Part shown: one piece after another, positions 1 through 64,000 of the stretch | Numbering within the stretch: position 1 is the stretch's first letter | Layout: every line of letters starts with the position of its first letter | IMG/VR virus record: IMGVR_UViG_3300028833_000099 | DNA from: a virus | Lineage: Duplodnaviria; Heunggongvirae; Uroviricota; Caudoviricetes | Direction: 5' to 3' (one strand) | DNA length: 64,000 nt | Position numbers and translations under genes: made by a program | Notes under the pieces: generated by a model | What the model saw: the letters and a program-made list of their open reading frames with translations, nothing else | Database searches by the model: none | Told to the model about the DNA's origin: nothing

Positions 1-322
1 TCAATGGATATGTTTTTTATTTGTTTTCGATGTTTGGAAACAAATTCTGATATACTAGTCATAATAACCAATTTAGACTAAAAAAACTACTTGAATTACA
101 AAATGGATGCAACTTACAAAACGCCATAAAACAAAAAAACACAATACTTAATGATGATAGCATAAGCCAATAAACAAACGCTTTTTTTTTGTTTTCTATA
201 TTTCCGAAACATATAAATAGAAACAAAAAAATAGAACCTATCATTACAGCACATAACATTATATAATCAACTGTATCCATTATGAAAAAAGGCTAGCCTT
301 TATCCAAAAGCTAGCCAACGTA

Positions 323-658
323 TTATTTCTCAATTAGTTTGGCTAAATTCTCGTCATATTCTTGGAATATGAGAGGGTAATACATGGAATAGAATTCACG
401 GATATTATCTAGTCCATAGTCCTTTTTCATTTGTCTAAGGATACATTTAGCCTCCAAGATAATAATCTTTTGGATGTGTATTTCTGGAACTTTACCATCA
501 CACCAATCTTCAGCCATTTTATTGAAAATGCTGACATATCCTAGGTATTCTGCAAAAAGGATAAACAAAGGTGCTTCAACAATTATCACCTCTTCATTTG
601 GCTGACTCTCCTTAACCTCAGTTTCAACTTTAGTTACTGTTTTTGTTTCTGTACTCAT
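323..658 (-). CDS. hypothetical protein
   Basis: 111-aa minus-strand ORF in the compact minus-strand gene array. No recognisable motif. Confidence 0.45.
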   Translation of the reverse strand: MSTETKTVTKVETEVKESQPNEEVIIVEAPLFILFAEYLGYVSIFNKMAEDWCDGKVPEIHIQKIIILEAKCILRQMKKDYGLDNIREFYSMYYPLIFQEYDENLAKLIEK

Positions 659-677
659 ATATTTTTATGTTATTAGT

Positions 678-893
678 TCACCAACTATTGTAATCTGTAA
701 TATTCTTGACTTTTCCGCAATAAGGACATACTATATCAACACCGTTACCTATTCCAGTTGGTGTGAATATGTATTTGTATGGCGCATACTGTGGAAACAT
801 ATCATTAGTGTTCTTTGGTCTGCACCTCTTATGCCATTGTTTAAAATCATTGGCTCTTTTTTCCTCTACGTCATTTAATGTAAAATTAGTCAT
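678..893 (-). CDS. small zinc-ribbon-like protein
   Basis: 71 aa with a CPYCG...C..C cysteine pattern. Confidence 0.4.
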   Translation of the reverse strand: MTNFTLNDVEEKRANDFKQWHKRCRPKNTNDMFPQYAPYKYIFTPTGIGNGVDIVCPYCGKVKNITDYNSW

Positions 894-1008
894 TTAATAA
901 TAAAATTCTGGGTATGAAGAACCTACATTCTTCTTATTTTCAGAACTAGTGCATTTGTTACTCATATTTCCTCCTACTATGGTAGCAGCAGTAAAAAATG
1001 GCTCATTA

Positions 1009-1464
1009 CTATAATCCGTCTGTTCCATCATCTTCAGTATCTTTAGCTATTGTTATTTTAAAATTCCTTTTGCACTTATCTTTCAACTTCTTATAAGGAT
1101 TATTATACCCACTAATATAACCATAATAGTTATATGCTGTTGTAGGAGCATATCTACTATCATCAGTTGTTTTACTTGCTGGATATGTCCTAGTATGGCT
1201 ACTATTATTTTGATTGAGCGGTTTATGCTTATCTCTTATTGCTCCATAGTCGTTGTAATCAGGAAAAAACCAAGATATTTCGTCAGCGTCTATACCGTTT
1301 CGTCTAAGATACTCCCTATCATCTTCATCAAAAAATGAATATATCACCCAAATCAATATTACAATTGGGAAAAATATATATTCATATTTATTAGTGGCAA
1401 TCATATTCAAAATTGCCATAAATGAAGGGAACATCAATAATATTCTAAAACTAATATAAAGCAT
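1009..1464 (-). CDS. membrane protein
   Basis: Hydrophobic N-terminal segments. A promoter motif (TGCAAAGATACA) lies just upstream at ~1479-1490. Confidence 0.5.
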   Translation of the reverse strand: MLYISFRILLMFPSFMAILNMIATNKYEYIFFPIVILIWVIYSFFDEDDREYLRRNGIDADEISWFFPDYNDYGAIRDKHKPLNQNNSSHTRTYPASKTTDDSRYAPTTAYNYYGYISGYNNPYKKLKDKCKRNFKITIAKDTEDDGTDGL

Positions 1465-1531
1465 ATTTTATTCTTTTGTGCAAAGATACAAAATTTTTTT
1501 TTAAATTCTAAATTTTGCGTCTTAAAAAAAG

Positions 1532-1798
1532 TTAATATTTTTTCCTCTTCACCATGAACTTAGCAAATACGCTAGTATCATACATTGTTCGTTCCTTCTG
1601 TTCAGTATCACCGATTCTTTTATAGGTGGCACTGTTTCCATTTTTTTTCAAAATCACAATCTCTCTTCTCTCAAGAGTGATAATAGGTGGAATGTGATAT
1701 ACACCCTTCTCTACTACCTCAGACCAAGGTGTAACACTTTTCAATGCTGATATTTCAGTCTTTAAATCTTGTACTGTTTTATGTTTAGCCATAAACAA
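1532..1798 (-). CDS. hypothetical protein (paralogous to the C-terminal domain of the adjacent gene)
   Basis: 88 aa. KGVYHIPPI...VILKK resembles GGVYVIPKI...VVIK in the C-terminus of ORF 1799..2482. Confidence 0.45.
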   Translation of the reverse strand: MFMAKHKTVQDLKTEISALKSVTPWSEVVEKGVYHIPPIITLERREIVILKKNGNSATYKRIGDTEQKERTMYDTSVFAKFMVKRKKY

Positions 1799-2482
1799 TT
1801 AATATTTTAATACTTTTGTGATAAATACCATGTCAATATCCCTAGGATATACAGAGGTCAAGGTTTGGCTTTCTTTGCCATATTCGTCTATCTCGCTACA
1901 ACGGAGTAGTGATTCTGTCTTAATCACAACCCTTACAACTTTCCTTGATTGATGTAATATTTTTGGTATTACATATACACCACCTTCTTCGATGTCATCC
2001 CATTCTATGTGTTTTGGGAGTTGCATCATTTTTTCCCTTCTTTCGCTATAGGTCATAGGTTTATTTATTTCTGTTTTTGAATTTGCTGTTGATACATCAT
2101 TTGGCGATGGTAATGATTTAATTTCGTTTTGTAATTCACTTGTGGTTAAATACTCTTTAGTTACACCTCTTTTCTTAGGACACCAATCTGGTGTAGGAAG
2201 AGGCAACATAGGACCAGTATTTACTTTAATTAACCTAGGTCTATGAGTGTTACCAAACTCAATGAGTGACCTACCGCAACAAGCGTTAAATTTAAGCCTT
2301 TCCTCGCCAATATAATTTTTAATCAAATTACTGCAACACTCGCAAGAGTCGTAATTATTCATATGTTGTTTACTTTTTTTATCTTCCACAAATAAATCCC
2401 TGTCAAACTTACAAGTTTCACATTCATTACAGTTCATTCCATAGCATGGATGGACTATATTGTCATCAATAATATGTGCCAT
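1799..2482 (-). CDS. cysteine-rich zinc-finger-like protein
   Basis: N-terminal CYGMNCNECETCKFD and further CxxC pairs. The C-terminal domain is duplicated in the downstream ORF. Confidence 0.5.
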   Translation of the reverse strand: MAHIIDDNIVHPCYGMNCNECETCKFDRDLFVEDKKSKQHMNNYDSCECCSNLIKNYIGEERLKFNACCGRSLIEFGNTHRPRLIKVNTGPMLPLPTPDWCPKKRGVTKEYLTTSELQNEIKSLPSPNDVSTANSKTEINKPMTYSERREKMMQLPKHIEWDDIEEGGVYVIPKILHQSRKVVRVVIKTESLLRCSEIDEYGKESQTLTSVYPRDIDMVFITKVLKY

Positions 2483-2487
2483 ATCTT

Positions 2488-3222
2488 TTAGTTAACAGTC
2501 CATTCCCAATCCTCATCGTCACCATCAAACAAGTCATCCCAAGGAATGTTCCAATCCATTGCCGTTCTAGGCTCGTATCTTGAAGGTGGCTCTATACCTA
2601 CTTTTAAATCGTCTAAATATCCTTGTTGTTTCAAGAAATTCATAAACTCTCTATTACCAAATAAACGTCTAGGGTCATCAACATCGTGATTTTCCATAAA
2701 CATTCTTTGTGCCTCAAGTATTTTCTTTATATTATCTGGTAATTCTTTCTCTGTTTCATCGACAAAGTTGTTACCAAATATCTTTCTACATACCATATCG
2801 AATGTTTCTCGTCCAATATCTTCAAGTTGACGGAAATCTTTCACGGTTTTCTCAACACAGCAGTGTATCAACGTATTAATTAACTGTGTGACTCTTGTTT
2901 GCACTTGTCCATTATCCCATTCATCTATAGTATCATACTTACCAAGCATTGCTTCAAAGACAGTAATTACACCACCCATTGTAGTTACACGGTAAAATGA
3001 ATTTTCCGATGCTTGAGATAGAGCCACGTTAACTATCGGCTTCATACATTGAAACGAAGAGTACAAGTCATAAAAGCAAGGTCTTTTTATAATTGATACA
3101 ACACCCTCTCCATTGCCAATAAAACATCTGAATCTATGATATATTTTTCTGTTTTTCAACACTCTGCATAGATATTTAAAAACTAGAATTTGTAAATCTC
3201 TATCACTAAATTTTCCATTCAT
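2488..3222 (-). CDS. hypothetical protein
   Basis: 244-aa ORF with an acidic C-terminus. Confidence 0.45.
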   Translation of the reverse strand: MNGKFSDRDLQILVFKYLCRVLKNRKIYHRFRCFIGNGEGVVSIIKRPCFYDLYSSFQCMKPIVNVALSQASENSFYRVTTMGGVITVFEAMLGKYDTIDEWDNGQVQTRVTQLINTLIHCCVEKTVKDFRQLEDIGRETFDMVCRKIFGNNFVDETEKELPDNIKKILEAQRMFMENHDVDDPRRLFGNREFMNFLKQQGYLDDLKVGIEPPSRYEPRTAMDWNIPWDDLFDGDDEDWEWTVN

Positions 3223-3448
3223 AATGCAAATATATAAGTTTTTAGTTCAATTTCAAAATATAAAAAGTTAATCTTTCTTAAAAGTCTCCATATCATCGTA
3301 ATATTTACAATTGGGGCAATATAGAAATGGTCTCATATCGTTTTGGGGTAATGTGACCATTAGAGTTTCCCAAGGGTAAAATTCTTTGCCACATTGAGGA
3401 CATTTTTGTATGTATTTGTCAGCGATTTTTTGTATTCCTTTATCCATA

Positions 3449-4132
3449 TTAAGTCTCTAGATATAACGGTTTGTACGTCATTTTATAGTCCTCATCCAAC
3501 AAAGACACACAATAGACATCAGTTCCGTTGTGCTCTGTTTTTTCGTGCTGCGTAGAATGGAGGTGTCCATGAAGCATCACCTTTGGTTTCGCCTTGTCAA
3601 CAAATCTTCTTAATGATTCGTTTCCGATGTGTGTGCCATCAGCCCACCAGCAATCTTTCTGTAAAATAATATCACTAATGCCATAAGGAGCATCGTGAGA
3701 CATGATGATGTCAATTTTGCCAATTATATTAAGATGCCTTTCGTATTTCTCGTCTTGTTCTTCATATGATGGCATAAAAGCCCATCTACCAAATGGTTTA
3801 CACAATGGAGTGCCATAGATTATTTTCCCTTGATATTCAAATGTCTCACAATCCAAATAGGTAATTTTGTCACCATTGTTTTTGAGTAATAATCTAATTC
3901 TATCTGGATGTCTCTCTAACCAATGGTCATGATTACCAGCCACAAACAATACTTTTTCACATGGAAGATTATTGCACCAAGGTATAAAAACAGTCGCAAA
4001 CCATTTTTCGCTTTGGGTTGAGTATGACTGTATATTAAGCGGAACAATATCACCGCAAATTAATACTATATCGCATGGTTCAACCTTAAAATCTAGTTGC
4101 CCATGCATATCTGAGAATGCGCATATTTTCAT
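3449..4132 (-). CDS. calcineurin-like metallophosphoesterase
   Basis: Motifs DMHG, GDIV, GNHD and GHLH appear in the canonical order. The start was trimmed to MKICAF (ATG at 4130-4132) because the terminator-promoter module at 4150-4200 sits inside the longer ORF. Confidence 0.75.
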   Translation of the reverse strand: MKICAFSDMHGQLDFKVEPCDIVLICGDIVPLNIQSYSTQSEKWFATVFIPWCNNLPCEKVLFVAGNHDHWLERHPDRIRLLLKNNGDKITYLDCETFEYQGKIIYGTPLCKPFGRWAFMPSYEEQDEKYERHLNIIGKIDIIMSHDAPYGISDIILQKDCWWADGTHIGNESLRRFVDKAKPKVMLHGHLHSTQHEKTEHNGTDVYCVSLLDEDYKMTYKPLYLET

Positions 4133-4149
4133 ATCAATATTGTGTTTTT

Positions 4150-4200
4150 TGGCAAATATATAAAAAAAAATTGGAATAAACAAATAAGTCATTCCAATTT
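4150..4200 (-). promoter_or_regulatory. terminator hairpin + Bacteroidota sigma-A promoter module
   Basis: Minus strand: hairpin ATTGGAAT...ATTCCAAT, T-run, then TATATATTTGCC (TAnnTTTG -7 box). Confidence 0.6.
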
Positions 4201-4263
4201 TAATAAATAAGATGATAATATACAAGTTGACCCATTGATACATGTATACCGTCCCCAATTTAT

Positions 4264-4623
4264 TTACCAAATTTTTTTGTAATGGACACAAATATACTCT
4301 ATTCCAGCAATAGAGGCTTCTTCCCATGAATCATAAATATAGCCCCATCCACGTGTACCCTCTTCTTTGTCTATGTCATAAGTTGGTACATCACATGGAG
4401 TCCCACTTGAAGTCTCTACAAGTTTGTTTGCGATTAGATTAATCAAACACCAACGCCATTTTCTCTTCTTCGTTCCATACTTATGGGTATCACAAAGTAT
4501 GTAAAATCCCTTGTTATCTCTTAACCATTTTAAGACCTCTGAAATGGTACTGTCTGTACTAAACTGTTTAATTCCATGAGAATTAAAAAGATTCACTATT
4601 TTTGCTGTTAATTTATCTTCCAT
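4264..4623 (-). CDS. hypothetical protein
   Basis: 119-aa ORF. Confidence 0.4.
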   Translation of the reverse strand: MEDKLTAKIVNLFNSHGIKQFSTDSTISEVLKWLRDNKGFYILCDTHKYGTKKRKWRWCLINLIANKLVETSSGTPCDVPTYDIDKEEGTRGWGYIYDSWEEASIAGIEYICVHYKKIW

Positions 4624-4659
4624 ATCTATTTTGGGTTAACTTCGATGTTATTACCATAA

Positions 4660-5196
4660 TTAATCAATCTGTTTTCTCGAACTAGAAGCTAAAATATTAT
4701 TCATCATGTCAAATGCTCCGTTTGCGCCTTTCATAATGAGTTCATATCGTTTAATTATCTCTTTTAGTTTAGTCTCGTTGGATTTACCTTTACCAAACAA
4801 ATCTTTCGATTCTGATATGATTGCCTCTAATGGTCTTTTAAAACTAGGAACTTTATCAACAACCTCTTGACAGTATTCCATGAATTCCTTTAGTTCATCA
4901 ACTTTTTTCTTTCTAGGTTTCTTCGGATAGTAATCGAGAATGATGTCAAAATCATAATCAATCATAATCTGAGATTTATCCGTTTCATCAAGCATATCGA
5001 TAACTTGGCTTTCCACAGAAACCGCTGGAAGGTCTACACCCATAAATTTAGTGGGAGGTATCTCTTCAAAATTATGCTCTATACCTATGTTTTTGTGAAC
5101 AATCCTACGTTCACTTATCGCTTTAAACGTTATAACCGTTACCATAGTTTTATTATTCAAATGAATATACATACAAATTATTGATAGAGAAGACAT
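4660..5196 (-). CDS. hypothetical protein
   Basis: 178-aa ORF. Confidence 0.45.
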   Translation of the reverse strand: MSSLSIICMYIHLNNKTMVTVITFKAISERRIVHKNIGIEHNFEEIPPTKFMGVDLPAVSVESQVIDMLDETDKSQIMIDYDFDIILDYYPKKPRKKKVDELKEFMEYCQEVVDKVPSFKRPLEAIISESKDLFGKGKSNETKLKEIIKRYELIMKGANGAFDMMNNILASSSRKQID

Positions 5197-5236
5197 TGCT
5201 TGTTGAATACATCTACTGCATTCTCTGTATCCATAG

Positions 5237-5554
5237 TTATTTCTTTTTTTTAGTTACGTTATAAGGATGGGTTGTGATTCCCTCAAGAATAGGAATCCAT
5301 ACAGTATGTATGTTTGGCTCACCGACTTTCAGCAATTTTGCATTATCTGGTCCGTATCCATAAGGACGAGGACCGTATTTTGCATTATGCATTTTTACAT
5401 ATTCCTCTTCATTATTGATGGGAATTTCTACCTCAATTTCTTTCCACAACCAAATGTAACATCCAGATACACTACCGTCTTCTTCTTTGAAAAGAAAATG
5501 CTTTCTTAAGTTTATTCCATGCGGCTTTATCAGACTTGAATTCCTTTGGGTCAC
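5237..5554 (-). CDS. hypothetical protein
   Basis: 105-aa ORF. Confidence 0.4.
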   Translation of the reverse strand: MTQRNSSLIKPHGINLRKHFLFKEEDGSVSGCYIWLWKEIEVEIPINNEEEYVKMHNAKYGPRPYGYGPDNAKLLKVGEPNIHTVWIPILEGITTHPYNVTKKKK

Positions 5555-5628
5555 AATGCCTTAAAGCATTTGATAATTTATAACGTGCCATTATTTTTAT
5601 CTTTTATTGGTTTGATTTTTTTATATTG

Positions 5629-5913
5629 TTAAATGTGAGAAAGCAGCAACAATAAATGTTGACATTCAGACATTCTTGCTTCTGTTTCTATACTATGAGA
5701 ATTGTGTTCTTTTTCTCTCCAGTATTCGTATCTTTTTTTGATTTCTTCATAGATTTTATTGACTTTATCAATATCTTTAGTTTCGAGAGTGTTGATAAAA
5801 TCAACCGCACTAGTAAGGGCATATTTTCCACTAGTTATTTCTGTTGGCTGATAAGAGTTTAACTCTTCCATTATCCACATTAATACTTTATTTTTTTCTA
5901 TATACTGTGCCAT
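5629..5913 (-). CDS. hypothetical protein
   Basis: Start trimmed to MAQYIEK (ATG at 5911-5913), downstream of the promoter module at 5935-5990. Confidence 0.4.
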   Translation of the reverse strand: MAQYIEKNKVLMWIMEELNSYQPTEITSGKYALTSAVDFINTLETKDIDKVNKIYEEIKKRYEYWREKEHNSHSIETEARMSECQHLLLLLSHI

Positions 5914-5934
5914 AATTATTATTTTTTTTTGTTT

Positions 5935-5990
5935 GATGCAAATATACGAAAAAAAGTTGAACTGACAAAACATCAATTCAACTTTTAACT
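5935..5990 (-). promoter_or_regulatory. terminator hairpin + promoter module
   Basis: Minus strand: AGTTGAATTGATGTTTTGTCAGTTCAAC, TTTTTTT, then CGTATATTTGCAT. Confidence 0.6.
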
Positions 5991-6157
5991 TTATTTAATA
6001 GAGGCTCGTATTGGATTTGCACCAATGTAGAACGTTTTTGCAGAACGACCGCTTACTACTCACGCAACGAGCCATTTAAAGAAGCCTAGTCTATTTTCAC
6101 AAACGGAACTAGGCAATGTACCAATCAATATGAACAAAAAGTTATAACATTTAGAAA

Positions 6158-6826
6158 TTACTCGCTCTTCGGTGTTCTACGAACAAAACGTCCGTTCTTA
6201 TCCCTACCCATCATTTTGGCATATTTGTTACCATTCTGACTAAGCTTTTGGGCGAGTTTACTTGATATGTGAGTCATTGTCTCTTCGTTAGGAGTATTCT
6301 CCTTTTCAGCAGCTCTTTTAGCTGCCTTTTTTCTCACCGCTTTTTTAGGCTTTTCAGTTGGCGTTACCTCTTCCTTTACTGGCTCAATCGCCTTTTTAGG
6401 AATAGTAACTGTAGCGGTTTTCAGTGTTGCGTTTTTGGTTAGTGTAATCTGCTCCAAATCGCAATTACTAGGAATCACTACAGCAGTTTTATTGCTTCTA
6501 GCGCTAGTCTCGTCCTCATAAGTAACCTCAATGTTGAGCTTACCGTCTTTAACCTCATATGAGATTTTTTCACCAATTGACTCATCAAAAGGTACAGTAA
6601 CTGAGAAATCCGTAAGGCTCTCTTTAACTTGTTTGAGCAATTCAGCAAAATCGCCAAACAACTCGTTTCCTCTCTTGATAAGTTCGTTTTTCTTCTCCTT
6701 GAAGAAATCAATCTGTGCGTCCATATCGAATGAATCTACAACATCGTTGAAACTTTCAATCAATGACTTTGCTTGTGACGCACCGTTGTCAATAAGGCTC
6801 AAAAGCCTACTTTTGAAATCTGCCAT
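6158..6826 (-). CDS. protein with lysine-rich C-terminal tail ending in an NGRFVRR motif
   Basis: C-terminus KKAVRKKAAKRAAEK...GRDKNGRFVRRTPKSE. The NGRFVR motif is shared with ORF 40307..40915. Confidence 0.5.
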   Translation of the reverse strand: MADFKSRLLSLIDNGASQAKSLIESFNDVVDSFDMDAQIDFFKEKKNELIKRGNELFGDFAELLKQVKESLTDFSVTVPFDESIGEKISYEVKDGKLNIEVTYEDETSARSNKTAVVIPSNCDLEQITLTKNATLKTATVTIPKKAIEPVKEEVTPTEKPKKAVRKKAAKRAAEKENTPNEETMTHISSKLAQKLSQNGNKYAKMMGRDKNGRFVRRTPKSE

Positions 6827-7053
6827 AGTTATAAATATATTTGTTATTTTAAAATTTTTAAAATTATCATAGTTATCACAGCAAGAAATGATACTAATGA
6901 AATAATATCAAATGTTCTGTATAATAATTTTTTGAATTCTTTTTCACTTTCCATATGTGTTGCAAAGATATATGTATTTTTTTGAAAAAACAAGTAAAAA
7001 AACGTTTTTTAACATTTTATTCAAGTAATTTGCACTTTTCTTCACTGAAATTA

Positions 7054-7632
7054 TTATGCAATTCTGTGAACCGCCAAATGAATGGCTCCATTTAGTTTTC
7101 CGTTTTTCGCTAAAACTTTTCTTGCGTTTCTAAATGCAGTTAATAAACCAATTACTGGATTTGTTGAGAAATTACATCCAGAAGCAAAACACTTCCCATT
7201 TACAGAACGCAGTGTTACATTACATTCATATGTTATGCCAATTCCATCATTTACTGCCCAAGGTTTTACTGATGCACGACAGCCATAATGTTTGTTAATA
7301 CCACCAATTATTTTTTCGCATCCATGTAAATCAGTTTTCACTTCTTCAAATAAAAATCCATCAAGTTTACCGATATACACAAGTTGCCCTTTATCATCTT
7401 TCAAATAATTGTCTATCATACATTCGTATATGCCCCCAACATGGAATTCCATCATTGTTTGAGGCTCATAATTAAAATAGTTGCCATTACCACAACTATG
7501 AGAACGAAGGTATGTTCTATTTGTCGGAGATTTATAATTTGTATGGAAAACATTCATTATAAATGCATTTACTTCCTCCTCATCGATTTCTTTGCATTTT
7601 TCGCAAAGATAGTATTTTCCAAATTTAAACAT
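7054..7632 (-). CDS. cysteine-rich hypothetical protein
   Basis: 192 aa with CEKCKE...C...C clusters. Confidence 0.45.
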   Translation of the reverse strand: MFKFGKYYLCEKCKEIDEEEVNAFIMNVFHTNYKSPTNRTYLRSHSCGNGNYFNYEPQTMMEFHVGGIYECMIDNYLKDDKGQLVYIGKLDGFLFEEVKTDLHGCEKIIGGINKHYGCRASVKPWAVNDGIGITYECNVTLRSVNGKCFASGCNFSTNPVIGLLTAFRNARKVLAKNGKLNGAIHLAVHRIA

Positions 7633-8890
7633 AATATCTAATTTTACAAAACATATCTACTAATTTAGATAGTTTGTCGTTTATTTTCTCACCGAAAAAA
7701 ACAATATCATCTTCAGAAATTGACCATTTAAATGTCCCATTAGATTTGTATATGTTTTCGTTTACAATTTCATTCGCAACAATAAAAATAGAAAGTATAA
7801 CATCCACTAATAGAATGATTATGAACAAAGCGATAGTTTGCCCATCGGTCATTTCAACGTTTATATAGTCAAAGTCCTTAAATTGCTTACGTTTCCAGAG
7901 TTTTATATTGTTTGCTAGCCAATCGCCATACTTAGAAATATCAAGTGTATTGTGCTCCCTAAAATACCTTTTTGTTGCCACCTCTAACGTAGGTTTATCA
8001 CACCATGAGAATGGGTTGCACCAATCTATTTTGTTTGTCTTAGTGTTATATCCTAGGCACAATACAAATTCGTTTTTGTTGCCTCCTTGCCAATATGATT
8101 TTTGCTGCTCAGATATTTCTATGGGTTTATCTTTGAAAATCAAAATATATAATCTGAATTGTCTTTTACCACCCATTGTGGCATTTAAAAACCTAATTTT
8201 TTTTTCAGTCTCCCTATCAAAGTTCATTCCCATGATAGGATTTTGGTCATAATCACATATATTTGGATACGAAAACAAACCAAGTTTTTTTGCTTGCGCA
8301 TCACTAATCTCTTCAAATTTAAATATTGAACGAGAAGCGATAATCTTATTGGTATATGTATGAGTTGTAGTTAGTGTCTTGCTGTTTTGGTATGTTCCGT
8401 CCCAATGGTATTCTTGCGCATCACCATCCTTAGTGTAATAGTCACGGTGCATATCAACAAACACAGCACTAGGATGATTTAACTCAGCCATTGCTAAGTC
8501 AAACTCTTTTTGGTTATAGAAATATGTTTCGTTTCCATTATTGTCAGTATATGTCCATCTTTCTGGGTGATAATCACTGTATGAGCAATCATATGTTTCA
8601 GTATGAGTTAATTCATGCCCATTTTCATCGTAGCCATCGTGTACTGTTCTAGTACATGTCCGTTCAATCCATTCATCCCAATCATCATAATGGGTAATTT
8701 TGGTAACATAACTGCCCCAATATTCTGTATCACTTTCATTGAAAGATACAAATGCTGTTTTCAATAATAATGTGAAAACAATAGACACTCCTATTAAAAG
8801 TATGTATTCCAACCAAGTCACTTGCTTTCTGAAAAACATCAAAAGCAAGAATGAAATGATAAAAGGTAATAAATAAATAATAACTAACAT
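7625..8890 (-). CDS. membrane-anchored hypothetical protein
   Basis: 421 aa with two N-terminal transmembrane helices. Confidence 0.5.
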   Translation of the reverse strand: MLVIIYLLPFIISFLLLMFFRKQVTWLEYILLIGVSIVFTLLLKTAFVSFNESDTEYWGSYVTKITHYDDWDEWIERTCTRTVHDGYDENGHELTHTETYDCSYSDYHPERWTYTDNNGNETYFYNQKEFDLAMAELNHPSAVFVDMHRDYYTKDGDAQEYHWDGTYQNSKTLTTTHTYTNKIIASRSIFKFEEISDAQAKKLGLFSYPNICDYDQNPIMGMNFDRETEKKIRFLNATMGGKRQFRLYILIFKDKPIEISEQQKSYWQGGNKNEFVLCLGYNTKTNKIDWCNPFSWCDKPTLEVATKRYFREHNTLDISKYGDWLANNIKLWKRKQFKDFDYINVEMTDGQTIALFIIILLVDVILSIFIVANEIVNENIYKSNGTFKWSISEDDIVFFGEKINDKLSKLVDMFCKIRYYV

Positions 8891-9435
8891 AACGCATTAA
8901 TTTCTTTCAATACTTGACCCAATTCTACGAGTCTTCGACCAATGCAAAAACCTTCAAAATATTCTTCTTCATATAACAGTATTGTTGTTTTTCTTCTTTT
9001 CGTATCAACTATAATATGTTTTTTAATATACTGTTCTGGTATTCCTCCTGCTAATGTGTATTCTCCGTATAGTGAAGAATTTGCTGTTAACCAAAACCTA
9101 AACAGCGAATATACTGAAGGAAAAGAGTAAATTATCTTGCGTTCTCCGTAGACTTTATGTTCAACGCCATCAATGGTTACAGTGCTTTCGACTGGCACAT
9201 AATTATTTAATTGGTTTCTTTCACTCTCTATTTTACGTTTCACAAAAGTAGTGAAATTACTAAAACCAAATATTTGGTCTATATATGTATGCATAGACCA
9301 ATGTTCCGTTTGAAACCTCTTTCCTTCATTGATTTCTTTAATTACGTATTCTTTCCAAAATGGCAATAGCCCAGTTTCTTTAAGAAACCTTAAAGCTATT
9401 GCCATATATTTTTTATTTACTCCAACATTTTTCAT
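8884..9435 (-). CDS. hypothetical protein
   Basis: 183-aa ORF. Confidence 0.45.
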   Translation of the reverse strand: MKNVGVNKKYMAIALRFLKETGLLPFWKEYVIKEINEGKRFQTEHWSMHTYIDQIFGFSNFTTFVKRKIESERNQLNNYVPVESTVTIDGVEHKVYGERKIIYSFPSVYSLFRFWLTANSSLYGEYTLAGGIPEQYIKKHIIVDTKRRKTTILLYEEEYFEGFCIGRRLVELGQVLKEINALC

Positions 9436-9986
9436 TTTTTAAATATGTCAACGTTATCATCGAGACCAGTTTCCATTGTTTGTTTACTATGAGTTGATGA
9501 TACTATTGTGTATTCTATTTCAGACGGGTTGGGAATGAACCAACGTCCTGGATATGTCTTGCATAATGTGCTATGCTCACGTTTTATGTCAATCATACGT
9601 TCTTGAGCCTTCATAAACTGAGTTCTTTGCACCTCGATTGCATCCATTACGTCCTTATAAAGGCTAGTGTCAAAATTAGGATTGGCTTCAGTAATCCATT
9701 TCATAAGTGACCCATCACCTTTTGAATACCGACCCTCAATGATGTGGGTATAAATGGAATCGAACCCAGCACGATACTCATTAGACACTTGCGCTTTCTG
9801 CGAAATAATCTTCCACATGGCATCGTGTACCCCTTCTACCTTTCCTTGCTGTGCCTCTGCTTGCTCACGAAGAGATACCTCCTTGTTATTGTAGGAAAAA
9901 TAACTTCCCACGGTGGCAATAAATCCCAATCCAAGGATAACAATAATTGAGACAGCCACAATTGTTTTTACACTTACGTTATTCAT
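9432..9986 (-). CDS. LemA-like membrane protein (tentative)
   Basis: N-terminal TM helix, then a YNNKEV...Q..KVE pattern and ANPNFDT...Y....FP pattern resembling the LemA family. Confidence 0.4.
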   Translation of the reverse strand: MNNVSVKTIVAVSIIVILGLGFIATVGSYFSYNNKEVSLREQAEAQQGKVEGVHDAMWKIISQKAQVSNEYRAGFDSIYTHIIEGRYSKGDGSLMKWITEANPNFDTSLYKDVMDAIEVQRTQFMKAQERMIDIKREHSTLCKTYPGRWFIPNPSEIEYTIVSSTHSKQTMETGLDDNVDIFKK

Positions 9987-10351
9987 TTTTTTGTAAATTT
10001 AAAATATGCATCGTATGTTTCGCAATATCCTGATTTATCGTATTCAACTTTCCAACCACTTTTTCGATATAAATCTTCAAAATCAAGCCAATGATTAGAA
10101 AGCACTGCGGCTCGGAATCTAACGCCATTTTCCAAACCTAAGACGTTACTAGGTTTTATTTCACTGATTATTTCGTGTTGCGTGATTATGGCTTTTTTGC
10201 CATCCCATTTCTTCTTCAACAGTTTGTTTACTGCTTCGATTACAAAACTAGGAATATCATTTTTCCTTGCCTCTTCAACTTCTTGAGGCGTAATTGGTTT
10301 TACTTCTCTAACATCCATAAGCCCTAACTTTTCTCCATGTGTATGTTCCAA
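9983..10351 (-). CDS. hypothetical protein
   Basis: 122-aa ORF. Confidence 0.4.
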   Translation of the reverse strand: MEHTHGEKLGLMDVREVKPITPQEVEEARKNDIPSFVIEAVNKLLKKKWDGKKAIITQHEIISEIKPSNVLGLENGVRFRAAVLSNHWLDFEDLYRKSGWKVEYDKSGYCETYDAYFKFTKK

Positions 10352-10811
10352 ATGAATCCCTCAAATATAGTTCTGGGAACAAATACCTCTCAATCTTAAA
10401 ACTGAAAGTGCTTCCGCTTCTTGTGAATCTAATATACCCACTACTATATGAATATGAATAAGTGTGCGTATACCAATCTGGATTTCTTCCAACCGAAAAT
10501 GTTATATCACACTTCCACTCATCAATGAACTTAATCTCTTTAAGTTCCATATCACCAACATAACTAGGGTAATCCATTTGCCAAGTTCCCAATAGTTTGT
10601 CAGCACTAAATACGTCACCATATCCGCTACCACTGTTACGGTTTACATATCCACGATTGCAGTTTGAGCATCCGTTTCTACTGAAATTGCAATATGCGCA
10701 CCCATAAGGCTTACAGTATTCGCATCCACGACCATCACAGTACATACAGCAGTTAACTTCACATGATGATAATGAAATAACTGCAAATAGGAGTAAAATA
10801 ATTTTCTTCAT
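10308..10811 (-). CDS. cysteine-rich lipoprotein
   Basis: Signal peptide with a lipobox-like LSSC, followed by many CxxC and CxC repeats. Confidence 0.5.
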   Translation of the reverse strand: MKKIILLLFAVISLSSCEVNCCMYCDGRGCEYCKPYGCAYCNFSRNGCSNCNRGYVNRNSGSGYGDVFSADKLLGTWQMDYPSYVGDMELKEIKFIDEWKCDITFSVGRNPDWYTHTYSYSYSSGYIRFTRSGSTFSFKIERYLFPELYLRDSFGTYTWRKVRAYGC

Positions 10812-10837
10812 ATTATTGTAGTATATTTAATCATATG

Positions 10838-10890
10838 ATGCAAATATACGAAAAAAAATTGAACTAGCCAAATATTTAGTCAAATTTTAG
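10838..10890 (-). promoter_or_regulatory. promoter module (TTTG...TATATTTGCAT)
   Basis: Same motif family. The CCAAAT box (TTTG on minus) sits ~20 nt from the -7 box. Confidence 0.55.
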
Positions 10891-11466
10891 CTCTTTACGA
10901 TGAATAATAATATATCTTTCAATTTTTTTATCAAAATCAAGCCCACAAAATATGGATTTTAAAACATCGGTTTTATTGTATGACCTTAACAAAAAATGTT
11001 TTGCGGTTTTGAGCGCATGTTTTAACGCAACTTCTTCAGAAGAAAAATATTTATTCTCATGGATGCCGTGTATTTCTGCTGTCAGTATAGTATATTTTTT
11101 ATTAGCCCAAGTTACCATATGTCTATCAAAACGGTCAAACAATCGATAATAGTATGCAAAGGAATCATCATCCTCAGAATAAGCAACATAGGTTTCTATT
11201 TTAATTCTAAAACGATAAAAAAGTAAATCCTTGAGTTTTAGAATTTTAAGTCTAACTGCCGATGGTAAATTAAAGAAATGTTGTACATATGTGCTAAATG
11301 GTAATGTTTTAGGCTTATAATGATTTCTTATTGGCTCGTATATTATTGCCCCACCACTACTCGGTAGAGGAATCATTGGATAGTAGCATCCGCTCTTAAA
11401 ATTATCAATATTGCATACGCACATACAAGGTCTTGTCCTTAATACTGTTTCTTTAACTTCTTTCAT
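10876..11466 (-). CDS. hypothetical protein
   Basis: 196-aa ORF. Confidence 0.45.
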   Translation of the reverse strand: MKEVKETVLRTRPCMCVCNIDNFKSGCYYPMIPLPSSGGAIIYEPIRNHYKPKTLPFSTYVQHFFNLPSAVRLKILKLKDLLFYRFRIKIETYVAYSEDDDSFAYYYRLFDRFDRHMVTWANKKYTILTAEIHGIHENKYFSSEEVALKHALKTAKHFLLRSYNKTDVLKSIFCGLDFDKKIERYIIIHRKELKFD

Positions 11467-11959
11467 TTTGTAAACGCTCCCTTACCTCATCTAATGCTTT
11501 TCCAAGAAGATTAGTACCTTTCCAGTTATTCTCGTCATCAATCATAGGGTTATTTTCCCCTAGACCAACGCCCCAAATTTTATCTATCGGACTAGCTTCA
11601 ACAAAGTGTTTTCCATTAAATTCGTCAGAAAGTATGTTACTTTTCAACTCTTCGTTTGATGAAAATTTAAGATAGCAAGCATCAACCATTACTTGATAAC
11701 GTTTTTCATTCCAAACATTATCATCATAATTTCTTACTTTGCGTCCAAGTGTTTTTGCAGTTTTGGGGTTTTTGCCCTCAAAGGCAATTTTCATGGCAAT
11801 TTCTTCATCACCAAACGTTTTAGCCTTTACAAACATAAAATACTGTTCTGAATTGTAGAAAGTATATTTTTTACCTTCATATTCAGCGTTAAAGGTACAA
11901 GGATACCAATTTGAAGGCCATTCGCCCCAGAAAAATATATGTTTATCAGTTATTCTCAT
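11453..11959 (-). CDS. NADAR-domain protein (YbiA-like, NAD/ADP-ribose metabolism)
   Basis: FFWGEW..SNW, YNSEQYFMFVKAK and KIWGVGL match conserved NADAR/DUF1768 blocks. Confidence 0.7.
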   Translation of the reverse strand: MRITDKHIFFWGEWPSNWYPCTFNAEYEGKKYTFYNSEQYFMFVKAKTFGDEEIAMKIAFEGKNPKTAKTLGRKVRNYDDNVWNEKRYQVMVDACYLKFSSNEELKSNILSDEFNGKHFVEASPIDKIWGVGLGENNPMIDDENNWKGTNLLGKALDEVRERLQNERS

Positions 11960-11961
11960 AG

Positions 11962-12351
11962 TTATTCTGTTAAATTATCTATTAACATTTTATTACGCCT
12001 ATTAAAAGTGTAACTTTGCTCTCTCAGTTTAAGCATAAAAACTAAAAGTTCAGTGGGTTTCATTTTTTCAATAGCCCCACTCTCTTTTAGCAAAAAAAAA
12101 TTGTCTTCAAAGGGCAGAAATCCTTTGATTCCAGCATCACAATACATATGGGTTGAAATTATTACTCCGTTTTCAGTAACTTTGAAATTTTCAAAACTAC
12201 CCCACTTGACTATTTTGTTATTAGATGTTATTTTAAAAAAATCCCCATCTTTAAACGATTTCAGTATTTTTATTTTTTTTGCGTGTAATATTTCATACTG
12301 TTTTATTAATTCTTCTTCAGTCATAGTAATTGGTTTTTTATAAATTAGCAC
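11962..12351 (-). CDS. hypothetical protein
   Basis: 129-aa ORF. Confidence 0.4.
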   Translation of the reverse strand: MLIYKKPITMTEEELIKQYEILHAKKIKILKSFKDGDFFKITSNNKIVKWGSFENFKVTENGVIISTHMYCDAGIKGFLPFEDNFFLLKESGAIEKMKPTELLVFMLKLREQSYTFNRRNKMLIDNLTE

Positions 12352-12483
12352 CGTGATTAATTGGAATACCTTTCAACCTATAATACTCAAGCATAATTTT
12401 ATGATATGCTTTACATTCTTTAGGAACTTTGCTGTATAAGTCTTCTAATTCTTTATCAGATAAAATGATTAAATTTCTCATAT

Positions 12484-12540
12484 ATTCGTTTTGGCAAATA
12501 TATAAAAAAAACGTGGAATAGCAAAATATCCCACGTTAAT
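12484..12540 (-). promoter_or_regulatory. terminator hairpin + promoter module
   Basis: Hairpin AACGTGGGATATTTTGCTATTCCACGTT, T-run, then TATATATTTGCC. Confidence 0.6.
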
Positions 12541-12552
12541 CTATGTTAATGT

Positions 12553-13776
12553 TTATCCTATCTGCTTTTGGATATAAACGCATTTCTCTGGATTTCCAAG
12601 CGTCTTACCCTTGTCGTTTGACAACTTGATGCAATCAAGCCATTTTCTGTTTTCGGTGATTCTCATTCCAACAAGTTTGATGACTATATTGGAATAAGGG
12701 AACTTTTCATTTGTTTCACGGTTGGTAACGTCAGCCATAAGATGCGTTCCTATACCATAAGAATCCTTCATGCGCCCATCAAGCCACTTATGCAAATCAA
12801 TAGCTTTATCTATTGTAAGGGCATTGGAATATACTATTGACTTGGTTCTAGGGTCAATACCAAGAGAGTTATATTTCTCAATCATCTTCTCAGTCTCTTC
12901 CCTTTCGTCACCGCTGTCAATTCGGATTCCGTCAAACATCTTAGCCATGTCTTTAGAGAAATTGGAAAGAAATATATTACTTCCAAAGCAATCTGGAAGG
13001 AAAATGCCAAGGTCTCCTGAATACACATCTGACCATTTTTTCATTAGCTGATGATTACACTCAAACACACCACTTACGCACTCTTCGAAAGAGCAAAGTT
13101 GATGACTCATAGTTCCAATAGGAGTGAGGTCAAACTCTTTTGCAAGCCATACATTAGATGTTCCAACGAATTTACCAGTGCATTTTTCGTTTAAAACGCA
13201 CAAAGACTCCGCATCTTTAAGTGCTTTAACCACATCATAGTGGTTCTGGAAATCAAAACGCCTTCTAGTTCCCATGTCACTCAATAGAAGTCCATTGCTA
13301 AATGCTTTAACACCTTTTTCAACAGCCTTTTCATATTCATATGTTCTATCTACTTTTTCAATGTCACTATTGATGATATGCATGAGTTCAGATATTGTTG
13401 AAAGAATAGGCATTTCCCACATAATTGTAGAATACCATTTGCCTTCAATCATGATGGACAGATACCCATCAAGGTCTTGGAAAATATGTACCTCTGAGGG
13501 ATTAAATCTAAAACCACGTAGAAAGTTGTAATACCATTCAGGGAGGAAGTAAATACGATTCTTCATAAATTCTATTTCATCCTCTGTAATCACAACATCT
13601 TTCATGCCATTTATCTGTTCTTGCAACAGTTCACTAAAACCTTTTGGATAACGTGTGTGATTGCGGTCAAAAAATGAATACCGCACCTCTGCACGAGGAT
13701 ATGTGTGAAGAATGTAATACTGGCAAGTAAAAGTATACATATCTTGGTCGGTGAATTTAGTTACGATTTGCTTCAT
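12553..13776 (-). CDS. pncB: nicotinate phosphoribosyltransferase (PncB-like)
   Basis: 407 aa. N-terminal FTDQDMYTF and FRFNPSEV...WEMPILSTISELMH blocks are collinear with the E. coli PncB N-terminal region (from memory). Confidence 0.8.
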   Translation of the reverse strand: MKQIVTKFTDQDMYTFTCQYYILHTYPRAEVRYSFFDRNHTRYPKGFSELLQEQINGMKDVVITEDEIEFMKNRIYFLPEWYYNFLRGFRFNPSEVHIFQDLDGYLSIMIEGKWYSTIMWEMPILSTISELMHIINSDIEKVDRTYEYEKAVEKGVKAFSNGLLLSDMGTRRRFDFQNHYDVVKALKDAESLCVLNEKCTGKFVGTSNVWLAKEFDLTPIGTMSHQLCSFEECVSGVFECNHQLMKKWSDVYSGDLGIFLPDCFGSNIFLSNFSKDMAKMFDGIRIDSGDEREETEKMIEKYNSLGIDPRTKSIVYSNALTIDKAIDLHKWLDGRMKDSYGIGTHLMADVTNRETNEKFPYSNIVIKLVGMRITENRKWLDCIKLSNDKGKTLGNPEKCVYIQKQIG

Positions 13777-13856
13777 ATATTTTTTCTTTTAAAATTTTTA
13801 AATTTGTAATCATATTTTCTTTTTTAATATTGGAGAAATACAATAATTTTATTTTT

Positions 13857-14291
13857 TTATTTTATTTTTTTTAATATTATATTATTTGTTTCGTTTTTCC
13901 TAAGAGGAAATTGTTTTACTAGTTTCAACCCTTCTTGAGCTATGACCACACCATGTTTAAACCTATCTTGAATGTAGCAGAGTATAGATTTGTCTCGTTC
14001 ATGTTCAGCAATTTTTATTATCTTGAAAAGTTGTTTATCACCTTCTTGTCTTCTTTTTTCTGTTTTTTTGAAACTACCAGGAGAATAATATGGGAAATCG
14101 CTGCTATTCGTAAAATAACGGAATGCTTCAATATATCTAGGATAAACATCCCCCCAATCTCTAACACGAACAATATCACCAATCCTAAAAGGCAAACAAT
14201 CTCTACCCCCACTAGCTTTGTAGTAAATAAACACTTCTTTAGCTCTAGGGTTTGAACGTTTCACTGATTGTATCTGTGTTAATTGGCTCAT
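13857..14291 (-). CDS. hypothetical protein (tandem paralog A)
   Basis: Shares MSQLTQIQ, RIGDIVRVRDWG, EGDKQLFKIIKIAEHE and GVVIAQEGLKLVKQFPLRKNET with the neighbouring ORF. Confidence 0.5.
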   Translation of the reverse strand: MSQLTQIQSVKRSNPRAKEVFIYYKASGGRDCLPFRIGDIVRVRDWGDVYPRYIEAFRYFTNSSDFPYYSPGSFKKTEKRRQEGDKQLFKIIKIAEHERDKSILCYIQDRFKHGVVIAQEGLKLVKQFPLRKNETNNIILKKIK

Positions 14292-14821
14292 AGCCCTGTT
14301 TCATTTATTTTTTTTAATACTATGTTAATTGTTTCATTTTTCCTAAGAGGAAACTGCTTTACTAGTTTTAACCCTTCTGGAGCTATGACCACGCCACGTT
14401 TAAGCCTATCTTGAATATAGCAAACTATATCTCCACTCATAAGCTCATGCTCTGCAATATTTATTATCTTGAAAAGTTGTTTATCACCTTCTTGTTCTCT
14501 TTTATAAAAAGAATAATATGGGGTTTCCCTACTTCCTGTTAGAAAAACGAATGCTTTTGTGTAAGAAGAGTAACAGTAACCCCAATCTGTAACACGAACA
14601 ATATCGCCAACTCTAAATGGAAAATATTTTGTTCTTCCATAAGAGGTTTGATACATAAAAACTTGTTCAATATTCGAGTCTAGGTGACGTTGTTGCGCTT
14701 GTATCTGTGTTAATTGGCTCATAGTCTCTTTCCTCTGTTTCTTCAACGTTACCGTATGGGTAACTCCTAGAGTTATTATAATATGGGTTATACCTATCAG
14801 TTTGGTTTTTTGATAGTTCAC
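14288..14821 (-). CDS. hypothetical protein (tandem paralog B)
   Basis: Paralog of 13857..14291 with an N-terminal extension. Confidence 0.5.
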   Translation of the reverse strand: MNYQKTKLIGITHIIITLGVTHTVTLKKQRKETMSQLTQIQAQQRHLDSNIEQVFMYQTSYGRTKYFPFRVGDIVRVTDWGYCYSSYTKAFVFLTGSRETPYYSFYKREQEGDKQLFKIINIAEHELMSGDIVCYIQDRLKRGVVIAPEGLKLVKQFPLRKNETINIVLKKINETGL

Positions 14822-14908
14822 CCATAAAATAGCATCCCTCTACGCAGCCACCCATTAGGCATAACAAAAGCAATGTTCTGATAATACCTCTAAATAAATC
14901 TCTAGCCA

Positions 14909-15820
14909 TCACTCTACCTTAATGTTTTCGATATTTTCGTGATACCATGTATTAAACTCTTCAAACTCTTCGTCTGAAAACTCCTTACGCACGGTATCGT
15001 ACTCAATATAATCGCAATATTTGACTTTTACGATGATTCTTTTACCGCTTCCATCGCAAAGTGGAATCACTGGACGAGCAACAATACCCTCCTCAATCAT
15101 AGTTGGGTCAGCAGCACCCTCAAACTGAGTTGTGAAACCACCCCTAACCTTATCTTCGATTTCCTTGAGTGTCATTATACCCAAGAAAGGAACAGTGCCT
15201 AGTCCAAGACCCTTACACAATGAGTCTCTTACATCCTTTGGTGTCCACCAACCTTGCTGTCTGATGTCAAACACACGGAATGCATTACCATTCTTAATGT
15301 AACGAGAACCGCACTTCTGAATACCAGTACCAAAATACTCTCCGTAGATATAAACTGGAACCTCTTCAAGTTCCACGCTGTAGAAACCTTTTGAGGGTGG
15401 CGTATCAATGATTGCATCTTTTCCAAGCTCTAGAGTATAGTACTGCACCTTGTTTGTCTCCTTATTTTTTACTGGAGTAAATCTAGCACTCTCTTTAGGG
15501 AACATTGCGCAAAGTTGTGGCTTGATACGCTCACCAATCTCTTGCAGCATTTCGAACTGCCCATGCTGAGAGCTTGATTTCTCGTTTTTACCTTCAATGC
15601 GAATCTCTTGGGTAGATGGGAAAAACGCAATTTTGCTACAAGTTCCATCAATCTTGCTATATGCCTCCCAAGTACAATTGAAAAGGTAACTAGCCTCAAT
15701 GTTTGAAAACTCGCCCAAGATTATTTTATTCTTGAACTTAAGCCACTTCTTATTTGGGCATTTAGACCCATCAAAAATATACCTTTTATACAAGGTGTTT
15801 ATTTTAGTGTATGCTTCCAT
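14909..15820 (-). CDS. Rnl2-family ATP-dependent RNA ligase
   Basis: Nucleotidyltransferase motif I SKIDGT, motif YGEYFGTGIQK...FRVFDI and EGIVARP are collinear with T4 Rnl2 (from memory). Confidence 0.7.
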   Translation of the reverse strand: MEAYTKINTLYKRYIFDGSKCPNKKWLKFKNKIILGEFSNIEASYLFNCTWEAYSKIDGTCSKIAFFPSTQEIRIEGKNEKSSSQHGQFEMLQEIGERIKPQLCAMFPKESARFTPVKNKETNKVQYYTLELGKDAIIDTPPSKGFYSVELEEVPVYIYGEYFGTGIQKCGSRYIKNGNAFRVFDIRQQGWWTPKDVRDSLCKGLGLGTVPFLGIMTLKEIEDKVRGGFTTQFEGAADPTMIEEGIVARPVIPLCDGSGKRIIVKVKYCDYIEYDTVRKEFSDEEFEEFNTWYHENIENIKVE

Positions 15821-15837
15821 GCTTTATTATTTTTTAA

Positions 15838-16092
15838 TTATTCTGTTTCTTCTCTCCACAAATTATTTTCCATTTTGTCAGAATTGGAAAATTCTATAAT
15901 TTCGTCAATGTTATCACATTTAATTTTTTTCAGCATATCCAATTCAATTTCTCCATTATTGATGCCTTCAACAAGAGCCAACAATGTTCTATATGGGGTT
16001 AATAAATTTCTAAGATGTGCCCCTAAAGTTTCTGTTGCCATTTTTTTATTAATTAGTAGGACAATGTGGACTCGAACCACAGACCTCCCCAT
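15838..16092 (-). CDS. hypothetical protein
   Basis: 84-aa ORF. Its 5' end overlaps the tRNA-like element at 16059-16140, so the start is uncertain. Confidence 0.3.
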   Translation of the reverse strand: MGRSVVRVHIVLLINKKMATETLGAHLRNLLTPYRTLLALVEGINNGEIELDMLKKIKCDNIDEIIEFSNSDKMENNLWREETE

Positions 16093-16140
16093 ACTAGTGT
16101 TTCCACGTTCTGGTGTACTCTACCAACTGAGCTATCGTCC
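16059..16140 (-). tRNA. tRNA-like gene (82 nt, anticodon arm not resolved by eye)
   Basis: Canonical D-arm (GCTCAGTTGGTAGAG), T-arm (GTGGTTCGAGTCCAC) and a complementary acceptor stem. The central ~33 nt is too long for a type I tRNA. Confidence 0.45.
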
Positions 16141-16401
16141 TTAATGCAATCTTCATGCGGCTAGCGTTTCCTTCTTCCGCACTCATCTAAGTAATTGCTT
16201 GATAACTGACTGTTTTACAATCTCGGTCAAACTAACTCCATTGCAAGCATCAATCTGTTCCGAAGTCGAGACTGTTATATCTTAGCAATGTCGTGTGGCA
16301 GGACTGCCCTCACCACGTCTTTCAGTTACCGTTTTGAAGCTTCATGGTGCAAATGTACGAAATTAAATTGATATATCCAAATTTTTTTATCTTAAAAAAC
16401 G

Positions 16402-17106
16402 TTAATTTTTATAGATTTTTATTGTTACTCCTGCACAATATACCAACAATAACCCTAACATTGTTATCAATACAGAACATCCCCACATATAGTATATAAG
16501 GCAGAACATTAAAACAAGCCCAACTACAGTAGAACCTATTCCGAATAGGAATTGATAATACAATAACGAGTGCTTTATTGGATAAGATTTCTTACTCAAG
16601 TAATCTTCAGCATAGAAGCTTAAAAAATTAGTTATACTACTTCTATAATTTAATTTTTCCCATTTTTTAACATCATAATTGTTTATATAAGTCATTCTGC
16701 AAAGTATTTTAAGCCTTTTTATCAAATCAGAATCATTTCTCATATTATACAATGTGATGCCTTTCAAATAAATAGGAGAGTTGCCTCTTAGCGCACTTCT
16801 TTTTTGTCCTGGAGGAACGTCTTTTATCGAATATCTCATGCGGAATAGACCAAAAACTTTTTTGTTTTTTAACGCCCTACAAAAATCTTGCACTAGTTGG
16901 TGATTTTTACTAATCCCACAGAATTCAGAATCAATATCAGCATATGGGTCTTTTTTTATTTGTTCTTCCACCTTTTTAGCTTTTTTTAGTTTTCTTTTTA
17001 TTCTAAGTTGTCTTAGTTTCTTGCTTTTTCTCATCCTTTTTGAAGACTTCTTTAAATGGACTAATAATGTTTTTCCAACTAAAGATTCTGTTAAGGATTC
17101 CTTCAT
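16402..17106 (-). CDS. membrane protein with lysine-rich N-terminus
   Basis: K/R-rich N-terminus and C-terminal transmembrane helices. Confidence 0.45.
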   Translation of the reverse strand: MKESLTESLVGKTLLVHLKKSSKRMRKSKKLRQLRIKRKLKKAKKVEEQIKKDPYADIDSEFCGISKNHQLVQDFCRALKNKKVFGLFRMRYSIKDVPPGQKRSALRGNSPIYLKGITLYNMRNDSDLIKRLKILCRMTYINNYDVKKWEKLNYRSSITNFLSFYAEDYLSKKSYPIKHSLLYYQFLFGIGSTVVGLVLMFCLIYYMWGCSVLITMLGLLLVYCAGVTIKIYKN

Positions 17107-17266
17107 CTTCTAAATCCATAACAAGACTTTCCAAAATGCCTAATTTCTCTTTATATATTGCTGTTTCCTTTGAAACATCAACTAGAGTTTGTTCCAATGA
17201 CTTAACTTTGCTTTTCAAGTCATTATACTCTTTCATTGGTATCTCTATCCTTGCCATATTACCCAA
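17003..17266 (-). CDS. small coiled-coil protein
   Basis: 87 aa with a heptad-like pattern. It overlaps the neighbouring ORF, so it is doubtful. Confidence 0.3.
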   Translation of the reverse strand: MGNMARIEIPMKEYNDLKSKVKSLEQTLVDVSKETAIYKEKLGILESLVMDLEDEGILNRIFSWKNIISPFKEVFKKDEKKQETKTT

Positions 17267-17834
17267 TATTGACTCTTTCTGAATTATTGATAAAGTTTAT
17301 AACTTTTTCCTCCCCATCTTTTGTTATTGCTGGGCAAAAATCAATAAGAACGTGGAAATTAACATTTGGAAATGCCCTTAAACCATCTTTCAATGAATCA
17401 AAAAGACACACGTCTAAAGCAATGCCAGCCAAATCAATATCAGTTACTTTCATCATTTCACAAATATTACTAAGTAATGCATTAGACTTTTCATTCTTAA
17501 ACACTGAATATTCCTCGTGGTCTTCATCGACCCCTTTAGTCAAGACAATATAGTCACTATTAATAGCGTTCAAAGCATCAATAATTGGCTGATAGATTGC
17601 TGCATCATGCGTATGTTGTACGCAATGTTCAGGCCATACCCCACCGTTTGCCTTGAATGAACAATGTGTATGCGGATGCCAATCTGCTGTTAGAAATATC
17701 TTATCATATGCTGGACCGTTTTCACGTATAAATTCAGCAAGACGATTCATTTTATGGGTTGCACCTTCCACTGGAAGATTACCGCCCTCTAGAAAACCAT
17801 ATTGACAATCTATTAAAATCAAAATTTTATTCAT
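17259..17834 (-). CDS. pncA: nicotinamidase/pyrazinamidase (PncA, isochorismatase family)
   Basis: ILIDCQYGF, TADWHPHTHCSF and GIALDVCL correspond to the catalytic Asp/Lys/Cys blocks of PncA. Confidence 0.8.
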   Translation of the reverse strand: MNKILILIDCQYGFLEGGNLPVEGATHKMNRLAEFIRENGPAYDKIFLTADWHPHTHCSFKANGGVWPEHCVQHTHDAAIYQPIIDALNAINSDYIVLTKGVDEDHEEYSVFKNEKSNALLSNICEMMKVTDIDLAGIALDVCLFDSLKDGLRAFPNVNFHVLIDFCPAITKDGEEKVINFINNSERVNIG

Positions 17835-17846
17835 AATTTATTCTGT

Positions 17847-18362
17847 TTAATTATTATTATTTTCACATGCGACAGCAGCAGTGGTAAGATTTCCAACAAT
17901 TTCTGCTATAGCATCATTTTTAATCTCTGCTTCTTTCTCAGCCTCTTTTGGTTTTTTGACCTCTCTTGACTTTGATGTTTTTTTGGTCTCTTTTGGTTTT
18001 TTGACCTCTCTTGACTTTGGTGCTTTTTTAACTTTAATTGTTTTTGATGTAGTCTTTTTTTGCGTTTCTTGAGTGTTTACAACATCATCAGTAGGCATTT
18101 CCACTGTTTCATTTAATGCCTCTGTATCAATAGTTTTTTCTTCATTATTGATGGTTGTTTTCTTTTCATTTGCTAACTCCTCAAGTTCTTTCATGAATTT
18201 CTCTTTTTCTTGTTTCACCTTATACTCGGTAATATCATATGTAACACAAGAATTATGATATTTTTTTGCAAATAGGGTCATACAAGAATCAGTTTCTGTC
18301 TTAAGACCCTTGCAAGGACAGTTTTTACATAGTGTACCCATAGTTTTTCTTTTTTTATGCAA
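17847..18362 (-). CDS. Cys4 zinc-finger and lysine-rich repeat protein
   Basis: N-terminal CKNCPCK...C, then tandem KKPKE(T/A)KKTSKSREV repeats encoded by DNA direct repeats at ~17930-18060. Confidence 0.5.
   Translation of the reverse strand: MHKKRKTMGTLCKNCPCKGLKTETDSCMTLFAKKYHNSCVTYDITEYKVKQEKEKFMKELEELANEKKTTINNEEKTIDTEALNETVEMPTDDVVNTQETQKKTTSKTIKVKKAPKSREVKKPKETKKTSKSREVKKPKEAEKEAEIKNDAIAEIVGNLTTAAVACENNNN
17930..18060. repeat. tandem direct DNA repeats inside ORF 17847..18362
   Basis: GACCTCTCTTGACTTTG(A/G)TG(T/C)TTTTTT(GG/AA) repeated. They encode the KKPKE.KKTSKSREV repeats. Confidence 0.5.
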
Positions 18363-18464
18363 ATATACTAAAAATAATTTAAATATAAAAATATTATATT
18401 ATATATTATATTTTATTAATATTATTTAATATATTATATTATTATAATTAAAGAACCTAATGGG

Positions 18465-19871
18465 TCATACCGTTAGGCTCTTTAATTTATTTTCAACAAT
18501 CTCAAATGCTTCATCTTTAGTCATATTAGGATTTTCAAAATATGCTTCTTTAACAGCCTCTAAAAGTATTCCAATATTTGGTCCACTTTTTAAATGAAAT
18601 TCCTTCAAAATATCGTCTCCAGAGATAGGAAGTTTAACATTTGCTGCTTTTTCAGCATCTTCCATTTCCTCTATTCTATTGAGAATATCAAGAACTTGCC
18701 GTTTTTTCTTACCAAAGGTGCAATAAAGATTATTGGCGTTCATTAGGTCAGCAGTTGCCCCCAAATCATCACCAGTTAAGTTGATAAATTTTCTAATCTT
18801 CTTATCTGGCGGTAATACGCCATCGGCATAACTTGCAAAACCTCTATGATGCTTAATGGCGGTTTCAACAGATTTGATGATATAATTAGGGTATTTCATG
18901 TCCTTCAAGTCGCTTGCAGCAATTTCTGCACTAAACTTATCTGGCATCACATCCCTACGTTTCTCTGTTATAATTCTACCAACATCATGGAACAAAGCAG
19001 CCAATCTGTTTTCTAAATAAGGCTGAACAGTATCTAGCACGTTCATCGTATGGTCAAATGTGCTAACCATAGGATTCCTTGACTCATAGGCGTAGGTTGT
19101 ATCATAAATATCGGGCATTACTCTATGCAAAATGCCACAGAAATACATTTTCCGAATACCGATGCTTGGTTTTTCACAAAGTAGAATCTTGGATATTTCG
19201 TCACTAATTCTTTCTTGCGATATAATTTTAATGCGGTGTGCATTTTTAATCATCCCTAACCAAGTGTTTTTTTCAATATCCCAACCGAATCTAGTTGAAA
19301 AACGAATTACACGTAAGATTCTCAATGGGTCATCATTGAACGTAACATCTGGGTCAGTTGGAGTCTTTATTACTTGATTTACCAAGTCATCTATAGAGCC
19401 GTTAAAATCATGTATTTTCTCTGTGCTGATGTTATAATACAGAGAATTGATAGTAAGGTCACGCCTTTTTGCATCCTCTTCAAGGCTTCCGAATACAGTT
19501 TCTGGGTTTCTGCTTTCCTTGTGGTACTGTTCCTTTCTAGTTTGGACGCATTCAATCTCTATATCTTTAAATTCATCGTTCTTGAACAATTGGAACTTCG
19601 CAGTTCCATAGTTTTCAAACACTACTGGATTAGTATTATGAATAAAACATTGGTGTTTTATTGCCATATATACAGCAAACAGCATTCCACCGTTTTTCAT
19701 TTCAACAACGATGTCAATGTCTTTAATGGGTAATCCTAACAATGCATCACGCACACAGCCACCAACCAAATATACTTTTCCTTCAAAATGAGTGTTTTTG
19801 ATTGACGCTTGTATGAGGTCAATTAGGTGTTTGATTCTATCATCAACTTTTTTAAATAATAGTTCGTTCAT
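18465..19871 (-). CDS. cca: tRNA nucleotidyltransferase (CCA-adding enzyme) with HD domain
   Basis: Pol-beta nucleotidyltransferase signature GGCVRDALLG...DIDIV plus an HD motif LFHDVGR. Confidence 0.85.
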   Translation of the reverse strand: MNELLFKKVDDRIKHLIDLIQASIKNTHFEGKVYLVGGCVRDALLGLPIKDIDIVVEMKNGGMLFAVYMAIKHQCFIHNTNPVVFENYGTAKFQLFKNDEFKDIEIECVQTRKEQYHKESRNPETVFGSLEEDAKRRDLTINSLYYNISTEKIHDFNGSIDDLVNQVIKTPTDPDVTFNDDPLRILRVIRFSTRFGWDIEKNTWLGMIKNAHRIKIISQERISDEISKILLCEKPSIGIRKMYFCGILHRVMPDIYDTTYAYESRNPMVSTFDHTMNVLDTVQPYLENRLAALFHDVGRIITEKRRDVMPDKFSAEIAASDLKDMKYPNYIIKSVETAIKHHRGFASYADGVLPPDKKIRKFINLTGDDLGATADLMNANNLYCTFGKKKRQVLDILNRIEEMEDAEKAANVKLPISGDDILKEFHLKSGPNIGILLEAVKEAYFENPNMTKDEAFEIVENKLKSLTV

Positions 19872-19872
19872 T

Positions 19873-20829
19873 TTATTTTATTAATTCTAACGGATACATA
19901 AATTTAGCCAATTCGTGGTCATAGTAGAAAACTAAATCTGATGGCGTTATTTCCATCCCATTGAGTAGTTTATACACTTGTGGGTAATAAGTGTCAGGAA
20001 CGCAATGTAAAGTGTGTTTCCTGCCATTTAAATAATCTTCTTTAATATATGCCGTGACAATTCTGTCAGAAACTCCACGTTTGAAGTCTTGAGACATAAG
20101 TTTAAATTTATTAACTCTAAATCGGAATCCCATAAACTCTTCGTTAGTAACAGCAAGTTTTTTAAATTCCTCTTCTGTACCCAAGAACTTGAGAATAATT
20201 TCATCAGTCTTGATAGAGTAGAGTTTCATTTTATCATCAAATCTTTCGGCAAGTTTCTTTGCAAACTTATTAGATATTAATTTCTCAATGGCAGATGTCC
20301 TTTTACCGTTAAGTTTACCAAACAGCATTTGTCTAAGTTGTTTTGCGTGTTTGAAATACTCTATGTCAGTGAATTTCTCGATAAACTCTTCATAGGTATC
20401 ACAATCCTTTACAATTGCTGGGTCTGCATAATTTAATGCTTGGAAGTTTGCCTTAATCATGTCATAAGACACAAAAAAACAATTACACTGTTCCTTCGTA
20501 TAAAGCTCTGGAGAACCTACAATTGGTGTCTCTGAAGCTATCTCACTCTTAGCACCATTAAATGCCTTGTAAGCCTCGGAGTTGAGTATATAGGCTAATA
20601 TTTGGTCTTCTATATTATGCCGATACTCAAGGAATTTCTGCATATTACCGTCAAATTTATCCCTAACAGTTTCTAACAAGGTGAGATATTTTGTTTTTGC
20701 CCCACAATCATCCTCAAGTAGTGTTATATGCTCGTCAAAATAAGGCGATTGAACTACTTGGATAGGCAAATTGAAATCTTTAACAAATTTACTTCTAAAT
20801 TGTTTGAGTAACAGTGTATTTTCAGCCAT
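19873..20829 (-). CDS. hypothetical protein
   Basis: 318-aa ORF. Confidence 0.45.
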   Translation of the reverse strand: MAENTLLLKQFRSKFVKDFNLPIQVVQSPYFDEHITLLEDDCGAKTKYLTLLETVRDKFDGNMQKFLEYRHNIEDQILAYILNSEAYKAFNGAKSEIASETPIVGSPELYTKEQCNCFFVSYDMIKANFQALNYADPAIVKDCDTYEEFIEKFTDIEYFKHAKQLRQMLFGKLNGKRTSAIEKLISNKFAKKLAERFDDKMKLYSIKTDEIILKFLGTEEEFKKLAVTNEEFMGFRFRVNKFKLMSQDFKRGVSDRIVTAYIKEDYLNGRKHTLHCVPDTYYPQVYKLLNGMEITPSDLVFYYDHELAKFMYPLELIK

Positions 20830-20850
20830 AATCAGTTTACATTTTACGTT

Positions 20851-20905
20851 AATGCAAATATATGAAAAAAACGTGAGACTGCAAAATTATCTCACGTTTT
20901 TTAAT
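20851..20905 (-). promoter_or_regulatory. terminator hairpin + promoter module
   Basis: Hairpin ACGTGAGATAATTTTGCAGTCTCACGT, T-run, then CATATATTTGCAT. Confidence 0.6.
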
Positions 20906-20910
20906 TTTTT

Positions 20911-21681
20911 TTAACCATTATTGATTGAGCATTCAAAAATGGTAACTAAATCATTTGGTTTGAGACCTTCCACGAATCTAGAATAGAATTCATTTATCCA
21001 TTCTTTTTCATCCCCAGAGGAATCTACGTCAACCCATCCATTTTCATCTGCATAGGCATAGTTCCAATATGAAGTGCTATAGGTGACATAATCCTCTTTT
21101 GACTTGAAATTACTGAAATAGGCTTCTTTATCCTTCATTGATTCGTAAATGGTCTTCTCTTGGTCGTTTTGCGGCTCTCTACCATCTACCACAAGTTCCC
21201 AAGCTGCTTCATATACCTCTTTGTTAGCACCATTCATTGCATCCCAATCAATATCTTTAGCCAATGCACTATATGATTCACTGCCATCTTTTAGTTTAAG
21301 AGGAATGCAGAAATTTCTTCCAATCCTACAAGTATTATATTTGACGTATGGGTTTTCGTCTGATAATGCATCACCATTTTCATCATAGTACATACCATCG
21401 GTAAGTTCTCTGTAGTATTCAAATGGAGATAGTTTTTTGATGGTGTCTAGCCTATCTTCCACAGCCTCTTTGGTTATTGGTAAATCTATTTTGTCAATAT
21501 TTGCTAATATGGTATCAAGTGTTTTAATTGCGGTATCTTGATATTTTTTAGCGTTTAGGTATTTGTATTTTACATGTGGTTCTGTTTTGTATTCAGAACC
21601 ATATTTTTCCACTATGCTTTTAGGGTTTTCACCGACAACCATCAACGAATAAAATTTGCTATTGGTTTGTGCCATTTTCAC
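20911..21681 (-). CDS. hypothetical protein
   Basis: 256-aa ORF, acidic. Confidence 0.45.
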   Translation of the reverse strand: MKMAQTNSKFYSLMVVGENPKSIVEKYGSEYKTEPHVKYKYLNAKKYQDTAIKTLDTILANIDKIDLPITKEAVEDRLDTIKKLSPFEYYRELTDGMYYDENGDALSDENPYVKYNTCRIGRNFCIPLKLKDGSESYSALAKDIDWDAMNGANKEVYEAAWELVVDGREPQNDQEKTIYESMKDKEAYFSNFKSKEDYVTYSTSYWNYAYADENGWVDVDSSGDEKEWINEFYSRFVEGLKPNDLVTIFECSINNG

Positions 21682-23089
21682 CTCCTACATTTGTTGTTAA
21701 TTGCGCTAACTCTTGCTGCGCTAACTCTTGCAATCTTTCATAAACCTCTGTTCTCTCAGCAGTTGCTATATTATCTTCAGCTATAGCATAACGTCCAGGT
21801 TGTTCCCAATAATGTACCACACTAGGACCAAAATACGGTACTCCATTCATTTCATCAGCATTACCGCCAATCTCTTGCGCTGTTTCAATATTTGGATTTG
21901 CCATTTCAAAATCTTCCTCCACTTCTCTTTCTTCATTATCTTCAGCAGGACCATCTTCATCAGTTTCTTCATCAGCATTGCCAAAAATAGCATCATTAGT
22001 AAAAGCATCCCTAAAATGCCCTATTGTTGATGAAACGGTATAATAACTTTTTTTATCTATCGAAAATTCATTTTCTTTAAGCTGTTTAGAAAAGTCGATG
22101 TTAAAGTAGTCTGCTGCTGCGTTATTAAAGTTGAAAAACTGAAACGGGCACAATGACTGAAATAAAATGTCGTTAATTACGGATTGATTGGATTCATCAA
22201 ACCTACTATAAGTCCAGATATAAGGTTTGCTTTTACTTTCAATCATTCTATTATATATTTTATCCATTACCACTCTTTCATCGTTAAGGTCATTTAAAAG
22301 AGTCTTATCTTTTGTGACCCAAGGGCTTTTCTTGAAAGCGTTTGTTCCTGGATATGCGAATGATGGCGAACTAGGCGTAATAATACAAGATATTTTATAT
22401 TCGGAAAGTATTTCATTTAACCCATCTTCATCAAATCTCATACGTTCATTTACCCAAAACATTTTTTTACCTATTCTTTTTTCTTGCTCAGATTTCCAAA
22501 GCCTATCCAATGAAACTTGACCACCGATACATAAACAGTTGAATTTGTTTAGTTTAACCACAGAATAATCTTGAATAGTTTTCACATTACTAAGATTAAG
22601 TAATTCATCCGTAAAATATTTGGGGTCATCATTACCTCTCACAAATAGGATATGCGTGTTATTATCGGCTAACACATCATTTAGCATATTAAATTTGTCA
22701 TAATAATATTTCAAATCGTTTTGACCAAATGTATTTGAGCCATTGACAATTAATACTGCGTTATCTAAAGAATAGCCACAATATTTTGGATGTTTGCTCA
22801 TTTTGTTTACATACCTTCTAATGGTATTGCCATGTTGGTCACGAGGTTGTGGAATACCGCCACCTATGCCAAATGGGTTGTGTATACCACCAAATAATGA
22901 TTGGGTCTCTTCTTCTTGTTTTCTTCTAATCCTTTCTTGTCTTTCTATTTCTTTTGGGTGCTGCTCAACTTTATATTTACTTATGTTGGTTAGACTTCCA
23001 ACAATCATTTTAACAAAACGGTCAACGTTCCCATTAATGCTTCCGCATATTAAACAAGTCTTGATTTTACCATAATCATAAATTTTCAT
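21659..23089 (-). CDS. hypothetical protein with degenerate calcineurin-like signature
   Basis: 476 aa. LICGSINGN and LFVRGNDD resemble the GDxHG/GNHD blocks but lack the metal-binding His residues. Confidence 0.4.
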   Translation of the reverse strand: MKIYDYGKIKTCLICGSINGNVDRFVKMIVGSLTNISKYKVEQHPKEIERQERIRRKQEEETQSLFGGIHNPFGIGGGIPQPRDQHGNTIRRYVNKMSKHPKYCGYSLDNAVLIVNGSNTFGQNDLKYYYDKFNMLNDVLADNNTHILFVRGNDDPKYFTDELLNLSNVKTIQDYSVVKLNKFNCLCIGGQVSLDRLWKSEQEKRIGKKMFWVNERMRFDEDGLNEILSEYKISCIITPSSPSFAYPGTNAFKKSPWVTKDKTLLNDLNDERVVMDKIYNRMIESKSKPYIWTYSRFDESNQSVINDILFQSLCPFQFFNFNNAAADYFNIDFSKQLKENEFSIDKKSYYTVSSTIGHFRDAFTNDAIFGNADEETDEDGPAEDNEEREVEEDFEMANPNIETAQEIGGNADEMNGVPYFGPSVVHYWEQPGRYAIAEDNIATAERTEVYERLQELAQQELAQLTTNVGGENGTNQ

Positions 23090-23119
23090 AACAAATTAGG
23101 TTTTAATTGTTTAACATAA

Positions 23120-23225
23120 AATTTTCTTTTTGCAAAGATATGTTTTTTTTTCTTAAAAAACAAATGAAAAGATAAAAAAAATGAGTGATGAAATTATTTT
23201 TTTTTCTTTATTCATCACTCATTTT
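23120..23225 (-). promoter_or_regulatory. terminator hairpin + promoter module
   Basis: Hairpin AATGAGTGATGAA...TTCATCACTCATT with T-runs, then ACATATCTTTGCAAAAAG. Confidence 0.55.
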
Positions 23226-23233
23226 GATGTTAA

Positions 23234-25294
23234 TTATGCTTTTGTAAGCTCTAATTCTAATTCCTCTTCTTCTGCTAAAGCACCTACTTTCTCAGTAGTA
23301 TACTTTCCGAATATTGAGTCAGTTGGCTTTATGTATTCGTCCAAGTTAATACCGAATTCTTTTGCCAAACTTTTATCCTCTTTTCTTATTTTCAAATCTG
23401 GTCGTTGTCCAAGAACTTTAAGTGCCTCAAGGTTGTTGTTTCTGATACAATTACCAACTGCTGTGCAATCAAAATCGTTAACAACGTTTACATCAACGTT
23501 TTTATTGGAAACTAGCTCTTTTACAATCCATACCTCATTTGTGTACTCACAAGCAGTATTAAGAGCGCAATCGTTATTGATGTCTTTTGCTGCAAGATTA
23601 AAGTTTTTACTAGAAAGGATTGACTTAATCATATTAGTCAATATCTTGTTATCCTCTTCTGAACTTGCAACCTCATCACTTCCATGCAAATAGATTAATG
23701 ACTGAAGCAAAGTTTCGCCAAAACCATCCTCAATTTGTGAGTTGAATCCATCACAATTAACAATAGTGTCAAAAAGTTTGAACATTTTGTTAGTTATTGC
23801 TGAGAAAACAGGGATTCTCTGGTTAAATTCGTAGTTAACATTAATATTACCACGTTCTTTCTCAATCAACTTGATAGCCCCAATCTCATCGTTCTCATCA
23901 ATGAGTTTGTGAAGAAGGATTGATGGGTCAATTGCCTCACGATTTAGATACTTATCCGTAGAAATACCAATTTTTGATAAATATCCTTCTTTTGAAATTT
24001 CAGCACCAAAAATGTCATACATCACAGACAAAGACAATGTGCCATACATATCCTTGCGATATTGCATTGCAATAAGTGACCTTTCATTGTTTATTGGGAG
24101 GTTAAAATCCATAAACAAATAGGTTTTGTTGTTATTGTCAATGGAGTTGAAATTGTTGGTTTTGATGAAAGTCTTTTTAACAAAATCATTGAACACTCTA
24201 GAGTTAAGGACATTTATAATCAAACGTCCATCACCCTCATATGCAATAGCAAATGATTCTGGAGATTTTTTGACCATTGCTATCATATCGGTAATGTTCC
24301 AAGAGAATCCTAGTTCTTTAGGCAAACGCATGAAAGTGCTCATTTTAATGCCGAAATTATCGAACACATTATAAATACTTAGATTTTCGTTGCCTTGTCT
24401 ATAAGGATTAATCATTGAATAGTTATGGCAAGTTTGTGCTTCAACAATGCCAGTTCCACCCTCAACAGTAAAACCAATGTGTGCAAATGCATCACTTTCT
24501 TTTCTGCTAAAGTCGAACAAGAAATACTGACTACGATTCGCCTTACTTGTTACATAACTCTTGAAATACGACTCTTCACGAGCGATACACCAACCAGTAC
24601 GTCCATTACCGCATAGTTTATGACTAGATTGGAACGATGGAACATAAACAACTACACAAGGACCTTCGTTGAAAACCACTTCGCAGTCTTTTGCATTGTG
24701 TTCTATATAAGCAAGAAGGTCTTCTTTACCCTCTTTCCAATCATAAGTTCTATTGAGGCAATCTAGAATTGCTTGATGGAGTGATGCAGCGTTTTTAAGA
24801 GCAGAACTACTGCTGTAGAACTTGTTCTTAATATTCATAGGTTTTTTATTGAACGTCTTGAAAACATCATACCATTTCTTAATGTTTGCATTCTCATACG
24901 CCTCAATTGGAGTATATTCCTTACCCAAAATAGATTCAGTCAGAATCTTTTTCTGCTCTGTATTGAAATGAGAGATAATATTCTTAACAAAAGCAATACG
25001 CTCAAGACCCTTAATCTCTTTAAGTAATTGGGCAACTCCACTTTTATTAGAGTATGATACAACATTCTTCTTTTCGAGCTTGTTAATCATGTTACTGTTG
25101 GTAGTAATCCAAGTGTGAATGGTTTCCAACTCTTCAAAGGTCATTGACTGAGAGAATATCATTCTAACAGCCCAAATCTGGTAATTTGACTGACCATCGA
25201 ACATTTCACATACTTTAATAAATAATTTGTTAGTCTCTGGATTGATGCCATACTTATCAATCAAAGGCTGCATCTGTTTTTTATTATAAGTCAT
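23234..25294 (-). CDS. large hypothetical protein (paralog 1) with C-terminal ankyrin-like repeats
   Basis: Start trimmed to MTYNKK (ATG at 25292-25294), downstream of the promoter at ~25328-25345. Shares DKYG(I/L)NP, WAV, NT.QKK, TxWCI and Q(Y)(F/M)(L/I)FDFS blocks with ORF 25630..28110. Confidence 0.55.
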   Translation of the reverse strand: MTYNKKQMQPLIDKYGINPETNKLFIKVCEMFDGQSNYQIWAVRMIFSQSMTFEELETIHTWITTNSNMINKLEKKNVVSYSNKSGVAQLLKEIKGLERIAFVKNIISHFNTEQKKILTESILGKEYTPIEAYENANIKKWYDVFKTFNKKPMNIKNKFYSSSSALKNAASLHQAILDCLNRTYDWKEGKEDLLAYIEHNAKDCEVVFNEGPCVVVYVPSFQSSHKLCGNGRTGWCIAREESYFKSYVTSKANRSQYFLFDFSRKESDAFAHIGFTVEGGTGIVEAQTCHNYSMINPYRQGNENLSIYNVFDNFGIKMSTFMRLPKELGFSWNITDMIAMVKKSPESFAIAYEGDGRLIINVLNSRVFNDFVKKTFIKTNNFNSIDNNNKTYLFMDFNLPINNERSLIAMQYRKDMYGTLSLSVMYDIFGAEISKEGYLSKIGISTDKYLNREAIDPSILLHKLIDENDEIGAIKLIEKERGNINVNYEFNQRIPVFSAITNKMFKLFDTIVNCDGFNSQIEDGFGETLLQSLIYLHGSDEVASSEEDNKILTNMIKSILSSKNFNLAAKDINNDCALNTACEYTNEVWIVKELVSNKNVDVNVVNDFDCTAVGNCIRNNNLEALKVLGQRPDLKIRKEDKSLAKEFGINLDEYIKPTDSIFGKYTTEKVGALAEEEELELELTKA

Positions 25295-25387
25295 GTTTAA
25301 TAAAAGAATTAAATTTGTTTTTTCCGTTTGTTTGTGCAAATATATAATAATTTTTCTACTCTACAAAATTTTTTATGTTAATAAAAA

Positions 25388-25576
25388 TTAAAAGAAAGAA
25401 AAATATATTGTCCATGAGATAATGATTATTATCATCATTATAAATGAATAAATTGCACTATTTTTTGTTTCATCTTCGTTGAAGGCGATGACCCTGACTG
25501 CTTTACTGAATTTATCGTTTATAAAAAAAACGGTAAATGCAATAGCAATAAACAACGTAAATGTTTTCATCATCAA
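25388..25576 (-). CDS. small membrane protein
   Basis: 62 aa with two hydrophobic helices. Confidence 0.3.
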   Translation of the reverse strand: MMMKTFTLFIAIAFTVFFINDKFSKAVRVIAFNEDETKNSAIYSFIMMIIIIISWTIYFSFF

Positions 25577-25629
25577 AATGAATTAAAAATGTGGTGTGTA
25601 AATACCTTACACACCACTTATTTTTTTTT

Positions 25630-28110
25630 TTAGAATGGTGCGTCAATTACAAATCTTGAAACGTTTGCCGTAGTTACAAATGCGCTAGAATTGCGAGAAA
25701 TGAAATCTTCATGCTCTTTCTTTGACTTTAAAGCACTTTCATAGACTGGTTTAATCCATTCATACTTATCAGCAAGTTTTTTAATTGCTTCTTGCATTTC
25801 TTCATCACCATATCTAACGAAATAGTTAACGATATATGACGGTGAATCCTTTTTACTAGACATATTCAAATTATTAAGCATCATAAACATGAACTCTTTT
25901 ATAAGGCCTCCACTAAGGCCTGAGTTGAAAATGTTACTCAATAATTTTACATAGGCGATATTGAAATCCATTTTGTTACTGTTGTTTTCACTACCCAAGA
26001 TACGTTTTATCAAAAGATAATAGCCGACATAGATGACATCATCACGATTAGGTATCTTTTCGTCATAGAACAGATGTATTCTCTCTTCACTAGGTTTTTC
26101 AAGAATCCCATTCCTATACAACTGTCTAGCAGCACTTTTCAGATAGTTAAACAAGTTCTTCAGTAATTCAGCAATATGTGAGGAATCCATATACTCTACA
26201 AGATAATGACCGTTGTCATATATCAAATCTAGATAATCGAAAGACAAATAATCTACAAGTGACGAATTGATGTAGGAATAGTTATTTCCGATGTCAAAAT
26301 ATTCATGCATTGCCCTGTGCAAGCAATTTTTATCAACCTTTATGCATTCCTTTAACATCTTAGTATTAAACGATGTATAAGCATTCCTTACTTTTTTGTC
26401 AATGTCATCAGTCCTTCTGATAATATCGTAAGGTACGCCAAACTCAATCAGCTTGCCATCGAAACTAGCACGTGTCTGGGTAGATGACTCATTGAATACG
26501 TTGCTTGGGTAATCTTCCCCACAACCACCGTCGTATATTATGGTAAACAGCAATTTATTTGAATCATATTGGCTGATAGAAAAATCGGCAAATATGATGT
26601 GCTGTAGCTCATAATCATCTGACGAAATATTATCCATATAGGCATCACCTAACAAATATTTGATGTTCTCATCACGGACAGAGAGTACTAGTTTATCTCC
26701 ATCGTGTTTGATTATGTCAACATTGTTTTTATCAACGCATTCGTAAAGGTACGACATGAAATGGTCATAATCCCACTGATATTGAGGTCTGTCATAATGT
26801 GCAACAAGTGTTATGTCAATACCACAATTTTGTAGCACACTATATATGCTATTCCTACCGTTAAATCTAGCCAAATATGATTTGAGCATAATTGCGTTAG
26901 GATTGTTACCAGCATCCATTAGATTGTCGTTAATGAAATTATGCGCTGATGTAATGCCTTTGTTGTGCGTGGTTGTAAATCCAATAATGGATAGTTTATC
27001 ATCCTCTAACTTTGAGAAATCAAATATCATATACTGGGTAGATTTACCATGAGTGTTACCGACATATTGATTCCAATATGTTTTGTTTTTAGAAATACAC
27101 CAGTTAGTAGTCTTACCCAACTGTTTTATCGTGTCGTAGTCATCAACTTTAACCAAGACTACATAATCGTTTTCAAATATTACCTTGTAATTAATTCCCT
27201 CTACATTATTGATGAAATCCATAAAGGAATCTTTGTTCCAGTCAAAATGAACACTTGTCACATGCCTCATCTGACGCATAAGTTCATTGAAATCATCAAT
27301 CGTGGATACTTTCTTAATGAAGTTTATCTTTTTTATCTCTGAAAGTTTAGAGAATCTTGCAAGGGTTTTTTTATCGGTATCAGATAATTCGTTGTTTCTC
27401 AACAATTTTTTCTGAACCGTGTTAAATTCGTTAATCGCATCGCCAACTCTCTTCTCATTCCTTAATACTGACAGCTCTTCCATAAGGTCGTTTATGTTAC
27501 TCTGTGTAGTATACGCAGTTATTGTACCCTTAGAAAGTTTCTTAGTCAATTGTTTATAGTATTCATTCCATAATAAGATATTATGTATGGTTCTCATAGA
27601 GCAATGCGCCTTGAAGTATACATCAACAGCCCACTGGAAAAAATTCTTAGAGCCATCGGTATATATGTACAATCTCTTGCATTGTATATCATTTGGGTTT
27701 AAACCATACTTATCTGAGAGGCTTTTAATCATTTTTGCATTTTCTTTCAAAAATGCTTGATAATCCTTATCAAATGATTTTGGCAATAGAGTGATTTCAG
27801 TCAAAACATTAGCATAATCGCCAAACCCATTTGATGTTTTACTAACCTCTAGTAACCTAGGATGGTTAATGCATTGTAAATCATTCGCAATCTCTTTCGA
27901 AAGACTAGCCAAAGCTGAAGTTCCGAAGTTGTGATTATTAAACCAATTATTGAAAATGAACATTTTTTCACCAATCTGTGAATTTGGGTTTGTCTTTAAA
28001 ACCTCACAAATGTCAAAACCATGTTCTCCAGCCCTAACTAAAATCTTTCTAAGAGAGTAATCAGACACCCTAAACAAGTGTCTGATTCCTCTTATATTAG
28101 TACCTATCAT
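25630..28110 (-). CDS. large hypothetical protein (paralog 2)
   Basis: 826 aa. Its central region is paralogous to 23234..25294. Confidence 0.55.
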   Translation of the reverse strand: MIGTNIRGIRHLFRVSDYSLRKILVRAGEHGFDICEVLKTNPNSQIGEKMFIFNNWFNNHNFGTSALASLSKEIANDLQCINHPRLLEVSKTSNGFGDYANVLTEITLLPKSFDKDYQAFLKENAKMIKSLSDKYGLNPNDIQCKRLYIYTDGSKNFFQWAVDVYFKAHCSMRTIHNILLWNEYYKQLTKKLSKGTITAYTTQSNINDLMEELSVLRNEKRVGDAINEFNTVQKKLLRNNELSDTDKKTLARFSKLSEIKKINFIKKVSTIDDFNELMRQMRHVTSVHFDWNKDSFMDFINNVEGINYKVIFENDYVVLVKVDDYDTIKQLGKTTNWCISKNKTYWNQYVGNTHGKSTQYMIFDFSKLEDDKLSIIGFTTTHNKGITSAHNFINDNLMDAGNNPNAIMLKSYLARFNGRNSIYSVLQNCGIDITLVAHYDRPQYQWDYDHFMSYLYECVDKNNVDIIKHDGDKLVLSVRDENIKYLLGDAYMDNISSDDYELQHIIFADFSISQYDSNKLLFTIIYDGGCGEDYPSNVFNESSTQTRASFDGKLIEFGVPYDIIRRTDDIDKKVRNAYTSFNTKMLKECIKVDKNCLHRAMHEYFDIGNNYSYINSSLVDYLSFDYLDLIYDNGHYLVEYMDSSHIAELLKNLFNYLKSAARQLYRNGILEKPSEERIHLFYDEKIPNRDDVIYVGYYLLIKRILGSENNSNKMDFNIAYVKLLSNIFNSGLSGGLIKEFMFMMLNNLNMSSKKDSPSYIVNYFVRYGDEEMQEAIKKLADKYEWIKPVYESALKSKKEHEDFISRNSSAFVTTANVSRFVIDAPF

Positions 28111-28121
28111 AAATTGTTTTG

Positions 28122-29540
28122 TTAGAATTTAATTTCATTACTAAATTTATCATTGATAACCTTTTCGAATTCACTGAATTCTACTTTAGACTTTTCGCAC
28201 AAAGCCTTAACCGCCTCAAGAACATCTTCTTTGATGCCAAGGATATGTGAATCATAGCGATTAACAATATACTTGACTGTTTCAAACTTGAGTTCATCTT
28301 CTTTCTTTGTAGTGGTTGTGGTAGTTGTACGAGTAGTCTGGCTAGCGAATCCATAATTGCTCCTACGGCAGTTATCTCCAAGGTCTCTAAGCAATTCAGT
28401 ATCGTCAGTTGTGATACACTTGTATGTACCATCAGCGTTGCGCTTGTACGTATTATTTGTACGGTTAGTCCAACTGCTAGTGCTCTTGAGTTTATGCTCT
28501 GTGCAGCCAATGTTATCAACAAGGTCAATACCCATACCGCAAGCACTATCCATATCCTCTATAATTGTATACTCCGTAGGAGAGTGAGGATTATAGCCAC
28601 CGTTACCAAAGTTCATACATATAATATCCGTTTTCTCACGAATATTCTTCACATCGGTATAAGGCTCAGAGAAGAAACATCCTTTAGTAAGACCCCAACG
28701 GTCGCATACGCTTTTCATATGCTTTGTGTAGAAATCATAGCTAAAGAGTTTAACACTGCTACATGCCCAAGCAGCACGATAAAGTTCTGGAGAGTCGAAT
28801 CCAATAACGTAACCGACATTTTCAAACCATTCTTTATCCAAATTATCAGAGCCGTGACATCCAGTTTCCTCATCCAAGAAGAAGCAAGCCTTGAGTTTAT
28901 CTACATAATTGAACATGGTCAAACAGATGCAGACACCACCCTTGTCATCAGCACCAATACCAATAGATGCTCCACCATTCGAGTCAACACTAATTTTATG
29001 GTCTCCCTCCTTAGTTCTCTCTGTTTTAATATCAAGAGGAACGCCAGCATAGATATATGGGTCTTGTCTATCTTGAACAGTGTCCAAGTGGGAAGTTACA
29101 CAAGGATAAAATTCTCCCTCTGCAAGTTCACCCTTTGTGAGGTAAATGTTACCGAAGTCATCGAATTCATAGGTAATGTTATTCTTTCTAGCCCATAACA
29201 TAATGAATGTAACCATACGATACTCTTTCTTAGAATGAGTTGGTACAGCCATGCACTCATATACGAATTCTTTATCCAAGTAAAGGAGTTTCATATCATC
29301 ATCCCTTGGGTCTTCTGGAAGCGTCTCCTTTACATCTTCATTGGACTTTGACTCAGTTGAGGAATTAGCATTGTTGTCGGTAGCAACAGTGTTAGAAGAT
29401 GTTTTCTTTTCATCTTTATTCTCTACATTCTCGTTAGAGTCATTTTCATTTGTTTTTACCTCTTGCGTAGGAACATTTTCCTCATAAGGTGTGTTGGCAA
29501 CAACATTGCCATTCTCATTTAAAGTCTTTGAGTCAGCCAT
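28122..29540 (-). CDS. M20/M28-like metallopeptidase (tentative)
   Basis: VTSHLDTV and GADDKGGV resemble the H-x-D and G-x-D-D-K-G metal-binding blocks. Start trimmed to MADSK (ATG at 29538-29540). Confidence 0.45.
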   Translation of the reverse strand: MADSKTLNENGNVVANTPYEENVPTQEVKTNENDSNENVENKDEKKTSSNTVATDNNANSSTESKSNEDVKETLPEDPRDDDMKLLYLDKEFVYECMAVPTHSKKEYRMVTFIMLWARKNNITYEFDDFGNIYLTKGELAEGEFYPCVTSHLDTVQDRQDPYIYAGVPLDIKTERTKEGDHKISVDSNGGASIGIGADDKGGVCICLTMFNYVDKLKACFFLDEETGCHGSDNLDKEWFENVGYVIGFDSPELYRAAWACSSVKLFSYDFYTKHMKSVCDRWGLTKGCFFSEPYTDVKNIREKTDIICMNFGNGGYNPHSPTEYTIIEDMDSACGMGIDLVDNIGCTEHKLKSTSSWTNRTNNTYKRNADGTYKCITTDDTELLRDLGDNCRRSNYGFASQTTRTTTTTTTKKEDELKFETVKYIVNRYDSHILGIKEDVLEAVKALCEKSKVEFSEFEKVINDKFSNEIKF

Positions 29541-29634
29541 TTCTATTATTGTTTTAATAAGTTTTCGCAAAGATATAAAAATTTTTTAATTAAACAAATT
29601 ATTGATATTAATTTTAACTTTCTTTAACTCGGAT

Positions 29635-29880
29635 TCATTCTATTATCGCACATCTTACTAATGGTGAATGTTTGATTTTAGGTTCAATCTGAATTCTTCT
29701 TTCTTTTCTTTTACCAATTGTAATATCCTTTTCTTTACAGTCTTTAGTGGCAACATTAACGCCTATCTTATACCCAAGTTCTTTTATGAGACTAACTCTG
29801 AATTCAATCTCTTTGACGTGGGTAATAAAATAACAAATGTCTCTAATATCTCTATTTACATTTTTTACTTTCTTACGCAT
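29635..29880 (-). CDS. hypothetical protein
   Basis: 81-aa ORF. Confidence 0.35.
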   Translation of the reverse strand: MRKKVKNVNRDIRDICYFITHVKEIEFRVSLIKELGYKIGVNVATKDCKEKDITIGKRKERRIQIEPKIKHSPLVRCAIIE

Positions 29881-30235
29881 TGTGCAACACAGAATTTAAA
29901 AGTTTCTTTTTGTCATGCGGAGAAAGTTTAAACCATTTACTTGAGAAATGAGACAAACCAAATTCTCGTTTAATTTTGGTTTTATCTACATTTGCTAAAG
30001 AGTCGTAAGTTCTAATCAATTCACCTTTAAGTAAAATATTTTTTTGCTGGTTTGTTAATCCATCAAATCTATTTGCCCAATCATTAGATGGCAAGTTGTA
30101 TTTTACAAAAATGTGTTTATACTTATAACTTGCGTGTATTCTTTCTTGTATGGTTTTTGAGTTCCACTTATCGCATGCTTTTCTCTCTATTATTGTATGA
30201 GATAGAATATTACTGACGTTTTCATTTTCATTCAT
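29873..30235 (-). CDS. hypothetical protein
   Basis: 120-aa ORF. Confidence 0.4.
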   Translation of the reverse strand: MNENENVSNILSHTIIERKACDKWNSKTIQERIHASYKYKHIFVKYNLPSNDWANRFDGLTNQQKNILLKGELIRTYDSLANVDKTKIKREFGLSHFSSKWFKLSPHDKKKLLNSVLHNA

Positions 30236-30237
30236 TT

Positions 30238-30756
30238 TTAATCGTTCTTCTTTAAAACATGGAAGCAGAACTGAGTTCCATTACCTTGCAACATTGATTT
30301 GTAATAGGTTCGCCATTCCTTTTCATCAAACTCTGGAAAAAATGTATCTCCATCATCATCATCTTCCACAATAGTTAACCTTAACTCGTTGACAAGGTTT
30401 CTCTCCATAAACTGACGGTATATCTCACCACCACCGATTACGAATAGTTCCTTATCAGAGAAAAAAGCGTTACACAATTCGATAACGTCATCAATTGAGT
30501 TTACAATGTATACGTTATCGTATTCACCACTTACTCCAAAATCTCTAGAAGTCGTAAGAATAATGTTTATCCTATCTTTCAGAGGCACACCATTGGGAAG
30601 GGATTCGAAAGTTTTTCTACCCATAATGACAACTCCATTATGTTTAGTCATCCTAGCAAAATTATTAATATCGTTATCTATCCGATACAATAATTTACCA
30701 TTTTTTCCAATTACTTGTTTTCGATTCATACAAGCAATAATAATAAATTTAAGCAT
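30238..30756 (-). CDS. folA: dihydrofolate reductase
   Basis: IIACMNRKQVIGKNGKLLYRI, VIMGRKTFESLP and FVIGGGEIY are classic DHFR blocks. The start was chosen at MLKFIIIACMN to avoid overlap with the upstream gene. Confidence 0.85.
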   Translation of the reverse strand: MLKFIIIACMNRKQVIGKNGKLLYRIDNDINNFARMTKHNGVVIMGRKTFESLPNGVPLKDRINIILTTSRDFGVSGEYDNVYIVNSIDDVIELCNAFFSDKELFVIGGGEIYRQFMERNLVNELRLTIVEDDDDGDTFFPEFDEKEWRTYYKSMLQGNGTQFCFHVLKKND

Positions 30757-31684
30757 ATATAATATTATTTTGGTTATAAATGTTTTTATAAATTCTATCA
30801 CTAAAAATATTGTATTTTTTTACTATTGATTCCCTAATATAATATTTTAATTTAATTCCGTGTGCTTCACAAATTTCTTTTTTTCTTAAGTCTCTTTCTA
30901 TTTCGTTTTCTAAAGAACTTGTAAAAAAACTAGATTCAATAAAATGCTGTATTCCTTGACACTCGATAGCCACATTTTCTTTATCCAAATAAAAATCCAC
31001 ACTTTGATTACCAAGAATACCGCCAATATTACTATACCTTTCATTAGAAATACCCATTCCGTTTAGAATCAATAGTATTTCATTTTCTAACGTACTATTT
31101 TTACAATCTGGACACCCTTGACCTCTTAAATGTGCTGAAGGTATCTGCCAAAATTCGCCATGCTCTGGACATATTATGCACACTTTTGTCTCATTATTTA
31201 TATATTCTACTTTAGAATAGTCATACTTATCACCATGAACTTTTTTAGCATCATTAATAAAGGCATCTAATTTTTTTTTCAATTTATTTGCTGCATTTTT
31301 TCTACCGCAAATTGGACATCCTTGACCTTGAAGATGATTTATAGGCTGCTGCATAAATTCTCCATGTATAGGGCATCCTATTTTAACTTTAGTATGATTA
31401 GTTACATATTCTACTTTAGAATAGTTATATTTATCACCATGAATTTGTTTCGCCTCGTTAATAAATTGCTCTGTAGTTTTGCGATAAATTTTAGACCTTT
31501 CTTCAATTCCACATTTTTTACAGCCATGACCTTGAAGATGGTCGTTTGGTCTTATAAAAAATTCCCCGTGTTTTGGGCATATTATACAAACTTTTTTATC
31601 ATTTCTCTCATATGCAACTTTCGAATAATCATATTTATCTCCGTGTATTTTTTTGGCTTTTACTATAAAATTTTCACTATTCAT
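30749..31684 (-). CDS. homing-endonuclease-like protein with three zinc-ribbon repeats
   Basis: Three tandem repeats of K.HGDKYDYSKVEY...CP.HGEF...HL.G.GC..C, followed by a C-terminal domain that may be a nuclease fold. Confidence 0.45.
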   Translation of the reverse strand: MNSENFIVKAKKIHGDKYDYSKVAYERNDKKVCIICPKHGEFFIRPNDHLQGHGCKKCGIEERSKIYRKTTEQFINEAKQIHGDKYNYSKVEYVTNHTKVKIGCPIHGEFMQQPINHLQGQGCPICGRKNAANKLKKKLDAFINDAKKVHGDKYDYSKVEYINNETKVCIICPEHGEFWQIPSAHLRGQGCPDCKNSTLENEILLILNGMGISNERYSNIGGILGNQSVDFYLDKENVAIECQGIQHFIESSFFTSSLENEIERDLRKKEICEAHGIKLKYYIRESIVKKYNIFSDRIYKNIYNQNNIIYA

Positions 31685-31805
31685 ATTATTTGTTTTGCCA
31701 TAAATATATGATTATAGCAATTTATTACCCATAACTTAATAAATTAAGTAATTTTGATGCAAAGGTATAAAAAAAAAATGAGAGTTCAAATAGTGAACCC
31801 CCATT

Positions 31806-32138
31806 TTAATATACTTTAACATTTAAAATCGTGCGCCATAACATTTCGCTAAAAAGTTTGTTTACAACTTTTTCATATTTATAATTTTCCAAATCTTCTA
31901 GCATTGGATATTGTTTTTTCAATGCTGTCGGTTTTTCATTAATTGGATATGCAATTTTGATTTTTATTGGTTTCAAATTATCCTCCGTATAATTATTTCC
32001 ATATGGATTTATATCATATGAATAATACGCAGTAACCTCTTCAACATCGTAATGATTCATTGCAATAAGGTTTTCGCATTTCCAATCTTCTAATTCAATT
32101 TCGATTTTCATCTTTCCAGTAGCAATATAAACAGCCAT
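31806..32138 (-). CDS. hypothetical protein
   Basis: 110-aa ORF. Confidence 0.4.
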   Translation of the reverse strand: MAVYIATGKMKIEIELEDWKCENLIAMNHYDVEEVTAYYSYDINPYGNNYTEDNLKPIKIKIAYPINEKPTALKKQYPMLEDLENYKYEKVVNKLFSEMLWRTILNVKVY

Positions 32139-32868
32139 TGTTACATTTATGCGGCTTTATTTTTAATAATTCTTTTTTATTACTAGGGCAATGACAACTG
32201 TTTCGTTGTCCTTTACTTCCTTCCAATGTAATGTCATCAGTAAGACCTAAAATATCAATATCTTTCTGAGAAAGACAAGGTACGCTCTCAATTCCTGGTT
32301 CACCACAAGCTTCAACAGATTCATAACCGCATTCTTCAGCACAATATTTAATTGCTGTTAAGTATTTGAGCCTTTCTTTTAGTGGGGCATGAAATTCACC
32401 ATTATATAGTTCAACCCCAATCTCTTTAAAACGCTCTCTGACGTGTTTATAATTATCCAAGAAGGAAATCCTTACCCTTTTAATCCCAAGCCCCCTAAAG
32501 AGTCTTAAAACGCTTGTAGCGGTGTTTAACCCTTTAATAGTTGGAACTATTGGGTCAACCCTTAATACTATATGGTCTATTGGGAAACCACCATCAATCA
32601 ACTTTTGTAACTTTCCTAAAGTTGCTTGCGGACTAGGAACAAACGGTTCAATACGAGTGTTACCCATACCAGTCACGGTAAGATGTAATATTATCTTATC
32701 TTTATACTCGATAAGTTTTTCTATCAATTTATCGGTTAGCCTTTTTGTGATGATAATATTAGCCTTATATAGCCTATCGAAAGCATCTAGGTTATAAGCG
32801 ATTTCACCTGATTCCGTGGTCCCAATTCTATTTCCTATGTCTGAAACTGATTTTTTTGTCGAAGCCAT
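32095..32868 (-). CDS. hypothetical protein with C-terminal CX3CX2C motif
   Basis: 257 aa. The C-terminal CNNGCLYC and preceding CHCP cysteines point to metal binding. Function unknown. Confidence 0.45.
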   Translation of the reverse strand: MASTKKSVSDIGNRIGTTESGEIAYNLDAFDRLYKANIIITKRLTDKLIEKLIEYKDKIILHLTVTGMGNTRIEPFVPSPQATLGKLQKLIDGGFPIDHIVLRVDPIVPTIKGLNTATSVLRLFRGLGIKRVRISFLDNYKHVRERFKEIGVELYNGEFHAPLKERLKYLTAIKYCAEECGYESVEACGEPGIESVPCLSQKDIDILGLTDDITLEGSKGQRNSCHCPSNKKELLKIKPHKCNNGCLYCYWKDENRN

Positions 32869-33592
32869 GCGATTCTATATGTTGGTCGTTAGTTCTTGTA
32901 TCTTCAAATTCTTTATCTCTTAGAGAAGATATGTATTCATAAAGGTTATTCCATGCTTCTTTAGCATCAATAAATTTCGGTATGTATGTGCTATAAAGTA
33001 TTGGATTATACACTATCTGCTCTTTATCATCATCATATATTTTGAAAACATTTTTATATTGTCTAGTTATCGGAAGGATTGAAATTGGGGCATAAGCCAC
33101 TCTATCATCTGCTTTTTCAACCCTTTCTTTTTTGATTAGACGGTATTTTAAAATTAGTTTTTTATCATCATTATCATCTATGTATCTTTCAACTTCAAAT
33201 ATATAATGATAAAACCCAATTTCAAGCAAGAAATGTAGTATTTTACCTTCCATTAAATCAACTGGTGATTTAATTGGTTTAACTCTATGTCCTTTACTCA
33301 AAAGCCTCTCCCTCTCTTTCTCTTCTTTTTCTATTGACAGTCTAGTAGCAACAGAATTAGAATTGTAAATTTTAATCGGTTTCCTTTTTATGTCATCGTA
33401 AAGTATCTCACGTCTAAACCAGCGGTCAAAATTGGCGTTAGTATAATTGCCACAGTAAAGACCTCTATCGCATATTGGCTTGGAAACTTCAATCGGAAAC
33501 GAGCCTCTTCTATCATAAACCACCAACTCATCTATGCCATAGATTCCTTGCAAATAGTCATAATAATCTTTATTTTTATCTATAATTCTCAT
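32828..33592 (-). CDS. hypothetical protein (C-terminus paralogous to 57399..58151)
   Basis: C-terminal SHGFDKKISFRHRK matches SHGFDLKMSFRKRK in the other ORF. Confidence 0.45.
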   Translation of the reverse strand: MRIIDKNKDYYDYLQGIYGIDELVVYDRRGSFPIEVSKPICDRGLYCGNYTNANFDRWFRREILYDDIKRKPIKIYNSNSVATRLSIEKEEKERERLLSKGHRVKPIKSPVDLMEGKILHFLLEIGFYHYIFEVERYIDDNDDKKLILKYRLIKKERVEKADDRVAYAPISILPITRQYKNVFKIYDDDKEQIVYNPILYSTYIPKFIDAKEAWNNLYEYISSLRDKEFEDTRTNDQHIESHGFDKKISFRHRK

Positions 33593-33964
33593 AGTCGTAA
33601 AACAATTAAACGCTAGACAATAAACTTTGTTATCATCTAGCGTTATTTAACATAATAATCTTTCTTCACTAAAGATTACTCAGCTACCACACTGTCAGCC
33701 TCAACTACAAGAGAGTCAACAACAGTAGAATCAACTACTGCTACGCTGTCAGAGTCGTTTGCTGGAGTCTCGCACTTACTTGTTCCGCAGTTGCAAGAAG
33801 CAAATGTCATGGCAACGCTAGCCATAAACAAAAATACTAACTTTTTCATTTCTAATTTTTTTTAATTTTAAATTGTTATTTAACTTAAATAAATATCATC
33901 TTTTTGAAATTTGTGCAAAGATATAAATATTTTTTTAAAATTCCAAATTTTTAATGCAGAAATT

Positions 33965-34549
33965 TTATTTTATTACTTGATTGAAAATTTCTACTATACG
34001 ATTCTTATGATTAAAAGCCCATTCATAATTATCAATGTCCTTGACCTTAACCCAAGTAATCTTGCCCACCTCTTTACCTTCATTATGTTCTTTAGAGAAT
34101 TCAAAATCAGATGTAATGCGGTCTTCTATTTTGGCAGCAAAACGGAAAGTAACGTTCTGCCTATTTGCTTTAACTGGGTCATCCTCATAACCAATGAATA
34201 TCAAACTTTCAATAGGAAGTTTAACACCTGTTTCCTCAAAGCACTCACGCACAGCACATTCTTTGGTGGTTTCATCATAATCAAGATAGCCACAAGTGCA
34301 ATTCCACATGCCTCTGAAATCTGCCGCCTCTTCTCCACGCTCTGATGCTAGGACGCACCAATCGCCTTCTTCATCCTTACAGAATGCAAATAGGGCTGTT
34401 GCCATTGAACGGCTAAACCAACCAATAAAACATTTATTGATAAGTTCCAAGAATACTTCTTCATTAATACCGTTTTTTTTGCAAATTTCTCTTATGCCTT
34501 CGATAAGTTTATTCATGTCCAGACAAGGACGATTTGTCATTTTCTCCAT
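33965..34549 (-). CDS. Nudix hydrolase
   Basis: Nudix box GYLDYDETTKECAVRECFEETGV (G-x5-E-x7-REUxEExGU). Confidence 0.8.
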   Translation of the reverse strand: MEKMTNRPCLDMNKLIEGIREICKKNGINEEVFLELINKCFIGWFSRSMATALFAFCKDEEGDWCVLASERGEEAADFRGMWNCTCGYLDYDETTKECAVRECFEETGVKLPIESLIFIGYEDDPVKANRQNVTFRFAAKIEDRITSDFEFSKEHNEGKEVGKITWVKVKDIDNYEWAFNHKNRIVEIFNQVIK

Positions 34550-35010
34550 GCTTTTTTATTATATTTATTTTTTTCGTAACTTTTATTATACCAAGGTTGT
34601 TCTTCTTTTTCTCTTGGGTGATAGCTACTGCTTATTTTGTTGTTAGACCTATAAAGTTTTCTAGATAACTTTCTAGATAATGTAATTGGTGGGTGTCTTA
34701 AAGTATAAAAATTATGATATATTTGAAACCAATCTATTTTTGATGAACTGTAATAAGCAATAGTCCATTTTAAATCACGAGCAATCCTATCTATTACATA
34801 TCTAAGACCTTTATCGTTTGCTACGCCAAATGAATTGATAATTGTGTCTATGTAGTCAGATTTTCCGCATAGACCAAAAATATAGCGCCTTGGATTAGGA
34901 GCGTTTTCACATGCATACGCACATAACGATAAGTCGTTTTTCCATGTGCCATATAGCTTTTTCTCATGTAGATAATCTATCCAATCTAGATATAATTCTG
35001 GGTATTCCAT
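34537..35010 (-). CDS. hypothetical protein
   Basis: 157-aa ORF. Confidence 0.4.
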   Translation of the reverse strand: MEYPELYLDWIDYLHEKKLYGTWKNDLSLCAYACENAPNPRRYIFGLCGKSDYIDTIINSFGVANDKGLRYVIDRIARDLKWTIAYYSSSKIDWFQIYHNFYTLRHPPITLSRKLSRKLYRSNNKISSSYHPREKEEQPWYNKSYEKNKYNKKAWRK

Positions 35011-35504
35011 TATTTCGTAAATAACTTAAAAAAACCGTCCACTAATGTATCATATATACTTTTCTTTAGTTTACTGCTTCCGATGTATGTAGAATGATGT
35101 TTCTCTTTTTTATCAGTCATATACAGTCTAGCACTCATAATATGGTTAATGCTTGCTTTATTCTCTTCGAACATAAATTCATCATATACGTTTTGCCACC
35201 AACGGTATGTTCCGTTGCCACTTATGAATTCATCTATGCGTCGGCATATTTTTTTGATTGTGCCAGTGTATTCTAAACCAAAATAACTACCGCTAAATCC
35301 TCTTCTTTGGCACATTTCATTTATTCTATTGACGTATTTTTGGAATAATTTTCTTTTTTTTAGGAAAGCGTACCATTTTCTTTCAATATTACAATGCCAC
35401 AATTTATGTCTCTTGTTATTCGCAAGAACAAGTTGTTGCGCCAAAAACTTAATTTTATTGTGTTCTGTTAGTCTTTTATTCATATAACCATACCATTCTG
35501 CCAT
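35010..35504 (-). CDS. hypothetical protein
   Basis: 164-aa ORF. Confidence 0.4.
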   Translation of the reverse strand: MAEWYGYMNKRLTEHNKIKFLAQQLVLANNKRHKLWHCNIERKWYAFLKKRKLFQKYVNRINEMCQRRGFSGSYFGLEYTGTIKKICRRIDEFISGNGTYRWWQNVYDEFMFEENKASINHIMSARLYMTDKKEKHHSTYIGSSKLKKSIYDTLVDGFFKLFTK

Positions 35505-35714
35505 ACCATTTTGCCATATAATGCAAAGATACTAAAAAAAAATTGAATATCCAAAATAAAACCGTTAAAAAAACAAAAAGTTGGTGCATCTGCATCAACT
35601 TTTATTCAACTTTTTTTAATAATGCCTATATGAATATTTATAATATTTCTCATTATAGCACTGTGCATACTGGTTAAAATACCATTTAATTGCTTTCTTA
35701 GCTAAATTACCAAT

Positions 35715-36370
35715 TGTCTTCATAATTATTTCCCTTTCTTCACTTAATTAAAAATTTGTTTAACTCATAAACATCAAATCCCCTATTAGTTAGGGTAATG
35801 TTAAGAAGCGTCAAATACTTACGATATTGTTTATCGTTCAAGATATAAGACATATATTTGATATTCTTCTTAACAGCGTTTGCAACGATTTTCTCGCTGC
35901 TCTCTTCTGTATCCATGCAAGATGCAAAAACCAAATCTCTCTCAAGTTCTGAGATTATTTCATCCGACATTTCCATCTGGTCTTTTGACATATTCAACGC
36001 ACATGCCAATTTACGATGATTTACTTTCAACTCATACTTTTCAGTATTTGCTAACTTAGTTGCATTGTTATCCTCTGCAAATGAATACACACTCATGGTG
36101 AGCATCATCACCATCATTAAAAAAAACTTCTTCATAATTATTTCCCTTTTTACACTTATTTACTTACTTTTTTTTTAAGGAACTGTTAAAGGGTCTAAAC
36201 CCCCAACAATTCCGCTGCACTTACTGTTCTTTTCGTTTGGCTAGGGCAAAACTTCCCAAGCTGTCATTACACCAATGGAATCATTCCAGTGGGAGTCATG
36301 CTAGCATAGTTGTTAAGCCAAGCATGTAGATAATTTGCTATCTTCTTCATAATTATTTCCCTTTCAATTT
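35715..36370 (-). repeat. three copies of a conserved 5' UTR/start element, AAAGGGAAATAATTATGAAG(A/G), heading small ORFs
   Basis: Copies at ~35717, ~36133 and ~36348 on the plus strand as CTTCATAATTATTTCCCTTT. Each precedes an MK(K/T)... small ORF (131, ~28 and ~35 aa). Confidence 0.5.
35740..36135 (-). CDS. secreted small protein
   Basis: Signal peptide MKKFFLMMVMMLTMSVYSFA. The conserved 5' element AAAGGGAAATAATTATGAAG is shared with two small ORFs nearby. Confidence 0.45.
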   Translation of the reverse strand: MKKFFLMMVMMLTMSVYSFAEDNNATKLANTEKYELKVNHRKLACALNMSKDQMEMSDEIISELERDLVFASCMDTEESSEKIVANAVKKNIKYMSYILNDKQYRKYLTLLNITLTNRGFDVYELNKFLIK

Positions 36371-36888
36371 AAATTTAACAATCTGATATAGATATGAAAA
36401 ATAACCATATAGGTCTTTGTAATACTCATCAGCCAATTTCAACTTAGACCATTTATAATACCCTAGCTTTATAAATCCTACAGATGAGAAACTTTCTTTT
36501 GCACTTCTTCCTATTATTTTTTCAAGTTCTCTACTGTTCCTTGCTTTCTAGTGATTACATAACCAAGGTTAAATTTCAAGTTTTCTATATCAACCATTAT
36601 TCACTCACTTCCTATAATATATATTATATAATTTTTTTAAAACAATCATTTTATTAATCTATTTTCAAAAAACACCCTTAATTTTGACGTAAGTCAATTA
36701 TGTGTGTGCGAACACACCAATCATTTATAACATTGCAAAGATATGAAAAATATAATTAATACCCAAAATTTCCAAAGTAAAATTGTTGTTTTTACACTTT
36801 TAATTGATATAAGTCAGTTCTTAATAATTATCTAAAAATGAAAAAAAGCACTCATTTCTGAGTGCTTGGATATAAAACAAGAAGCATT

Positions 36889-36962
36889 AAAGGTGGGATT
36901 CGAACCCACAAAAGATAGTTTTGCAGACTATTGAGTATACCATTCCTCCACAGAGTTACTTG
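36889..36962 (-). tRNA. tRNA (anticodon loop CTGCAAA, GCA, Cys-like)
   Basis: T-arm GTGGGTTCGAATCCCAC and anticodon stem ATAGT/ACTAT. Acceptor pairing is imperfect. Confidence 0.4.
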
Positions 36963-36976
36963 CTGTATGCTTCTTT

Positions 36977-37061
36977 GTAGCGAGGGTTGGTTTCGAACCA
37001 ACGATGAGCCGAAGCTCCCTTCCTTATGAGAGAAGTGCGATAGACCACTCTGCCACCTCGC
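36977..37061 (-). tRNA. type II tRNA with anticodon loop CTCATAA (CAU)
   Basis: Acceptor GGCGAGG/CCTCGCT, Leu/Ser-like D-arm TGGCAGAGTGGTCTA, anticodon stem CTTCT/GGAAG and a long variable hairpin GAGCTTCGGCTC. Confidence 0.5.
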
Positions 37062-37134
37062 CATTAAGTAGCTGCGTCACTAGAATAAATCCGTTCACTA
37101 TGTTTAAGGTTGTGTACACATACCTACAGCTACT

Positions 37135-37722
37135 TTATCTTCTATCAACGAAATTTAAAAGAAGAAAACCATTTTCATTCTCATATTTCTTGATGTAGTA
37201 TCTATTTCTGAAACTAGATAGGATTGGAAGTAAACGATAAAACCAATTACTATTGCTCATATCAATAATGTTAGGAGTTCCGTTTTTCGCTTCATACTTA
37301 AAGGTATGCAACTTTTCCCCATCATATTTCCTATGACCACCTATATATTTAATGTTTGGATATATGGTTTCCATTATCCCACATATTTCAGAGAATTTTT
37401 TCTCAATTCTTTTGTATTCTGTGTCGTTATTCTTATCGTATAAAGACGCTTCAAAAACCACATTAAGAGTTACATCACCTTTATCATTGAGATATTTGAG
37501 CGTTTCATAGAATGAAAACAAATTATACTCATATTTTCCATTTTTTACAATGATATGGCAATGATTATCAGCATATAAATGGAAATCAAATAGTCTCACG
37601 CCACAATATGTATACTGCTCTTTGTAGTCTGCCGATTGGCATCTTCCAAACCATTTGAAAGCCTTAGACCACCATGTAGATGGTCTAAGGTATGTTAATG
37701 AATTATTAGACCCTATAAACAT
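37135..37722 (-). CDS. hypothetical protein
   Basis: 195-aa ORF. Confidence 0.45.
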   Translation of the reverse strand: MFIGSNNSLTYLRPSTWWSKAFKWFGRCQSADYKEQYTYCGVRLFDFHLYADNHCHIIVKNGKYEYNLFSFYETLKYLNDKGDVTLNVVFEASLYDKNNDTEYKRIEKKFSEICGIMETIYPNIKYIGGHRKYDGEKLHTFKYEAKNGTPNIIDMSNSNWFYRLLPILSSFRNRYYIKKYENENGFLLLNFVDRR

Positions 37723-37792
37723 TACTTACTTACACTATTAAAATATATTATTTTCTAATATATAATAAATATTCCCCACTTTTCAATAGTTC

Positions 37793-39088
37793 TTAATACC
37801 AAACTACAGATTTATCTTTTACCCAATTAGGGAATAATGTATATCTTGTGTAGATAGGCTCTCTTTCATCACACCATACGAATCTTGTCTCTACGGCAAT
37901 CTTCTCTGGAGCACGACCAGTCTCTACCTCAAGTTCAATAACGTTATTACCGTTCTTAACGATTACAGGAATTGACTTAACAGCATCTGCACCACTAATG
38001 TTCCAATTAGCTGCTCCCAAGTCAACTTTAAAGCTAACTGGAGCCTTAGATACTGTGTTACGTCTTGTGTTAACCATTGTACTAGTTGATACACCAAATG
38101 CTTCGTGAACCTCTTTACCACCAACAGTTAAAGGTAGTGTTCCACCAGCTGCTTGAAGTACTATGTAAGCAACAAGACGGTTGTCATTAAGTTCGCCATT
38201 CCACTCATTAGCTACCTTTGCGTCAAATACGACATCATTATAGTCGAAATCTGACTCAGAAGCACCAAGGTCTTCAGCAATGATTCTTACTGCACCTTCC
38301 ATGTTGTACATAGCAGGAGAAATTTTTACAATCCAATCATTGAAAACCCAATCCCTATCTACGTCCATATTAACATTAGCATCTTGTCCTACTGGATGGT
38401 ATCCAACAATGTCAAATCCGACATAATAAGCACCATCAATCTCAAGCACAATGTAATCATAGTGATAAGATGCATCTGATGTGTTATGATAACCAAATTG
38501 GTCTGCGACATCACCAGTACCCATGTTAATCATCAATGTTGTGCCGATAAACTTTTCATGTGTAACATCATCTGTATACTCAGTTGTGTTATTAGCGTTA
38601 TTGAAATTATAAACATGCTCATAACTATTTGTGTTATAGTTCCATGCAATAAGTTGGTTCATAACGCCACTAGGGAATACATGCGTTCCGTTTCCATCTA
38701 CTGAGTAATTAGTTCCTTGATAAACTTGCTGTACCCAATAGTTATCCCAAGGAAGGTTTATTGTGTGGGTTGCACCCTCACGAACCTTTGAAAACTCAGA
38801 AACAACCTTTGTTTTTTCTGCATCTGTAACGTTTACAGGACGTTCCCATTGCTGATACCACAAGTTACCATTAACATTATTCCCTCTTGTGGTTGCTTTT
38901 GTAAAATCGAACACCTTAATTGATTCATCGAATCCCCAAGTCTGTGTCTTGTCAATCTCACCAAAAGTTTTTGCGAACTCAGCTTCAAATTTGGCATTTG
39001 CTGCCTCTTGTGGGCTATAGTCAAAGTCATTCTTGTTACAAGCTGTAAATGACAAAAGGGCAATTATCCCAAAAATAATTTTTTTCAT
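37793..39088 (-). CDS. Bacteroidota-type lipoprotein
   Basis: Signal peptide with lipobox LLSFTAC, 431 aa. Confidence 0.55.
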   Translation of the reverse strand: MKKIIFGIIALLSFTACNKNDFDYSPQEAANAKFEAEFAKTFGEIDKTQTWGFDESIKVFDFTKATTRGNNVNGNLWYQQWERPVNVTDAEKTKVVSEFSKVREGATHTINLPWDNYWVQQVYQGTNYSVDGNGTHVFPSGVMNQLIAWNYNTNSYEHVYNFNNANNTTEYTDDVTHEKFIGTTLMINMGTGDVADQFGYHNTSDASYHYDYIVLEIDGAYYVGFDIVGYHPVGQDANVNMDVDRDWVFNDWIVKISPAMYNMEGAVRIIAEDLGASESDFDYNDVVFDAKVANEWNGELNDNRLVAYIVLQAAGGTLPLTVGGKEVHEAFGVSTSTMVNTRRNTVSKAPVSFKVDLGAANWNISGADAVKSIPVIVKNGNNVIELEVETGRAPEKIAVETRFVWCDEREPIYTRYTLFPNWVKDKSVVWY

Positions 39089-39829
39089 CGTTTCAATATT
39101 TTTTTAATTAAATTATTATAACTAATGTCGGTAGTCATGGATTTGCACCACTGCTGCCTAGGTCAACATTCTCGTACAATGTACTACTACCGTTGAGAAA
39201 CAAAAAGGTTAACCCCTATGCAATAGTTAGCTACGCCATTGCTAGTTGGATTAACCTTAAAAGCCCTTGCATCCCAATCTGCCTCACGTGCTGGCTAGGT
39301 GATACAAATATAAGTCTGTTAAACCACAAGCATAATTTTCTATTAATATATAATTTATTATATTATAGTTCTATATTATATTATAGTTCTATTTAAAGTG
39401 CTTGCATAATTATTCTATAGGGCTATTCATACCCCCTCCCATAGCATTAGGGTCTTGACCACCCATAGCGTTTGGGTCTTGAGGTATACCGCTTAATTGT
39501 CTAACAAAACTTTCCTTAAGACTTTTTAGCGTATTCTATGCCGTATTCAAAGAATTTCCTACATAACTCGCTCACTTGATTGTGCGTCATTAATGATGAT
39601 TCACCAAGTAAAGCTATCCTCAATTTCTTACGGAAATAATCTTGCATTTCTTTATCCTTTGACATCATCATAATTTTATTCTTATTTTAATAAGTTAATT
39701 TTTCAAGAAATTCATCTTCATCTTCTTCTTTAACATATATTCCCATATCGAAAATACATCTAGGTCTGCGATTCGCAAATTCGCACCTAAAATATAATTG
39801 ACATTTTTCATCACATGGTATCATAAATA

Positions 39830-40117
39830 TTATGTTTTAAGAAAATTATTTGAAATATCTTTTCCTTCTTTTCGTTGTTTTTTATTCTTTATATGCGATT
39901 CTATTTTTTCATACACATAAGACCATTTTCTAGTAACAGTCTTATACTGTTTAGCTTTACTCTCTGGAGTATCTAACTCTTTCCAGTTTTTCGCATGTCT
40001 CCATTTGTTAGGAGCATTTTTATCTTCGACATCCCAATAATATAGAACTTTTTTCAGCCTAGATACATATTTCATGTGGTCTTTCCACCTTCTATATGCT
40101 TTATCCCTAGTTTTCAT
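39830..40117 (-). CDS. basic hypothetical protein
   Basis: 95 aa, K/R/W-rich. Confidence 0.35.
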   Translation of the reverse strand: MKTRDKAYRRWKDHMKYVSRLKKVLYYWDVEDKNAPNKWRHAKNWKELDTPESKAKQYKTVTRKWSYVYEKIESHIKNKKQRKEGKDISNNFLKT

Positions 40118-40166
40118 AATTATAAATATTCGAATACGTACAAAAATAATTAGTATCTGAAATTAG

Positions 40167-40250
40167 AACACCACATGGGATTCGAACCCATAAGACCTTT
40201 CGATACCTCTTTAGGAGAGAGGGACGCTTCCAATTACGTGCTAGTGGTGC
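40167..40250 (-). tRNA. tRNA-like gene (anticodon loop CTCCTAA, CCU; extended variable region)
   Basis: Acceptor GCACCAC/GTGGTGT, anticodon stem CCTCT/AGAGG, T-arm ATGGGTTCGAATCCCAT. At 84 nt it is atypical. Confidence 0.4.
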
Positions 40251-40306
40251 GTTTTAATAAAAAAAAGGCTTATCATCCATTCTCCTAAATGATAAGCCTT
40301 AGTTTT

Positions 40307-40915
40307 TTAGTGTCTACCGAGTCTGAACCTACGATTCATAACGGTATCAGCACTCTCTGCCACTGGAGGATTCTTCCAAGGCTCGTTGCTTCCAAGAACA
40401 TCATCTTCAATAAGTTTTTTGTCTGATGGTGTTTCATCTTTCTCTAGCTTGCGAACAAAACGTCCGTTTGCGTCTCTCTGAGCAGTGCGCTGCTCCATTG
40501 CACGATAGTTAGCTGAAGCAACTTTATCGATGCTAGGACGTGCCACACGTACCTCTGGTCTACCACACTGACTCTGCCTTGGCTGTACGCAGCCATTCAG
40601 CAACTCAGTAACAACGCAAAGCAACACAGCCGAAGCAATTTGAAGCTCTGGAGTACTGTCAATCAAGTAAACGTGTCCACTACCACAGTCAAAGGCAAGA
40701 ATCGCATGCACACCATTACGTGCCTCATTGCGGATTGTACGTGCCTCTTCACTAGTGAGAGTAAGCTGACGAACCTCGTTAGGGCCAGTTGCACACTCTA
40801 CATGATTTTCAGAGAGGTGATAAATAACGAGACGGAGATTAGACTTGTCGCTGCACTGTGACAAAATCTCAGCCATAGGGCTGTTGTCAGAATGAAGTTT
40901 TGCGAATTTCCACAT
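40307..40915 (-). CDS. hypothetical protein in a GC-rich island, with C-terminal NGRFVRK motif
   Basis: 202 aa. Local GC is far above the window background. C-terminal RDANGRFVRK. Confidence 0.5.
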   Translation of the reverse strand: MWKFAKLHSDNSPMAEILSQCSDKSNLRLVIYHLSENHVECATGPNEVRQLTLTSEEARTIRNEARNGVHAILAFDCGSGHVYLIDSTPELQIASAVLLCVVTELLNGCVQPRQSQCGRPEVRVARPSIDKVASANYRAMEQRTAQRDANGRFVRKLEKDETPSDKKLIEDDVLGSNEPWKNPPVAESADTVMNRRFRLGRH

Positions 40916-41009
40916 AAAGTCTCTTATCTTTTTAAGTTAATACTTTGAAAAAAAGTAGGTAGCCATTTTGGTGGCTACCCACCTAGCTTAGATGCGCCTC
41001 TAACTTTGA

Positions 41010-41357
41010 TTACTGAGCGTCAGCAGCATCCTCATCGTCACCACCGAAGAACTCGTCATAAGTTGCCTGAGCAATCTTCAGTTCAACACCAAGCTCGTAG
41101 AGACGAGTCTTAGCATCCTGCAGGTCAGCAGCCCACTTGTTAGGATTCCAACCCTTTACACCAGGGCGCAGAGAATCAGTGGTGTCTGGAGCGAAGTCAG
41201 TCAGACCCTGAATCTGCATTTCAACATTGGTTTTCTCAATCTTGAGCTTGTGGATAATCTCCTCCTGGGCAATCTTTGCCTGAGTGTTAATTTGTGACGC
41301 ACGTGCTACAAGAGCTTTCGAGTCATTCTGACTCATCATCTGTAAAAACTTTCCCAT
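41010..41357 (-). CDS. coiled-coil protein in a GC-rich island
   Basis: 115 aa, GC-rich codons, an acidic C-terminus GGDDEDAADAQ and the same GC-shifted composition as ORF 40307..40915. Confidence 0.45.
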   Translation of the reverse strand: MGKFLQMMSQNDSKALVARASQINTQAKIAQEEIIHKLKIEKTNVEMQIQGLTDFAPDTTDSLRPGVKGWNPNKWAADLQDAKTRLYELGVELKIAQATYDEFFGGDDEDAADAQ

Positions 41358-41439
41358 TTTGTTTAAGTTTTAAAGTTAATAAAAATTGTGAATTGTGAAA
41401 TATTTGTCTGCAACTTTCGTTGCTAGTTTGTTTTTGTTT

Positions 41440-41600
41440 TACATTGCAAAGATATAAATTTTATTTGTAATTTCCAAATTTTTTCGTGTTAAAAACATTT
41501 AAAATTTAAACCTCATTTTGTATATTGTTTTCGTTTCCGAATCACATTGCAAAGATATAGAAAATTTTAGAGACTTCCAAATTTTTTCGTATTAAAAACT
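41440..41600 (-). promoter_or_regulatory. two tandem promoter modules
   Basis: Two copies of CATTGCAAAGATATA...TTCCAAATTTTTTCGT ~100 bp apart, upstream (minus sense) of gene 41010..41357. Confidence 0.55.
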
Positions 41601-41613
41601 GTTAATGTTTTAA

Positions 41614-42231
41614 CTACTTCCTTAAAATCAAAAGGTTACGTTTGTAATCAATAGAAATATCGTCACCTAGTTTTTTTAAAACGCTCATACCTAATAGTAA
41701 AGGAGCGTCTTGCTGTTCCATAACAACGCAAGGTATGTTATTAATCTTTATGCCTCCTACTTCTACCTCATTTATAATGATTGTATAAGACTTTACCGTA
41801 TCTCCATTGGCAATTCTACATTGACCACTCTCTAGAGTTGAATCATTGAGTAATTTTTGCTTTTTTAAGAACAAATACTCAACAACAGAAATAGAAATGT
41901 CGGTAGCACCAGTATCCAATGTCATTATCATCGGTATTCCGTTGATTTTAGTGGGAACAAGGTAGCAATTATTCTCATGCTGTAGTTTGACCGCTAATTT
42001 AAAATCATTTGGAACTTGTTTCAAAACCTTTGTGGTATCAGTCTTCGGTATTGTATCTGATTTGGCAATCTGAACCACTGTGGTCGTGTCTTTCTCGATT
42101 CCTAACGCCTTGGCTTCTAATGTATCATATGCTCTAGGAAATAGTTTAGAGAACGCCCAAATGAATCCCATCACTATTATAACCCCTAAAAAAAGTTTGG
42201 TGATACAACCAGATAATGTTATTTTTTTCAT
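41614..42231 (-). CDS. retropepsin-like aspartic protease with N-terminal TM anchor
   Basis: Active-site motif MTLDTGATDISI (DTGA). Confidence 0.65.
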   Translation of the reverse strand: MKKITLSGCITKLFLGVIIVMGFIWAFSKLFPRAYDTLEAKALGIEKDTTTVVQIAKSDTIPKTDTTKVLKQVPNDFKLAVKLQHENNCYLVPTKINGIPMIMTLDTGATDISISVVEYLFLKKQKLLNDSTLESGQCRIANGDTVKSYTIIINEVEVGGIKINNIPCVVMEQQDAPLLLGMSVLKKLGDDISIDYKRNLLILRK

Positions 42232-42241
42232 AAGTTTTTAT

Positions 42242-43225
42242 TTATTTAGCAAAAGTTTCAAATGCATCATCAACCAATTGCGAAACCATATCTATCTGGT
42301 ATGTCGCTAATTCGCTCCTAAACATTCTTCCACTCATTGTTCTTCTACCTTTCTTTTTCTTAGACACGAAAACTGTTTTACCACCTTTATTATCTTTCGA
42401 TGGTTTAAGCTGCTCGTCTTCAGTAGAATACCCAATATGGGTGAAACCTAAAAATGAACCGTTTTTCTCAATTTTGCAGAGTTCAACATGATTTGCACCA
42501 TATTTAAACTCTCCAGTACGAACCTTAATTTGTTTAATGTACCTTGTTGAGGGGTCTTTAAGACTCATACCAACTGCAAACATTGCATCAAAGAAATTAG
42601 TTAGTTTTTTACTACCACTTAGGCTGTTCTGCGTAAGTGGAGAACCCAAATTCCTTTTTGGCGTGTGCGAGAGAACTAGAATACTCATTCCGTATTTTTT
42701 CTTTAACGTACAGAGATTTTTCATAAGTTTTCCAGCAGTAGTTGCAGTATCTTTCATATTGACAAGCCAACTAAGGTTATCAACAATTATAATTTTTGAA
42801 TTGTATTTGTTAATGTTAGCCTCAATTCCACCAATAAGAACATCATCGAAACTTTCTTTTGTCGCATCACAATAATCTTTGACTGCATCTGAATCAAGTT
42901 CCACTCTAATGAACTTATCACTGAAATTAAAGGTATCCTTTGTTTTCTCGTCAGTATATCTAAGCTCAAACTGTTTTTTACTCAACTCAAAATCGTAGTA
43001 TAAAACAGTCTCACCGTTTTTCACTTTTTCAGCAATGGCATTACCAATCTGAACGGCAAGAATACTCTTACCTACATTTGCGTCAGCAAAAAGGCAACAG
43101 ACCTCATTTTCAAACCAAAACTCTTTCCAAAGTTTCTTGGGGTCTTTCTGCTCTTTCGCTTTAACAATTGTCTCATTGGCACTCATGCCACTGAATATGT
43201 CTGCTAAAGATGGTTTATTTGCCAT
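42242..43225 (-). CDS. RecA-superfamily P-loop ATPase (AAA_25/DnaB-like)
   Basis: Walker A ADANVGKS and Walker B-like IIVDNLSW. Confidence 0.6.
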   Translation of the reverse strand: MANKPSLADIFSGMSANETIVKAKEQKDPKKLWKEFWFENEVCCLFADANVGKSILAVQIGNAIAEKVKNGETVLYYDFELSKKQFELRYTDEKTKDTFNFSDKFIRVELDSDAVKDYCDATKESFDDVLIGGIEANINKYNSKIIIVDNLSWLVNMKDTATTAGKLMKNLCTLKKKYGMSILVLSHTPKRNLGSPLTQNSLSGSKKLTNFFDAMFAVGMSLKDPSTRYIKQIKVRTGEFKYGANHVELCKIEKNGSFLGFTHIGYSTEDEQLKPSKDNKGGKTVFVSKKKKGRRTMSGRMFRSELATYQIDMVSQLVDDAFETFAK

Positions 43226-43518
43226 TACTTTTGTATTAAAGTTAGAGTTATTTCGTTATTATCGTAGTTATAAACCCTATTAATTATTTTCCAATAAATC
43301 CCACCTAATACCACAGTATCGCCTAAATCCAATACTAATGCAGTATTATTAACGTAGAAATACATGTCATGCTTTACAAGTGTCCCACATTTAAGTATTT
43401 CTTTCAATGTGCCATCTGTAAAACCATCTGGACGAGGGAAATTCCCTTTAACGATATATTCCTCAATGAAGTCTCTATCTTCTGAAATATAAAATCTAGT
43501 TCTAGTATAATAATCCAT
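43225..43518 (-). CDS. hypothetical protein
   Basis: Start trimmed to MDYYTRT because the longer ORF runs into the tRNA-like region at 43535-43645. Confidence 0.35.
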   Translation of the reverse strand: MDYYTRTRFYISEDRDFIEEYIVKGNFPRPDGFTDGTLKEILKCGTLVKHDMYFYVNNTALVLDLGDTVVLGGIYWKIINRVYNYDNNEITLTLIQK

Positions 43519-43534
43519 AACGTTTTCTTTTAGA

Positions 43535-43645
43535 GTGCGGTAGAGGAATCGAACCTCTGTATTTGTCCTACCCATAGACGAATCACAATGTGATGGTGGG
43601 CTCGAACCACCTTTCATGAATCCTAACCACTAGATGAACCGCACA
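43535..43645 (-). tRNA. composite tRNA-like element with two T-arms
   Basis: 5' acceptor GTGCGGT plus D-arm, then an internal T-arm-like hairpin GGTGGTTCGAGCCCACC, then a second T-arm AGAGGTTCGATTCCTCT and the matching 3' acceptor ACCGCAC. At ~110 nt this is an interrupted tRNA or fused fragments. Confidence 0.35.
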
Positions 43646-43987
43646 TATAAAAACTGACTGCTAGGGGCAGACCCATTCTAATGTTTATCCCCTCTTAAAG
43701 TTGTACGCCCATAGGTATTATTACGTAATTATCCCCTATTGCTTTCAACGTCCTGTGGTACACCTTACTCAAATTACGTGCTCAACAGTCAGAAAAATTG
43801 TGGTGACTAGAAGAATCGAACTTCTACCAAAATATACGTTATCAGCAAATTTAAATTGCGATGTCTAGGTGTTTCCTAAGTTTATTTAAAGAGCGTTTTA
43901 TACTAGGGTCTTTCGCATTCACTCTCTAGTCTGCCAATAGTTTCATTCTGTAACCGTTTGTCACCAAAGCAAAGAAACTTTATTATT

Positions 43988-44431
43988 TCATGAGTGAAAA
44001 AATGATAAGGCTTTATCATTTTTTATTTCCATATTTTTTGTTTCCATGTTTCCAGAAATAGTAAAATATCTTTTGACCACATCTATATCTGATAAGGATG
44101 GACGAGTAAAACACTCAGTTTTTCCATTATAACATAATATATCCATATTACCAAATTTAGAATGTATTTCTTGTAGGTATTTAATTAAATTTTCAAGGTC
44201 AAAACTTGCGCCATAATTAGTCGTTTTCACCTTTTTCCTCGTATCACGTAATTCCTTATAACAAATATTACTTACTAAAAGTGGGGAAAATGTTTTTTTC
44301 CTTTCATTGGCTTCACCAATGGTGATTTTTTCTTTTTCAACCCCATCTATTATAACACTTACAACTTTTTTATCCATATTCCTAAATGTTTGTACCCCCT
44401 CAAGGAATCGAACCTCGTTCTCCAGCGTCAC
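43988..44431 (-). CDS. hypothetical protein
   Basis: 147-aa ORF. Confidence 0.4.
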   Translation of the reverse strand: MTLENEVRFLEGVQTFRNMDKKVVSVIIDGVEKEKITIGEANERKKTFSPLLVSNICYKELRDTRKKVKTTNYGASFDLENLIKYLQEIHSKFGNMDILCYNGKTECFTRPSLSDIDVVKRYFTISGNMETKNMEIKNDKALSFFHS

Positions 44432-44475
44432 GCTATTGTTGTCCTAACCTTTAGACGAAGGGAGTATAGCGGTGG
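44398..44475 (-). tRNA. tRNA-like element (no clear anticodon stem)
   Basis: T-arm CGAGGTTCGATTCCTTG and a complementary acceptor. Its 3' end overlaps ORF 43988..44431 by ~34 nt, so either the ORF start or this element is wrong. Confidence 0.3.
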
Positions 44476-44667
44476 ATTGATTTTGCTAGCGTTGCTCATT
44501 CCACCTAAAGCAAACAGTTGTACTCAACCAACGAGACGGTTTAGTCCCCCGCAGACTCGAATTCCGACAACCCAGTCAGTTGCTTTAGGGCAACCACTCC
44601 ACAACCTTATGCGTCATGCCATTACGCAATAGAAAAGGGAAGGTTGTGTACCCTTAGTATGTCTAGT

Positions 44668-45492
44668 TTATCGTCTGACATTCCACATTTGACTAGCGTT
44701 ACCACCAACTAGCACATCAATATTAGCGCCTTGTTTTGCAGCAATAGTTTCAATCCACTTAAGACTGATGAAATCTTGTGTACTCAAACCAAGTTCCTCA
44801 CGATATGCCTTATCAGCCTTTGCCCTCTGACGTTCAGCCTTTTCACGAGCCAACTGTACCTCTGCCTCACGCTCTTGAGTCTGCTTTGCTTGCACAGCCT
44901 TTGCAGTCTTGTTCATTTCAGCCAACTGTTCCTTATTAGGCATAGCCTTACCAATGGTAACTTGTTTTACGACAACTGGAAACTCTTTCTCCTTGGACAA
45001 CTTTGCCACATAATCTTGCATCTGCTTAAGCACCTTTGCGTCAATTTCATTGAGGATTGCACGATTACTCATAAGGTCAAAAGGACTATGCTGAGAAATA
45101 TGGTCACGTACCAAGTTGCAGTAATAGTTATACAAGTTAGTATTAAACCAATCTACACCATAATTCTGCAACAGAATAGGAGACTTACCCTTCTCAATCT
45201 GTGTGATGATAATGGTATGGAAATCCAACGGTGTGTTGTCATCAGAGAACAAATCGTCCATATCAACTTGATGTTTGAACGGAACAATTTTAAATGTCTC
45301 AGAAGACGTGCTCCACCAAACCCACGTCAAACCTGTCTGTACTGGAGTCATGTCAATGCCGCCATGCCCAAAAAACCAAGGCTTTTCAATGAGAACTGAT
45401 TCCTCATCAGCCCCTGGACGCACACCATGACAACTTGTCATACTAGCCATTGCTACAACAGCAAGCGAAAATACTACTAAAAATTTCTTCAT
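44668..45492 (-). CDS. SPFH/band-7-like lipoprotein (tentative)
   Basis: Lipoprotein signal ASMTSC. A C-terminal AEVQLAREKAERQRAKADKA coiled coil is typical of HflK/C-like SPFH proteins. Confidence 0.45.
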   Translation of the reverse strand: MKKFLVVFSLAVVAMASMTSCHGVRPGADEESVLIEKPWFFGHGGIDMTPVQTGLTWVWWSTSSETFKIVPFKHQVDMDDLFSDDNTPLDFHTIIITQIEKGKSPILLQNYGVDWFNTNLYNYYCNLVRDHISQHSPFDLMSNRAILNEIDAKVLKQMQDYVAKLSKEKEFPVVVKQVTIGKAMPNKEQLAEMNKTAKAVQAKQTQEREAEVQLAREKAERQRAKADKAYREELGLSTQDFISLKWIETIAAKQGANIDVLVGGNASQMWNVRR

Positions 45493-45521
45493 GTTTTAAT
45501 ATTTAAGTTAATTGTTTAAAA

Positions 45522-45575
45522 TTCGATGCAAAGATATGAAAAAAAATTGGTTTAACCAAATTTGTTAACATCATT
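45522..45575 (-). promoter_or_regulatory. terminator hairpin + promoter module
   Basis: GATGCAAAGATATGAAAAAAAATTGGTTTAACCAAATTTG with the palindrome TTGGTTTAACCAA. Confidence 0.55.
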
Positions 45576-45581
45576 TAAGAA

Positions 45582-45941
45582 CTAATCCTCAGTAATCGTA
45601 TCTACAACCCATTGGATAAATTTATCTTGGAGTTTTGCTGCATCCGCATGGTTAAGATGATAACACCCTTCACTAGTTCCAGTGAGTTTTCTCCAACCAC
45701 GAACCATAATCAGATTACCTTTGATGTATAGCTTGTCTTTCTCTACAGTTACATCTTTTTTATTGTATTTTTCAGATGACTCACCATTGAGAATGTCCAC
45801 AATATTAAACATATGCGATTGCGCAACATCCCCAAACGCTGTAAACGTTTTAGTTCCGTTCTTGCTGAAACCATAAATTTTGAACCCACCAACATAAAAT
45901 GGTGGCATATATACGTCTTTAAACGTTAATTCTTTATTCAT
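45582..45941 (-). CDS. hypothetical protein
   Basis: 119-aa ORF. Confidence 0.4.
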   Translation of the reverse strand: MNKELTFKDVYMPPFYVGGFKIYGFSKNGTKTFTAFGDVAQSHMFNIVDILNGESSEKYNKKDVTVEKDKLYIKGNLIMVRGWRKLTGTSEGCYHLNHADAAKLQDKFIQWVVDTITED

Positions 45942-45959
45942 GCACTATATATTTCTTAG

Positions 45960-46032
45960 TTGCAGAAGATAGATTCGAACTACCGACCTCCCCATTATGC
46001 GTGGGGCGAGCTACCGACTGCTCCACTCTGCG
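45960..46032 (-). tRNA. initiator-like tRNA-Met (CAU)
   Basis: D-arm TGGAGCAGTCGGTAGCTCG is nearly identical to bacterial tRNA-fMet. There is a C1-A72 mismatch, the anticodon loop is CGCATAA and the anticodon stem is G/C-rich. Confidence 0.6.
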
Positions 46033-46138
46033 ATGCTATCTGTTTATATCGTCTATTATAGCAAAGACCTAAGTACCTAGAATGGTATCGAACTTTCAAA
46101 AGGTAATGGCCTGTCACCTAATGACTCTGATACCATCG

Positions 46139-46212
46139 TGGGCCTAGCAAGGCTTGAACTTGCGACCTTCAGATTATGAGTCTGCTGCTCTAACCAACTG
46201 AGCTATAGGCCC
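46139..46212 (-). tRNA. tRNA (CAU; elongator Met or Ile2)
   Basis: Perfect acceptor GGGCCTA/TAGGCCC, D-arm GCTCAGTTGGTTAGAGC, loop CTCATAA, T-arm GCAAGTTCAAGCCTTGC. Confidence 0.7.
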
Positions 46213-46536
46213 TAGTGCCAAAGGAACTTTCAAATTAATTCTATCGCATATACCGTGTTTTACGCCTAGACTATAACACATTTAAGCTAATATCCTTCCG
46301 TTTTAGCGCATATACAAATCCTACGTTAGACTCTCTTTGGCTATATCTTTATTTATTAACCCCAATCATCATCATAGTCTTCATCGTATTCATCAGAAAG
46401 AGATTCATCGCAATCCTCTTCATAATCATCATAAAGGGATTCATCTAGATAATCGTTATACTCCTCAACCATAATTTACAATGTTTTTTGTTTCACAATG
46501 CAAAGATACGGAAAAAAAATGTAATAGCCAAATTTA

Positions 46537-46947
46537 TTAACTTTTTTTACAAATTGTAACTATTCCAATTATCACCAAAATTATAGCGCATAAAATAAAA
46601 ACGATTAAAACGATAGCTGCCATCCCAATAATAGTAACAGATAGTTTTAAAAGATTATTCGCTAAATTTTGAATGAATGCAGCAGTCTTTTTTTCTTTTT
46701 CTATTTTTTCATCTATTTTTTTCTGTTTCTCTATGGAGTCGGTTTTAGATATTATAGGAACTAACTGCAATTTGTCATTTTCATCTATCTTGAGGCCAAT
46801 ATCAACTCGTCCATCATTGAAAATAAGATATTCTTTGCCATTTGCATCTTTTCCCTTTACCCCTTGAAAATAATAGGTATCAGCATATGTAAACAAAGAC
46901 AACGATAACGCAATCACAATTGTCCAAATTTTTTTTTCACCAATCAT
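46537..46947 (-). CDS. membrane protein
   Basis: Signal-like N-terminus and a long C-terminal TM segment. Confidence 0.45.
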   Translation of the reverse strand: MIGEKKIWTIVIALSLSLFTYADTYYFQGVKGKDANGKEYLIFNDGRVDIGLKIDENDKLQLVPIISKTDSIEKQKKIDEKIEKEKKTAAFIQNLANNLLKLSVTIIGMAAIVLIVFILCAIILVIIGIVTICKKS

Positions 46948-46948
46948 A

Positions 46949-47317
46949 TCAGTATTTTTGTTTAGATTGAATTACACCTCTCACACCCCCTCTTGGGTCT
47001 TCGCAATCACCATTATATCTAGGTATAATGTGTATATGGCAATGCATAACGGTTTGTCCAGCAGCCTCGCCACAATTCACCCCTATGTTATAGCCATTTG
47101 GCTGGTATTTAGAATCAAGTATTTCTTTAACGTGGTCAACTGCACCAACTAGAGCACCCAATTCCACTTGGTTTAAATCAAAATATGTTTCACAATGCCT
47201 TTTGGGAATTAATAGGGTATGTCCTTTCGAAACTGGATAACCATCTGAAATAGCCACCCATAAAGAATCTTGATAGATTATTCTATCTTCTTTGATACCA
47301 CAAAATACACAGCCCAT
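46949..47317 (-). CDS. HIT-family hydrolase
   Basis: Histidine triad HCHIHIIPR and upstream HTLLIPKRH. Confidence 0.8.
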   Translation of the reverse strand: MGCVFCGIKEDRIIYQDSLWVAISDGYPVSKGHTLLIPKRHCETYFDLNQVELGALVGAVDHVKEILDSKYQPNGYNIGVNCGEAAGQTVMHCHIHIIPRYNGDCEDPRGGVRGVIQSKQKY

Positions 47318-47817
47318 TATTCTTCAGCAGTAATGCGTTTAACTTCAACTATAAGAGCGTCTAAAGCAGATTCAATTACAGTTTCAATATTTTGACCTCG
47401 CAGACCATCTACTTGTATTTTGCTATATTTAAAATCTACTTTCTTATCTGTCATTGTTGCAATACAAATCCAAACGACATTATGAGTCTCCTCATTAAAG
47501 TCTTCCGTAGGTGATACATTACCAACCACCGCAACACAAATATCTGTATCTAACTTATAAAGACCATTTAAAGCCATTTGGCAAGCCACTTGGGAACTTA
47601 CAAGCCCATTGTTTTTTATTGCGTTAGATGACACATCTAACAGTTTTTCCATGTGAGGCTGGTCAACAACAACTATTGTTCCGCAATAAACTGTATCTAG
47701 TCCACACATACTTGATATGGATGCGCCAAGTAAACCACTAGTACAATGTTCTACTGTGCCAATCGTTAAGTTTGAATTAAGTAACTCTACGCCCAATACC
47801 CTTAATTTATCCTTCAT
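47317..47817 (-). CDS. CinA C-terminal-domain protein (PncC-like NMN deamidase)
   Basis: TVEHCTSGLLGASIS resembles the ESCTGG active-site block of CinA/PncC. Confidence 0.65.
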   Translation of the reverse strand: MKDKLRVLGVELLNSNLTIGTVEHCTSGLLGASISSMCGLDTVYCGTIVVVDQPHMEKLLDVSSNAIKNNGLVSSQVACQMALNGLYKLDTDICVAVVGNVSPTEDFNEETHNVVWICIATMTDKKVDFKYSKIQVDGLRGQNIETVIESALDALIVEVKRITAEE

Positions 47818-47822
47818 ATGTT

Positions 47823-48296
47823 TTATTTTTTATACAATTCTTTTTGGAGAGCAAGCATTTTCTTATCAACGTTTCTACGCTCTTCCCTTAGTCTATTAAT
47901 AACTATATTATATGCATCCTCTTTTTGAAGGTAGATGCATATATCTGCTCTACCCCTATAATACCAATGGTTTCTAATCATCGAAGATTCTCCAACTAGT
48001 TTAGTGGTGTTTCTAGGTGATGGTGTGGTAATACCATTAGGTAATATGAAGTAAGACAAATGTATAATAGTATCATAACCAGTTTGCCTACCTAGTTTAT
48101 CATATTTCATTAATACTAGGCTATTGCCATAACCATTATATCTAACTTTCGCAGTTCTAGGGGTGACTTTGTTTCCACACACCTCATAATACTGAATCAT
48201 TTGTCCGTTTAATTGTTTTAAATCATTAAATGTCATTGCATAATAATTTATAATTTCATTTTGCGCAAATGTATAAAAAAAAATTGAGAAAGACAA
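47823..48296 (-). CDS. hypothetical protein
   Basis: 157-aa ORF. Confidence 0.4.
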   Translation of the reverse strand: MSFSIFFYTFAQNEIINYYAMTFNDLKQLNGQMIQYYEVCGNKVTPRTAKVRYNGYGNSLVLMKYDKLGRQTGYDTIIHLSYFILPNGITTPSPRNTTKLVGESSMIRNHWYYRGRADICIYLQKEDAYNIVINRLREERRNVDKKMLALQKELYKK

Positions 48297-48317
48297 CCAT
48301 CTTCCTCAACTTTAAGC

Positions 48318-48725
48318 TTATTTAACAGTTAGTGCCTTTATTTCTATTTGTCGAGCAACATCCATCATCGTTTCGCTTGTGATGCTGTTTTCAAAATAAG
48401 TATATATCTCTTCTTTACTTTTTAATACAGCACCCTCTTTGTGGTAGACTGTTTTCATGAGAAACCTTTCTCCATATTTCTCATATAATGGGTCAAAACT
48501 TTTGCGAACAACCAATTTTGAAGCCGCCTCAATAGAATCACGCAGTTCATCGGCATCAACTGAATAATACCCCTCAGTATTGTATACTTTCAAGGTGTAT
48601 TCTAGTTTAACGCTATCTTTAAGTGCCTCATAAGTTGTAAATGCACACTGAATGTCTAAACCAGGGGTTTCATTACATGATGCGAGACATACAATCGCTA
48701 AAATTGCTAATAAAATCTTTTTCAT
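48318..48725 (-). CDS. lipoprotein
   Basis: Lipobox CLASC after a signal peptide. Confidence 0.5.
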   Translation of the reverse strand: MKKILLAILAIVCLASCNETPGLDIQCAFTTYEALKDSVKLEYTLKVYNTEGYYSVDADELRDSIEAASKLVVRKSFDPLYEKYGERFLMKTVYHKEGAVLKSKEEIYTYFENSITSETMMDVARQIEIKALTVK

Positions 48726-48744
48726 ACTGTTTATTGTTTTATTG

Positions 48745-48800
48745 ATGCAAAGGTACGAAAAAAAGCTGAACTAGCCAAATAATCAGTTCAACTTTAACAA
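48745..48800 (-). promoter_or_regulatory. terminator hairpin + promoter module
   Basis: GCAAAGGTACGAAAAAAAGCTGAACTAGCCAAATAATCAGTTCAAC. A near-identical module lies at 49422-49478. Confidence 0.55.
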
Positions 48801-48803
48801 TCT

Positions 48804-49385
48804 TTAATCATTTATTAAACATCTTCTCTTTTTGGGCTTATAGTCATATGTGAATTCAAATCTTTTAAGCATTTGGTTGACTGTAAGCATTAAAATATCT
48901 TTAAGTTTGTTTTTAAAGAATTCTTGATAATCTTTATATGGAAAATTTTCTTTTTTTCTTTTCCAGTATTTTGTTTTATGCAGTTTGCTCAAATTAAAAT
49001 AAAAATTATATCCGTCATACATTTCATCCCCTAAAGATATTGTGTTATCGTTATTTATTTTGAAATAAAATGATATAAATGATGTTGGAGAAAAATCGTT
49101 AAAAATTGATTTTGTATTTATTAAGAAACCTTTTTGTTCTTTGCAAAATTTATAATGTCCAAATACATAATTATCATAATAATAATATTTGCTTCCACAA
49201 GGTTTTTCATCCAAAGAACTTGTGAGAATTACGCAGTTATGTAATCCGATAAACTTTAACACTGCTGGTGCTATTGGACTTAATGGAACAAATAAAAGAT
49301 AATCACCAAACATAAAATCTACATAATCAACCCCATAAATTAATTTTTTTTTGTTTTTGTTGTACTCTTCTATAAAATTTGTCAT
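48804..49385 (-). CDS. hypothetical protein
   Basis: 193-aa ORF. Confidence 0.4.
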   Translation of the reverse strand: MTNFIEEYNKNKKKLIYGVDYVDFMFGDYLLFVPLSPIAPAVLKFIGLHNCVILTSSLDEKPCGSKYYYYDNYVFGHYKFCKEQKGFLINTKSIFNDFSPTSFISFYFKINNDNTISLGDEMYDGYNFYFNLSKLHKTKYWKRKKENFPYKDYQEFFKNKLKDILMLTVNQMLKRFEFTYDYKPKKRRCLIND

Positions 49386-49689
49386 AAAAAAATATTTTTA
49401 TTACTATTTTAATTTATAGTGCAAAGGTACGAAAAAAAGTCGAACTAACCAAATAATTAGTCCAACTTTAACAATCTTTAACTTTACACTTGTTTTGCGC
49501 CTTGTTTATCTTAGGTCAATAATATAGAATAGGTTTACCTATACCAACCATAAAGGTATCCTCTTATCCATCAAGGAACTAGGGTAAGGGGCTAATCCTC
49601 GCACCGCATTACTGCTTCACCTACCATTTCTTACGTGGTTTGTGCTGTCTTACCTATTTCAGTACTTCACTTGAGTACACCAGCCGTAG

Positions 49690-49780
49690 TGAGCATAGTA
49701 GGATTCGAACCCACGATGAACTTTCTCAAGCCCATAACGGTTTTAGGGACCGCCACAATCGACCACTCTGCCATATGCCC
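49690..49780 (-). tRNA. type II tRNA with anticodon loop CCCTAAA (CUA), a candidate amber suppressor
   Basis: Acceptor GGGCATA/TATGCTC, Leu/Ser-like D-arm TGGCAGAGTGGTCGA, anticodon stem GCGGT/ACCGT, ~20-nt variable arm and T-arm GTGGGTTCGAATCCTAC. Confidence 0.5.
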
Positions 49781-49789
49781 AGTTAAATA

Positions 49790-50110
49790 TTAAGATTCAG
49801 ATAATCTTTTTAATTTATTATTAAGAACAAGAATCATACCTTCAGCGATTAGTTTCTCATTCTCATAGTGTTTTATTCTTTTTTTCAAAGTTTCAACTAG
49901 TACTTTATTTGCTTCTTCTGTGGTGTCATATACTACACTGCCGTTAATTAGATAATCACCATTTGCTAGGTCTTTCCGTCCAATTTTGAAAATAGGGCGT
50001 TCCCTACCATCATCAATTGGTTTACTAACTACGACACTAGTAGTTATTTCATCATCACCACTTATATATATGGCAGTATCGCCAACATTTAAATCTGCTG
50101 CTTTTTTCAT
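49790..50110 (-). CDS. hypothetical protein
   Basis: 106-aa ORF. Confidence 0.4.
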   Translation of the reverse strand: MKKAADLNVGDTAIYISGDDEITTSVVVSKPIDDGRERPIFKIGRKDLANGDYLINGSVVYDTTEEANKVLVETLKKRIKHYENEKLIAEGMILVLNNKLKRLSES

Positions 50111-50211
50111 AATGCAAATATATGAAAATTATTTTAAATAACAAAATATTTTCAATAGTTTTAACAAAAAAAAGCACTATAAGCTAAAGCCTATAGTACT
50201 TTTATATCGCA

Positions 50212-50511
50212 TCAGTCTTCGGTTACTGTTTTCAAATTTTTAAATAGCTCTTCGTGTCCGAAAACCGCCAAGGCTGTTGTTTTATAGTTTAAATCTGGTT
50301 CTTTAAACTCGGTATAGTCAATGCCATACCCTTCAAGCCTTCTTTTCCACTTATCTACGTCAGCATATAGATAAATCAAATAATCGTTACTCCATTCAAG
50401 GCTATTGGGATGCTCAATCATCCATTGAGCCACTGCATGACCTCCTTGAACACAACCATATACTGGTTTTAACGCTCTATCTACGAGTATGTATAACTTC
50501 TTTTTAATCAT
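50212..50511 (-). CDS. possible PTH2-like peptidyl-tRNA hydrolase (tentative)
   Basis: YILVDRALKPVYGCVQGGHA and TALAVFG resemble PTH2 blocks (V..DL.MGKGK.AAQ..HA, TVLAIGP). This is a weak call. Confidence 0.3.
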   Translation of the reverse strand: MIKKKLYILVDRALKPVYGCVQGGHAVAQWMIEHPNSLEWSNDYLIYLYADVDKWKRRLEGYGIDYTEFKEPDLNYKTTALAVFGHEELFKNLKTVTED

Positions 50512-50815
50512 TGTCTTCTACGGATGCAAATTTGTTATACTCCTCGATAACGTAATTTTTAAAAAGTGGAATTGCATAATTCTCAGTCATATCACCACCA
50601 CTACCAACTATTCTACCATTGTAGAGACCTTTATGGCAACGAGTCTTAACCTCTTCATCAAGGTACTTATCACGTTCCTCACCTTCAATACGATGCTTAA
50701 AAATGTAATATGCTACGTAAGTCCAATGAGAATGCTCTCTACTTTTGATATACTCCTTAAATTTAAGATACTGTTCTTTAGTGGTTGTGTTGTTTGTAAA
50801 AATTTTTGTATTCAT
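50504..50815 (-). CDS. hypothetical protein
   Basis: 103-aa ORF. Confidence 0.4.
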   Translation of the reverse strand: MNTKIFTNNTTTKEQYLKFKEYIKSREHSHWTYVAYYIFKHRIEGEERDKYLDEEVKTRCHKGLYNGRIVGSGGDMTENYAIPLFKNYVIEEYNKFASVEDND

Positions 50816-51024
50816 ATTTTTTCCTTTTATTAATTCGTTATATTCTTTAAATGTTAAAAACTTTACTTCACTTTTTTTCCCTAACGAATTAATTTTAGGA
50901 GTACCACGAACACGATTCAGCTACCAAAATTGGCTGAAAACCTACCAAAAACTGTTTTTCTTCATAATAATAATTTTTATTTTAATTAGTTAATAAAAAC
51001 GGAAGCATTTTCCTATGTCAAGGT

Positions 51025-51100
51025 GGTTGGATTCGAGCCAACGCAAGCGTTTCAAGCGTATACGGCTTATGAGACCGTCATGTTACCACTACATCACCCC
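51025..51100 (-). tRNA. tRNA-like element with anticodon-like hairpin ACGGT-CTCATAA-GCCGT
   Basis: T-arm GTTGGCTCGAATCCAAC with a CAU-type loop. The variable region is unusual. Confidence 0.3.
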
Positions 51101-51511
51101 ATGATTAATAAAACTTACGGATATACTTTATCAGGAATCTTGCTTTCTCTGCTGAAGACTTATTTTTACCTATCCACTCATAGGAACTTCACAGAGTGCT
51201 TCGCACACCATTAGGTAGCATCGAATGAGATAGTATTCCATACGCTAGTGGAACTATATAGACATTGTTACATACCTCAATCTACATTCTTCTTAGTGTG
51301 TACCCTTGCGACAAATGTACCCACGCTTGTATATCTACGCCTCTATCGTAAGTTTTATATTGAAGGGAACTTTTTTTCGGTTTTATTCGTTTCAAGCAAA
51401 TTCCATATAGTCATTGCTGTAAGTTCCCACTATTGGTTAAGGAATTGGAAACGGTAGAGCCACACTACGAAACTCTCTACCTACTCATCGTAGCATTATC
51501 CAAAACCTTAG

Positions 51512-51585
51512 TGGACAAGATGGGACTCGAACCCACGACCCTCTGAATGCAAATCAGATGCTCTAGCCAACTGAGCTACAAGCCC
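51512..51585 (-). tRNA. tRNA-Ala (UGC)
   Basis: D-arm GCTCAGTTGGCTAGAGC, anticodon stem TCTGA/TCAGA with loop TTTGCAT, T-arm GTGGGTTCGAGTCCCAT, G3-U70 wobble. Confidence 0.6.
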
Positions 51586-51719
51586 TAGAAAAATTGTTAG
51601 TTTTTTATACAGAACTAACAAACTGCATAGAGTTCTCAGCTTATTCGTCTTTAGTTTGCTCACTTTGAACCTCTTTTGTTAGTCAGAAGGAATCGAACCT
51701 TCATTACAACCATTTGACC

Positions 51720-52046
51720 TTAAAGAATTTCTACTACTTTTCCGTAGATTTGGTTTCTACCTACCCATCCGTTCATATGTCCGTGATTGTTACCAATAAG
51801 ATATTCACTATCATTTTTAATTGCATGGATTAGGTGCAGATAATGATGACCTCTAACTTTGCAAAGAACAATATTTTTCTTTTCTAGTTTTGTGTCATCT
51901 TTTACTGGTTCACATATAACCGCTTGTCTTGATTTAAGAATAGGGGCCATAGAGTTACCAATACCAGTTACTTTACACGTCTCACCTCCTCTGAGGTGAT
52001 TGCAAGTTTCTTGATTTTCGAAACCGCTATAAGTAAATTCTCTCAT
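51720..52046 (-). CDS. S24/S26-like serine peptidase domain protein
   Basis: GNSMAPIL resembles the GDSMxP catalytic-serine motif of LexA/UmuD/signal peptidase folds, with a downstream conserved Lys. Confidence 0.5.
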   Translation of the reverse strand: MREFTYSGFENQETCNHLRGGETCKVTGIGNSMAPILKSRQAVICEPVKDDTKLEKKNIVLCKVRGHHYLHLIHAIKNDSEYLIGNNHGHMNGWVGRNQIYGKVVEIL

Positions 52047-52192
52047 ATGTTAATTGTTTAAGTGGAGTATTGGAGATTCGAACTCCAAGAGGTCTTATGT
52101 TTCCCGCCTCTCGTATGGTCTTCTTATGCATGAAACCGACCAGCAGGTCACCACCCAACGTGTTTATACCCCATGAGAATTACTTATTGCAG

Positions 52193-52310
52193 GGACTGAC
52201 GGATTCGAACCGCCATCGTTTATTAACAGTTAAAGGCACACTCTGTTCCGAGGTCGAGAGTGCTTTATTCCTTAAAGCGCAACAAATTACTTTACCATTA
52301 AGCTAAATCC
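52193..52310 (-). ncRNA. elongated tRNA-like RNA (Ser-GGA-like anticodon hairpin)
   Basis: Complementary termini AGGGATT/AGTCCCT, D-arm-like GCTTAATGGTAAAGT, hairpin GCTTT-AAGGAAT-AAAGC, a long hairpin CACTCT...AGAGTG and T-arm GGCGGTTCGAATCCGTC. At ~118 nt it exceeds any tRNA. Confidence 0.3.
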
Positions 52311-53377
52311 CTATATAAATACAAAAGACTGAGAATGTTGTCTTATTGTTAATGCCATTTTACAAGCGTTGGAACTTGCTATTCACACGTCACCTTACGA
52401 TGAACGTAGACATCATGCACGGAAGTCTTGAGAAGACAACCAAGAATCTTACTAGTTTAAACCTTGCGGTGCAGCATCATAGCTTTCAGTTCTTCGCCAA
52501 GCTCTTGCGGATTCATAGGATGCCTCCTATTAACTCAGACGAGTACTTTTACACGCTCATTGAATTCCTTGCGAGTCCTCAATGTCTCAATATTTCATGA
52601 GAATAAGTGCATTTTAGCTGCCTAGTGTCGCACACTTTTGCTTAAATTGATTTTTGAATCATATTTATGTTCCGTAGGCGGTTTGGAAGACGAGGTGCGA
52701 CTAAGGACATCTGTAACTTTTGGCTACAGCCCATCCAATCGCCTCCCTGTGCTAGCTCACCACAAGCTATTCACTATTATACACCATCACCTCATATGAG
52801 TTCTTACACATTTCTATGTAAGACTAGTGCATAACTGAGTACAACACGCCAACTGGTGATTATTGCATCATACTCCATACAGTAATCTATCGTGTCACCA
52901 CTCATTCAAAGATTCCTCACCCTTGAAAATATACAACTTTGGTGTTACCCACATTGTATACCGTACTGTATGCTTTTCAGTGAAATACATGAGAGTTTCT
53001 CATATATCTGCAACGTTTACCGCTAGTACACGTCACATTTATCCCATCACTGGATTATCCTTCCATCTGGCTACGAAAGCTAGCCATTAGCCTCATATCT
53101 TTCGCAAGATATTTCCTCATGGAAATTGGCTTATTTCTTGAGTTTTTCATTCGTTTTCAGTTTATTATAATAGGTAAACTGCTTCCTCTTTAGAGGTGGG
53201 TTCATATCCCAAGCTCCTATTTTTTAGCCCTACATCGAATTTTTTTACCCAATACTTACTTTTTTCTAGTACACGTTCTCTAGAATATGGTTCCCGAAGT
53301 TACCATTGCTATGGATTGTTTAACCACATAAAACCCATTTTTACCGTTGTCTACGGCACGAAAAGGCATATCTCGTT

Positions 53378-53530
53378 GGTTAGAGCAGATTTGCACTGCT
53401 GAAGCTTCCGAAGAAACACATCAAGCACGAACTTGATGCCCATTTGTCTACATCGTCATTGCTGACGTTCTCCTCTGGTACTAACCAAAAGGTGGTTTTT
53501 TGACTTGTCCACCACAAGGTATAGTGTGTA
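53378..53530. repeat. ~150-bp structured element, copy 1
   Basis: Copy 1 (~53378-53530) and copy 2 (~53683-53835) are ~90% identical direct repeats. Compensatory changes preserve two helices: AGCAG...CTGCT versus GCTAG...CTAGC, and TTGGTTAG...CTAACCAA versus TTGGTAGA...TCTACCAA. Confidence 0.6.
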
Positions 53531-53682
53531 GTATTGTAAAGGCTAATTCATTTTGCAGAACTAATTTAATGGTAAAGGACATCTGCTATGTTTCATACAG
53601 TTGTGTGTTTGTCGCAACCTCACTTTCCTCGCCAACCTTTACTGCCGATTGCACCTGAGCGTTTATACTACATTTGTTGGTA

Positions 53683-53835
53683 GAGCTAGATTTGCACTAG
53701 CGAAGACTCCGAAGAGCCACATCAAGCACGAACTTGATGCCCATTTGTCTACATCGTCATTGCTGACGTTCTCCTCTGGTATCTACCAAAAGGTGGTTTT
53801 TTAACTTGCCCACCACAAGAATAGTTGCGGCAGTA
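53683..53835. repeat. ~150-bp structured element, copy 2
   Basis: Second copy of the element at 53378-53530. It carries paired substitutions that maintain the helices. Confidence 0.6.
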
Positions 53836-53899
53836 GGAGTCGAACCCACTGTTACTAGGTTATGAGCCTAGTGTGTAAACCGTTTCACTCTGCCACGAT
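53825..53899 (-). tRNA. tRNA (CAU)
   Basis: Anticodon stem CTAGG/CCTAG with loop CTCATAA and T-arm GTGGGTTCGACTCCTAC. The acceptor has a position 1-72 mismatch. Confidence 0.45.
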
Positions 53900-54040
53900 A
53901 TTATGTATTTAAATCGGAAACTTTTTCTAAACGTTTCAAAGTGACAATTTGATGTTAAGAATAGTTTGCTGTGAGTTTCCTTTATTGTTTTCAAATCAAC
54001 AATGCAAAGATATGAAAAATATTTTTAATATCCAAATTTT

Positions 54041-54310
54041 TTAAGATTTCTTTGCATTTTTGGCGAAATACTCTTTGAGTTTAGCCCATTCTGAAAGGAT
54101 GGTACTATATTCATCGGCACTAAGTAATACTTCCTCTTTGCCATGCTCAATACTATCTGCTTGCCCCCTAAGTTTATCAACTAAATTGATTTTAAGAGCC
54201 TCATAATATTTTACGCTAACAATATTAGTAGCTTCTCCTTTGCTATACCCAGCCTCTTGAAGGTTTTTATATAGTTCACTTCTGAAATCTTTATCTAAAA
54301 TTTTACTCAT
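54041..54310 (-). CDS. hypothetical protein
   Basis: 89-aa ORF downstream of the promoter at ~54338-54380. Confidence 0.4.
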   Translation of the reverse strand: MSKILDKDFRSELYKNLQEAGYSKGEATNIVSVKYYEALKINLVDKLRGQADSIEHGKEEVLLSADEYSTILSEWAKLKEYFAKNAKKS

Positions 54311-54390
54311 TGTATGTCTTTTTCTTTAACAGTGCAAAAATATACAAAATTTTTGAAAGTTCCAAATTTTAAGCGATTTTTTTAAAGATT

Positions 54391-54651
54391 TTAACATCTT
54401 CCTTCATATAAATCATCATAATTGGTTTTACCTCTTTTGAATATTGTAATATTTTTTGCGTCTTGGAAAAGACACCAACCAATTGTTGACAAACATATTC
54501 CCACGATAACGCCAATGCTTAACCATGACAATAAACCACATACAAATGCAGCAATCAAATCAGCAAGAGTTACGACTCTAAATTTTGGGCATCTAACAGC
54601 TAGTGTTAGAAAAAACGCAACAATGCATCCAATAAAATAAATACTTCCCAT
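54391..54651 (-). CDS. small membrane protein
   Basis: 86 aa with three hydrophobic helices. Confidence 0.4.
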   Translation of the reverse strand: MGSIYFIGCIVAFFLTLAVRCPKFRVVTLADLIAAFVCGLLSWLSIGVIVGICLSTIGWCLFQDAKNITIFKRGKTNYDDLYEGRC

Positions 54652-55165
54652 AACTAAATTGTTTTTTTACTTTAAAAATAATCAGCTACACGAACCTCTT
54701 CAATGTACTTATGAAAGATTCCCTTCCATACATGTTATACAGATTAACGCATGACTTATATCCTAATATAGCCTAACTTTACTGTAAAAGTTTACTTCAT
54801 CATCCAACCCTGACTGATTATTTAGTGGACTTGCGCAGAGTCGAACTGCGGTCCAAACAACCATTCCATAAGAAATTATACAAGCTTTGATTTGGAAAGT
54901 TGACAGCAAACGCTGCCCTCACCGCTACCTTATTTTGCGAAAACAAGGAAAACTATACAAAGATGACTAAAGAATAATGCTAGGGTGTTCTGTTCCTAAG
55001 AGCCTAGCCTCTCGGCTTACATTACGCAGCTATAGCGTACTCGTAAGCAGGAGAATCAACATTCTCGCCAGTTATATTTTTTTGCTATTGAAGTGTATGC
55101 CCACTGCTTGTTTCTTACCAAATGCATTGCTGTCAAATCCATTACAAGCCCATGATAAAAAATTG

Positions 55166-55239
55166 TCGAGAGGGTAGGACTTGAACCTACGACCTTCATC
55201 TTATCAGGATGACAATCTAACCAACTGATATACCCCTCG
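55166..55239 (-). tRNA. tRNA-Ile (GAU), copy 1
   Basis: Acceptor CGAGGGG/CCTCTCG, anticodon stem TCATC/GATGA with loop CTGATAA, T-arm GTAGGTTCAAGTCCTAC. Confidence 0.65.
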
Positions 55240-55379
55240 ATAAGCTAGTTTGTGGAATTCCGATTCTTCACCACACAAGTTTCACTAGACCTCCTAATGT
55301 TATATGCGTCCGTTATAGGATACCAACGTTATACGCTTGCCAATTTATTTATCGTACTGCGGAACTAGCTATATTCCTA

Positions 55380-55940
55380 TTACACGTCTTTAAATGCTTC
55401 AATAAAATGTTTCAAAATCATTGCATTTTCTATGACGCAAGTCGGAACTGCTTCTCTAAGGCTTTCAACATCCTCTTTCAAAATCATTTCTCTTACTTTC
55501 GTAGCAGAAAGACTATTATGGATAGTTCCTCTTGCATTAAGTTTGAATGATACGAAATCTCTCGTAATGAAAGGTGGAAACCACTGCATAATTATCTCAA
55601 AACCATCAGAGTAATATATTGTAAACTCTGGAGATTTTGTAAACCCAACAATGTGGCTATAGAGATAAAAACCCCAATCATGAGAATTGTCCGATTCATC
55701 TGTAAGGTCTGCTAATGGTTGTATTATAACCCTTTTAGAGTCCTCTTTAAATGCCTCTTCTATCGCCTTATTAGCGAGTTCCAATCTCATGGCAATTGGT
55801 ATTGGATTCCTTTTATTGAGTTTATCAGCAGAACCAACGAGCAGAAGAACATTTTCATTCTCGTTTAGTGCTTGCCGTATTAACTCAAGATGCCCTTTAT
55901 GTATGGGCTGTATTCTTGCAATGATAACACCTACTGCCAT
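55380..55940 (-). CDS. nadM: nicotinamide/nicotinate mononucleotide adenylyltransferase (NadM-type)
   Basis: N-terminal ARIQPIHKGHLELIRQA carries the (H/T)xGH nucleotidyltransferase motif, very close to archaeal/bacterial NadM GRFQPFHKGH. 186 aa. Confidence 0.75.
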   Translation of the reverse strand: MAVGVIIARIQPIHKGHLELIRQALNENENVLLLVGSADKLNKRNPIPIAMRLELANKAIEEAFKEDSKRVIIQPLADLTDESDNSHDWGFYLYSHIVGFTKSPEFTIYYSDGFEIIMQWFPPFITRDFVSFKLNARGTIHNSLSATKVREMILKEDVESLREAVPTCVIENAMILKHFIEAFKDV

Positions 55941-56437
55941 TATAAATATTGTTTTATGTTAAAAAAAAAATACGGAAACATGTTTTTAGAAATCAAAATT
56001 AAAAGTTTTGCTCTTAAAAATTCCTAATATTTGCTGTATGTTTCCTTAGTGCTTGTGATAGGATTTGAACCTACTGTACCCCACTATAAGATGGCGTGTG
56101 TCTGCCAATATATCACCCCTCAAGCATGTTTCGCCTACTGTACCCCTTCGAGCCATCGCAGACTTGTCTTGCATTAACGTAGTTAAGACCAATATACGGC
56201 ATTCTTAATCTAAAGTATGCTTACGAGCACGTTATAAAGAATATGGAGTTGTTTAACTTGTCCTGTTTATAAACCCCTAACGTACAAAAGGTTATTTTTC
56301 AGTATATCTAAAATGAAAACCACAATGAGGGCATAAAAACACCTCACCATTCTCATCAATCGCATTGGAAACGTCAATTTTGACATGATTTCCACATCTT
56401 ACACATTCTACTTCCATAACATTTATTTTTATAATGC

Positions 56438-56495
56438 AAAGATATGTAAAAAAAATGAAATAGCCAAATATTTTAACATTTTTTTTTATGAAAAA
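56438..56495 (-). promoter_or_regulatory. promoter module
   Basis: AATGCAAAGATATGTAAAAAAAATGAAATAGCCAAATATTTTAAC. Related modules lie at 54003-54045, 54338-54380, 56758-56805 and 60043-60105. Confidence 0.55.
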
Positions 56496-56506
56496 GTAGG
56501 GTATGA

Positions 56507-56577
56507 CGGAATCGAACCGCCCTTCTTAGGATGTAAGCCTAATGTCCTTCCGATGAACGAATACCCTAGTTTGGCAC
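56507..56577 (-). tRNA. tRNA-Val (UAC)
   Basis: Perfect acceptor AGGGTAT/ATACCCT, D-stem GTTC/GGAC, anticodon stem TTAGG/CCTAA with loop CTTACAT, T-arm GGCGGTTCGATTCCGTC. Confidence 0.65.
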
Positions 56578-56814
56578 GAACATCTTGTCATATACACATT
56601 GTATATTACTAGACAAACTCAGTGCCTTTTCCGTAAGTTTATTAGCCTATTAGAGACCAATCTTGCCTTTGTACTTATAAGCAAACCAACCTACAACGCC
56701 ACCAATGATAAACTCAATCATAATCGTAATTTATTTAGTTAGACATTTAATTTAACAATGCAAAGATATATAAAGTTTTTGAAAGTTCCAAATCTTAATA
56801 GTTAAAATATGTTT

Positions 56815-57402
56815 TTAATCAGATAAAATATATTCACGTTCCGCATCTGTTAGTGGCGCATGTTTTCCTTTGACTACTTTCTTCGTGCGTACTTTTTTAT
56901 TTTCACGAGTTATAGCGTTTTTCCCATCACCCCAACGATATTGAAGCCATCCTTCATATTCACCAGTATCAAAAACATAGTCTTTAGGTATTTCGTCTTC
57001 GCCCCTAAATAATTCATCAAGCATTCTAAGACTTACTGGTTCTGACCCCCAAATTCCTATACCATATTTATGATATTTATAGATTCCGTCACCACCAACC
57101 CTAATAACTTTTTCTTTTTTAAAATCAAGGACAAGGTAGCCCCAAAATCTACTGTTTATTTCAAATTCCCATGTTTTCTCATGGTATTTAGAACCCTCTT
57201 TCTCTACTTTATACGGTCTAGGGGTATCTGCATATACATCTTCAATTAATTCTACTTCCTCTTTCCATTCTGATTCAGTATCAAATTCGGCTTCAGAATA
57301 AGTATATTCTTTAAGATTAAACAGCCCCCTCATATCTTTTGCAGACAGAGACTTTCCCCACATAGAGAAAATGACCATAAATCGTTTTGTGTGCTTTTTC
57401 AT
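56815..57402 (-). CDS. hypothetical protein
   Basis: 195-aa ORF. Confidence 0.45.
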   Translation of the reverse strand: MKKHTKRFMVIFSMWGKSLSAKDMRGLFNLKEYTYSEAEFDTESEWKEEVELIEDVYADTPRPYKVEKEGSKYHEKTWEFEINSRFWGYLVLDFKKEKVIRVGGDGIYKYHKYGIGIWGSEPVSLRMLDELFRGEDEIPKDYVFDTGEYEGWLQYRWGDGKNAITRENKKVRTKKVVKGKHAPLTDAEREYILSD

Positions 57403-58151
57403 GCTTCTTTTCTTTTCCTAAATGACATTTTTAAATCAAAACCGTGAGAAAGAATCTTTCCTTCATTCGTTTGGGATTTCATTCCATCTGGAAAACCAAA
57501 CAAATTTGTGAATACATCATTTTTAAACTCTGAAATCTTTTCTTTATTATATAGTTTTGTTCCATACATGAAATTAATAATATCATTCAGAACCTTTTCC
57601 AAATCCTTTATAAAATGGTCTGGCATTCCATTACCACTTAAATCCCAAGGTCTTGTATCATGGCATATTGAAGTATTGTTGTACGAAACAAGATATTTTA
57701 TTTCATACCTACCACCGTCAAAAGTGATAATATATCTCTTTCTAATGCCGCATTCATCATAAGTCGTTTTATAACGTATATCGCTTTCATTTTTAAAATA
57801 ATAGAAACCTAGGGGCGATTTACATTTTATCTTACATTTCCGTCTCCCCTCTTTAGATACGATTCTATCACCGTTTATAATCTCCTTACGTTCACCAACA
57901 TGAAAAAAAGATTCACTATGAGTGATTGAATATGAGTCTATTGTGTGATTATCGTATTTTTCAATAATAACATCACAATTACTGAATAGTATTTTTTTCT
58001 TTTCAATTACTTTATCATTCATTGTCAAAACAATTTCTAACGGCTTTAAAAGGCCAAAAAAATATAAAAAGCATGAGCAATAACGTAGCCATTGCATCTG
58101 ATGCATCACCACGTTCTTTTGCGTACTCGTATTCTGCCTTATACTCATCAT
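57399..58151 (-). CDS. hypothetical protein (C-terminus paralogous to 32828..33592)
   Basis: C-terminal SHGFDLKMSFRKRK matches the other ORF. Confidence 0.45.
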   Translation of the reverse strand: MMSIRQNTSTQKNVVMHQMQWLRYCSCFLYFFGLLKPLEIVLTMNDKVIEKKKILFSNCDVIIEKYDNHTIDSYSITHSESFFHVGERKEIINGDRIVSKEGRRKCKIKCKSPLGFYYFKNESDIRYKTTYDECGIRKRYIITFDGGRYEIKYLVSYNNTSICHDTRPWDLSGNGMPDHFIKDLEKVLNDIINFMYGTKLYNKEKISEFKNDVFTNLFGFPDGMKSQTNEGKILSHGFDLKMSFRKRKEA

Positions 58152-58338
58152 TCCACCACATAAATGCTAGCGATGTTCCAATTACAAAATACAAAATAGT
58201 AATAATATATTCAATACTCATAACAATAGAGTAGGCTTCCTCTACCTACCACGACAGTTAACGGTTTTTGTTAGTTCAAGGTACTAATAGACCAAGCGCA
58301 GTGCTCTGTTACACCGTAAACACCGATAAGGATTATCG

Positions 58339-58427
58339 CACACAGGGCAGGATTCGAACCTGCGGTAGGATTTTAAACCTACGTTAGTTTTGGAGACTAA
58401 TGGGTTAAACCACTCCCCCACCTGTGT
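58339..58427 (-). tRNA. type II tRNA with anticodon loop CTCCAAA (CCA)
   Basis: Acceptor ACACAGG/CCTGTGT, anticodon stem TTAGT/ACTAA, variable hairpin CGTAGGTTTAAAATCCTACCG, T-arm GCAGGTTCGAATCCTGC. It has a Leu(CAA)-like body with C35. Confidence 0.45.
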
Positions 58428-58495
58428 GTATTATATTCCTAAATAATCTTTTAATTCTTTTTTACTAATTGGCAAATCATTTGGTTCGATTTTCT

Positions 58496-58993
58496 TTAAA
58501 AAACCCAGCCACTTTGGTTTGTAAATTCTATTTTCTTTCCTTTATAGACTATATAACCTTTTTTGCCTTTATAGATGATTGGACAAATTTTAGGCATTGA
58601 AATGCTGCATTTATTGCTGTTTCTCCAACCAACAAGTGCTTTCTTCTTACCAAAAAAATCAACAATGCAAAGGTCTTTGTTTTTGTTTTTAATTAACTCA
58701 ATTGGCTTGTTAAATGTCAACGCATGTTCTGTGAGCCATGCATCTTCATCATTTGGTTTCTTATGCTTTTTATGCAGTTCCTTAAACTCCGTTTTCAATT
58801 CCTCGTCAGATGGGCATTCATCTTGCCATTCCTCGCAAATTCGTTTCCTTTCGTCTTTAAACTCTTGAAGAGTCATTAAACGAGAGGATTTTGGTTTTGT
58901 ATAAGCCCCATCAACCCTAGTTAGATATTTATAAGGAACATTCAAATAATGGCTGTCAACAGACCTATGTTTCCCAAATTTATTTACTGACAT
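58496..58993 (-). CDS. hypothetical protein
   Basis: 165-aa ORF. Confidence 0.45.
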   Translation of the reverse strand: MSVNKFGKHRSVDSHYLNVPYKYLTRVDGAYTKPKSSRLMTLQEFKDERKRICEEWQDECPSDEELKTEFKELHKKHKKPNDEDAWLTEHALTFNKPIELIKNKNKDLCIVDFFGKKKALVGWRNSNKCSISMPKICPIIYKGKKGYIVYKGKKIEFTNQSGWVF

Positions 58994-58994
58994 A

Positions 58995-59669
58995 TTATTT
59001 ATCTTCTACATACACACCACAATATTGAGGTTTGCCCAATTCAACCCATTCATCGTGAGTCATAATGTGATATGTCTTGTGTTTCGACTGTTTTTTATCA
59101 CCTACCGATTTAATGTCTCTTGTTTTAGAATCAACGGATTTGATAATATCTGGTATTCTATAATTACCAACCATTTGCTTTATTAACGATGCATAATTAT
59201 TAGTGAAATACCACTCAGAGCATGTTATCCATAAAGGTGTCTTTGAGTTACCACGTAAAATTTCAACACAATCTGGTATCTCACAATGGTATGGGTTTTT
59301 AGCAATCCCAACAATTGATATATCTGGTCTGTTGTATTTTTCCATTAAAGCATTTGCCAAACGCATACCAATTCCAGGTGTTTTATCTTTTCCGTTTTCA
59401 GATAGCCAAACAAATCCATCAACGATAATTGTGTCAACATCATCTAGGTCTATCATTTTTAAACACTGCATAATACATGGTAGTTCACGTTTATATAATT
59501 CTCCTGGTTTGTACTCTGCGTCAATTGTTTCTCTTTTACTTGTAATGAAATATTTTACTTTTGTGTCTGCCCAACTTTCAAACACCCCACCAACGGTATA
59601 CGAATACCCATCGTAATAGTATGTATCAAATGCAATAATCATTTTAGTGTTGTTTCTATTGCTTGCCAA
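58995..59669 (-). CDS. nfi: endonuclease V (Nfi-like)
   Basis: IAFDTYYYDG and IVDGFVWLSENGKDKTPGIGMRLA...IVGIAK are collinear with EndoV catalytic blocks (D..Y, DGxG...HPR-like, GVAK). Confidence 0.65.
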   Translation of the reverse strand: MASNRNNTKMIIAFDTYYYDGYSYTVGGVFESWADTKVKYFITSKRETIDAEYKPGELYKRELPCIMQCLKMIDLDDVDTIIVDGFVWLSENGKDKTPGIGMRLANALMEKYNRPDISIVGIAKNPYHCEIPDCVEILRGNSKTPLWITCSEWYFTNNYASLIKQMVGNYRIPDIIKSVDSKTRDIKSVGDKKQSKHKTYHIMTHDEWVELGKPQYCGVYVEDK

Positions 59670-59675
59670 TTATAA

Positions 59676-60077
59676 CTACCAAGTGAATATTACTTTGTAA
59701 CCGTCTCTGTTACATAAGAAATCAAATACACACCCACAATTTTCGACTTGTAAAGTTATATGAAAACCAAGCACATTGAATTCTTCTTTAATCATAGATT
59801 CAATAAATTTAGTTTGTTTTTCTCCATAAACTCTAAGACGCTTTGGTATCATAATCTCAACTTTTTGCTCATCATAATTTTTGGACAATACTTTTTTTAT
59901 CTCATCCTCATATGTTTTTTTCAAAAAGCCAATAATTAAATTGCCTTTATCGTGCAATTTTTTTTCTTCTTCCATTCGGTTTAGTTCAGCCCAATATTTA
60001 GCTGACTTATTATCAAAAACTTTTTCCATATTTTTTGTGCTTTTATGGCGCAAATATATGAAAAAAAAATGAAACAA
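59676..60077 (-). CDS. hypothetical protein
   Basis: 133-aa ORF. Confidence 0.4.
   Translation of the reverse strand: MFHFFFIYLRHKSTKNMEKVFDNKSAKYWAELNRMEEEKKLHDKGNLIIGFLKKTYEDEIKKVLSKNYDEQKVEIMIPKRLRVYGEKQTKFIESMIKEEFNVLGFHITLQVENCGCVFDFLCNRDGYKVIFTW

Positions 60078-64000: not shown

Follow-up and report, generated by a model that had tools for sequence, protein, structure and literature searches.

A jumbo phage of gut and rumen metagenomes with a predicted four-step route from nicotinamide to NAD+

Background

Li et al. (Microbiome 2024, PMC11662467) described animal-gut 'NAD-jumbo phages' of predicted Bacteroidota hosts that carry complete Preiss-Handler sets, consisting of pncB, nadD and nadE, with pncA mentioned and nadM often added. 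The experimentally validated NAD+-restoring pathways of phages are NARP1 (Adps + Namat), NARP2 (Nampt + Nmnat; Osterman et al., bioRxiv 10.1101/2024.02.11.579819) and NARP3 (PnuC + NadR; PMC13464706). Phage NADAR proteins strip DNA of ADP-ribose and act against DarTG1 (PMC11825919, PMC11125620).

Here we analyzed a DNA stretch of 64,000 nucleotides (the window), in which the initial annotation had recognized seven dispersed genes of NAD metabolism of a novel composition. This composition differs from those of NARP1-3, but complete Preiss-Handler sets had already been reported for the NAD-jumbo phages.

Results and Discussion

The window derives from a jumbo phage of about 408-412 kb found in gut and rumen metagenomes; contigs that share its PncB protein without any difference are up to 407,876 bp long. 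Its host is most likely a member of the Bacteroidota. The seven open reading frames (ORFs) were all found exactly where they had been placed, on the minus strand, and each carried the domain ascribed to it with a score above the Pfam gathering score (7 of 7). Their predicted products are:

11453..11959, minus strand, NADAR (YbiA-type) ADP-ribose N-glycohydrolase (PF08719, TIGR02464, 8BAU)
12553..13776, minus strand, PncB nicotinate phosphoribosyltransferase (nicotinate + PRPP to NaMN), 407 aa (TIGR01514, Pfam, PDB)
17259..17834, minus strand, PncA-type nicotinamidase (nicotinamide to nicotinate), 191 aa (PF00857, PDB matches, residues, synteny)
33965..34549, minus strand, Nudix hydrolase, candidate ADP-ribose/dinucleotide pyrophosphatase, 194 aa (PF00293, Nudix box, homolog in jumbo phage L012)
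46949..47317, minus strand, HIT (Hint/Fhit-type) nucleotide hydrolase (PF01230, HxHxHxx motif)
47317..47817, minus strand, CinA-domain protein with a degenerate active site (PF02464, catalytic residues replaced)
55380..55940, minus strand, standalone NadM/archaeal-type NMN adenylyltransferase-like protein, 186 aa (PF01467, motifs, AF2 fold)

A place in NAD synthesis was upheld for PncA, PncB and the NadM-like protein and, by context, for the Nudix hydrolase, but not for the CinA-like, HIT and NADAR proteins. Profile support was uneven, PncB exceeding its NCBIfam cutoff and PncA and NadM passing Pfam but falling below the curated NCBIfam cutoffs. NadE is indeed missing from the window, since a Pfam scan of the remaining ORFs (77 on the minus strand, at least 55 aa) revealed no further NAD-related family.

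PncA and PncB

Judged by its profile and structure matches, the PncB assignment is solid: NAPRTase and NAPRTase_N scored 148.6 and 106.7 bits (Pfam), the TIGR01514 equivalog 333.7 bits (cutoff 269.55), and the best PDB match was 2IM5 (E=9.1e-70). PncA gave 32.9 bits with Isochorismatase PF00857 (cutoff 27), and its top NCBIfam match was the nicotinamidase PRK11609 (61.7 bits, below the cutoff of 174). The best PDB matches of PncA were nicotinamidases only (1ILW, E=9.5e-20), and alignment with 1ILW showed that the Asp-Lys-Cys triad and the metal site (DWHP..H / WPEHC) are retained. The block of PncA, PncB and NADAR is syntenic in relatives, its proteins having diverged to 50-80% identity; PncA is 52-66% identical in syntenic relatives, and PncB, at 67-82%, is the most conserved gene of its block.

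NadD and NadE beyond the window

Two further enzymes lie outside the window and were read from contigs that match it with 98.3-99.9% identity. A NadD-type NaMN adenylyltransferase is encoded 0.6 kb past window position 1; its TIGR00482 score of 110.8 lies marginally below the cutoff (112.45), and NadD proteins made up 17 of its 18 listed PDB matches (1KAM, E=1.3e-14). The search for NadE elsewhere in the genome, proposed with the initial annotation, located a NadE NAD synthetase gene adjoining RtcB about 19.5 kb past position 64000. This ORF (L088:4847-5758) scored 138.3 bits with PF02540, and its product aligns with the NadE of L012 over the full length at 47% identity; a scan for the NadE motif GNIKARLRM matched an IMG/VR contig of the same phage and each of the four relatives with genomes near 410 kb.

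Since NadD and NadE are present in these near-identical contigs, the phage would encode four of the four steps from nicotinamide to NAD+, and relatives retain all four. The Preiss-Handler route via nicotinate, which had been called nearly complete, is therefore more complete than claimed, with NadD and NadE lying outside the window. NadM had been assigned the adenylylation of NaMN, for which it is not required given the NadD-type enzyme.

The NadM-like protein

In sequence and predicted fold this protein is most similar to archaeal/NadM NMN adenylyltransferases. It scored 31.9 bits with CTP_transf_like PF01467 (Pfam cutoff 21), its top NCBIfam match was PRK01153 NMNAT (56.7 bits, below the cutoff of 127), and the RxQPxHxGH and SxTxxR motifs are legible. 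The AF2 model (pLDDT 87) gave as top Foldseek matches the M. thermautotrophicum NMNAT (E=2.6e-9) and NadM 2QJO (TMq 0.76), closely followed by PPAT. IMG/VR contains homologs at 37 loci, and that of L033 adjoins a gene for a NAD-dependent DNA ligase. In Bacteroides phage BS-TP1 and related gut phages the homolog lies beside RtcB, ParA-like and radical-SAM genes and is annotated only as 'cytidyltransferase'; no NAD genes surround it in the 14.6 kb region inspected.

Nudix, CinA-like and HIT proteins

The Nudix hydrolase (PF00293, 49.6 bits, cutoff 21.1) has an intact Nudix box and generic PDB matches. It has contextual support because a full-length homolog (30% identity, E=2e-23) lies inside the PncA-NadE-PncB-Nudix-NadD operon of L012, another jumbo phage; in L062 the same type of Nudix gene stands between NadE and NadD. 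It is probably an accessory of the pathway.

The CinA-like protein had been taken for a PncC-like NMN deamidase. PF02464 scored 82.9 bits (cutoff 23.5) and TIGR00199 PncC_domain 61.6, below its cutoff of 68.9. The phosphate-binding Arg (R140) is retained, whereas EHCTSG stands in place of the ESCTGG motif. The Ser, Tyr and Lys essential in AtCinA, where the S31A, Y58A and K63A mutants are inactive (PMC5384747), are replaced by His, Val and Met, respectively, so that the protein is probably not an NMN deamidase. It is also fast-evolving (39-75% identity in relatives). The HIT gene, which is translationally coupled to it, encodes an intact HxHxHxx motif (HCHIHII; PF01230, 87.2 bits, cutoff 21.5). 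The listing of HIT among the NAD-metabolism genes was not borne out, neither profiles nor PDB matches (generic HIT, Ap4A phosphorylase and Fhit proteins) linking this Hint/Fhit-type protein to NAD. The pair recurs at five loci (L016, L017, L019, L053, L054), and HIT occurs without the CinA-like gene at three (L018, L025, L027). Both proteins probably stand outside the NAD+ pathway.

NADAR

NADAR scored 154.5 bits with PF08719 (cutoff 35.1) and 147.6 bits with TIGR02464 (cutoff 73.7), and matched the PDB NADAR 8BAU (102 bits). In relatives its gene lies 0.6-2.7 kb downstream of PncB, with 60-72% identity. Its listing as a salvage gene does not agree with its family, which is that of ADP-ribose glycohydrolases with a proven anti-DarTG1 role in phages. 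It is better explained as a predicted counter-defence ADP-ribose glycohydrolase, tied to the conflict over NAD and ADP-ribose. A PARG-like macrodomain protein is encoded just outside the window.

Promoters and co-occurrence in other phages

Bacteroidota-type promoters were searched for with the pattern TTTG-N-TAnnTTTG, which gave 30 sites against 5.0 +/- 2.4 expected, 27 of the 30 on the coding strand. Four of them concern the genes discussed here, operon membership at the PncA and PncB promoters being deduced from gene spacing:

12495..12525, minus strand, Bacteroidota-type promoter upstream of small ORFs and NADAR (pattern scan)
16350..16381, minus strand, Bacteroidota-type promoter, putative head of the operon 15838-16092 / RNA ligase / two paralogs / PncB (pattern scan)
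20855..20885, minus strand, Bacteroidota-type promoter, putative head of the operon 19873-20829 / CCA-adding enzyme / 17847-18362 / PncA (pattern scan)
48748..48779, minus strand, Bacteroidota-type promoter, putative head of the CinA-like/HIT operon (pattern scan)

The genes of the route are scattered across about 86 kb and do not form one operon, so co-regulation is only presumed.

Among 50,697 deposited phage records, tblastn detected PncB-like genes in 15 and PncA-like genes in 8. Both occurred together in 6 records, against about 0.002 expected if they were independent, a co-occurrence far above chance, and they were adjacent in 2 of these 6. PncA adjoins PncB in L012, MT835470 and MT839920. 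A PncA-PncB-NadE cluster was found in L061 and L063-L065 and a NadE-Nudix-NadD cluster in L062; NadD-like genes lie within the NadE operons of L012, L062 and L063.

Proposed pathway and alternatives

The phage is likely to possess a complete four-step deamidating (Preiss-Handler-type) route from nicotinamide to NAD+, which would keep NAD+ available in infection. PncA would convert nicotinamide to nicotinate and PncB would combine nicotinate with PRPP to NaMN, both enzymes being encoded in the window; outside it, NadD would form NaAD from NaMN and ATP, and NadE would amidate NaAD to NAD+. Host RNA polymerase may transcribe these genes from the Bacteroidota-type promoters, together with tRNA-repair genes of the same operons. 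The standalone NadM-like enzyme could re-adenylylate NMN, for example the by-product of a NAD-dependent ligase, and the Nudix hydrolase may cleave ADP-ribose or a dinucleotide, returning ribose-5-phosphate and AMP to the pathway. As a net effect, NAD+ supply would be held, also when host NADase defences split NAD+ into ADP-ribose and nicotinamide; following the logic of the NARP pathways, we infer an anti-defence role for the route. NADAR and the PARG-like macrodomain protein would form a separate arm that strips ADP-ribose adducts.

Bacteroidota hosts generally have NadD and NadE themselves, and in many cases also PncA and PncB, so the benefit of phage copies is not self-evident. Possibly, though this is the more doubtful purpose, the same pathway consists of auxiliary metabolic genes that feed the phage's own NAD+ consumers (NAD-dependent ligase, RNA repair, ADP-ribosylation) with no specific anti-defence role. 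Li et al. (PMC11662467) propose such a redirection of NAD+ to replication and repair, and the putative operons of PncA and PncB also contain a CCA-adding enzyme and an RNA ligase, respectively, while NadE neighbours RtcB and the L033 NadM homolog a NAD-dependent ligase. On the other hand, NADase defences release nicotinamide, the entry substrate; each of NARP1, NARP2 and NARP3 turned out to be a counter-defence (bioRxiv 10.1101/2024.02.11.579819; PMC13464706); and genes against ADP-ribosylation, NADAR and the PARG-like one, are found in this region too. Both purposes could apply at once.

The order of the steps could also be that of Francisella, the phage NadE being an NMN synthetase (NadE*) that converts NaMN to NMN, from which NadM makes NAD+. 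This would account for a NadM without NadV: a NadM-type enzyme is present with no Nampt/NadV in the window, whereas Iyer et al. (PMC9503650) found NadM to accompany NadV in every case in sequenced phages, and F. tularensis NadE* (3FIU, 70 bits) is among the PDB matches of the phage NadE. NadE and NadE* are not separable by sequence alone. Nevertheless, 3FIU is not the best of these matches and a NadD-type enzyme is encoded as well, and NadD-like genes lie inside the NadE operons of other phages, which makes this order unlikely. It is very unlikely that the genes are functionally unlinked acquisitions, with PncA as an unspecialized hydrolase of the isochorismatase family, the NadM-like protein as a nucleotidyltransferase that acts on some other substrate and perhaps serves RNA repair, and Nudix, HIT and CinA as housekeeping proteins. 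The scattering of the genes, the scores of PncA and the NadM-like protein below curated cutoffs, the close second place of PPAT and the lone 'cytidyltransferase' of BS-TP1 agree with such a view, but the nicotinamidase-specific residues of PncA, the recurrent PncA-PncB(-NadE-Nudix-NadD) adjacency in several lineages, the co-occurrence and the retention of all four steps in relatives contradict it. That the window is a bacterial or mis-binned cellular fragment with ordinary host salvage genes is scarcely credible: the structures closest to its PncB are cellular PncB and its promoters are of host type, but about 80% of its ORFs have no Pfam match, no cellular core genes were found in it, its genes are one-stranded with an array of 22 tRNAs and a tmRNA, PHROG matches and phage-type genes are present, and IMG/VR viral contigs of 295-412 kb contain its sequence.

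Comparison with known systems

The preferred reading, a complete deamidating route, shares with NARP2 and the NadV/NatV of Vibrio phage KVP40 the start from nicotinamide, the use of PRPP and ATP, the end product NAD+ and an NMNAT-type enzyme. NARP2 is a two-step amidated route via NMN, whereas four deamidated steps via nicotinate, NaMN and NaAD are predicted here, and the Pfam scan found no Nampt/NadV within the window. With NARP1 the goal of NAD+ reconstitution is shared, and Namat and PncB belong to one broad phosphoribosyltransferase superfamily. However, the PncB described here scores above the cutoff of the NAPRTase equivalog and is similar to cellular PncB, ADP-ribose would not be a direct substrate, and no PRPS-like Adps was found within the window by the same scan. 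NARP3, also a phage-encoded NAD+-restoring pathway, imports nicotinamide riboside, whereas the window lacks PnuC and NadR. The inspected sequence amounts to about 100 kb out of a genome of roughly 408 kb; NadV, NadR, PnuC or Adps/Namat may be encoded elsewhere in this genome, which could change this picture.

Like AdfN, an orphan NADAR of phage origin that neutralises DarTG1 (PMC11825919), the window NADAR is a standalone NADAR-domain protein, but of the YbiA type (TIGR02464, closest to 8BAU) and not of the T4 gp30.3 type, its activity being predicted. In its enzyme families and predicted reaction order the route agrees with the bacterial Preiss-Handler/pyridine nucleotide cycle (PncA, PncB, NadD, NadE, PncC), but it is virus-borne, with a PncC-like member devoid of its catalytic residues and an extra archaeal/NadM-type NMNAT. 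As in the NAD-jumbo phages (PMC11662467), a complete Preiss-Handler set occurs in a phage of more than 200 kb from gut metagenomes with predicted Bacteroidota hosts, and in both cases the set has been proposed, on in silico evidence only, to counter defence by NAD+ depletion. There a clustered 'BGC' was highlighted (Kuafu_71), whereas here the genes are spread over some 86 kb amid tRNA-repair genes.

NAD-related genes encoded in the window

An initial annotation, made from the sequence alone, had assigned seven dispersed genes of the window to NAD metabolism. All seven open reading frames were found at exactly the coordinates claimed, on the minus strand, and a profile search placed each of their Pfam domains above its gathering score (bits in brackets):

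11453-11959, minus strand: NADAR protein (NADAR, PF08719, 154.5)
12553-13776, minus strand: nicotinate phosphoribosyltransferase PncB (NAPRTase, 148.6; NAPRTase_N, 106.7)
17259-17834, minus strand: putative nicotinamidase PncA (Isochorismatase, 32.9)
33965-34549, minus strand: Nudix protein (NUDIX, 49.6)
46949-47317, minus strand: HIT protein (HIT, 87.2)
47317-47817, minus strand: CinA-like protein (CinA, PF02464, 82.9)
55380-55940, minus strand: NadM-like protein (CTP_transf_like, 31.9)

The PncB assignment was borne out by the TIGR01514 equivalog model (333.7 bits against a cutoff of 269.55). The protein contains both the N-terminal (PF17767) and the catalytic (PF04095) domains, its closest solved structure is 2IM5 (E=9.1e-70), and its identity is secure at the sequence level. 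The PncA assignment stood on its residues, although not on its score: PRK11609 gave 61.7 bits, under the cutoff of 174, but alignment with P. horikoshii PncA (1ILW) revealed that the Asp-Lys-Cys triad and the Asp/His/His metal site are retained in this member of the PF00857 fold family. The PDB matches were nicotinamidases without exception, and the protein reads as a divergent nicotinamidase.

The gene annotated as NadM gave a similarly divided result. Scores were under the curated family cutoffs (PRK01153, 56.7 against 127; TIGR01527, 48 against 181), whereas the motifs IHKGH (HxGH) and SATKVR (SxTxxR) are readable and the best-scoring models were those of NMNAT. An AlphaFold model built from 20 homologs (pLDDT 87) had archaeal NMNAT 4YP6 (E=2.6e-9) and NadM 2QJO (TMq 0.76) as top Foldseek matches, with PPAT close behind. 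The modelled fold is nearest to NMNAT, and the protein is probably an enzyme of this type. The family is widespread in human-gut phages (contig regions L036 and L049), including the cultured phage BS-TP1 (L167, PQ571274.1, gp96). In these phages the homologs are annotated only as 'cytidyltransferase' and have RtcB, ParA-like and radical-SAM genes as neighbours; NAD genes were absent from the region inspected. In the contig region L033 a NadM homolog adjoins an NAD-dependent ligase.

The Nudix box is intact, and PDB and NCBIfam matches were generic. A proline about 16 residues past the box, read from the sequences, is common to the homolog in L012, a related metagenomic contig, and is weakly indicative of an ADPRase, since a proline at this place is presumably part of the ADPRase signature. 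The window protein is homologous over its full length to the Nudix protein of the L012 operon described below (30% identity, E=2e-23), and we therefore regard it, by context, as a likely pathway accessory. Its listing as an NAD gene is thus retained through the operon homolog, although the sequence itself is generic.

NadD and NadE outside the window

The PncB protein was identical on 11 metagenomic contigs, the longest of 407,876 bp (ENA ERZ12302815 NODE_9, here L055), and in IMG/VR the same phage is represented by a 295 kb contig, alongside several relatives whose contigs measure 409-413 kb. Identity between the window and these large contigs was 98.3-99.9%. Window position 1 corresponds to position 10,658 of L055, and the reading covered about 100 kb of a genome of roughly 408 kb. 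The NadD and NadE sequences were read outside the window, on L055 and on L088, another near-identical contig:

L055:11255-11890, about 0.6-1.2 kb beyond window position 1: NadD-type nicotinate-nucleotide adenylyltransferase, 211 aa
L055:13237-14088, 2.6-3.4 kb beyond position 1: PARG-like macrodomain protein (TIGR02452, 158.9 bits; PF10021)
L088:4847-5758, same strand, about 19.5-20.4 kb past position 64000: NadE NAD synthetase, 303 aa (PF02540, 138.3 bits)

The NadD protein scored 110.8 bits with TIGR00482, against a cutoff of 112.45, and 17 of the 18 PDB matches listed were NadD (best 1KAM, E=1.3e-14). NadM had been taken for the enzyme of the NaMN-to-NaAD step; with a NadD-type enzyme encoded just past position 1, it is instead an extra. 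Beyond the NadD and PARG-like genes lie a Peptidase_M42/M20 gene and a YqeY-domain gene.

The absence of NadE from the window, as annotated, was confirmed by a Pfam scan, in which the remaining 77 minus-strand ORFs with a length of 55 aa or more, searched as a concatenate, also yielded no NadV, NadR, PnuC, Sir2, macro or ART domain. The gene was found elsewhere in the genome, where the initial annotation had advised looking. It was located by back-translating the invariant motif GNIKARLRM, which matched this phage's own IMG/VR contig and each of the four ~410 kb relatives. The L012 NadE used as a single-sequence probe returned close relatives only, an alignment of four NadE sequences gave two narrow patterns that missed the target contigs, and in a NadE profile search of a 5.8-billion-protein set this phage's contig was not among the best 120 of thousands of matches. 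At E<=1e-20 the phage-type NadE family had 6,721 matches, of which many come from 360-474 kb contigs.

The NadE of L088 is 47% identical to that of L012 over its full length, and its PDB matches were NAD synthetases, NH3-dependent for the most part. Its neighbours encode an RtcB RNA ligase, an SSB and a TelA-like protein (L088:2642-4006, 1835-2278 and 311-1612, respectively). In the NadE regions of two relatives (L130 and L118), genes for tyrosyl-tRNA synthetase, a sigma-70-type factor, DnaJ, an AAA ATPase, a formate/nitrite transporter and TelA were seen, with RtcB also among the flanking genes; no further NAD genes were found flanking NadE there, and huge phages typically carry genes of this kind. 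The three genes by which Li et al. 2024 define a complete Preiss-Handler pathway, pncB, nadD and nadE, are therefore all encoded by this phage, PncB in the window and NadD and NadE on the near-identical contigs.

Linkage and conservation

A block comprising the CCA-adding enzyme, PncA, RNA ligase, PncB and NADAR genes is syntenic in five relatives, with identities of 67-82% for PncB, 52-66% for PncA and 60-72% for NADAR. In the related jumbo phage L012 (IMGVR_UViG_3300028887_000066) positions 8114-12858 carry a tight operon, PncA-NadE-PncB-Nudix-NadD, whose PncB is 77% identical to that of the window. PncA-PncB-NadE clusters were found again in other jumbo phages, in the contig regions L061 and L063-L065, with NadD nearby in L063, and L062 carries NadE-Nudix-NadD. 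PncA and PncB occur together in six deposited phage records, against about 0.002 expected, and are adjacent in MT835470 and MT839920. A gene set leading from nicotinamide through nicotinate, NaMN and NaAD to NAD+ is thus conserved in this phage group, and the compact operons of L012 and L061-L065 offer ready cassettes for experimental tests.

The CinA-like, HIT and NADAR proteins

Three of the seven genes could not be kept in the salvage route. The CinA-like protein had been annotated as a PncC NMN deamidase, but it scored 61.6 with TIGR00199 (PncC_domain), below the cutoff of 68.9, and catalytic residues are missing. It reads EHCTSG in place of the canonical ESCTGG, and S31, Y58 and K63 (numbering of A. 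tumefaciens CinA, AtCinA) are replaced by His, Val and Met, respectively. In AtCinA each of the mutants S31A, Y58A, K63A and R145A is inactive (PMC5384747). An exhaustive search followed by alignment of 25 relatives revealed free variation at the three positions across the phage-type clade (H/Q/C/A/S, V/F/N/P and M/A/L/Q, respectively), whereas the canonical members of the alignment have Ser, Tyr and Lys at all three. The fold is kept (PF02464), as is the phosphate-binding Arg (R140, equivalent to Arg145 in AtCinA), at least 90% conserved in the alignment (A3). Identity among relatives was 39-75%, against 71-89% for the adjacent HIT protein, indicating faster evolution than its neighbours. An NMN deamidase is thus very unlikely from these residues, and the protein may be a pseudo-enzyme or ligand binder. 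Since it appears catalytically dead with phosphate binding retained, it might, less likely, have taken on a new role as a sponge or binding protein for an immune signal derived from nicotinamide nucleotide or ADP-ribose.

The HIT protein, its histidine triad intact, matched only generic Hint, Fhit and Ap4A-phosphorylase entries and is linked to the CinA-like gene alone; its place in an NAD pathway was not supported. The NADAR assignment itself was strong (TIGR02464, 147.6 bits against a cutoff of 73.7; solved NADAR 8BAU, 102 bits), but this family removes ADP-ribose. NADAR proteins strip it off DNA bases, and orphan phage members such as AdfN neutralise DarTG1 (PMC11543638, PMC11125620, PMC11825919). 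The gene was accordingly moved from NAD synthesis to NAD/ADP-ribose conflict, of which the window NADAR is a predicted counter-defence arm.

Genome and host

The window has a G+C content of 33% and every gene lies on one strand. Most ORFs are without a known domain; among those with one, besides the genes already described, are genes for a CCA-adding enzyme, an RNA ligase, a DnaB-like ATPase and an HNH endonuclease. A megablast search with 8 kb of the window gave no DNA-level match among deposited phages. The 407,876 bp contig and the 409-413 kb relatives exceed the 200 kb genome size by which Li et al. 2024 define NAD-jumbo phages.

The pattern TTTG, 17-23 nt, TAnnTTTG, a consensus which we take to be of the Bacteroides promoter type, occurred at 30 sites, against 5.0 +/- 2.4 expected, an enrichment of about six-fold. 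Of the 30, 27 are on the coding strand, nearly all of these within intergenic gaps. Examples are:

12495-12525: Bacteroidota-type promoter
16350-16381: Bacteroidota-type promoter
20855-20885: Bacteroidota-type promoter
48748-48779: Bacteroidota-type promoter

This enrichment implies that the host belongs to the Bacteroidota and that its RNA polymerase transcribes the phage genes. A NadM homolog with 53% identity is present in BS-TP1, a cultured Bacteroides phage. Taken together, the long near-identical contigs, the promoter pattern and the BS-TP1 homolog indicate that the window most likely belongs to a jumbo phage infecting Bacteroidota.

Translation-related genes and other features of the window

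Rfam detected 22 tRNAs and a tmRNA, and several genes of the tRNA/RNA-repair type are present:

6001-6073, 16057-16141 and 36892-63646: translation-related load (Rfam)
54823-55151: tmRNA, tag GENVDSPAYEYAIAA (Rfam)
18465-19871: CCA-adding enzyme
14909-15820: RNA ligase (PF09414)
3449-4327: metallophosphatase

The Rfam tRNA match at 52190-52312 is unusually long (123 nt), and a tRNA at 49689-49780 has the anticodon CTA and is amber-suppressor-like. Reassignment of TAG to sense, considered on account of this tRNA, lengthened ORFs little, and the standard code was retained. No NAD+ riboswitch was found in the window by Rfam, which returned tRNAs and the tmRNA only. The tRNA/RNA-repair genes are interspersed with PncA and PncB, in operons that are apparently shared; this arrangement, together with RtcB beside NadE, hints at a connection between NAD supply and RNA repair.

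A 132-nt direct repeat has two copies, 53387-53518 and 53688-53819, which share 91% identity, are 301 nt apart and lie beside a tRNA-Met where genes are sparse; its predicted RNA structure (53.4-53.8 kb) was not significant (z = -1.3). Two tandem paralogous ORFs (13857-14291 and 14288-14821) separate the RNA ligase gene from PncB and are kept in relatives; both contain the stretch MSQLTQIQ and have the C-terminal half in common. Two large adjacent proteins (23234-25339, 701 aa; 25630-28110, 826 aa) have a central segment that is alike by eye (WCI..... Y...YV.....QY.IFDFS); the 701-aa protein ends in ankyrin repeats, and no further domain was found in either. In the pair 30238-30801 and 30749-31684, the dihydrofolate reductase start lies within the 3' end of the HNH/homing-type endonuclease gene, whose product has an N-terminal repeat in triplicate.

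Proposed pathway and its purpose

PncA, PncB, NadD and NadE, whose genes are dispersed across about 86 kb, together cover each of the four steps between nicotinamide and NAD+; the support at hand consists of this gene content, residue conservation, synteny and co-occurrence. Host-type promoters would drive expression of the pathway genes. Nicotinamide would be deamidated by PncA, the nicotinate formed would be joined with PRPP by PncB to give NaMN, NadD would convert NaMN to NaAD, and NaAD would be amidated to NAD+ by NadE. NadM may re-adenylylate NMN, to be compared with its homolog beside the NAD-dependent ligase in L033, and the Nudix protein perhaps recycles ADP-ribose. The probable NMNAT could also belong to a Francisella-type order, in which a NadE* would turn NaMN into NMN and NadM would follow; this phage encodes a NadD-type enzyme and the L012 operon holds NadE together with NadD, and we consider such an order improbable.

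As to purpose, PncA-PncB-NadD-NadE with the accessory Nudix might add to the three validated types of phage NAD+ reconstitution a fourth one, which is deamidating and defeats NADase defences (Thoeris, DSR, SIR2-type) in Bacteroidota. This tentative reading, drawn from gene content, has beside it the predicted counter-defence NADAR, encoded in the same syntenic block as PncA and PncB. The benefit could conceivably lie in NAD+ supply for phage enzymes rather than in counter-defence against NADases, a view that we put forward with some doubt; the RNA-repair genes among PncA and PncB are to be set beside it, as the NADAR is beside counter-defence.

Comparison with known systems

Depletion of NAD+ is widely used in anti-phage defence, and three pathways by which phages rebuild NAD+ have been confirmed by experiment: NARP1 (Adps and Namat) and NARP2 (Nampt and Nmnat) (bioRxiv 10.1101/2024.02.11.579819), and NARP3 (PnuC and NadR; PMC13464706). 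None of them runs via nicotinate or uses the deamidated route, which the set described here is predicted to follow. In the window neither Nampt/NadV nor the PRPS-like domain of Adps was found, the sole NAPRTase-family gene and PRTase being the PncB equivalog, and the PnuC and NadR domains of NARP3 were likewise not found there.

The composition had been presented as new. It does differ from the validated NARPs, but jumbo phages with Preiss-Handler genes were already reported in 2024: Li et al. (Microbiome, PMC11662467) described complete salvage or Preiss-Handler pathways (pncB, nadD, nadE) in 174 of 668 animal-gut jumbo phages, made mention of pncA, pointed to a Bacteroidota-infecting clade and proposed counter-defence. 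An earlier survey by Iyer et al. (PMC9503650) covered NadV, NadM and NadR of phages as well as the gene neighbourhoods of NADAR and Nudix. The finding is thus real and has good support, yet is of a type already reported by Li et al., and no new category is opened by this phage. The family is abundant, related NadE genes numbering in the thousands and occurring on contigs as long as about 470 kb, and its likely hosts, Bacteroidota, are a dominant gut phylum. To these earlier reports the present analysis adds a full pathway map that includes two genes outside the window, in which the CinA-like and HIT proteins are demoted, NADAR is reassigned and Nudix is tied by context; over-annotation of CinA, HIT and NADAR is thereby corrected, and a concrete gene set is provided that can be synthesised for testing Preiss-Handler counter-defence.

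Follow-up and report, generated by a model that had tools for sequence, protein, structure and literature searches.

What a phage gains from carrying an RNA ligase and a CCA-adding enzyme together with a large tRNA array is the question raised by the 64,000 nt of viral DNA analysed here (the window). A sequence-only reading had joined these genes with a phosphoesterase, an endonuclease V homolog and a possible PTH2-like hydrolase into a tRNA repair toolkit resembling phage countermeasures to host anticodon nucleases or tRNA-targeting toxins. The window comes from a gut or rumen megaphage of roughly 400 kb, a distant relative of the Lak phages of Prevotella, and its host belongs to the Bacteroidota. 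The exact ligase protein was found on metagenome contigs of 87–97 kb, and relatives with 74–88% identity to it on contigs of 385–415 kb. Lak phages have homologs (30–54% identical) of all four of the ligase, the CCA enzyme, a 99 aa ORF and the endonuclease V, and homologs of the last are Bacteroidota proteins. The GC content of the window is about 33%, and the standard genetic code gives a good reading of it. All features described below lie on the minus strand.

The assignment of the ORF at 14909–15820 (303 aa) as an Rnl2-family RNA ligase was borne out. It matches Pfam RNA_ligase (PF09414; 51.5 bits, cutoff 27), profile and fold searches both rank T4 Rnl2 first (profile E = 1.6e-20), and tblastn directly picks up genes labelled 'RNA ligase 2' in T4-like phages. 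The KxDG context of the adenylation lysine, on which the assignment had been made to hinge, is present in motif I as S-K56-I-D-G-T, and the catalytic motifs are invariant among the homologs aligned. Apart from a clade-specific insert (about aa 78–150) and a two-helix tail, the protein is a stand-alone nucleotidyltransferase domain of the Rnl2 type. Compared with T4 Rnl2 (PDB 1s68, 2hvq), it has about 50–70 extra residues between motifs I and III and lacks the C-terminal domain, only about 36 residues (the two helices) following motif V; the full-length Rnl2 alignment spans just 191 residues. Truncated T4 Rnl2(1–249) is unable to adenylylate 5′-phosphate RNA and is hence paired with pre-adenylated adapters; the insert and tail of the predicted phage ligase would have to make up for the missing domain. 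That pairing was used in the methods of PMC12409363. The next structural relatives behind Rnl2 are NgrRnl and REL1, both duplex nick-sealing enzymes, and structural comparison found no DNA-binding OB domain in the ligase.

Full-length homologs of the ligase occur in Lak phages and in Streptomyces phages of about 130 kb. Most distant homologs are stand-alone domains of 205–245 aa. A crAss-like homolog is part of a replication module, beside a HicA-like mRNase and among genes for DNA polymerase, dUTPase and ribonucleotide reductase, so the family is not bound to tRNA arrays. Another RNA ligase gene, different from this one and intact (228 aa) in relatives, is represented in the window by a 19-codon remnant (7020–7076), found by tblastn with the 228 aa protein.

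The second enzyme, predicted to be an HD-domain CCA-adding enzyme, proved to be a class II tRNA nucleotidyltransferase of the CCA-adding type (18465–19871, 468 aa), with Pfam PolyA_pol, PolyA_pol_RNAbd and a C-terminal HD domain. The nearest solved structures are CCA-adding enzymes (PDB cca1, E = 5e-32). The GGxVRD, DxD, RRD and DDPLR motifs are legible in the sequence, and the HD residues are intact, the H..HD..HH..D set being kept across the clade. Head, neck and HD segments are arranged as in bacterial HD-type CCA enzymes (E. coli Cca; the actinobacterial TIGR02692 type), but the protein is phage-encoded and falls under every NCBIfam equivalog cutoff, the full-length alignment with TIGR02692 scoring 216.8 bits (cutoff 438.8), and the HD segment is missing from its Lak-A1 ortholog. 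The nucleotide specificity of the putative enzyme (full CCA, CC-adding, A-adding or poly(A)) is not readable from its sequence.

ARAGORN and Rfam place a tRNA array at 49689–63646, with 17–18 tRNA genes among small ORFs, and it runs on beyond the end of the window, as seen in a close relative. Within it are an amber-suppressor tRNA(CUA) at 49689–49780 and a tmRNA at 54823–55151 (ARAGORN; Rfam RF00023, 78.9 bits) with the tag GENVDSPAYEYAIAA. At least 20 tRNA genes had been claimed for 49.4–64.0 kb; that interval holds 17, one doubtful tRNA and the tmRNA, and the total of about 26 tRNA or tRNA-like genes is reached only across the whole window. Several species are multi-copy: Lys (UUU twice, plus CUU), Asn GUU (three) and Thr (three).

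None of these genes encodes CCA. The 3′ ends of the tmRNA and of all 24 well-defined tRNA genes read N73-C74-(A/U/G)75-A76; a scripted register found C74 in 23/24 (binomial P about 7e-19), and 24/24 have it once the initiator-like tRNA is properly registered. Across seven relatives, C74 is present in 120 of 128 tRNA genes and C75 in 11 of 128. Among Bacteroidota rRNA-spacer tRNA genes, a comparison drawn mostly from Ile and Ala tRNAs, C74 is found in 121/121 and CCA in only five, the commonest tails being CTA, CAA and CGA. The phage tails thus match the pattern of Bacteroidota chromosomal tRNA genes. Because no phage tRNA gene encodes CCA, its completion is presumably obligatory for the maturation of phage tRNAs; the CCA enzyme therefore has a role in maturation that needs no defence story, and the CCA-less genes are most simply the explanation for its presence. 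Repair of tRNAs is a possible second use. Since the host must already own such an enzyme, the gain from a second one is presumptive.

Three tRNA genes are unusual. A tRNA-like gene (Thr AGU by ARAGORN) at 16056–16141, in the gap that separates the ligase from the next ORF, 236 bp upstream of the ligase, has a 12–14 nt insertion in its anticodon loop (Rfam tRNA 42.9 bits; ARAGORN -i); it is identical in relatives with an 88% identical ligase and missing from more distant ones. A tRNA-Asn(GUU) at 52189–52312 carries a structured 53 nt anticodon-loop insertion (Rfam tRNA 42.1 bits; ARAGORN -i; fold). Directly 5′ of it is a GOLLD-like large structured RNA (52326–52747) that covers the full-length Rfam model RF02032 (85.7 bits, cutoff 150; E = 8.8e-21). 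A tRNA-Thr(UGU)-like gene at 43533–43644, intergenic in the JGI gene calls, has a 23 nt T-arm-like insertion (ARAGORN -i), and the same Thr(UGU) oddity has been described in Lak phages (PMC6784885).

The remaining members of the proposed toolkit fared unevenly. The calcineurin-like metallophosphoesterase matches Pfam Metallophos (49.2 bits) and PHROG 1649, but its ORF is 3449–4327, the start previously given at 4132 being the internal Met66. Its top PDB relative is MPPED2 (5.6e-7), and it lies 11 kb from the ligase, unlinked to it. The endonuclease V homolog (58995–59669), inside the tRNA array, scores just below the Pfam Endonuclease_5 cutoff (22 bits against 23.4, E = 1.4e-4), yet Chryseobacterium proteins annotated as endonuclease V and carrying PF04493 share 42–46% identity with it (E about 1e-30), which upholds its identification; against PDB 3ga2 (E = 0.28) the PG..RE and DG motifs align. 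The supposed PTH2-like hydrolase, a conserved 99 aa ORF (50212–50511) with 47–54% identical Lak homologs, did not stand. Its sole match is PHROG 3668 'hydrolase' (1e-7); neither it nor 16 homologs matched Pfam, sequence and profile searches of PDB were empty, and hhalign against an approximate PTRH2 query gave a probability of 0.3%. No polynucleotide 5′-kinase was found in the window, where the only Walker A motif belongs to a RecA/AAA_25-like ORF.

The conserved neighbours of the ligase are genes for NAD+ salvage and not for tRNAs. Between the ligase and the CCA gene is a PncA-like isochorismatase, a nicotinamidase (17259–17834; Pfam Isochorismatase; NCBIfam nicotinamidase/pyrazinamidase 8e-17), and beyond the ligase are a nicotinate phosphoribosyltransferase (PncB, 12553–13776; TIGR01514 333.7 bits, above the cutoff of 269.6; precomputed Pfam NAPRTase) and a NADAR-domain protein (11453–11959; precomputed Pfam PF08719 on an identical contig). 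Relatives keep the gene order CCA, PncA, ligase, NAPRTase, NADAR. Elsewhere in the window are a CinA/PncC-type NMN deamidase domain (47317–47817; precomputed Pfam CinA; TIGR00199 8.5e-17) and a nicotinamide/nicotinate mononucleotide adenylyltransferase (55380–55940; Pfam CTP_transf_like; NCBIfam NMN adenylyltransferase 2e-15). Lak homologs of the ligase, CCA enzyme, 99 aa ORF and endonuclease V are spread over more than 150 kb. With no kinase, a distant phosphoesterase, NAD+ salvage neighbours and dispersed Lak homologs, the set is not a T4-type heal-and-seal operon; it shares a conserved block with the NAD+ salvage genes.

The best explanation, with moderate confidence, is a loose accessory collection for translation and NAD+ in which the CCA enzyme serves maturation and the ligase is a minimal Rnl2-type enzyme. 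After 3′ trimming, each phage tRNA would need at least C75-A76 from a CCA-adding enzyme, and the phage class II enzyme would provide this capacity when phage tRNAs are made in a burst. Ends nibbled by nucleases would be restored by the same chemistry. The HD domain of the E. coli CCA enzyme removes 2′,3′-cyclic and 3′-phosphates, and by analogy that of the phage enzyme could do likewise. In the predicted ligase, ATP would adenylylate Lys56, AMP would move to a 5′-phosphate, and attack by a 3′-OH would seal the break. Because no kinase is nearby, its direct action would be limited to 3′-OH/5′-phosphate breaks. Ends of this kind are left by metal-dependent tRNases, among them the Toprim nuclease AriB (PMC12409363).

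That these genes are instead dedicated to counter-defence is somewhat unlikely. On this view, tRNAs cleaved by anticodon nucleases of the host would be healed and sealed jointly by the ligase, the metallophosphoesterase and the HD domain of the CCA enzyme; the latter enzyme would also rebuild tails cut by 3′-tRNases, and extra tRNAs would substitute for irreparable ones. T4 Pnkp and Rnl1 acting against PrrC are a precedent (cited in PMC12409363), a jumbo-phage survey unites Rnl2 ligases, phosphatases of the calcineurin-like and HD types, CCA-adding enzymes and tRNAs under a single theme of counter-defence (PMC7824862), and a CRISPR effector that cuts tRNA tails is described in PMC12851939. The multi-copy tRNAs (Lys, Asn, Thr) include the three known AriB targets, and the adjoining NAD+ salvage genes are compatible with an anti-defence island. 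The toolkit as first read is partly supported, its parts list holding apart from PTH2, and exceeds the evidence in five respects: the 64 kb contain no 5′-kinase, so that breaks with 2′,3′-cyclic phosphate and 5′-OH ends could not be completed by the genes seen, the phosphoesterase is remote and MPPED2-like, PTH2 is unsupported, the genes are dispersed in Lak phages, and the CCA-less tRNA genes fully account for the CCA enzyme.

A ligase role away from tRNA, on RNA:DNA hybrid or primer nicks, on broken mRNA, rRNA or the GOLLD-like RNA, or in a task linked to the NAD+ genes, is unlikely. The replication-module setting of the crAss-like homolog, the closeness of NgrRnl and REL1 and the NAD+ salvage neighbours favour it, and even for T4 Rnl2 no natural substrate is known; against it are the full-length homologs in Lak phages and in the Streptomyces phages, which we take to be tRNA-rich, the tRNA gene adjoining the ligase, and the lack of an OB domain. 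Splicing, in which some endonuclease cuts out the short insertions and the ligase joins the halves, is very unlikely. The three anticodon-loop insertions (12–53 nt) are too short for group I introns, one of them lies just upstream of the ligase, and Lak phages have a ligase homolog and the same 'enigmatic' tRNA introns, alongside which PMC6784885 does not mention an RNA ligase. However, no splicing endonuclease was found in the window, the insertions are on the 5′ side of the loop and not at the canonical 37/38 site, and relatives retain the ligase without the adjacent insertion-bearing tRNA, and in Streptomyces and crAss-like phages the ligase is found in other contexts. Where the 16056–16141 gene is present in relatives, insertion and flanks are 100% identical, hence giving no covariation signal.

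Like the T4 Pnkp/Rnl1 system, this phage combines an ATP-dependent RNA ligase with heavy investment in tRNAs, and the logic of mending broken tRNAs would be shared. Its parts list is also that of the jumbo-phage sets of Iyer et al. 2021 (PMC7824862): numerous tRNAs, a ligase of the Rnl2 family, a CCA-adding enzyme, phosphoesterases of the calcineurin-like and HD types, and genes of NAD+ synthesis. Kinases and phosphatases are generally congruent with ligases in that survey, whereas no kinase occurs here within 64 kb, PTH2 is not confirmed, and the NAD+ route is the deamidated one (PncA/PncB/PncC with NMNAT) and not that of nicotinamide phosphoribosyltransferase. Lak megaphages (Devoto et al. 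2019, PMC6784885) share the four homologs named above, a suppressor tRNA(CUA) and conserved tRNA introns, including a Thr(UGU) gene with a part-tRNA-like insert, but differ in genome size (540 kb against about 400 kb) and GC (26% against about 33%), the proteins are only 30–54% identical, and the genes clustered here are dispersed there. A further point of difference is that the standard code suits this window well.

The gene set holds up, but sets of this kind have previously been described in jumbo phages, for which the counter-defence idea has already been published (PMC7824862). More interesting than a toolkit are the tRNAs with anticodon-loop inserts, the GOLLD-like RNA and the near-complete NAD+ salvage set. 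On the best explanation, the window is a co-directional block of accessory genes that would give the phage partial self-sufficiency in translation and NAD+.

No close match to the window was found among 50,697 deposited phage genomes, and a megablast search of its 14-21 kb portion against the 50,697 phage records returned nothing. It has a GC content of about 33%, with practically every gene on the minus strand. The protein of the RNA ligase gene (303 aa; 14909-15820, minus strand) is present in identical form on metagenome contigs of 87-97 kb, and relatives with 74-88% identity to it sit on contigs of 385-415 kb. Among annotated phages, the best matches of the ligase, the CCA-adding enzyme (468 aa; 18465-19871, minus strand), a 99-aa ORF (50212-50511, minus strand) and an endonuclease V-like ORF (58995-59669, minus strand) are all to the 540-kb Lak megaphages of Prevotella, at 30-54% identity, and the non-phage homologs of the endonuclease V-like ORF belong to Bacteroidota. 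The window is therefore part of a Lak-related megaphage of about 400 kb with a Bacteroidota host. An amber-suppressor tRNA(CUA) is encoded despite a dense ORF map under the standard genetic code; it raised the possibility of TAG recoding, but the dense standard-code reading and the 14 ORFs that end in TAG speak against this. A promoter and terminator scan of the 13.5-21 kb region was uninformative, the DNA being AT-rich.

The sequence-only reading had placed at least 20 tRNA genes at 49.4-64.0 kb. ARAGORN and Rfam combined find 17 in that interval, together with one doubtful gene and a tmRNA, and about 26 in the window as a whole. In a close relative, Arg, Thr and Asp genes extend the array past the point corresponding to the window end. 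A reading of the 3′ terminus of every tRNA gene in the window showed that none encodes CCA. All 24 well-defined genes carry C74, followed by U, A or G at position 75 and, in about three quarters of them, by A at position 76. A scripted register gave C74 in 23/24 genes (binomial P ~7e-19); the apparent exception, 53826-53896, is an initiator-like gene that in its proper register reads A73-CUA. The tmRNA gene (54823-55151) ends in the same manner (...GUCCA|CUA). Across seven IMG/VR relatives, C74 was found in 120 of 128 genes and C75 in 11 of 128, with true CCA confined to a handful of genes in those relatives that are more distant and have 40% GC.

The tail of C74, a base other than C, and A was considered as a phage-specific oddity, and this was ruled out, as the same norm applies to Bacteroidota chromosomal tRNA genes. 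In a sample of 80 rRNA operon ends, where the tRNA genes are mostly the spacer Ile and Ala genes, C74 occurs in 121/121 and CCA in only five, the commonest tails being CUA, CAA and CGA. A scan of 147 kb of Lak-A1 gave just two usable tRNA genes, both N73-CAA. The phage tRNA genes obey the tail rule of the host phylum, which supports the host assignment. In such a host every tRNA, whether of phage or host origin, relies on a CCA-adding enzyme to supply C75-A76 at the least, and the maturation of more than 26 extra tRNA species is a direct reason for the phage to carry an enzyme of its own. Judged from the gene tails, this enzyme would be obligatory, a point that adds to the published theme discussed below.

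The HD-domain CCA-adding enzyme proposed from the sequence alone is supported as a class II tRNA nucleotidyltransferase of predicted CCA-adding type. PolyA_pol, PolyA_pol_RNAbd and HD domains are all present, with 89.6 bits for the head domain (PF01743), 57.3 bits for the RNA-binding neck (PF12627) and 25 bits against a cutoff of 22 for the HD domain (PF01966), in which the H...HD...D metal ligands can be recognised. In searches against the PDB, CCA-adding enzymes rank first (E=5e-32), with poly(A) polymerases following at ~2e-20. The best NCBIfam model, TIGR02692 (actinobacterial CCA), aligns end-to-end at 216.8 bits; the protein does not reach the curated equivalog cutoff of 438.8, but this score still exceeds the 133.5 bits obtained with the PcnB poly(A) polymerase model. 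Both the clade and the 735-kb phage LR756501 retain the DH, HDVGR and HH segments, and the Lak-A1 ortholog (396811-398664 of that genome) has the HD-motif segment deleted. Homologs of CCA-adding enzymes were found in 479 deposited phage genomes. The HD domain of E. coli Cca clears cyclic or 3′-phosphates, and by analogy the phage HD domain could remove such groups as a repair function.

The ligase matched the Pfam RNA_ligase family and the PHROG RNA ligase families. Its placement in the Rnl2 family stands, although for the catalytic domain only. Nucleotidyltransferase motifs I (KxDG), III, IIIa, IV and V are all present. Motif I reads S-K56-I-D-G-T, and is followed downstream by YGEYFGTGIQK, FRVFD, EEGIVARP and IVKVK. 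In an alignment of 38 homologs with identities down to 27%, K56-I-D-G, G160-E161-Y, F181..F184-D185, E244-G245 and K265-x-K267 are invariant or nearly so, with K56, G59, E161, D185, E244, G245, K265 and K267 showing no exceptions. A phmmer search with the single sequence against PDB sequences gave nothing useful and a profile of the 38 homologs was required. This profile matched the adenylyltransferase domain of T4 Rnl2 over the full domain length (E=1.6e-20), followed by the Rnl3 and Rnl5 families at 1e-6 to 1e-5. By tblastn, the C-terminal half of the domain matches genes annotated as 'RNA ligase 2' in T4-like phages of Klebsiella, Enterobacter and Cronobacter.

An AlphaFold model built from the diverse 38-homolog alignment reached a pLDDT of 95; an earlier run with 21 close homologs reached 45 and was discarded. 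In fold comparisons the model scored highest with the N-domain of T4 Rnl2 (20.3, over 192 residues at 22% identity), ahead of the Naegleria RNA ligase and the trypanosome editing ligase (16.5 each), archaeal Rnl3 (14.3), DNA ligases (12.5 or less) and T4 Rnl1 (11.6). Foldseek returned its relatives in the same order. The nucleotidyltransferase fold is nearer to Rnl2 than to the other ligase families, no OB-fold domain was found after it, and DNA ligases were not the best matches, so neither sequence nor fold places the protein among the DNA ligases.

The Rnl2-specific alpha-helical C-terminal domain (T4 residues ~244-329) is absent. Only 36 residues follow motif V, modelled as two helices, and full-length Rnl2 (2hvq) and its isolated N-domain both align over 191 residues. 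The majority of the distant homologs are stand-alone domains of 205-245 aa that end directly after motif V, and the clade of the window ligase carries an extra insert between motifs I and III. With the Rnl2 C-terminal domain missing from both sequence and model, the protein is a minimal Rnl2-like domain and not a canonical Rnl2. The truncated T4 enzyme, Rnl2(1-249), self-adenylylates and seals pre-adenylated nicks, and is unable to adenylylate 5′-phosphate RNA, which is why it is used with pre-adenylated adapters. This combination appears, for example, in the methods of PMC12409363. The phage ligase has no counterpart of the module on which T4 Rnl2 depends to adenylylate RNA, and its insert and tail, or a partner, would have to supply this function.

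A second, distantly related RNA ligase of 228 aa (motif I, KLDGQN) occurs in relatives, about 9 kb downstream of the first. It is intact in the relative L008 (19836-20522), and in the window a remnant of its last 19 codons survives (7020-7076, minus strand). Just downstream of the first ligase, two paralogous ORFs, each about 144 aa long, lie in tandem (13857-14291 and 14288-14821, minus strand). They share the motifs MSQLTQIQ..., GDIVRV.DWG and GDKQLFKII.IAEHE, differ from relative to relative, and have no Pfam or PHROG match.

Whether the ligase belongs to a dedicated repair system depends on its partners. It is separated from the CCA gene by 2.6 kb, an interval that holds a tRNA-like gene, one membrane-protein-like ORF, one small ORF found among the contig gene calls, a nicotinamidase gene and one ORF of low complexity. 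The order CCA enzyme, PncA, ligase, NAPRTase and NADAR is conserved down to 74% ligase identity, while the flanking small ORFs vary. No kinase or phosphoesterase was matched among the ligase neighbours with Pfam or PHROG profiles. A Walker A scan of the 81 ORFs of the 64-kb window recovered only an AAA_25/RecA-like ORF (42242-43225) and no polynucleotide 5′-kinase. Among about 50 further ORFs scanned with Pfam and PHROG profiles, every ligase neighbour included, none matched a kinase, 2H phosphoesterase, RlaP, RtcB, Tpt1 or splicing endonuclease; a crude scan for two H-x-T/S patterns found nothing next to the ligase, and the two small ORFs it flagged were treated as chance. The metallophosphoesterase that had been counted with the ligase (3449-4327, minus strand) is real, being matched by Pfam and PHROG, with MPPED2 as its best solved relative. 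Its gene lies 10.6 kb away from that of the ligase, in an unrelated gene context. Candidates for 2′,3′-cyclic phosphodiesterase or 3′-phosphatase activity are this protein and, only 2.6 kb away from the ligase, the HD domain of the CCA enzyme. In Lak-A1 the four homologs are dispersed at about 246, 289, 336 and 397 kb, and a crAss-like phage has its ligase homolog within the replication module, with a HicA-like mRNase as neighbour. With no kinase, a distant phosphoesterase, scattered Lak homologs and a replication context in the crAss-like phage, the ligase and CCA genes do not appear to form an operon-like heal-and-seal system.

If the ligase repairs tRNA with the genes seen here, the breaks must bear 3′-OH and 5′-phosphate ends, since no kinase was found, and would hence be those left by metal-dependent tRNases. 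Endonuclease V, which cleaves DNA and RNA beside inosine, also leaves 3′-OH and 5′-phosphate ends. Its predicted homolog in the window is borne out by proteins of 42-46% identity that carry PF04493 and are named endonuclease V; the direct Pfam score is just below the cutoff, and the motifs AFD, PG..RE and VDG can be read in the sequence. The gene lies inside the tRNA array, and relatives have tRNA-Arg(ACG). Ends of the same type are produced by AriB, the Toprim tRNase of PARIS (PMC12409363), which in E. coli targets tRNA-Lys(UUU), Thr(UGU) and Asn(GUU). The multicopy tRNA species of the window include Lys, Asn and Thr, a suggestive parallel and nothing more. The proposal that the 99-aa ORF is a PTH2-like hydrolase found no support in five tests: it matched neither PF01981 nor solved PTH2 structures, and the last test, made with a human PTRH2 sequence, counts only as a lead.

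Several tRNA genes are unusual in structure. Those at 58338-58427, 36977-37062, 40166-40250, 51018-51103 and 49689-49780 (all minus strand) are class II-like, with long variable arms, and their anticodons are Trp(CCA), Met(CAU), Arg(CCU) and amber (CUA). The variable-arm stem of the Trp gene shows compensatory changes among relatives, and the same relatives also have a normal tRNA-Trp of 73-76 nt. In the initiator-like tRNA-Met (53826-53896, minus strand), the acceptor stem begins with a C1:A72 mismatch; the window has five genes with a CAU anticodon, this one included. Three further genes (16056-16141, 43533-43644 and 52189-52312, minus strand) carry insertions of 12-14, 23 and 53 nt, respectively, in the 5′ part of the anticodon loop; the insertion of 23 nt resembles a T-arm. 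Directly 5′ of one inserted gene, an ORF-free gap is occupied by a GOLLD-like RNA (52326-52747, minus strand), which aligns over the full length of the RF02032 model, conserved motifs included, at 85.7 bits (E=8.8e-21), below the Rfam gathering score of 150. GOLLD RNAs are known to be associated with phage tRNA islands, and its placement here fits.

Short tRNA insertions are common to this phage and Lak, whose tRNAs were described as having 'enigmatic', highly conserved introns, including an insert resembling part of a tRNA in a Thr(UGU) gene (Devoto et al., PMC6784885); an RNA ligase is not mentioned in that paper. The insertions of 12-53 nt are too short for group I introns. They may instead be protein-spliced introns, excised by a phage endonuclease, with the minimal Rnl2-like ligase rejoining the halves. 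One inserted gene abuts the ligase, and relatives keep the ligase without that gene; the scans of about 50 further ORFs against Pfam and PHROGs found no splicing endonuclease. Such splicing is improbable on this evidence, and the ligase as sealer of the inserted tRNA genes is a low-probability but high-value lead. If true, it would mean protein-dependent tRNA splicing inside a bacterial cell, and orphan stand-alone phage Rnl2-like ligases would gain a defined substrate. Together, the inserted tRNAs, the ligase and the GOLLD-like RNA offer a place to test megaphage tRNA introns.

The window also encodes a near-complete set for NAD+ salvage and ADP-ribose metabolism, comprising, all on the minus strand, NADAR (11453-11959), NAPRTase (PncB, 12553-13776), nicotinamidase (PncA, 17259-17834), a Nudix protein (33965-34549), a HIT protein (46949-47317), a CinA/PncC deamidase domain (47317-47817) and an NMN/NaMN adenylyltransferase (55380-55940); no NAD synthetase was seen in the 64-kb window. 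This set probably counters NAD+-depleting defences. The theme as a whole is described in a survey of 224 jumbo phages by Iyer et al. (PMC7824862), which lists tRNA provisioning, Rnl1, Rnl2 and RtcB ligases, kinases, phosphatases (occasionally calcineurin-like or HD), CCA-adding enzymes, PTH2 and NAD+ synthesis, and views all of them as ways of countering host attacks on translation and NAD+. The interpretation offered by the sequence-only reading, a toolkit against tRNA-targeting defence, thus repeats, for a new lineage, a prediction that is already published; its components are largely real and it is plausible in part, but it was overstated. As the combination of tRNAs, CCA enzyme, RNA ligase and NAD+ genes in a huge phage is already catalogued, the window mainly adds a lineage. 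What is new is a CCA enzyme made obligatory by the gene tails, a ligase of minimal form and the finding of no kinase. The first of these provides a simple, testable reason for CCA enzymes in phages of Bacteroidota: their tRNA genes, like those of the host, stop at C74.

Follow-up and report, generated by a model that had tools for sequence, protein, structure and literature searches.

A long variable arm is a shape normally kept for serine, leucine, and tyrosine tRNAs. The cultured phage CcrColossus carries a long-arm tRNA-Trp and a long-arm tRNA-Met, and the cultured phage crAss001 carries a long-arm tRNA-Met; these genes are annotated simply as such. A review of tRNA identity names the variable arm and tertiary shape as the main basis of serine identity and notes that SerRS ignores the anticodon. 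The major tryptophan elements are the discriminator (G73 in E. coli and B. subtilis), anticodon, and first pair, although these may not be the rules of the host concerned here, and CAU is sufficient for MetRS. In the same review, C2-G71 is an antideterminant against SerRS, and G73 is an antideterminant against LeuRS and TyrRS.

The initial annotation of the window (the whole 64,000-nucleotide stretch that was analyzed) had noted three tRNAs with long variable arms and the anticodons CAU, CUA, and CCA. These tRNAs are real at the coordinates given here, and are listed with the other genes relevant to their interpretation. A promoter motif suggests that the host belongs to the Bacteroidota.

14909-15820, minus strand: RNA ligase ORF, 303 aa; tRNA-repair context (Pfam RNA_ligase, 1.7e-13)
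18465-19871, minus strand: CCA-adding enzyme ORF, 468 aa (Pfam PolyA_pol, 2.6e-25; PolyA_pol_RNAbd; HD)
36977-37062, minus strand: long-arm tRNA(CAU) (ARAGORN; Rfam, 46.9 bits, and alignment)
40166-40250, minus strand: long-arm tRNA(CCU), Arg (ARAGORN only)
45959-46032, minus strand: class I initiator-like tRNA(CAU) (ARAGORN)
46138-46212, minus strand: class I tRNA(CAU) (Rfam, 71.9 bits; ARAGORN)
49689-49780, minus strand: long-arm tRNA(CUA), putative amber suppressor (ARAGORN; Rfam, 48.1 bits)
51017-51103, minus strand: second long-arm tRNA(CAU) (ARAGORN at relaxed threshold; Rfam, 46 bits)
53825-53897, minus strand: class I tRNA(CAU), second initiator-like gene (ARAGORN; C1xA72 mismatch in the Infernal alignment)
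58338-58427, minus strand: long-arm tRNA(CCA) with Trp-type acceptor end (ARAGORN; Rfam, 58.1 bits, and alignment)
62100-62187, minus strand: canonical tRNA-Ser(GCU), comparator (ARAGORN)
63143-63234, minus strand: canonical tRNA-Ser(UGA), comparator (ARAGORN)

In all three tRNAs, ARAGORN places the anticodon (cat, cta, and cca) at gene position 35; the gathering score of the Rfam tRNA model is 29. Infernal alignments give 7-nt loops (CUCAUAA for CAU and CUCCAAA for CCA) and insert the surplus bases in the variable region. Both programs assign CAU, CUA, and CCA to positions 34-36, and another register yielding Leu or Ser anticodons was not found. The variable-arm hairpins drawn by ARAGORN (for CAU, 4 bp capped by UUCG; for CUA, 8 bp closed by a GAGA loop; for CCA, 5 bp and a loop of 8 nt) were recovered in minimum-free-energy folds. 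The occurrence of tRNAs that combine a class II shape with anticodons other than those of Leu, Ser, and Tyr is therefore supported.

The accompanying proposal, that these genes have Leu-like bodies and derive from one Leu tRNA by single-base changes in the anticodon, did not hold. Pairwise identity among the three genes is only 52-53%, and they are about as near (43-56%) to the phage's own tRNA-Ser(GCU). Once the anticodon and the variable arm are masked, the three cores match phage tRNA-Ser best, scoring 28.8, 30.6, and 22.4 (Ser control, 31.0), compared with at most 17 against Leu. Instead of Leu features they have Ser-type D-arms and G15-C48, whereas A15-U48 is the rule for phage Leu tRNAs (94 of 100). 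On these grounds, Leu ancestry was rejected.

The acceptor end of the CCA tRNA consists of A1-U72, C2-G71, A3-U70, and G73, and is joined to a Ser-type D-arm, G15-C48, and a variable arm of 5 bp that leaves one 3' base unpaired. The tRNA-Ser(GCU) comparator has G1-C72, G2-C71, A3-U70, and G73, also with a 5-bp arm and one unpaired 3' base. The 3' CCA end of the CCA tRNA is not encoded in its gene. Other phage long-arm tRNA(CCA) genes are its closest relatives, and an independent metagenome contig (Ga0326514_10069286) carries the identical allele. In a sister phage genome (L002; ∼99% identical), the same locus holds a short-arm class I tRNA(CCA) between flanks that are 100% identical. No endonuclease gene was found in these flanks, and both adjoining ORFs are common to the two genomes.

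The CAU tRNA at 36977-37062 has a Ser-type D-arm, a G1.U72 pair, and about three unpaired 3' bases after its variable arm; its G2-C71, C3-G70, and A73 fit the general CAU pattern. There is an identical copy in L376, and the family includes L382-L385, which come from large phage contigs (46-412 kb). Within this family, 14 of 24 pairs have changed on both sides with pairing retained; the D-arm, the anticodon arm (stem CUUCU/GGAAG), and A73 show little or no variation. In L383 the variable arm is swapped wholesale on an unchanged body. Family arms have 3-4 bp and 2-4 unpaired 3' bases, unlike those of Ser tRNAs, and the 1:72 pair is weak in all five members (G.U, A-U, or U-A). Such weak pairs are atypical for an elongator Met tRNA.

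Because three class I CAU tRNAs are already present among the five CAU tRNAs of the window, this long-arm gene is redundant as a Met decoder. The class I gene at 45959-46032 has a C1xA72 mismatch, the anticodon stem CCCC/GGGG, and the loop CGCAUAA (G33), and the gene at 46138-46212 appears to resemble bacterial tRNA-Ile2 (E. coli ileX). Two further long-arm tRNAs were missing from the initial annotation. The CAU gene at 51017-51103 belongs to an initiator-like family that is also present in crAss-like phages (relatives L159, L205, and crAss001_t23). It has two mismatches in the acceptor stem, a free-energy z-score of 0.01, and a best fold other than a cloverleaf; L002 lacks it, having a replacement for the interval 51000-51720. 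This gene is possibly decaying. The CCU gene at 40166-40250 was not reported by Rfam at the gathering score. Its paralogs, long-arm Arg(ACG) and Arg(UCU), lie just past the window's end in L002, and paralogs also occur in L389; in L390, a relative, class I versions of Arg(ACG) and Arg(UCU) stand in their place. Several irregular tRNA-like genes are also included in the tRNA island.

Class I and long-arm forms are thus swapped both at the Trp locus and, in related contigs, for Arg genes. Over about 17 kb, three tRNA-cassette sites distinguish the window from L002, and the remainder of this interval is 99-100% identical. At the site of tRNA-Ser(UGA), L002 has a different Ser(UGA) allele beside an extra HNH-like ORF, whose match is below the Pfam cut-off. 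The tRNA genes of the island act like interchangeable cassettes, which homing endonucleases may move. SegB of T4-type phages acts in tRNA regions, and in crAss001 a putative HNH endonuclease lies directly upstream of tRNA-Gly and the long-arm tRNA-Met.

Long-arm tRNAs with such anticodons proved common in phages, and they are enriched in viral contigs. Pattern scans of IMG/VR gave at least 99 long-arm tRNA(CCA) and at least 108 long-arm tRNA(CAU), each among 120 matches listed; in the genome collection, only 13 among the 120 matches listed were long-arm, five of them in loci with 11-18 tRNAs. Long-arm Trp and Met tRNAs seldom occur together in one fetched locus, and therefore the arm is not a mark shared genome-wide by phage tRNAs. 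The variable regions form better folds than their shuffled counterparts (mean z of −4.3 for Trp and −2.2 for Met, with Ser at about −3), and GNRA loops are found in 40 of 77 long-arm Trp arms.

The identity marks of these tRNAs follow the anticodon. An A:U first pair with G73 is present in 43 of 77 distinct long-arm phage tRNA(CCA), and G.U with G73 in 18; for class I phage Trp tRNAs, the counts are 18 and 6 of 29. Among 98 distinct long-arm CAU tRNAs, 75 have G2-C71 and 61 have C3-G70, as in class I CAU tRNAs, and about half have a 1x72 mismatch. Phage comparators show G:C with G or U73 for Ser, G.U or G:C with A73 for Leu, and G:C with A73 for Tyr. In discriminator and first pair, long-arm CCA and CAU tRNAs match class I Trp and Met/fMet, and not Ser, Leu, or Tyr. 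Across hundreds of long-arm phage tRNAs, the discriminator tracks the isotype of the anticodon: G for Asn (14/16), U for Cys (12/14), C for His (9/10), U for Thr (8/8), and A for Lys, Ile, and Arg.

The CUA tRNA has G1-C72, G2.U71, A73, one unpaired 3' base after its variable arm, and the anticodon loop CCCUAAA, in which position 33 is C and not U. It is identical in L002. It is also conserved in a relative that shares 67-80% DNA identity over aligned blocks: In the ortholog (L001/L159), the anticodon stem and D-stem are wholly different but fully compensated, and the loop and variable arm are the same. Nonsense suppression, as proposed at the outset, is plausible. Judged from sequence, the gene is most likely a conserved amber suppressor on a Ser-like scaffold, separate from the CCA and CAU genes. 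Such a scaffold would suit suppression, since the anticodon is disregarded by both SerRS and LeuRS.

We hold with moderate confidence that the long-arm CCA and CAU tRNAs are cognate Trp and Met elongators with class II architecture, that the CUA tRNA is an amber suppressor, and that the arm permits escape from defence. This architecture combines a long variable arm that forms a hairpin, a D-stem of 3-4 bp whose D-loop is of the Ser type, and G15-C48. The CCA and CAU tRNAs probably decode normally, because they retain recognition marks matching their anticodons. Amino-acid identity would be set by the anticodon, giving Trp for the CCA gene and Met for the CAU gene. Since TrpRS recognizes the anticodon together with G73 and the first pair, and MetRS mainly CAU, a class I core would be unnecessary and the extra arm tolerated.

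A counterpoint is that all three masked cores are most similar to tRNA-Ser. Under missense decoding, which the initial annotation had also raised, SerRS (or LeuRS) would charge these tRNAs by their class II shape and insert Ser (or Leu) at UGG and AUG. SerRS relies mainly on the arm and ignores the anticodon, the D-arm and G15-C48 are of the Ser type, and SerRS could also charge the CCA tRNA because of its Ser-like arm, which has 5 bp and a single unpaired 3' base, and because of G73 and A3-U70. Moreover, a small number of tRNA(CCA) in the genome collection (L325, L340, and L346) have Ser-like acceptor ends (G1-C72, G73, CCA-3'), and therefore true mismatched tRNAs may exist elsewhere. However, the CCA tRNA lacks the G1-C72 and G2-C71 found in 79 of 88 phage Ser tRNAs, and it carries C2-G71 and G73, which oppose SerRS and LeuRS/TyrRS, respectively. 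Its family has Trp-type acceptor ends, and L002 has a class I tRNA-Trp at the corresponding locus. The CAU family has Met-type acceptor ends with invariant A73 and arms unlike those of Ser, A15-U48 is absent from all three tRNAs, and the U73 of Cys and Thr and the C73 of His long-arm tRNAs go with the anticodon and not with Ser or Leu. Missense decoding is thus unlikely for both CCA and CAU. It is quite unlikely that the long-arm CAU tRNA is instead of the Ile2 type, reading AUA after conversion of C34 to lysidine, or an initiator variant. AUA is common in window ORFs (27.6 per 1000 codons, versus 25.1 for AUG), and the weak 1:72 pairs of the family and the frequent 1x72 mismatches fit an initiator, since work from the RajBhandary laboratory reportedly indicates that formylation is favored by a weak or mismatched 1:72 pair. 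Against this, an Ile2-like gene already exists at 46138-46212 and an Ile(UAU) gene in the sister genome, the CUUCU/GGAAG stem lacks the three G-C pairs of initiators, and G2-C71, C3-G70, and A73 follow the general CAU/Met pattern.

It is very unlikely that the three genes are decoys or decaying pseudogenes, unused in translation and at most soaking up nucleases or synthetases. The redundancy of CAU tRNAs, the irregular genes of the island, and the degraded gene at 51017-51103 point in this direction, and that gene may indeed be a pseudogene. The three genes themselves have intact cloverleaves, G18G19, canonical 7-nt anticodon loops, and isotype-matched discriminators. They also retain the T-loop, with GGTTCGAAT for CCA and CUA and GGTTCGAAA for CAU. 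In the CAU and CUA families, diverged phages differ by compensatory changes, and the CCA allele persists in an independent contig. Least probable of all is an effect at the DNA level, in which the hairpin disrupts a target for homing endonucleases or recombination, or hitchhikes with cassettes, and the arm has no function in RNA. The clustered cassette differences, the HNH-like ORFs of L002 and crAss001, the SegB precedent, and the freedom of the arm sequence (L383) are consistent with this idea. In contrast, the Trp locus has no flanking endonuclease gene, and the L002 match is subthreshold. Arms are also kept as hairpins with stable tetraloops, compensatory changes, and matching class II D-arms, which argues for selection on the RNA.

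For the cognate decoders that we favor, the arm would make phage tRNAs structurally unlike those of the host. This shape may allow escape from host tRNA-targeting nucleases or toxins, or from the phage's own depletion of host tRNAs. Escape from tRNA-targeting defence is our preferred guess for why the arm is kept, based on gene neighborhood and analogy. Besides the RNA ligase, the window encodes a metallophosphoesterase and NAD-salvage genes. Because the 3' CCA is unencoded in all long-arm tRNAs, the phage CCA-adding enzyme or a host equivalent would be needed. Phage tRNAs have been proposed to escape by way of the anticodon loop. Known defence systems cleave tRNA-Tyr at its variable loop, and the tRNA-Tyr of phage T5 resists cleavage through its distinctive variable loop.

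The long-variable-arm tRNAs with anticodons CAU, CUA and CCA are recovered by both ARAGORN and the Rfam tRNA model on the minus strand, with scores of 46.9, 48.1 and 58.1 bits (gathering score 29), confirming genes that the initial annotation had recognized from the sequence. In all of them the acceptor stem is 7 bp, the T-stem 5 bp and the D-stem 3-4 bp, and the D-loop measures 9-11 nt. Their distinguishing features, together with two further long-arm genes in the window, are as follows.

36977-37062, minus strand: tRNA with anticodon CAU; variable arm of 4 bp with UUCG and about three unpaired 3' bases; acceptor end G·U (1:72), G-C (2:71), C-G (3:70), A73
49689-49780, minus strand: tRNA with anticodon CUA; arm of 8 bp with GAGA and one unpaired 3' base; acceptor end G-C, G·U, G-C, A73
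58338-58427, minus strand: tRNA with anticodon CCA; arm of 5 bp with an 8-nt loop and one unpaired 3' base; acceptor end A-U, C-G, A-U, G73
51017-51103: second long-arm tRNA with anticodon CAU
40166-40250: long-arm tRNA with anticodon CCU

In Infernal alignments, CAU and CCA occupy positions 34-36, and the extra bases fall in the variable region. An alternative anticodon register is ruled out by the agreement of ARAGORN and Infernal. Just past the window's end, the sister genome carries two long-arm Arg(UCU) genes as well as long-arm Arg(ACG) and Thr(UGU), accompanied by Leu(UAG), Leu(AAG) and Tyr(GUA) genes of the usual kind. U33 is replaced in two tRNAs of the window, the initiator-like gene at 45959-46032 (minus strand; loop CGCAUAA, G33) and the CUA gene (CCCUAAA, C33). 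A more distant relative has U33 in its ortholog of the former, and C33 is kept in the ortholog of the latter.

The suggestion that these genes form a family derived from a Leu tRNA did not survive comparison. Pairwise identity among the three is 52-53%, no closer than their 43-56% identity to the phage's own Ser(GCU). Nor is the body Leu-like: all three have G15-C48 and a Ser-type (AGUGG-type) D-loop, and A15-U48 is the pair seen in the phage's own Leu tRNAs and in 94 of the 100 Leu tRNAs pooled from phages. When cores with the anticodon and arm masked were scored against canonical reference tRNAs only, the highest scores were obtained with phage tRNA-Ser (28.8, 30.6 and 22.4, compared with 31.0 for a Ser control), and Leu scores were 17 or lower. 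The idea that arm-bearing isotypes are those one mutation away from a class II anticodon was dropped by reasoning, since many arm-less isotypes are equally one step away.

The best-supported reading of these sequences is that the CCA and CAU genes would encode class II-shaped tRNAs that decode Trp and Met in agreement with their anticodons. Its main rival is partial serylation, because the masked cores are Ser-like and the arm of the CCA tRNA has the same geometry as Ser arms, which have 5-7 bp with one unpaired 3' base. At the acceptor end, the Ser pool (n = 88) has G-C at each of 1:72 and 2:71 in 79 tRNAs and A-U at 3:70 in 72; this Ser pattern (G1-C72, G2-C71, A3-U70, G73) is not matched by the CCA, CAU or CUA tRNA. 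Furthermore, C2-G71 is an antideterminant against SerRS, and G73 is one against LeuRS and TyrRS (PMC9976931).

In the CCA tRNA, both ARAGORN and Infernal place the anticodon in a 7-nt loop, CUCCAAA, and the acceptor stem ACACAGG/CCUGUGU is followed by G. This gives G73 with a weak A1-U72 pair, as in a bacterial-type tRNA-Trp, whose identity depends chiefly on the anticodon, the first pair and the discriminator, which is G73 in E. coli and B. subtilis (PMC9976931). Absent is the class I core with a variable loop of 4-5 nt; the gene has a 5-bp stem and 8-nt loop with a single unpaired base at each end, and its D-arm is of the class II type. At the same site in IMGVR_UViG_3300021256_000001, a 295-kb contig that is ∼99% identical to the window (the sister genome), there is a 77-nt class I tRNA with the loop CUCCAAA, and on both sides of the gene the two sequences match at 100% as far as its ends. 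The long-arm allele of the window was also found unchanged in a separate metagenome contig. Because both forms occupy one locus with identical flanks and the long-arm allele recurs elsewhere, we read the two as putatively interchangeable in function.

Long-arm tRNAs of this kind are numerous in IMG/VR. The pattern CTCCAAA-N22-34-GGTTCGAATCC was used, and a match was counted if the tRNA was at least 82 nt long with anticodon CCA. At least 99 long-arm tRNAs(CCA) are present among the 120 matches listed; 76 are distinct, or 77 after the loci of a second scan were pooled. The first pair and discriminator of these 77 distinct listed tRNAs are A:U with G in 43, G·U with G in 18 and U:A with G in 6. 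The Trp signature of G73 and a weak first pair is carried by 61 of the 77 listed long-arm tRNAs, compared with 24 of the 29 class I Trp tRNAs from phages. Their acceptor profile is that of class I phage Trp and is unlike those of Ser, Leu and Tyr. Most of the arms have 3-4 bp with three unpaired bases (Tyr-like) or with one; compared with shuffled sequences, the variable regions form much more stable folds (mean z −4.3 for Trp), and 40 of the 77 arms end in a GNRA tetraloop.

The same pattern applied to 596 Gb of species-representative genomes yielded 13 long-arm tRNAs(CCA) in the first 120 matches listed, five of which sit in loci with 11-18 tRNAs. These figures disfavor a native cellular long-arm tRNA-Trp. 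Three loci of this genome collection (L325, L340 and L346) hold only 1-3 tRNAs each, and their long-arm CCA tRNAs have G1-C72, G73 and an encoded CCA-3' end, as in Ser tRNAs; these could be cellular tRNAs of genuine Ser identity with UGG as their codon.

The CAU gene at 36977-37062 carries the marks of an elongator tRNA-Met, namely the anticodon, A73, G2-C71 and C3-G70 (GGCGAGG...CCUCGCU, then A), and CAU has been reported in an identity review to be sufficient for MetRS. It lacks the class I core and strong G1-C72 of elongator tRNA-Met, having a long arm and G·U at 1:72. Initiator tRNA-fMet marks are also missing, given that 1:72 is G·U rather than a mismatch and the anticodon stem is CUUCU/GGAAG, not one closed by three G-C pairs. 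The IMG/VR scan for CAU found at least 108 long-arm tRNAs, of which 92 are distinct; pooling raises this to 98. A73 is present in almost all of those listed, a 1×72 mismatch, which is initiator-like, in about half, and G2-C71 and C3-G70 in most, as in class I CAU tRNAs.

The family of the 36977-37062 gene is small, with five members from large phage contigs (46-412 kb). A73 is invariant in this family, the D-arm and anticodon arm are nearly so, and the 1:72 pair is weak in all five. Pairing is kept with both sides changed in 14 of 24 pairs, and one member has the same body with a wholly different arm. The second long-arm CAU gene (51017-51103) has crAss001_t23 among the members of its family. 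Its relatives show C1×A72, and the copy in the window looks degraded. Neither the CCA gene nor the 36977-37062 gene had a BLAST match in the cultured-phage collection; BLAST matches in RaK2 and a Ruegeria phage turned out to be ordinary Ser(UGA) tRNAs.

Directly downstream of the 36977-37062 gene is a tRNA-Cys(GCA)-like body (36892-36951, minus strand; flanks 36875-36975) that matches only positions 7-64 of the model. Complementary 9-mers, AAGAAGCAU and AUGCUUCUU, lie ∼15 nt upstream and ∼4 nt downstream, which suggests a displaced or extended acceptor helix. The CAU and Cys-like pair is not syntenic in a more distant relative (L001), where a leucine-rich-repeat ORF (11370-12330; BspA-like, by eye) fills the position held in the window by ORF 37135-37722 and the two tRNAs.

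The CUA tRNA has a Ser-like core and arm geometry but A73 and G2·U71. It is identical in the sister genome, and its ortholog in a relative with aligned blocks of 67-80% DNA identity has fully compensated changes in the anticodon stem and D-stem while keeping the loop CCCUAAA and the arm. A CUA anticodon in a conserved, foldable tRNA is the expected property of a recoding suppressor, and the best-supported reading from sequence is that the gene would be an amber suppressor. Ser, Tyr or Leu are the candidate residues for insertion, and Gln is unlikely because the scaffold is class II with A73.

Within the 64-kb window, no in-frame TAG recoding is visible. Among stop-to-stop ORFs with 100 codons or more, 73 in total, the final codon is TAA in 51, TGA in 13 and TAG in 9. 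Read-through of those ending in TAG adds just 0-27 codons, and reading TAG as sense gains little coding coverage. A recoded genetic code was therefore ruled out for the window; the standard code fits, with TAG as an ordinary stop. Gut phages are known to reassign UAG with suppressor tRNAs (PMC10879173). Like those tRNAs, the CUA tRNA would be a phage-encoded amber suppressor, and its gene is conserved among relatives; the differences are that TAG is a normal stop within this window and that the scaffold is class II with A73.

Long forms are not confined to Trp and Met. For each isotype, the distinct tRNAs that share loci with the selected long-arm tRNAs were counted.

Ile (UAU): 10 long forms of 23 distinct
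Cys: 14 of 45
His: 10 of 36
Asn: 16 of 72
Thr (UGU): 8 of 39
Lys (UUU): 9 of 53
Arg (UCU): 4 of 31
Ala, Gly, Asp, Glu, Val, Phe, Gln: rare or absent

Long forms carry the discriminator proper to their isotype: G for Asn, U for Cys, C for His, U for Thr, and A for Lys, Ile and Arg. Cultured phages also carry such genes.

CcrColossus (JX100810), 59240-59325: tRNA-Trp, 86 nt, long arm
CcrColossus, 133537-133623: tRNA-Met, 87 nt, long arm
crAss001 (MH675552), 5721-5807: crAss001_t23, tRNA-Met, 87 nt, long arm
Kehishuvirus 'tikkala', related to crAss001: tRNA-fMet, 87 nt, long arm

These tRNAs have been annotated by anticodon alone. A literature search on long-arm Trp and Met tRNAs in phages found no description of them and no paper remarking on the arm.

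The window is phage-like, with a GC content of ∼33%, nearly all ORFs on the minus strand, a tmRNA and at least 23 tRNA or tRNA-like genes. A megablast search of 20 kb against 50,697 deposited phage genomes returned generic tRNA segments only and no close relative. The ORFs neighboring the three tRNAs matched no PHROG or Pfam function. Elsewhere there is an RNA-repair and NAD-salvage cluster comprising a metallophosphoesterase, NAPRTase, RNA ligase, CCA-adding enzyme and NMNAT-like cytidylyltransferase; NADAR, NUDIX, HIT, CinA and DHFR domains are found among further ORFs.

3449-4327, minus strand: metallophosphoesterase ORF
14909-15820, minus strand: RNA ligase ORF
18465-19871, minus strand: CCA-adding enzyme ORF
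12553-13776 and 55380-55940, minus strand: ORFs in the RNA-repair/NAD-salvage cluster
23234-25339, minus strand: 701-aa ORF that has ankyrin repeats at its C-terminal end (Pfam Ank_2 and Ank_4, ∼1e-5), unusual for a phage protein
54823-55151, minus strand: tmRNA (Rfam 78.9 bits; tag peptide GENVDSPAYEYAIAA), also present in the sister genome

A dispersed motif, TTTGG-N~19-TAtcTTTGCA, occurs at no fewer than 10 sites on the minus strand (near 54003, 46488, 56422, 45525, 41436, 33913, 36729, 10825, 54315 and 56747). It fits the Bacteroidota promoter consensus (TTTG / TAnnTTTG), and for this reason the host is probably a member of the Bacteroidota. The motif also marks transcription units within the tRNA island.

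The tRNA genes of this island behave as cassettes. Three tRNA-cassette replacements separate the window from the otherwise 99-100% identical sister genome.

51000-51720 in the window, 16427-17034 in the sister genome
58338-58427 in the window, 9738-9814 in the sister genome
63115-63244 in the window, 3673-4782 in the sister genome

The sister genome has an extra 304-aa ORF (3862-4776) with an HNH motif (Pfam HNH_3 22.2 bits, below cut-off) beside a different Ser(UGA) allele. Several tRNA-like genes are irregular. A 123-nt Rfam tRNA match at 52190-52312 (minus strand, 42.1 bits; sister genome 15884-15960) keeps its acceptor, D and T arms intact. Its anticodon region resembles GUU, and ∼46 inserted nt include a strong hairpin (GCACUCU...AGAGUGUGC), so that this may be a tRNA-Asn-like gene that is interrupted or carries an intron. 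Another, at 56049-56125 (minus strand), is conserved in the sister genome and has an 8-nt anticodon loop, CUUAUAGU, to which ARAGORN assigns the 4-base anticodon uaua. The 86-nt gene at 16056-16141 (minus strand) has a disordered anticodon and variable region. Finally, a ∼145-bp direct repeat (53375-53518 and 53676-53819, each 90% identical to 14330-14473 and 14631-14774 in the sister genome) follows closely, in the transcribed direction, on the initiator-like tRNA gene (53825-53897), just downstream of it.

As for the purpose of the arm, we favor escape from tRNA-targeting immunity, which would fit the neighboring tRNA-repair and NAD-salvage genes. The precedents are variable-loop-dependent cleavage or resistance of tRNA-Tyr and a proposed escape through the anticodon loop: T5 tRNA-Tyr is reported to resist retron-Eco7 through its distinctive variable loop, Septu cuts tRNA-Tyr at its variable loop, and anticodon-loop changes have been proposed to let phage tRNAs escape nucleases. 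A broader proposal, tentative and on balance doubtful, is that in phages class I tRNAs (Trp, Met/fMet, Cys, His, Asn, Thr, Lys and Arg) have been remodeled many times into class II shapes with each isotype's synthetase determinants preserved, the arm serving as a self/non-self mark by which phage tRNAs would evade tRNA-targeting immunity or the destruction of host tRNAs by the phage itself. If true, this would be a structural anti-defense strategy distinct from anticodon-loop mutation.

According to textbooks and recent reviews, only tRNAs for Ser, Leu, Tyr and Sec have a long variable arm. Allo-tRNAs and nev-tRNAs are the known exceptions, and both are believed to accept an amino acid at odds with the anticodon, whereas the phage-enriched long-arm set keeps anticodon-matched determinants. 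Class II shape would then be separable from amino-acid identity in nature for at least nine isotypes. Annotation of viral tRNAs with isotype models is likely to class long-arm genes as pseudogenes or as mismatches. In the arms race over tRNA-targeting defenses the arm is a candidate surface, and long-arm scaffolds could be naturally tolerated handles for tRNA engineering. Cultured phage-host pairs with such tRNAs include CcrColossus/Caulobacter and crAss001/Bacteroides.

Among known systems, the class II tRNAs share with the three tRNAs a long-arm hairpin, a Ser-type D-arm and a core similar to tRNA-Ser. However, the anticodons of the three fall outside Ser, Leu and Tyr, and their acceptor ends are not of the Ser (G1-C72, G2-C71, A3-U70, G73), Leu (A73, with A15-U48) or Tyr (G1-C72, A73) type. 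With class I tRNA-Trp, -Met and -fMet they share anticodons and loops (CUCCAAA, CUCAUAA), discriminators (G73 for Trp, A73 for Met), a weak A1-U72 or G·U first pair (Trp) and G2-C71/C3-G70 (CAU tRNAs). In contrast, the variable region of 4-5 nt in class I is a hairpin of 11-20 nt in the long-arm forms, the D-arm of which is a class II arm of 3-4 bp, and the 15:48 pair is mainly G-C in long-arm Trp but mainly A-U in class I phage Trp. The CcrColossus, crAss001 and Kehishuvirus tRNAs have the same architecture as those of the window (86-88 nt, long arm, CCA or CAU anticodon).

Defense-evading phage tRNAs embody the same idea, that a structural difference from host tRNAs confers nuclease resistance. 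Those cases are point differences in existing loops or arms, whereas here a whole arm, with a candidate role, is present in normally arm-less isotypes. Of the classes described so far, allo-tRNAs and eukaryotic V-arm tRNAs come closest. The nematode and eukaryotic nev-tRNAs of Hamashima and colleagues reportedly combine a class II shape with class I amino-acid anticodons and are said to be charged with Leu against the anticodon; the phage tRNAs differ in keeping isotype-matched determinants. Allo-tRNAs, like the tRNAs described here, are bacterial and phage-associated and metagenomic; their variable arms are long and many of their anticodons are not those of serine (PMC5389517). They have an 8/4 or 9/3 acceptor/T-stem, a Sec-like D-arm and G73 or U73, and are predicted serine acceptors (Mukai et al. 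2017), whereas the phage tRNAs have a 7/5 layout with anticodon-matched discriminators.

Follow-up and report, generated by a model that had tools for sequence, protein, structure and literature searches.

The question raised by this locus is whether a tRNA gene with a CUA anticodon, carried by a very large phage, is a genuine amber suppressor and, if so, whether TAG is read as sense in the genome that carries it. The gene was found at 49690..49780 on the minus strand of a stretch of phage DNA of 64,000 nt, which was analysed at its full length and is referred to here as the window.

The suppressor gene comprises 91 nt up to the discriminator A73. CCA is not encoded, and the three letters 3' of A73 are CUA. 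In ARAGORN the gene spans 92 bases (c[49689,49780]), while Rfam RF00005 matched 49690-49780 (-) end to end (48.1 bits; gathering score 29), so that the good cloverleaf described in the initial annotation was returned by both programs. The acceptor stem contains 7 bp (GGGCAUA/UAUGCUC, with G2.U71) and is separated by U8 and G9 from a 4-bp D stem (GCAG/UUGU), the D loop having the usual GG (G18G19). The 5-bp anticodon stem (GCGGU/ACCGU) closes a 7-nt loop, CCCUAAA, at 49742-49748 (C32-C33-C34-U35-A36-A37-A38). Within this loop the anticodon C34 U35 A36, which reads UAG, occupies 49744..49746 (-), both in the sequence and in the ARAGORN drawing. The CUA register proposed earlier was also that of the ARAGORN call, and neither ARAGORN nor Rfam proposed UAA-Leu or any other register. 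The variable arm forms a hairpin of 8 bp with a GAGA loop (49716..49735, (-)), seen in the ARAGORN drawing and in the alignment of orthologues, and is followed by the T arm GUGGG-UUCGAAU-CCUAC, with a 5-bp stem and the T loop UUCGAAU. The 7-bp acceptor stem, 5-bp T stem, T loop, G18G19 and 7-nt anticodon loop are those of an elongator tRNA. The exception is position 33, which is C in place of the U of elongator tRNAs, a detail absent from the initial annotation.

ARAGORN named the gene 'tRNA-Pyl(cta)', a label that it applies to every CUA anticodon, and an identity as tRNA-Pyl was rejected. The pylT-type architecture has a 3-nt variable loop and a small D loop, whereas the suppressor has a 21-nt variable region and a D loop of normal size. 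No pyl genes (pylS/pylBCD) were found among the window proteins scanned against PHROG and Pfam.

The suppressor is distinguished from a chance fold by comparative evidence (identical assemblies, orthologues and covariation) and not by folding energy, which was unremarkable for the single sequence (z = -1.5). The tRNA sequence was 100% identical in 12 independent assemblies. The neighbouring ATPase gene (42242-43225) was used to retrieve 56 related metagenome loci, and relatives with an ATPase of 78-100% identity had a CUA tRNA at the syntenic position, upstream of the ATPase. These orthologues comprised 14 distinct sequences with lengths of 75, 77, 78, 86 and 92 nt, in all of which the CUA triplet was kept in the alignment. 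Standard pairs occupied 96% of pair cells; sliding the 3' partners lowered this share to 38-55%, in most cases to about 40%. Changes on both sides were compensatory at 10 pairs, including all five pairs of the anticodon stem, and the observed covariation score was reached by none of 500 shuffles. The consensus anticodon loop of the family was CUCUAAA, as in efficient amber suppressors of E. coli. An apparent presence/absence polymorphism, which arose from differing gene calls, was discarded, the tRNA being found in every assembly that spanned the site. With CUA invariant in 14 orthologues and the anticodon stem compensated, the original assignment to the amber-suppressor type is borne out, and at the level of sequence it is firmly supported that the window carries a genuine gene of this type, conserved and maintained by selection.

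The same annotation had assigned the tRNA to the Leu/Ser type from its long variable arm. The arm stands, as the 8-bp hairpin; the type is not supported, given the variation of arm length among orthologues, the A73 discriminator and the presence of long arms on other tRNAs. The variable region ranged from a 5-nt loop (locus L320, in a 75-nt tRNA) through 7-8 nt and short hairpins up to 21 nt, and the conserved long arm of class II tRNAs was not found in the suppressor family. Because the variable regions of the orthologues run from a 5-nt loop to an 8-bp hairpin, the arm is, judged on this alignment, a recent expansion specific to the lineage and carries no information on identity; the more distant orthologues have a shorter arm or none.

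Several other tRNAs of the same phage group also have long variable hairpins, many of them closed by GNRA or UUCG loops. In the window these lie at 58338-58427, 36977-37062, 51017-51103 and 40166-40250 (all (-)). Outside it they were found at L107:4587-4668, 5576-5665 and 7726-7809, at L297:5149-5235 and at Lak-A1 501311-501402. The anticodons of these tRNAs, and in the cases checked their acceptor and discriminator elements too, are those of class-I amino acids. The long-arm set of the group includes a tRNA-Trp(CCA) of 90 nt with A1:U72 and G73, a tRNA-Gln(UUG) of 87 nt with U1:A72 in a relative, and tRNAs for Arg (ACG, UCU, CCU) and Thr (UGU) as well as CAU tRNAs; Lak-A1 likewise has a Trp(CCA) tRNA of 92 nt. 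Lengthening of the variable arm thus looks like a lineage-wide process, shared with Lak-A1, that could mislead isotype calls. As a practical warning, a long variable arm in this phage group does not point to Leu, Ser or Tyr.

The discriminator was A73 in 13 of the 14 orthologues and G73 in one. The other conserved elements were G1:C72, G2.U71 (A:U in two sequences) and G3:C70. A discriminator G73 is typical of Ser, and A73 of Leu or Tyr. The A73 of the suppressor argues against Ser. It would fit Leu, Tyr or Lys, and equally Gln, since the phage has a tRNA-Gln with A73; taken with U35 it would fit Tyr (as in supF) or Lys. The combination G2.U71/G3:C70/A73 is common to the long-arm tRNA-Gln of the phage group, and the closest paralogues of the suppressor by core sequence were the long-arm CAU tRNAs. 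Gln, Tyr and Lys are possible candidates for the amino acid inserted, as leads and not as proof.

Relatives of the phage encode a tyrosyl-tRNA synthetase (phrog_9270, E = 1e-141), located at L239:391-1698 (-) and at L298:10001-11287 and flanks. Its neighbours are IF3, a sigma-70 factor, DnaK/DnaJ, an AAA ATPase and NAD synthase, and the cluster also holds a radical-SAM protein, RtcB, SSB and TelA. TyrRS homologues were found on many contigs of 380-425 kb, so the phage family is evidently large and abundant in the rumen. The synthetase and the suppressor presumably share a genome in two cases, in each of which the lengths of the contigs bearing them agree exactly: 409,537 bp (TyrRS in L239, suppressor in L316) and 412,362 bp (TyrRS P0398, suppressor in L328). 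Synteny would place the TyrRS of the window species about 24 kb beyond the right end of the window. No tRNA-Tyr(GUA) was seen in the fetched parts.

Directly upstream of the suppressor is an ORF of 106 aa (49790..50110, (-)). The tRNA begins 10 nt past the stop codon of this ORF, the same arrangement was found in 10 assemblies, and the two are probably on one transcript. Bacteroidota promoters have the consensus TTTG-N19-TAnnTTTG. A promoter-like element of this type at 50115..50145 (-), comprising TTTG at 50142-50145, a 19-nt spacer and TATATTTG at 50115-50122, directly abuts the start codon of the 106-aa ORF and belongs to a repeat family of 19 copies. The ORF and the suppressor appear to be expressed from this host-type promoter, whose activity is predicted from the motif. 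All 19 window copies of the element are on the coding strand (e.g. 50100-50162, which is the copy at the 106-aa ORF, 49407-49469 and 48733-48795). The distance from the end of the -7 box to the start codon is at most 12 nt in six genes, and this spacing suggests mRNAs that are leaderless or nearly so. The extended motif was specific to this phage family and absent from Lak-A1.

The window also encodes a CCA-adding enzyme (tRNA nucleotidyltransferase; 18465..19871, (-); PHROG phrog_2244, E = 1.6e-64; Pfam PolyA_pol), from which the suppressor probably obtains its 3' CCA. Just downstream of the suppressor is a spacer of roughly 220 nt (49470-49688, (-)) with no ORF and no Rfam match. In loci L309 and L320 a tRNA-Ile(GAU) follows the suppressor at the site of this spacer, which may therefore hold a degraded tRNA or another small RNA.

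The window has 34% GC and nearly all of its genes on the minus strand. It contains 23 Rfam tRNA matches and a tmRNA, and its other genes include a nicotinate phosphoribosyltransferase (NAPRTase) and a RecA/DnaB-like ATPase. The proteins of 826, 701, 476 and 431 aa received no annotation from PDB, PHROG or Pfam searches. The tmRNA is located within the tRNA array (54823-55151, (-); Rfam, 78.9 bits; tag peptide GENVDSPAYEYAIAA). One Rfam tRNA match (52190-52312, (-)) has a 53-nt insertion in the anticodon arm and was called Asn GTT by ARAGORN in intron mode, and another (16057-16141, (-)) has a 14-nt insertion in the same arm; group I introns were rejected for both, the insertions being too short. 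Two tRNA-Lys genes (CUU and UUU; 60478-60549 and 60643-60714, (-)) with the non-canonical T loops UGCAAAA and GGCAGAA were found by Rfam and missed by ARAGORN. Two repeats were recorded: a 204-nt threefold tandem repeat (31104-31669) inside the ORF at 30749-31684, and an element of roughly 130 nt at 53387-53819 in the tRNA region, present in two copies 301 nt apart that are 91% identical.

The window was 99.8% identical to IMGVR_UViG_3300021256_000001 (295 kb), except for a swapped block at 50999-51721. This block is strain-variable: a different segment of 606 nt is present in the 295-kb contig, and the version in the window holds a long-arm CAU tRNA and a tRNA-Ala. Window proteins were also found on contigs of 407,876/407,879, 413,216, 391,503 and 388,000 bp, which places the genome at about 0.4 Mb (roughly 408 kb). 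The GenBank phage set yielded as relatives only the Lak megaphages, which were nearest and in which a few proteins had 43-64% amino-acid identity, and the more remote Tenacibaculum jumbo phages and phage G. Homologues in Lak-A1 were found for 14 of the ORFs tested (80 aa or longer, from the window and its left flank) at 29-64% identity; they were scattered and showed no synteny with the window. The Lak clade is marked by genomes that reach or exceed about 540 kb, a GC content near 26%, a Lak-type terminase and shared gene order. The present phage, with contigs of 388-413 kb, 34% GC and no synteny, falls outside it, and among the matches listed no Lak-like terminase could be tied to it. The suppressor is conserved across a family of rumen Bacteroidota megaphages of about 366-425 kb that are distant relatives of the Lak phages.

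Like the Lak-A1 suppressors, the window gene is a phage CUA tRNA in a very large Bacteroidota phage with many other tRNAs. The two Lak-A1 suppressors are class I tRNAs of 73 and 75 nt that are 52-59% identical to the window tRNA, and the one at 225329-225401 has the acceptor pairs U1:A72, G2:C71 and G3:C70, which mark tRNA-Gln, whereas the window tRNA has G1:C72. Going by these sequences, the window suppressor is a lineage separate from those of Lak-A1, with an expanding variable arm and in a distinct phage family of roughly 400 kb. The CUA anticodon is shared with the E. coli amber suppressors supF (tRNA-Tyr CUA) and supE (tRNA-Gln CUA), and the A73, G1:C72, U35 and long variable arm of the window species are features that we take to be supF-like. 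Unlike these laboratory mutants, the window gene is natural and conserved, and some of its orthologues are without the long arm; its identity to canonical tRNA-Tyr was 57-58%, which amounts to no sequence similarity. Allo-tRNAs (Mukai et al. 2017, PMC5389517) likewise combine long variable arms with anticodons other than those of Leu, Ser or Tyr, including stop anticodons, but have an 8/4 or 9/3 acceptor/T-stem geometry in place of the canonical 7/5 of the window tRNA.

Phage CUA suppressors and TAG-to-Gln recoding are established in Lak, crAss-like and other gut phages (PMC8346664; 10.1101/2021.08.26.457843), and 'sup-tRNAs' have been noted in jumbo-phage surveys, also in genomes annotated under code 11. 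The reading of TAG was assessed in about 104 kb of the phage's own genome, close to a quarter of the roughly 408 kb, none of which was identifiably structural or lysis DNA. Beyond the window the sample comprised three loci, all from the 99.8%-identical 295-kb contig: L011, 19 kb left of the window; L107, 10 kb right of it, where the tRNA array continues; and L192, about 45-56 kb left of the window. The last was found by a scan for the phage's own promoter motif, which among the matches listed returned L192 from this phage together with loci dispersed over its relatives. Only early-type DNA was met in a walk along the 295-kb contig.

No substantial ORF pairs joined by TAG were found in the window, and no TAG-interrupted genes in L011, L107 or L192. 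TAG ends 9 of the 82 window ORFs, after which 1-15 further codons precede the next TAA or TGA. Stop usage in 145 genes of the phage's own genome was TAA 102, TGA 28 and TAG 15, and TAG terminates 35 of 314 genes (11%) in relatives, which is at variance with code 15, in which TAG is not a terminator. When TAG was read as sense, coding density rose by +0.02 in the window, +0.03 in the left flank L011, +0.00 in L192 and +0.18 in the right flank L107, the last from spurious ORFs in the tRNA array. The gain was +0.36 for Lak-A1, +0.22 for L176 and +0.09 for L030 as recoded controls, and +0.11 for L171 as a standard-code control. The measure is noisy, since standard-code L171 gains +0.11 and tRNA-dense L107 +0.18. 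No TAG-interrupted genes were found across the roughly 104 kb sampled, nor a density gain of the code-15 kind in its three gene-rich stretches (window, L011 and L192), and the earlier remark that genes in the window look standard-code agrees with the lack of TAG-joined ORFs there and with its small density gain. A screen of family loci totalling about 0.94 Mb, with considerable redundancy, for homologue-supported ORFs spanning TAG gave only antisense or out-of-frame artefacts and neighbouring genes that share a frame by chance. Pairs of ORFs seemingly joined by TAG were rejected, either because the downstream ORF has its own ATG 1-3 codons past the TAG or because it is antisense or out of frame. 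There was no sign of backup stops, read-through extensions after TAG being not shorter than those after TAA or TGA (p = 0.27 and 0.66).

A single late gene could be identified, a T4 gp19-like tail-tube gene in a relative of 412,435 bp that bears the suppressor. It has 162 codons, a TAA stop and zero TAG; its match to Pfam PF06841 is barely above threshold (28.3 bits, with a cut-off of 28.2), and it belongs to the relative and not to the phage's own genome. A baseplate gene in L274 was set aside as evidence, the contig being outside this phage family (23% identity). The TerL gene of Lak-A1, extracted from the whole Lak-A1 genome, contains 18 in-frame TAGs. Many Lak-like terminases were among the matches listed in protein, viral-contig and genome-contig searches, all on other rumen megaphages, and none among those matches was on the phage's contigs (407,879; 413,216; 391,503; 388,000; 109,614 bp). 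The terminase-bearing contigs include TAG-recoded ones, L030 (36% GC) and L032 and L176 (about 29% GC), and standard-code ones of 39-43% GC (L026/P0120, L171/P0199 and L130). In another megaphage (L171:3619-5322 (+); ENA ERZ12302816 NODE_6_length_399247), three consecutive genes of 122, 136 and 247 aa lie in one frame, split only by TAG codons and short gaps and adjoining an intein-containing terminase in a locus that is otherwise standard-code; this may be chance or a TAG read-through fusion.

Taken on the sampled DNA, which is standard-code with TAG as an ordinary terminator, the phage is most likely not a Lak-style code-15 genome. We give an even chance to the reading that the suppressor is conserved in the absence of genome-wide recoding and acts on limited targets or in read-through. 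It is favoured by the coding seen in the quarter of the genome that was sampled, by the uninterrupted tail-tube gene of the relative and by the precedent of the Lak TAA suppressors. A suppressor of TAA is present in 51 of 51 Lak genomes with no sign of TAA recoding (PMC8346664), and the window tRNA resembles these, and the suppressors of standard-code relatives of recoded phages, in being conserved while no recoding of the matching stop is detected (PMC8346664; 10.1101/2021.08.26.457843). The Lak case concerns UAA, however, and that of the Agate phages UGA, whereas the window tRNA is a UAG suppressor kept across a family.

Classical partial recoding, the reading of the initial annotation, in which late structural and lysis genes elsewhere in the genome would have in-frame TAGs and the suppressor would serve as the code switch, as in Lak and crAss-like phages, is weakened by the sampled DNA and is possible though on balance doubtful. 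CUA suppressors are common in recoded phages, where recoding is concentrated in late genes (10.1101/2021.08.26.457843; PMC8346664), and the nearest GenBank relatives, the Lak phages, are TAG-recoded. Other rumen Lak-like contigs are recoded beside TAG-free early genes; in L176 such early blocks lie directly next to heavily recoded late genes. Since TAG-free early blocks can adjoin recoded late genes, a sample from the early region cannot settle the matter, and for the same reason little weight can be given to TAG as the terminator of early genes. The conservation of CUA across the family is also to be counted here, as deep conservation implies UAG codons that need decoding, and a weak pointer is that no full-length terminase from family contigs was returned in protein searches, for which fragmented gene calls are a possible reason. 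Late-gene recoding is opposed by the count of zero TAG-interrupted genes in the roughly 104 kb and the relatives' loci, by the use of TAG as terminator in 10-11% of genes of the species and its relatives, and by the tail-tube gene, with no TAG in its 162 codons. Lak-A1 (542 kb, 26% GC) has in-frame TAGs in every 20-kb bin, unlike the window phage (about 408 kb, 34% GC), in whose sampled DNA there were none, and the likeness between the two is confined to 14 homologous, non-syntenic ORFs among those tested.

A weakened or decaying copy in this species, a relic of a suppressor that functions in relatives, was considered on account of position 33. A U at this position is near-universal in tRNAs, and its change to C would on this reading impair decoding. 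U33 was present in 11 of the 14 orthologues, and in the sister variant L311, which is 97.8% identical to the window suppressor. We regard decay as quite improbable: the C33 form was the one found unchanged in the 12 assemblies, from many samples, while the flanking DNA differs by about 0.2%, and the remaining tRNA features are all intact. The other two C33 lineages, L307 and L332, have different, fully compensated anticodon stems, which suggests that C33 is tolerated.

A role outside translation or against the host, as a decoy for anticodon nucleases or in derailing host UAG termination at takeover, is very improbable: it would suit the heavy investment in translation (more than 23 tRNAs, a tmRNA and the CCA-adding enzyme in the window; TyrRS, IF3 and RtcB in relatives) and the anticodon-loop variants that are known in T5 to evade host nucleases, but decoding is the simplest explanation for an invariant CUA within a loop of canonical suppressor type, and the phage's own TAG-terminated genes would be read through too.

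If the suppressor is conserved without genome-wide recoding, as favoured here, it would be transcribed together with the upstream 106-aa gene from the host-type promoter, trimmed, and supplied with CCA post-transcriptionally, for which the phage carries the CCA-adding enzyme. It would then be charged by a host or phage synthetase, with Gln, Tyr or Lys as candidates and with a TyrRS encoded in the family, and would insert its amino acid at UAG. Its action would be on a small set of UAG codons in unsampled DNA, or in timed or partial read-through. We infer the expression, charging, suppression activity and targets of the tRNA from the features of the locus and its relatives. A more specific proposal, which we consider unlikely, is that the family keeps an efficient amber suppressor while TAG remains a normal terminator, as a tool for regulated or global UAG read-through and not as a recoding device. 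Its uses would be host takeover or programmed C-terminal extensions; the TyrRS of the family might charge it, with the phage tmRNA as a possible buffer against the effects.

Of the known routes by which phages switch a host cell to an alternative code, suppressor tRNAs are the principal one, and each new suppressor lineage informs how recoding begins. The suppressor described here is unrelated in sequence to the Gln-like suppressors of Lak phages and is found in genomes with TAG terminators in every part examined. It would be the more interesting if the complete genome showed zero recoding or a reassignment to an amino acid other than Gln. If the late genes are recoded, the family would be another lineage of the code-15 type, perhaps one in which an amino acid other than Gln is inserted. 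If all late genes are standard-code, the family would plainly exemplify a suppressor that is conserved in the absence of recoding, which would bear on an order of events in which the suppressor comes first and recoding later, and on the uses of read-through other than recoding.
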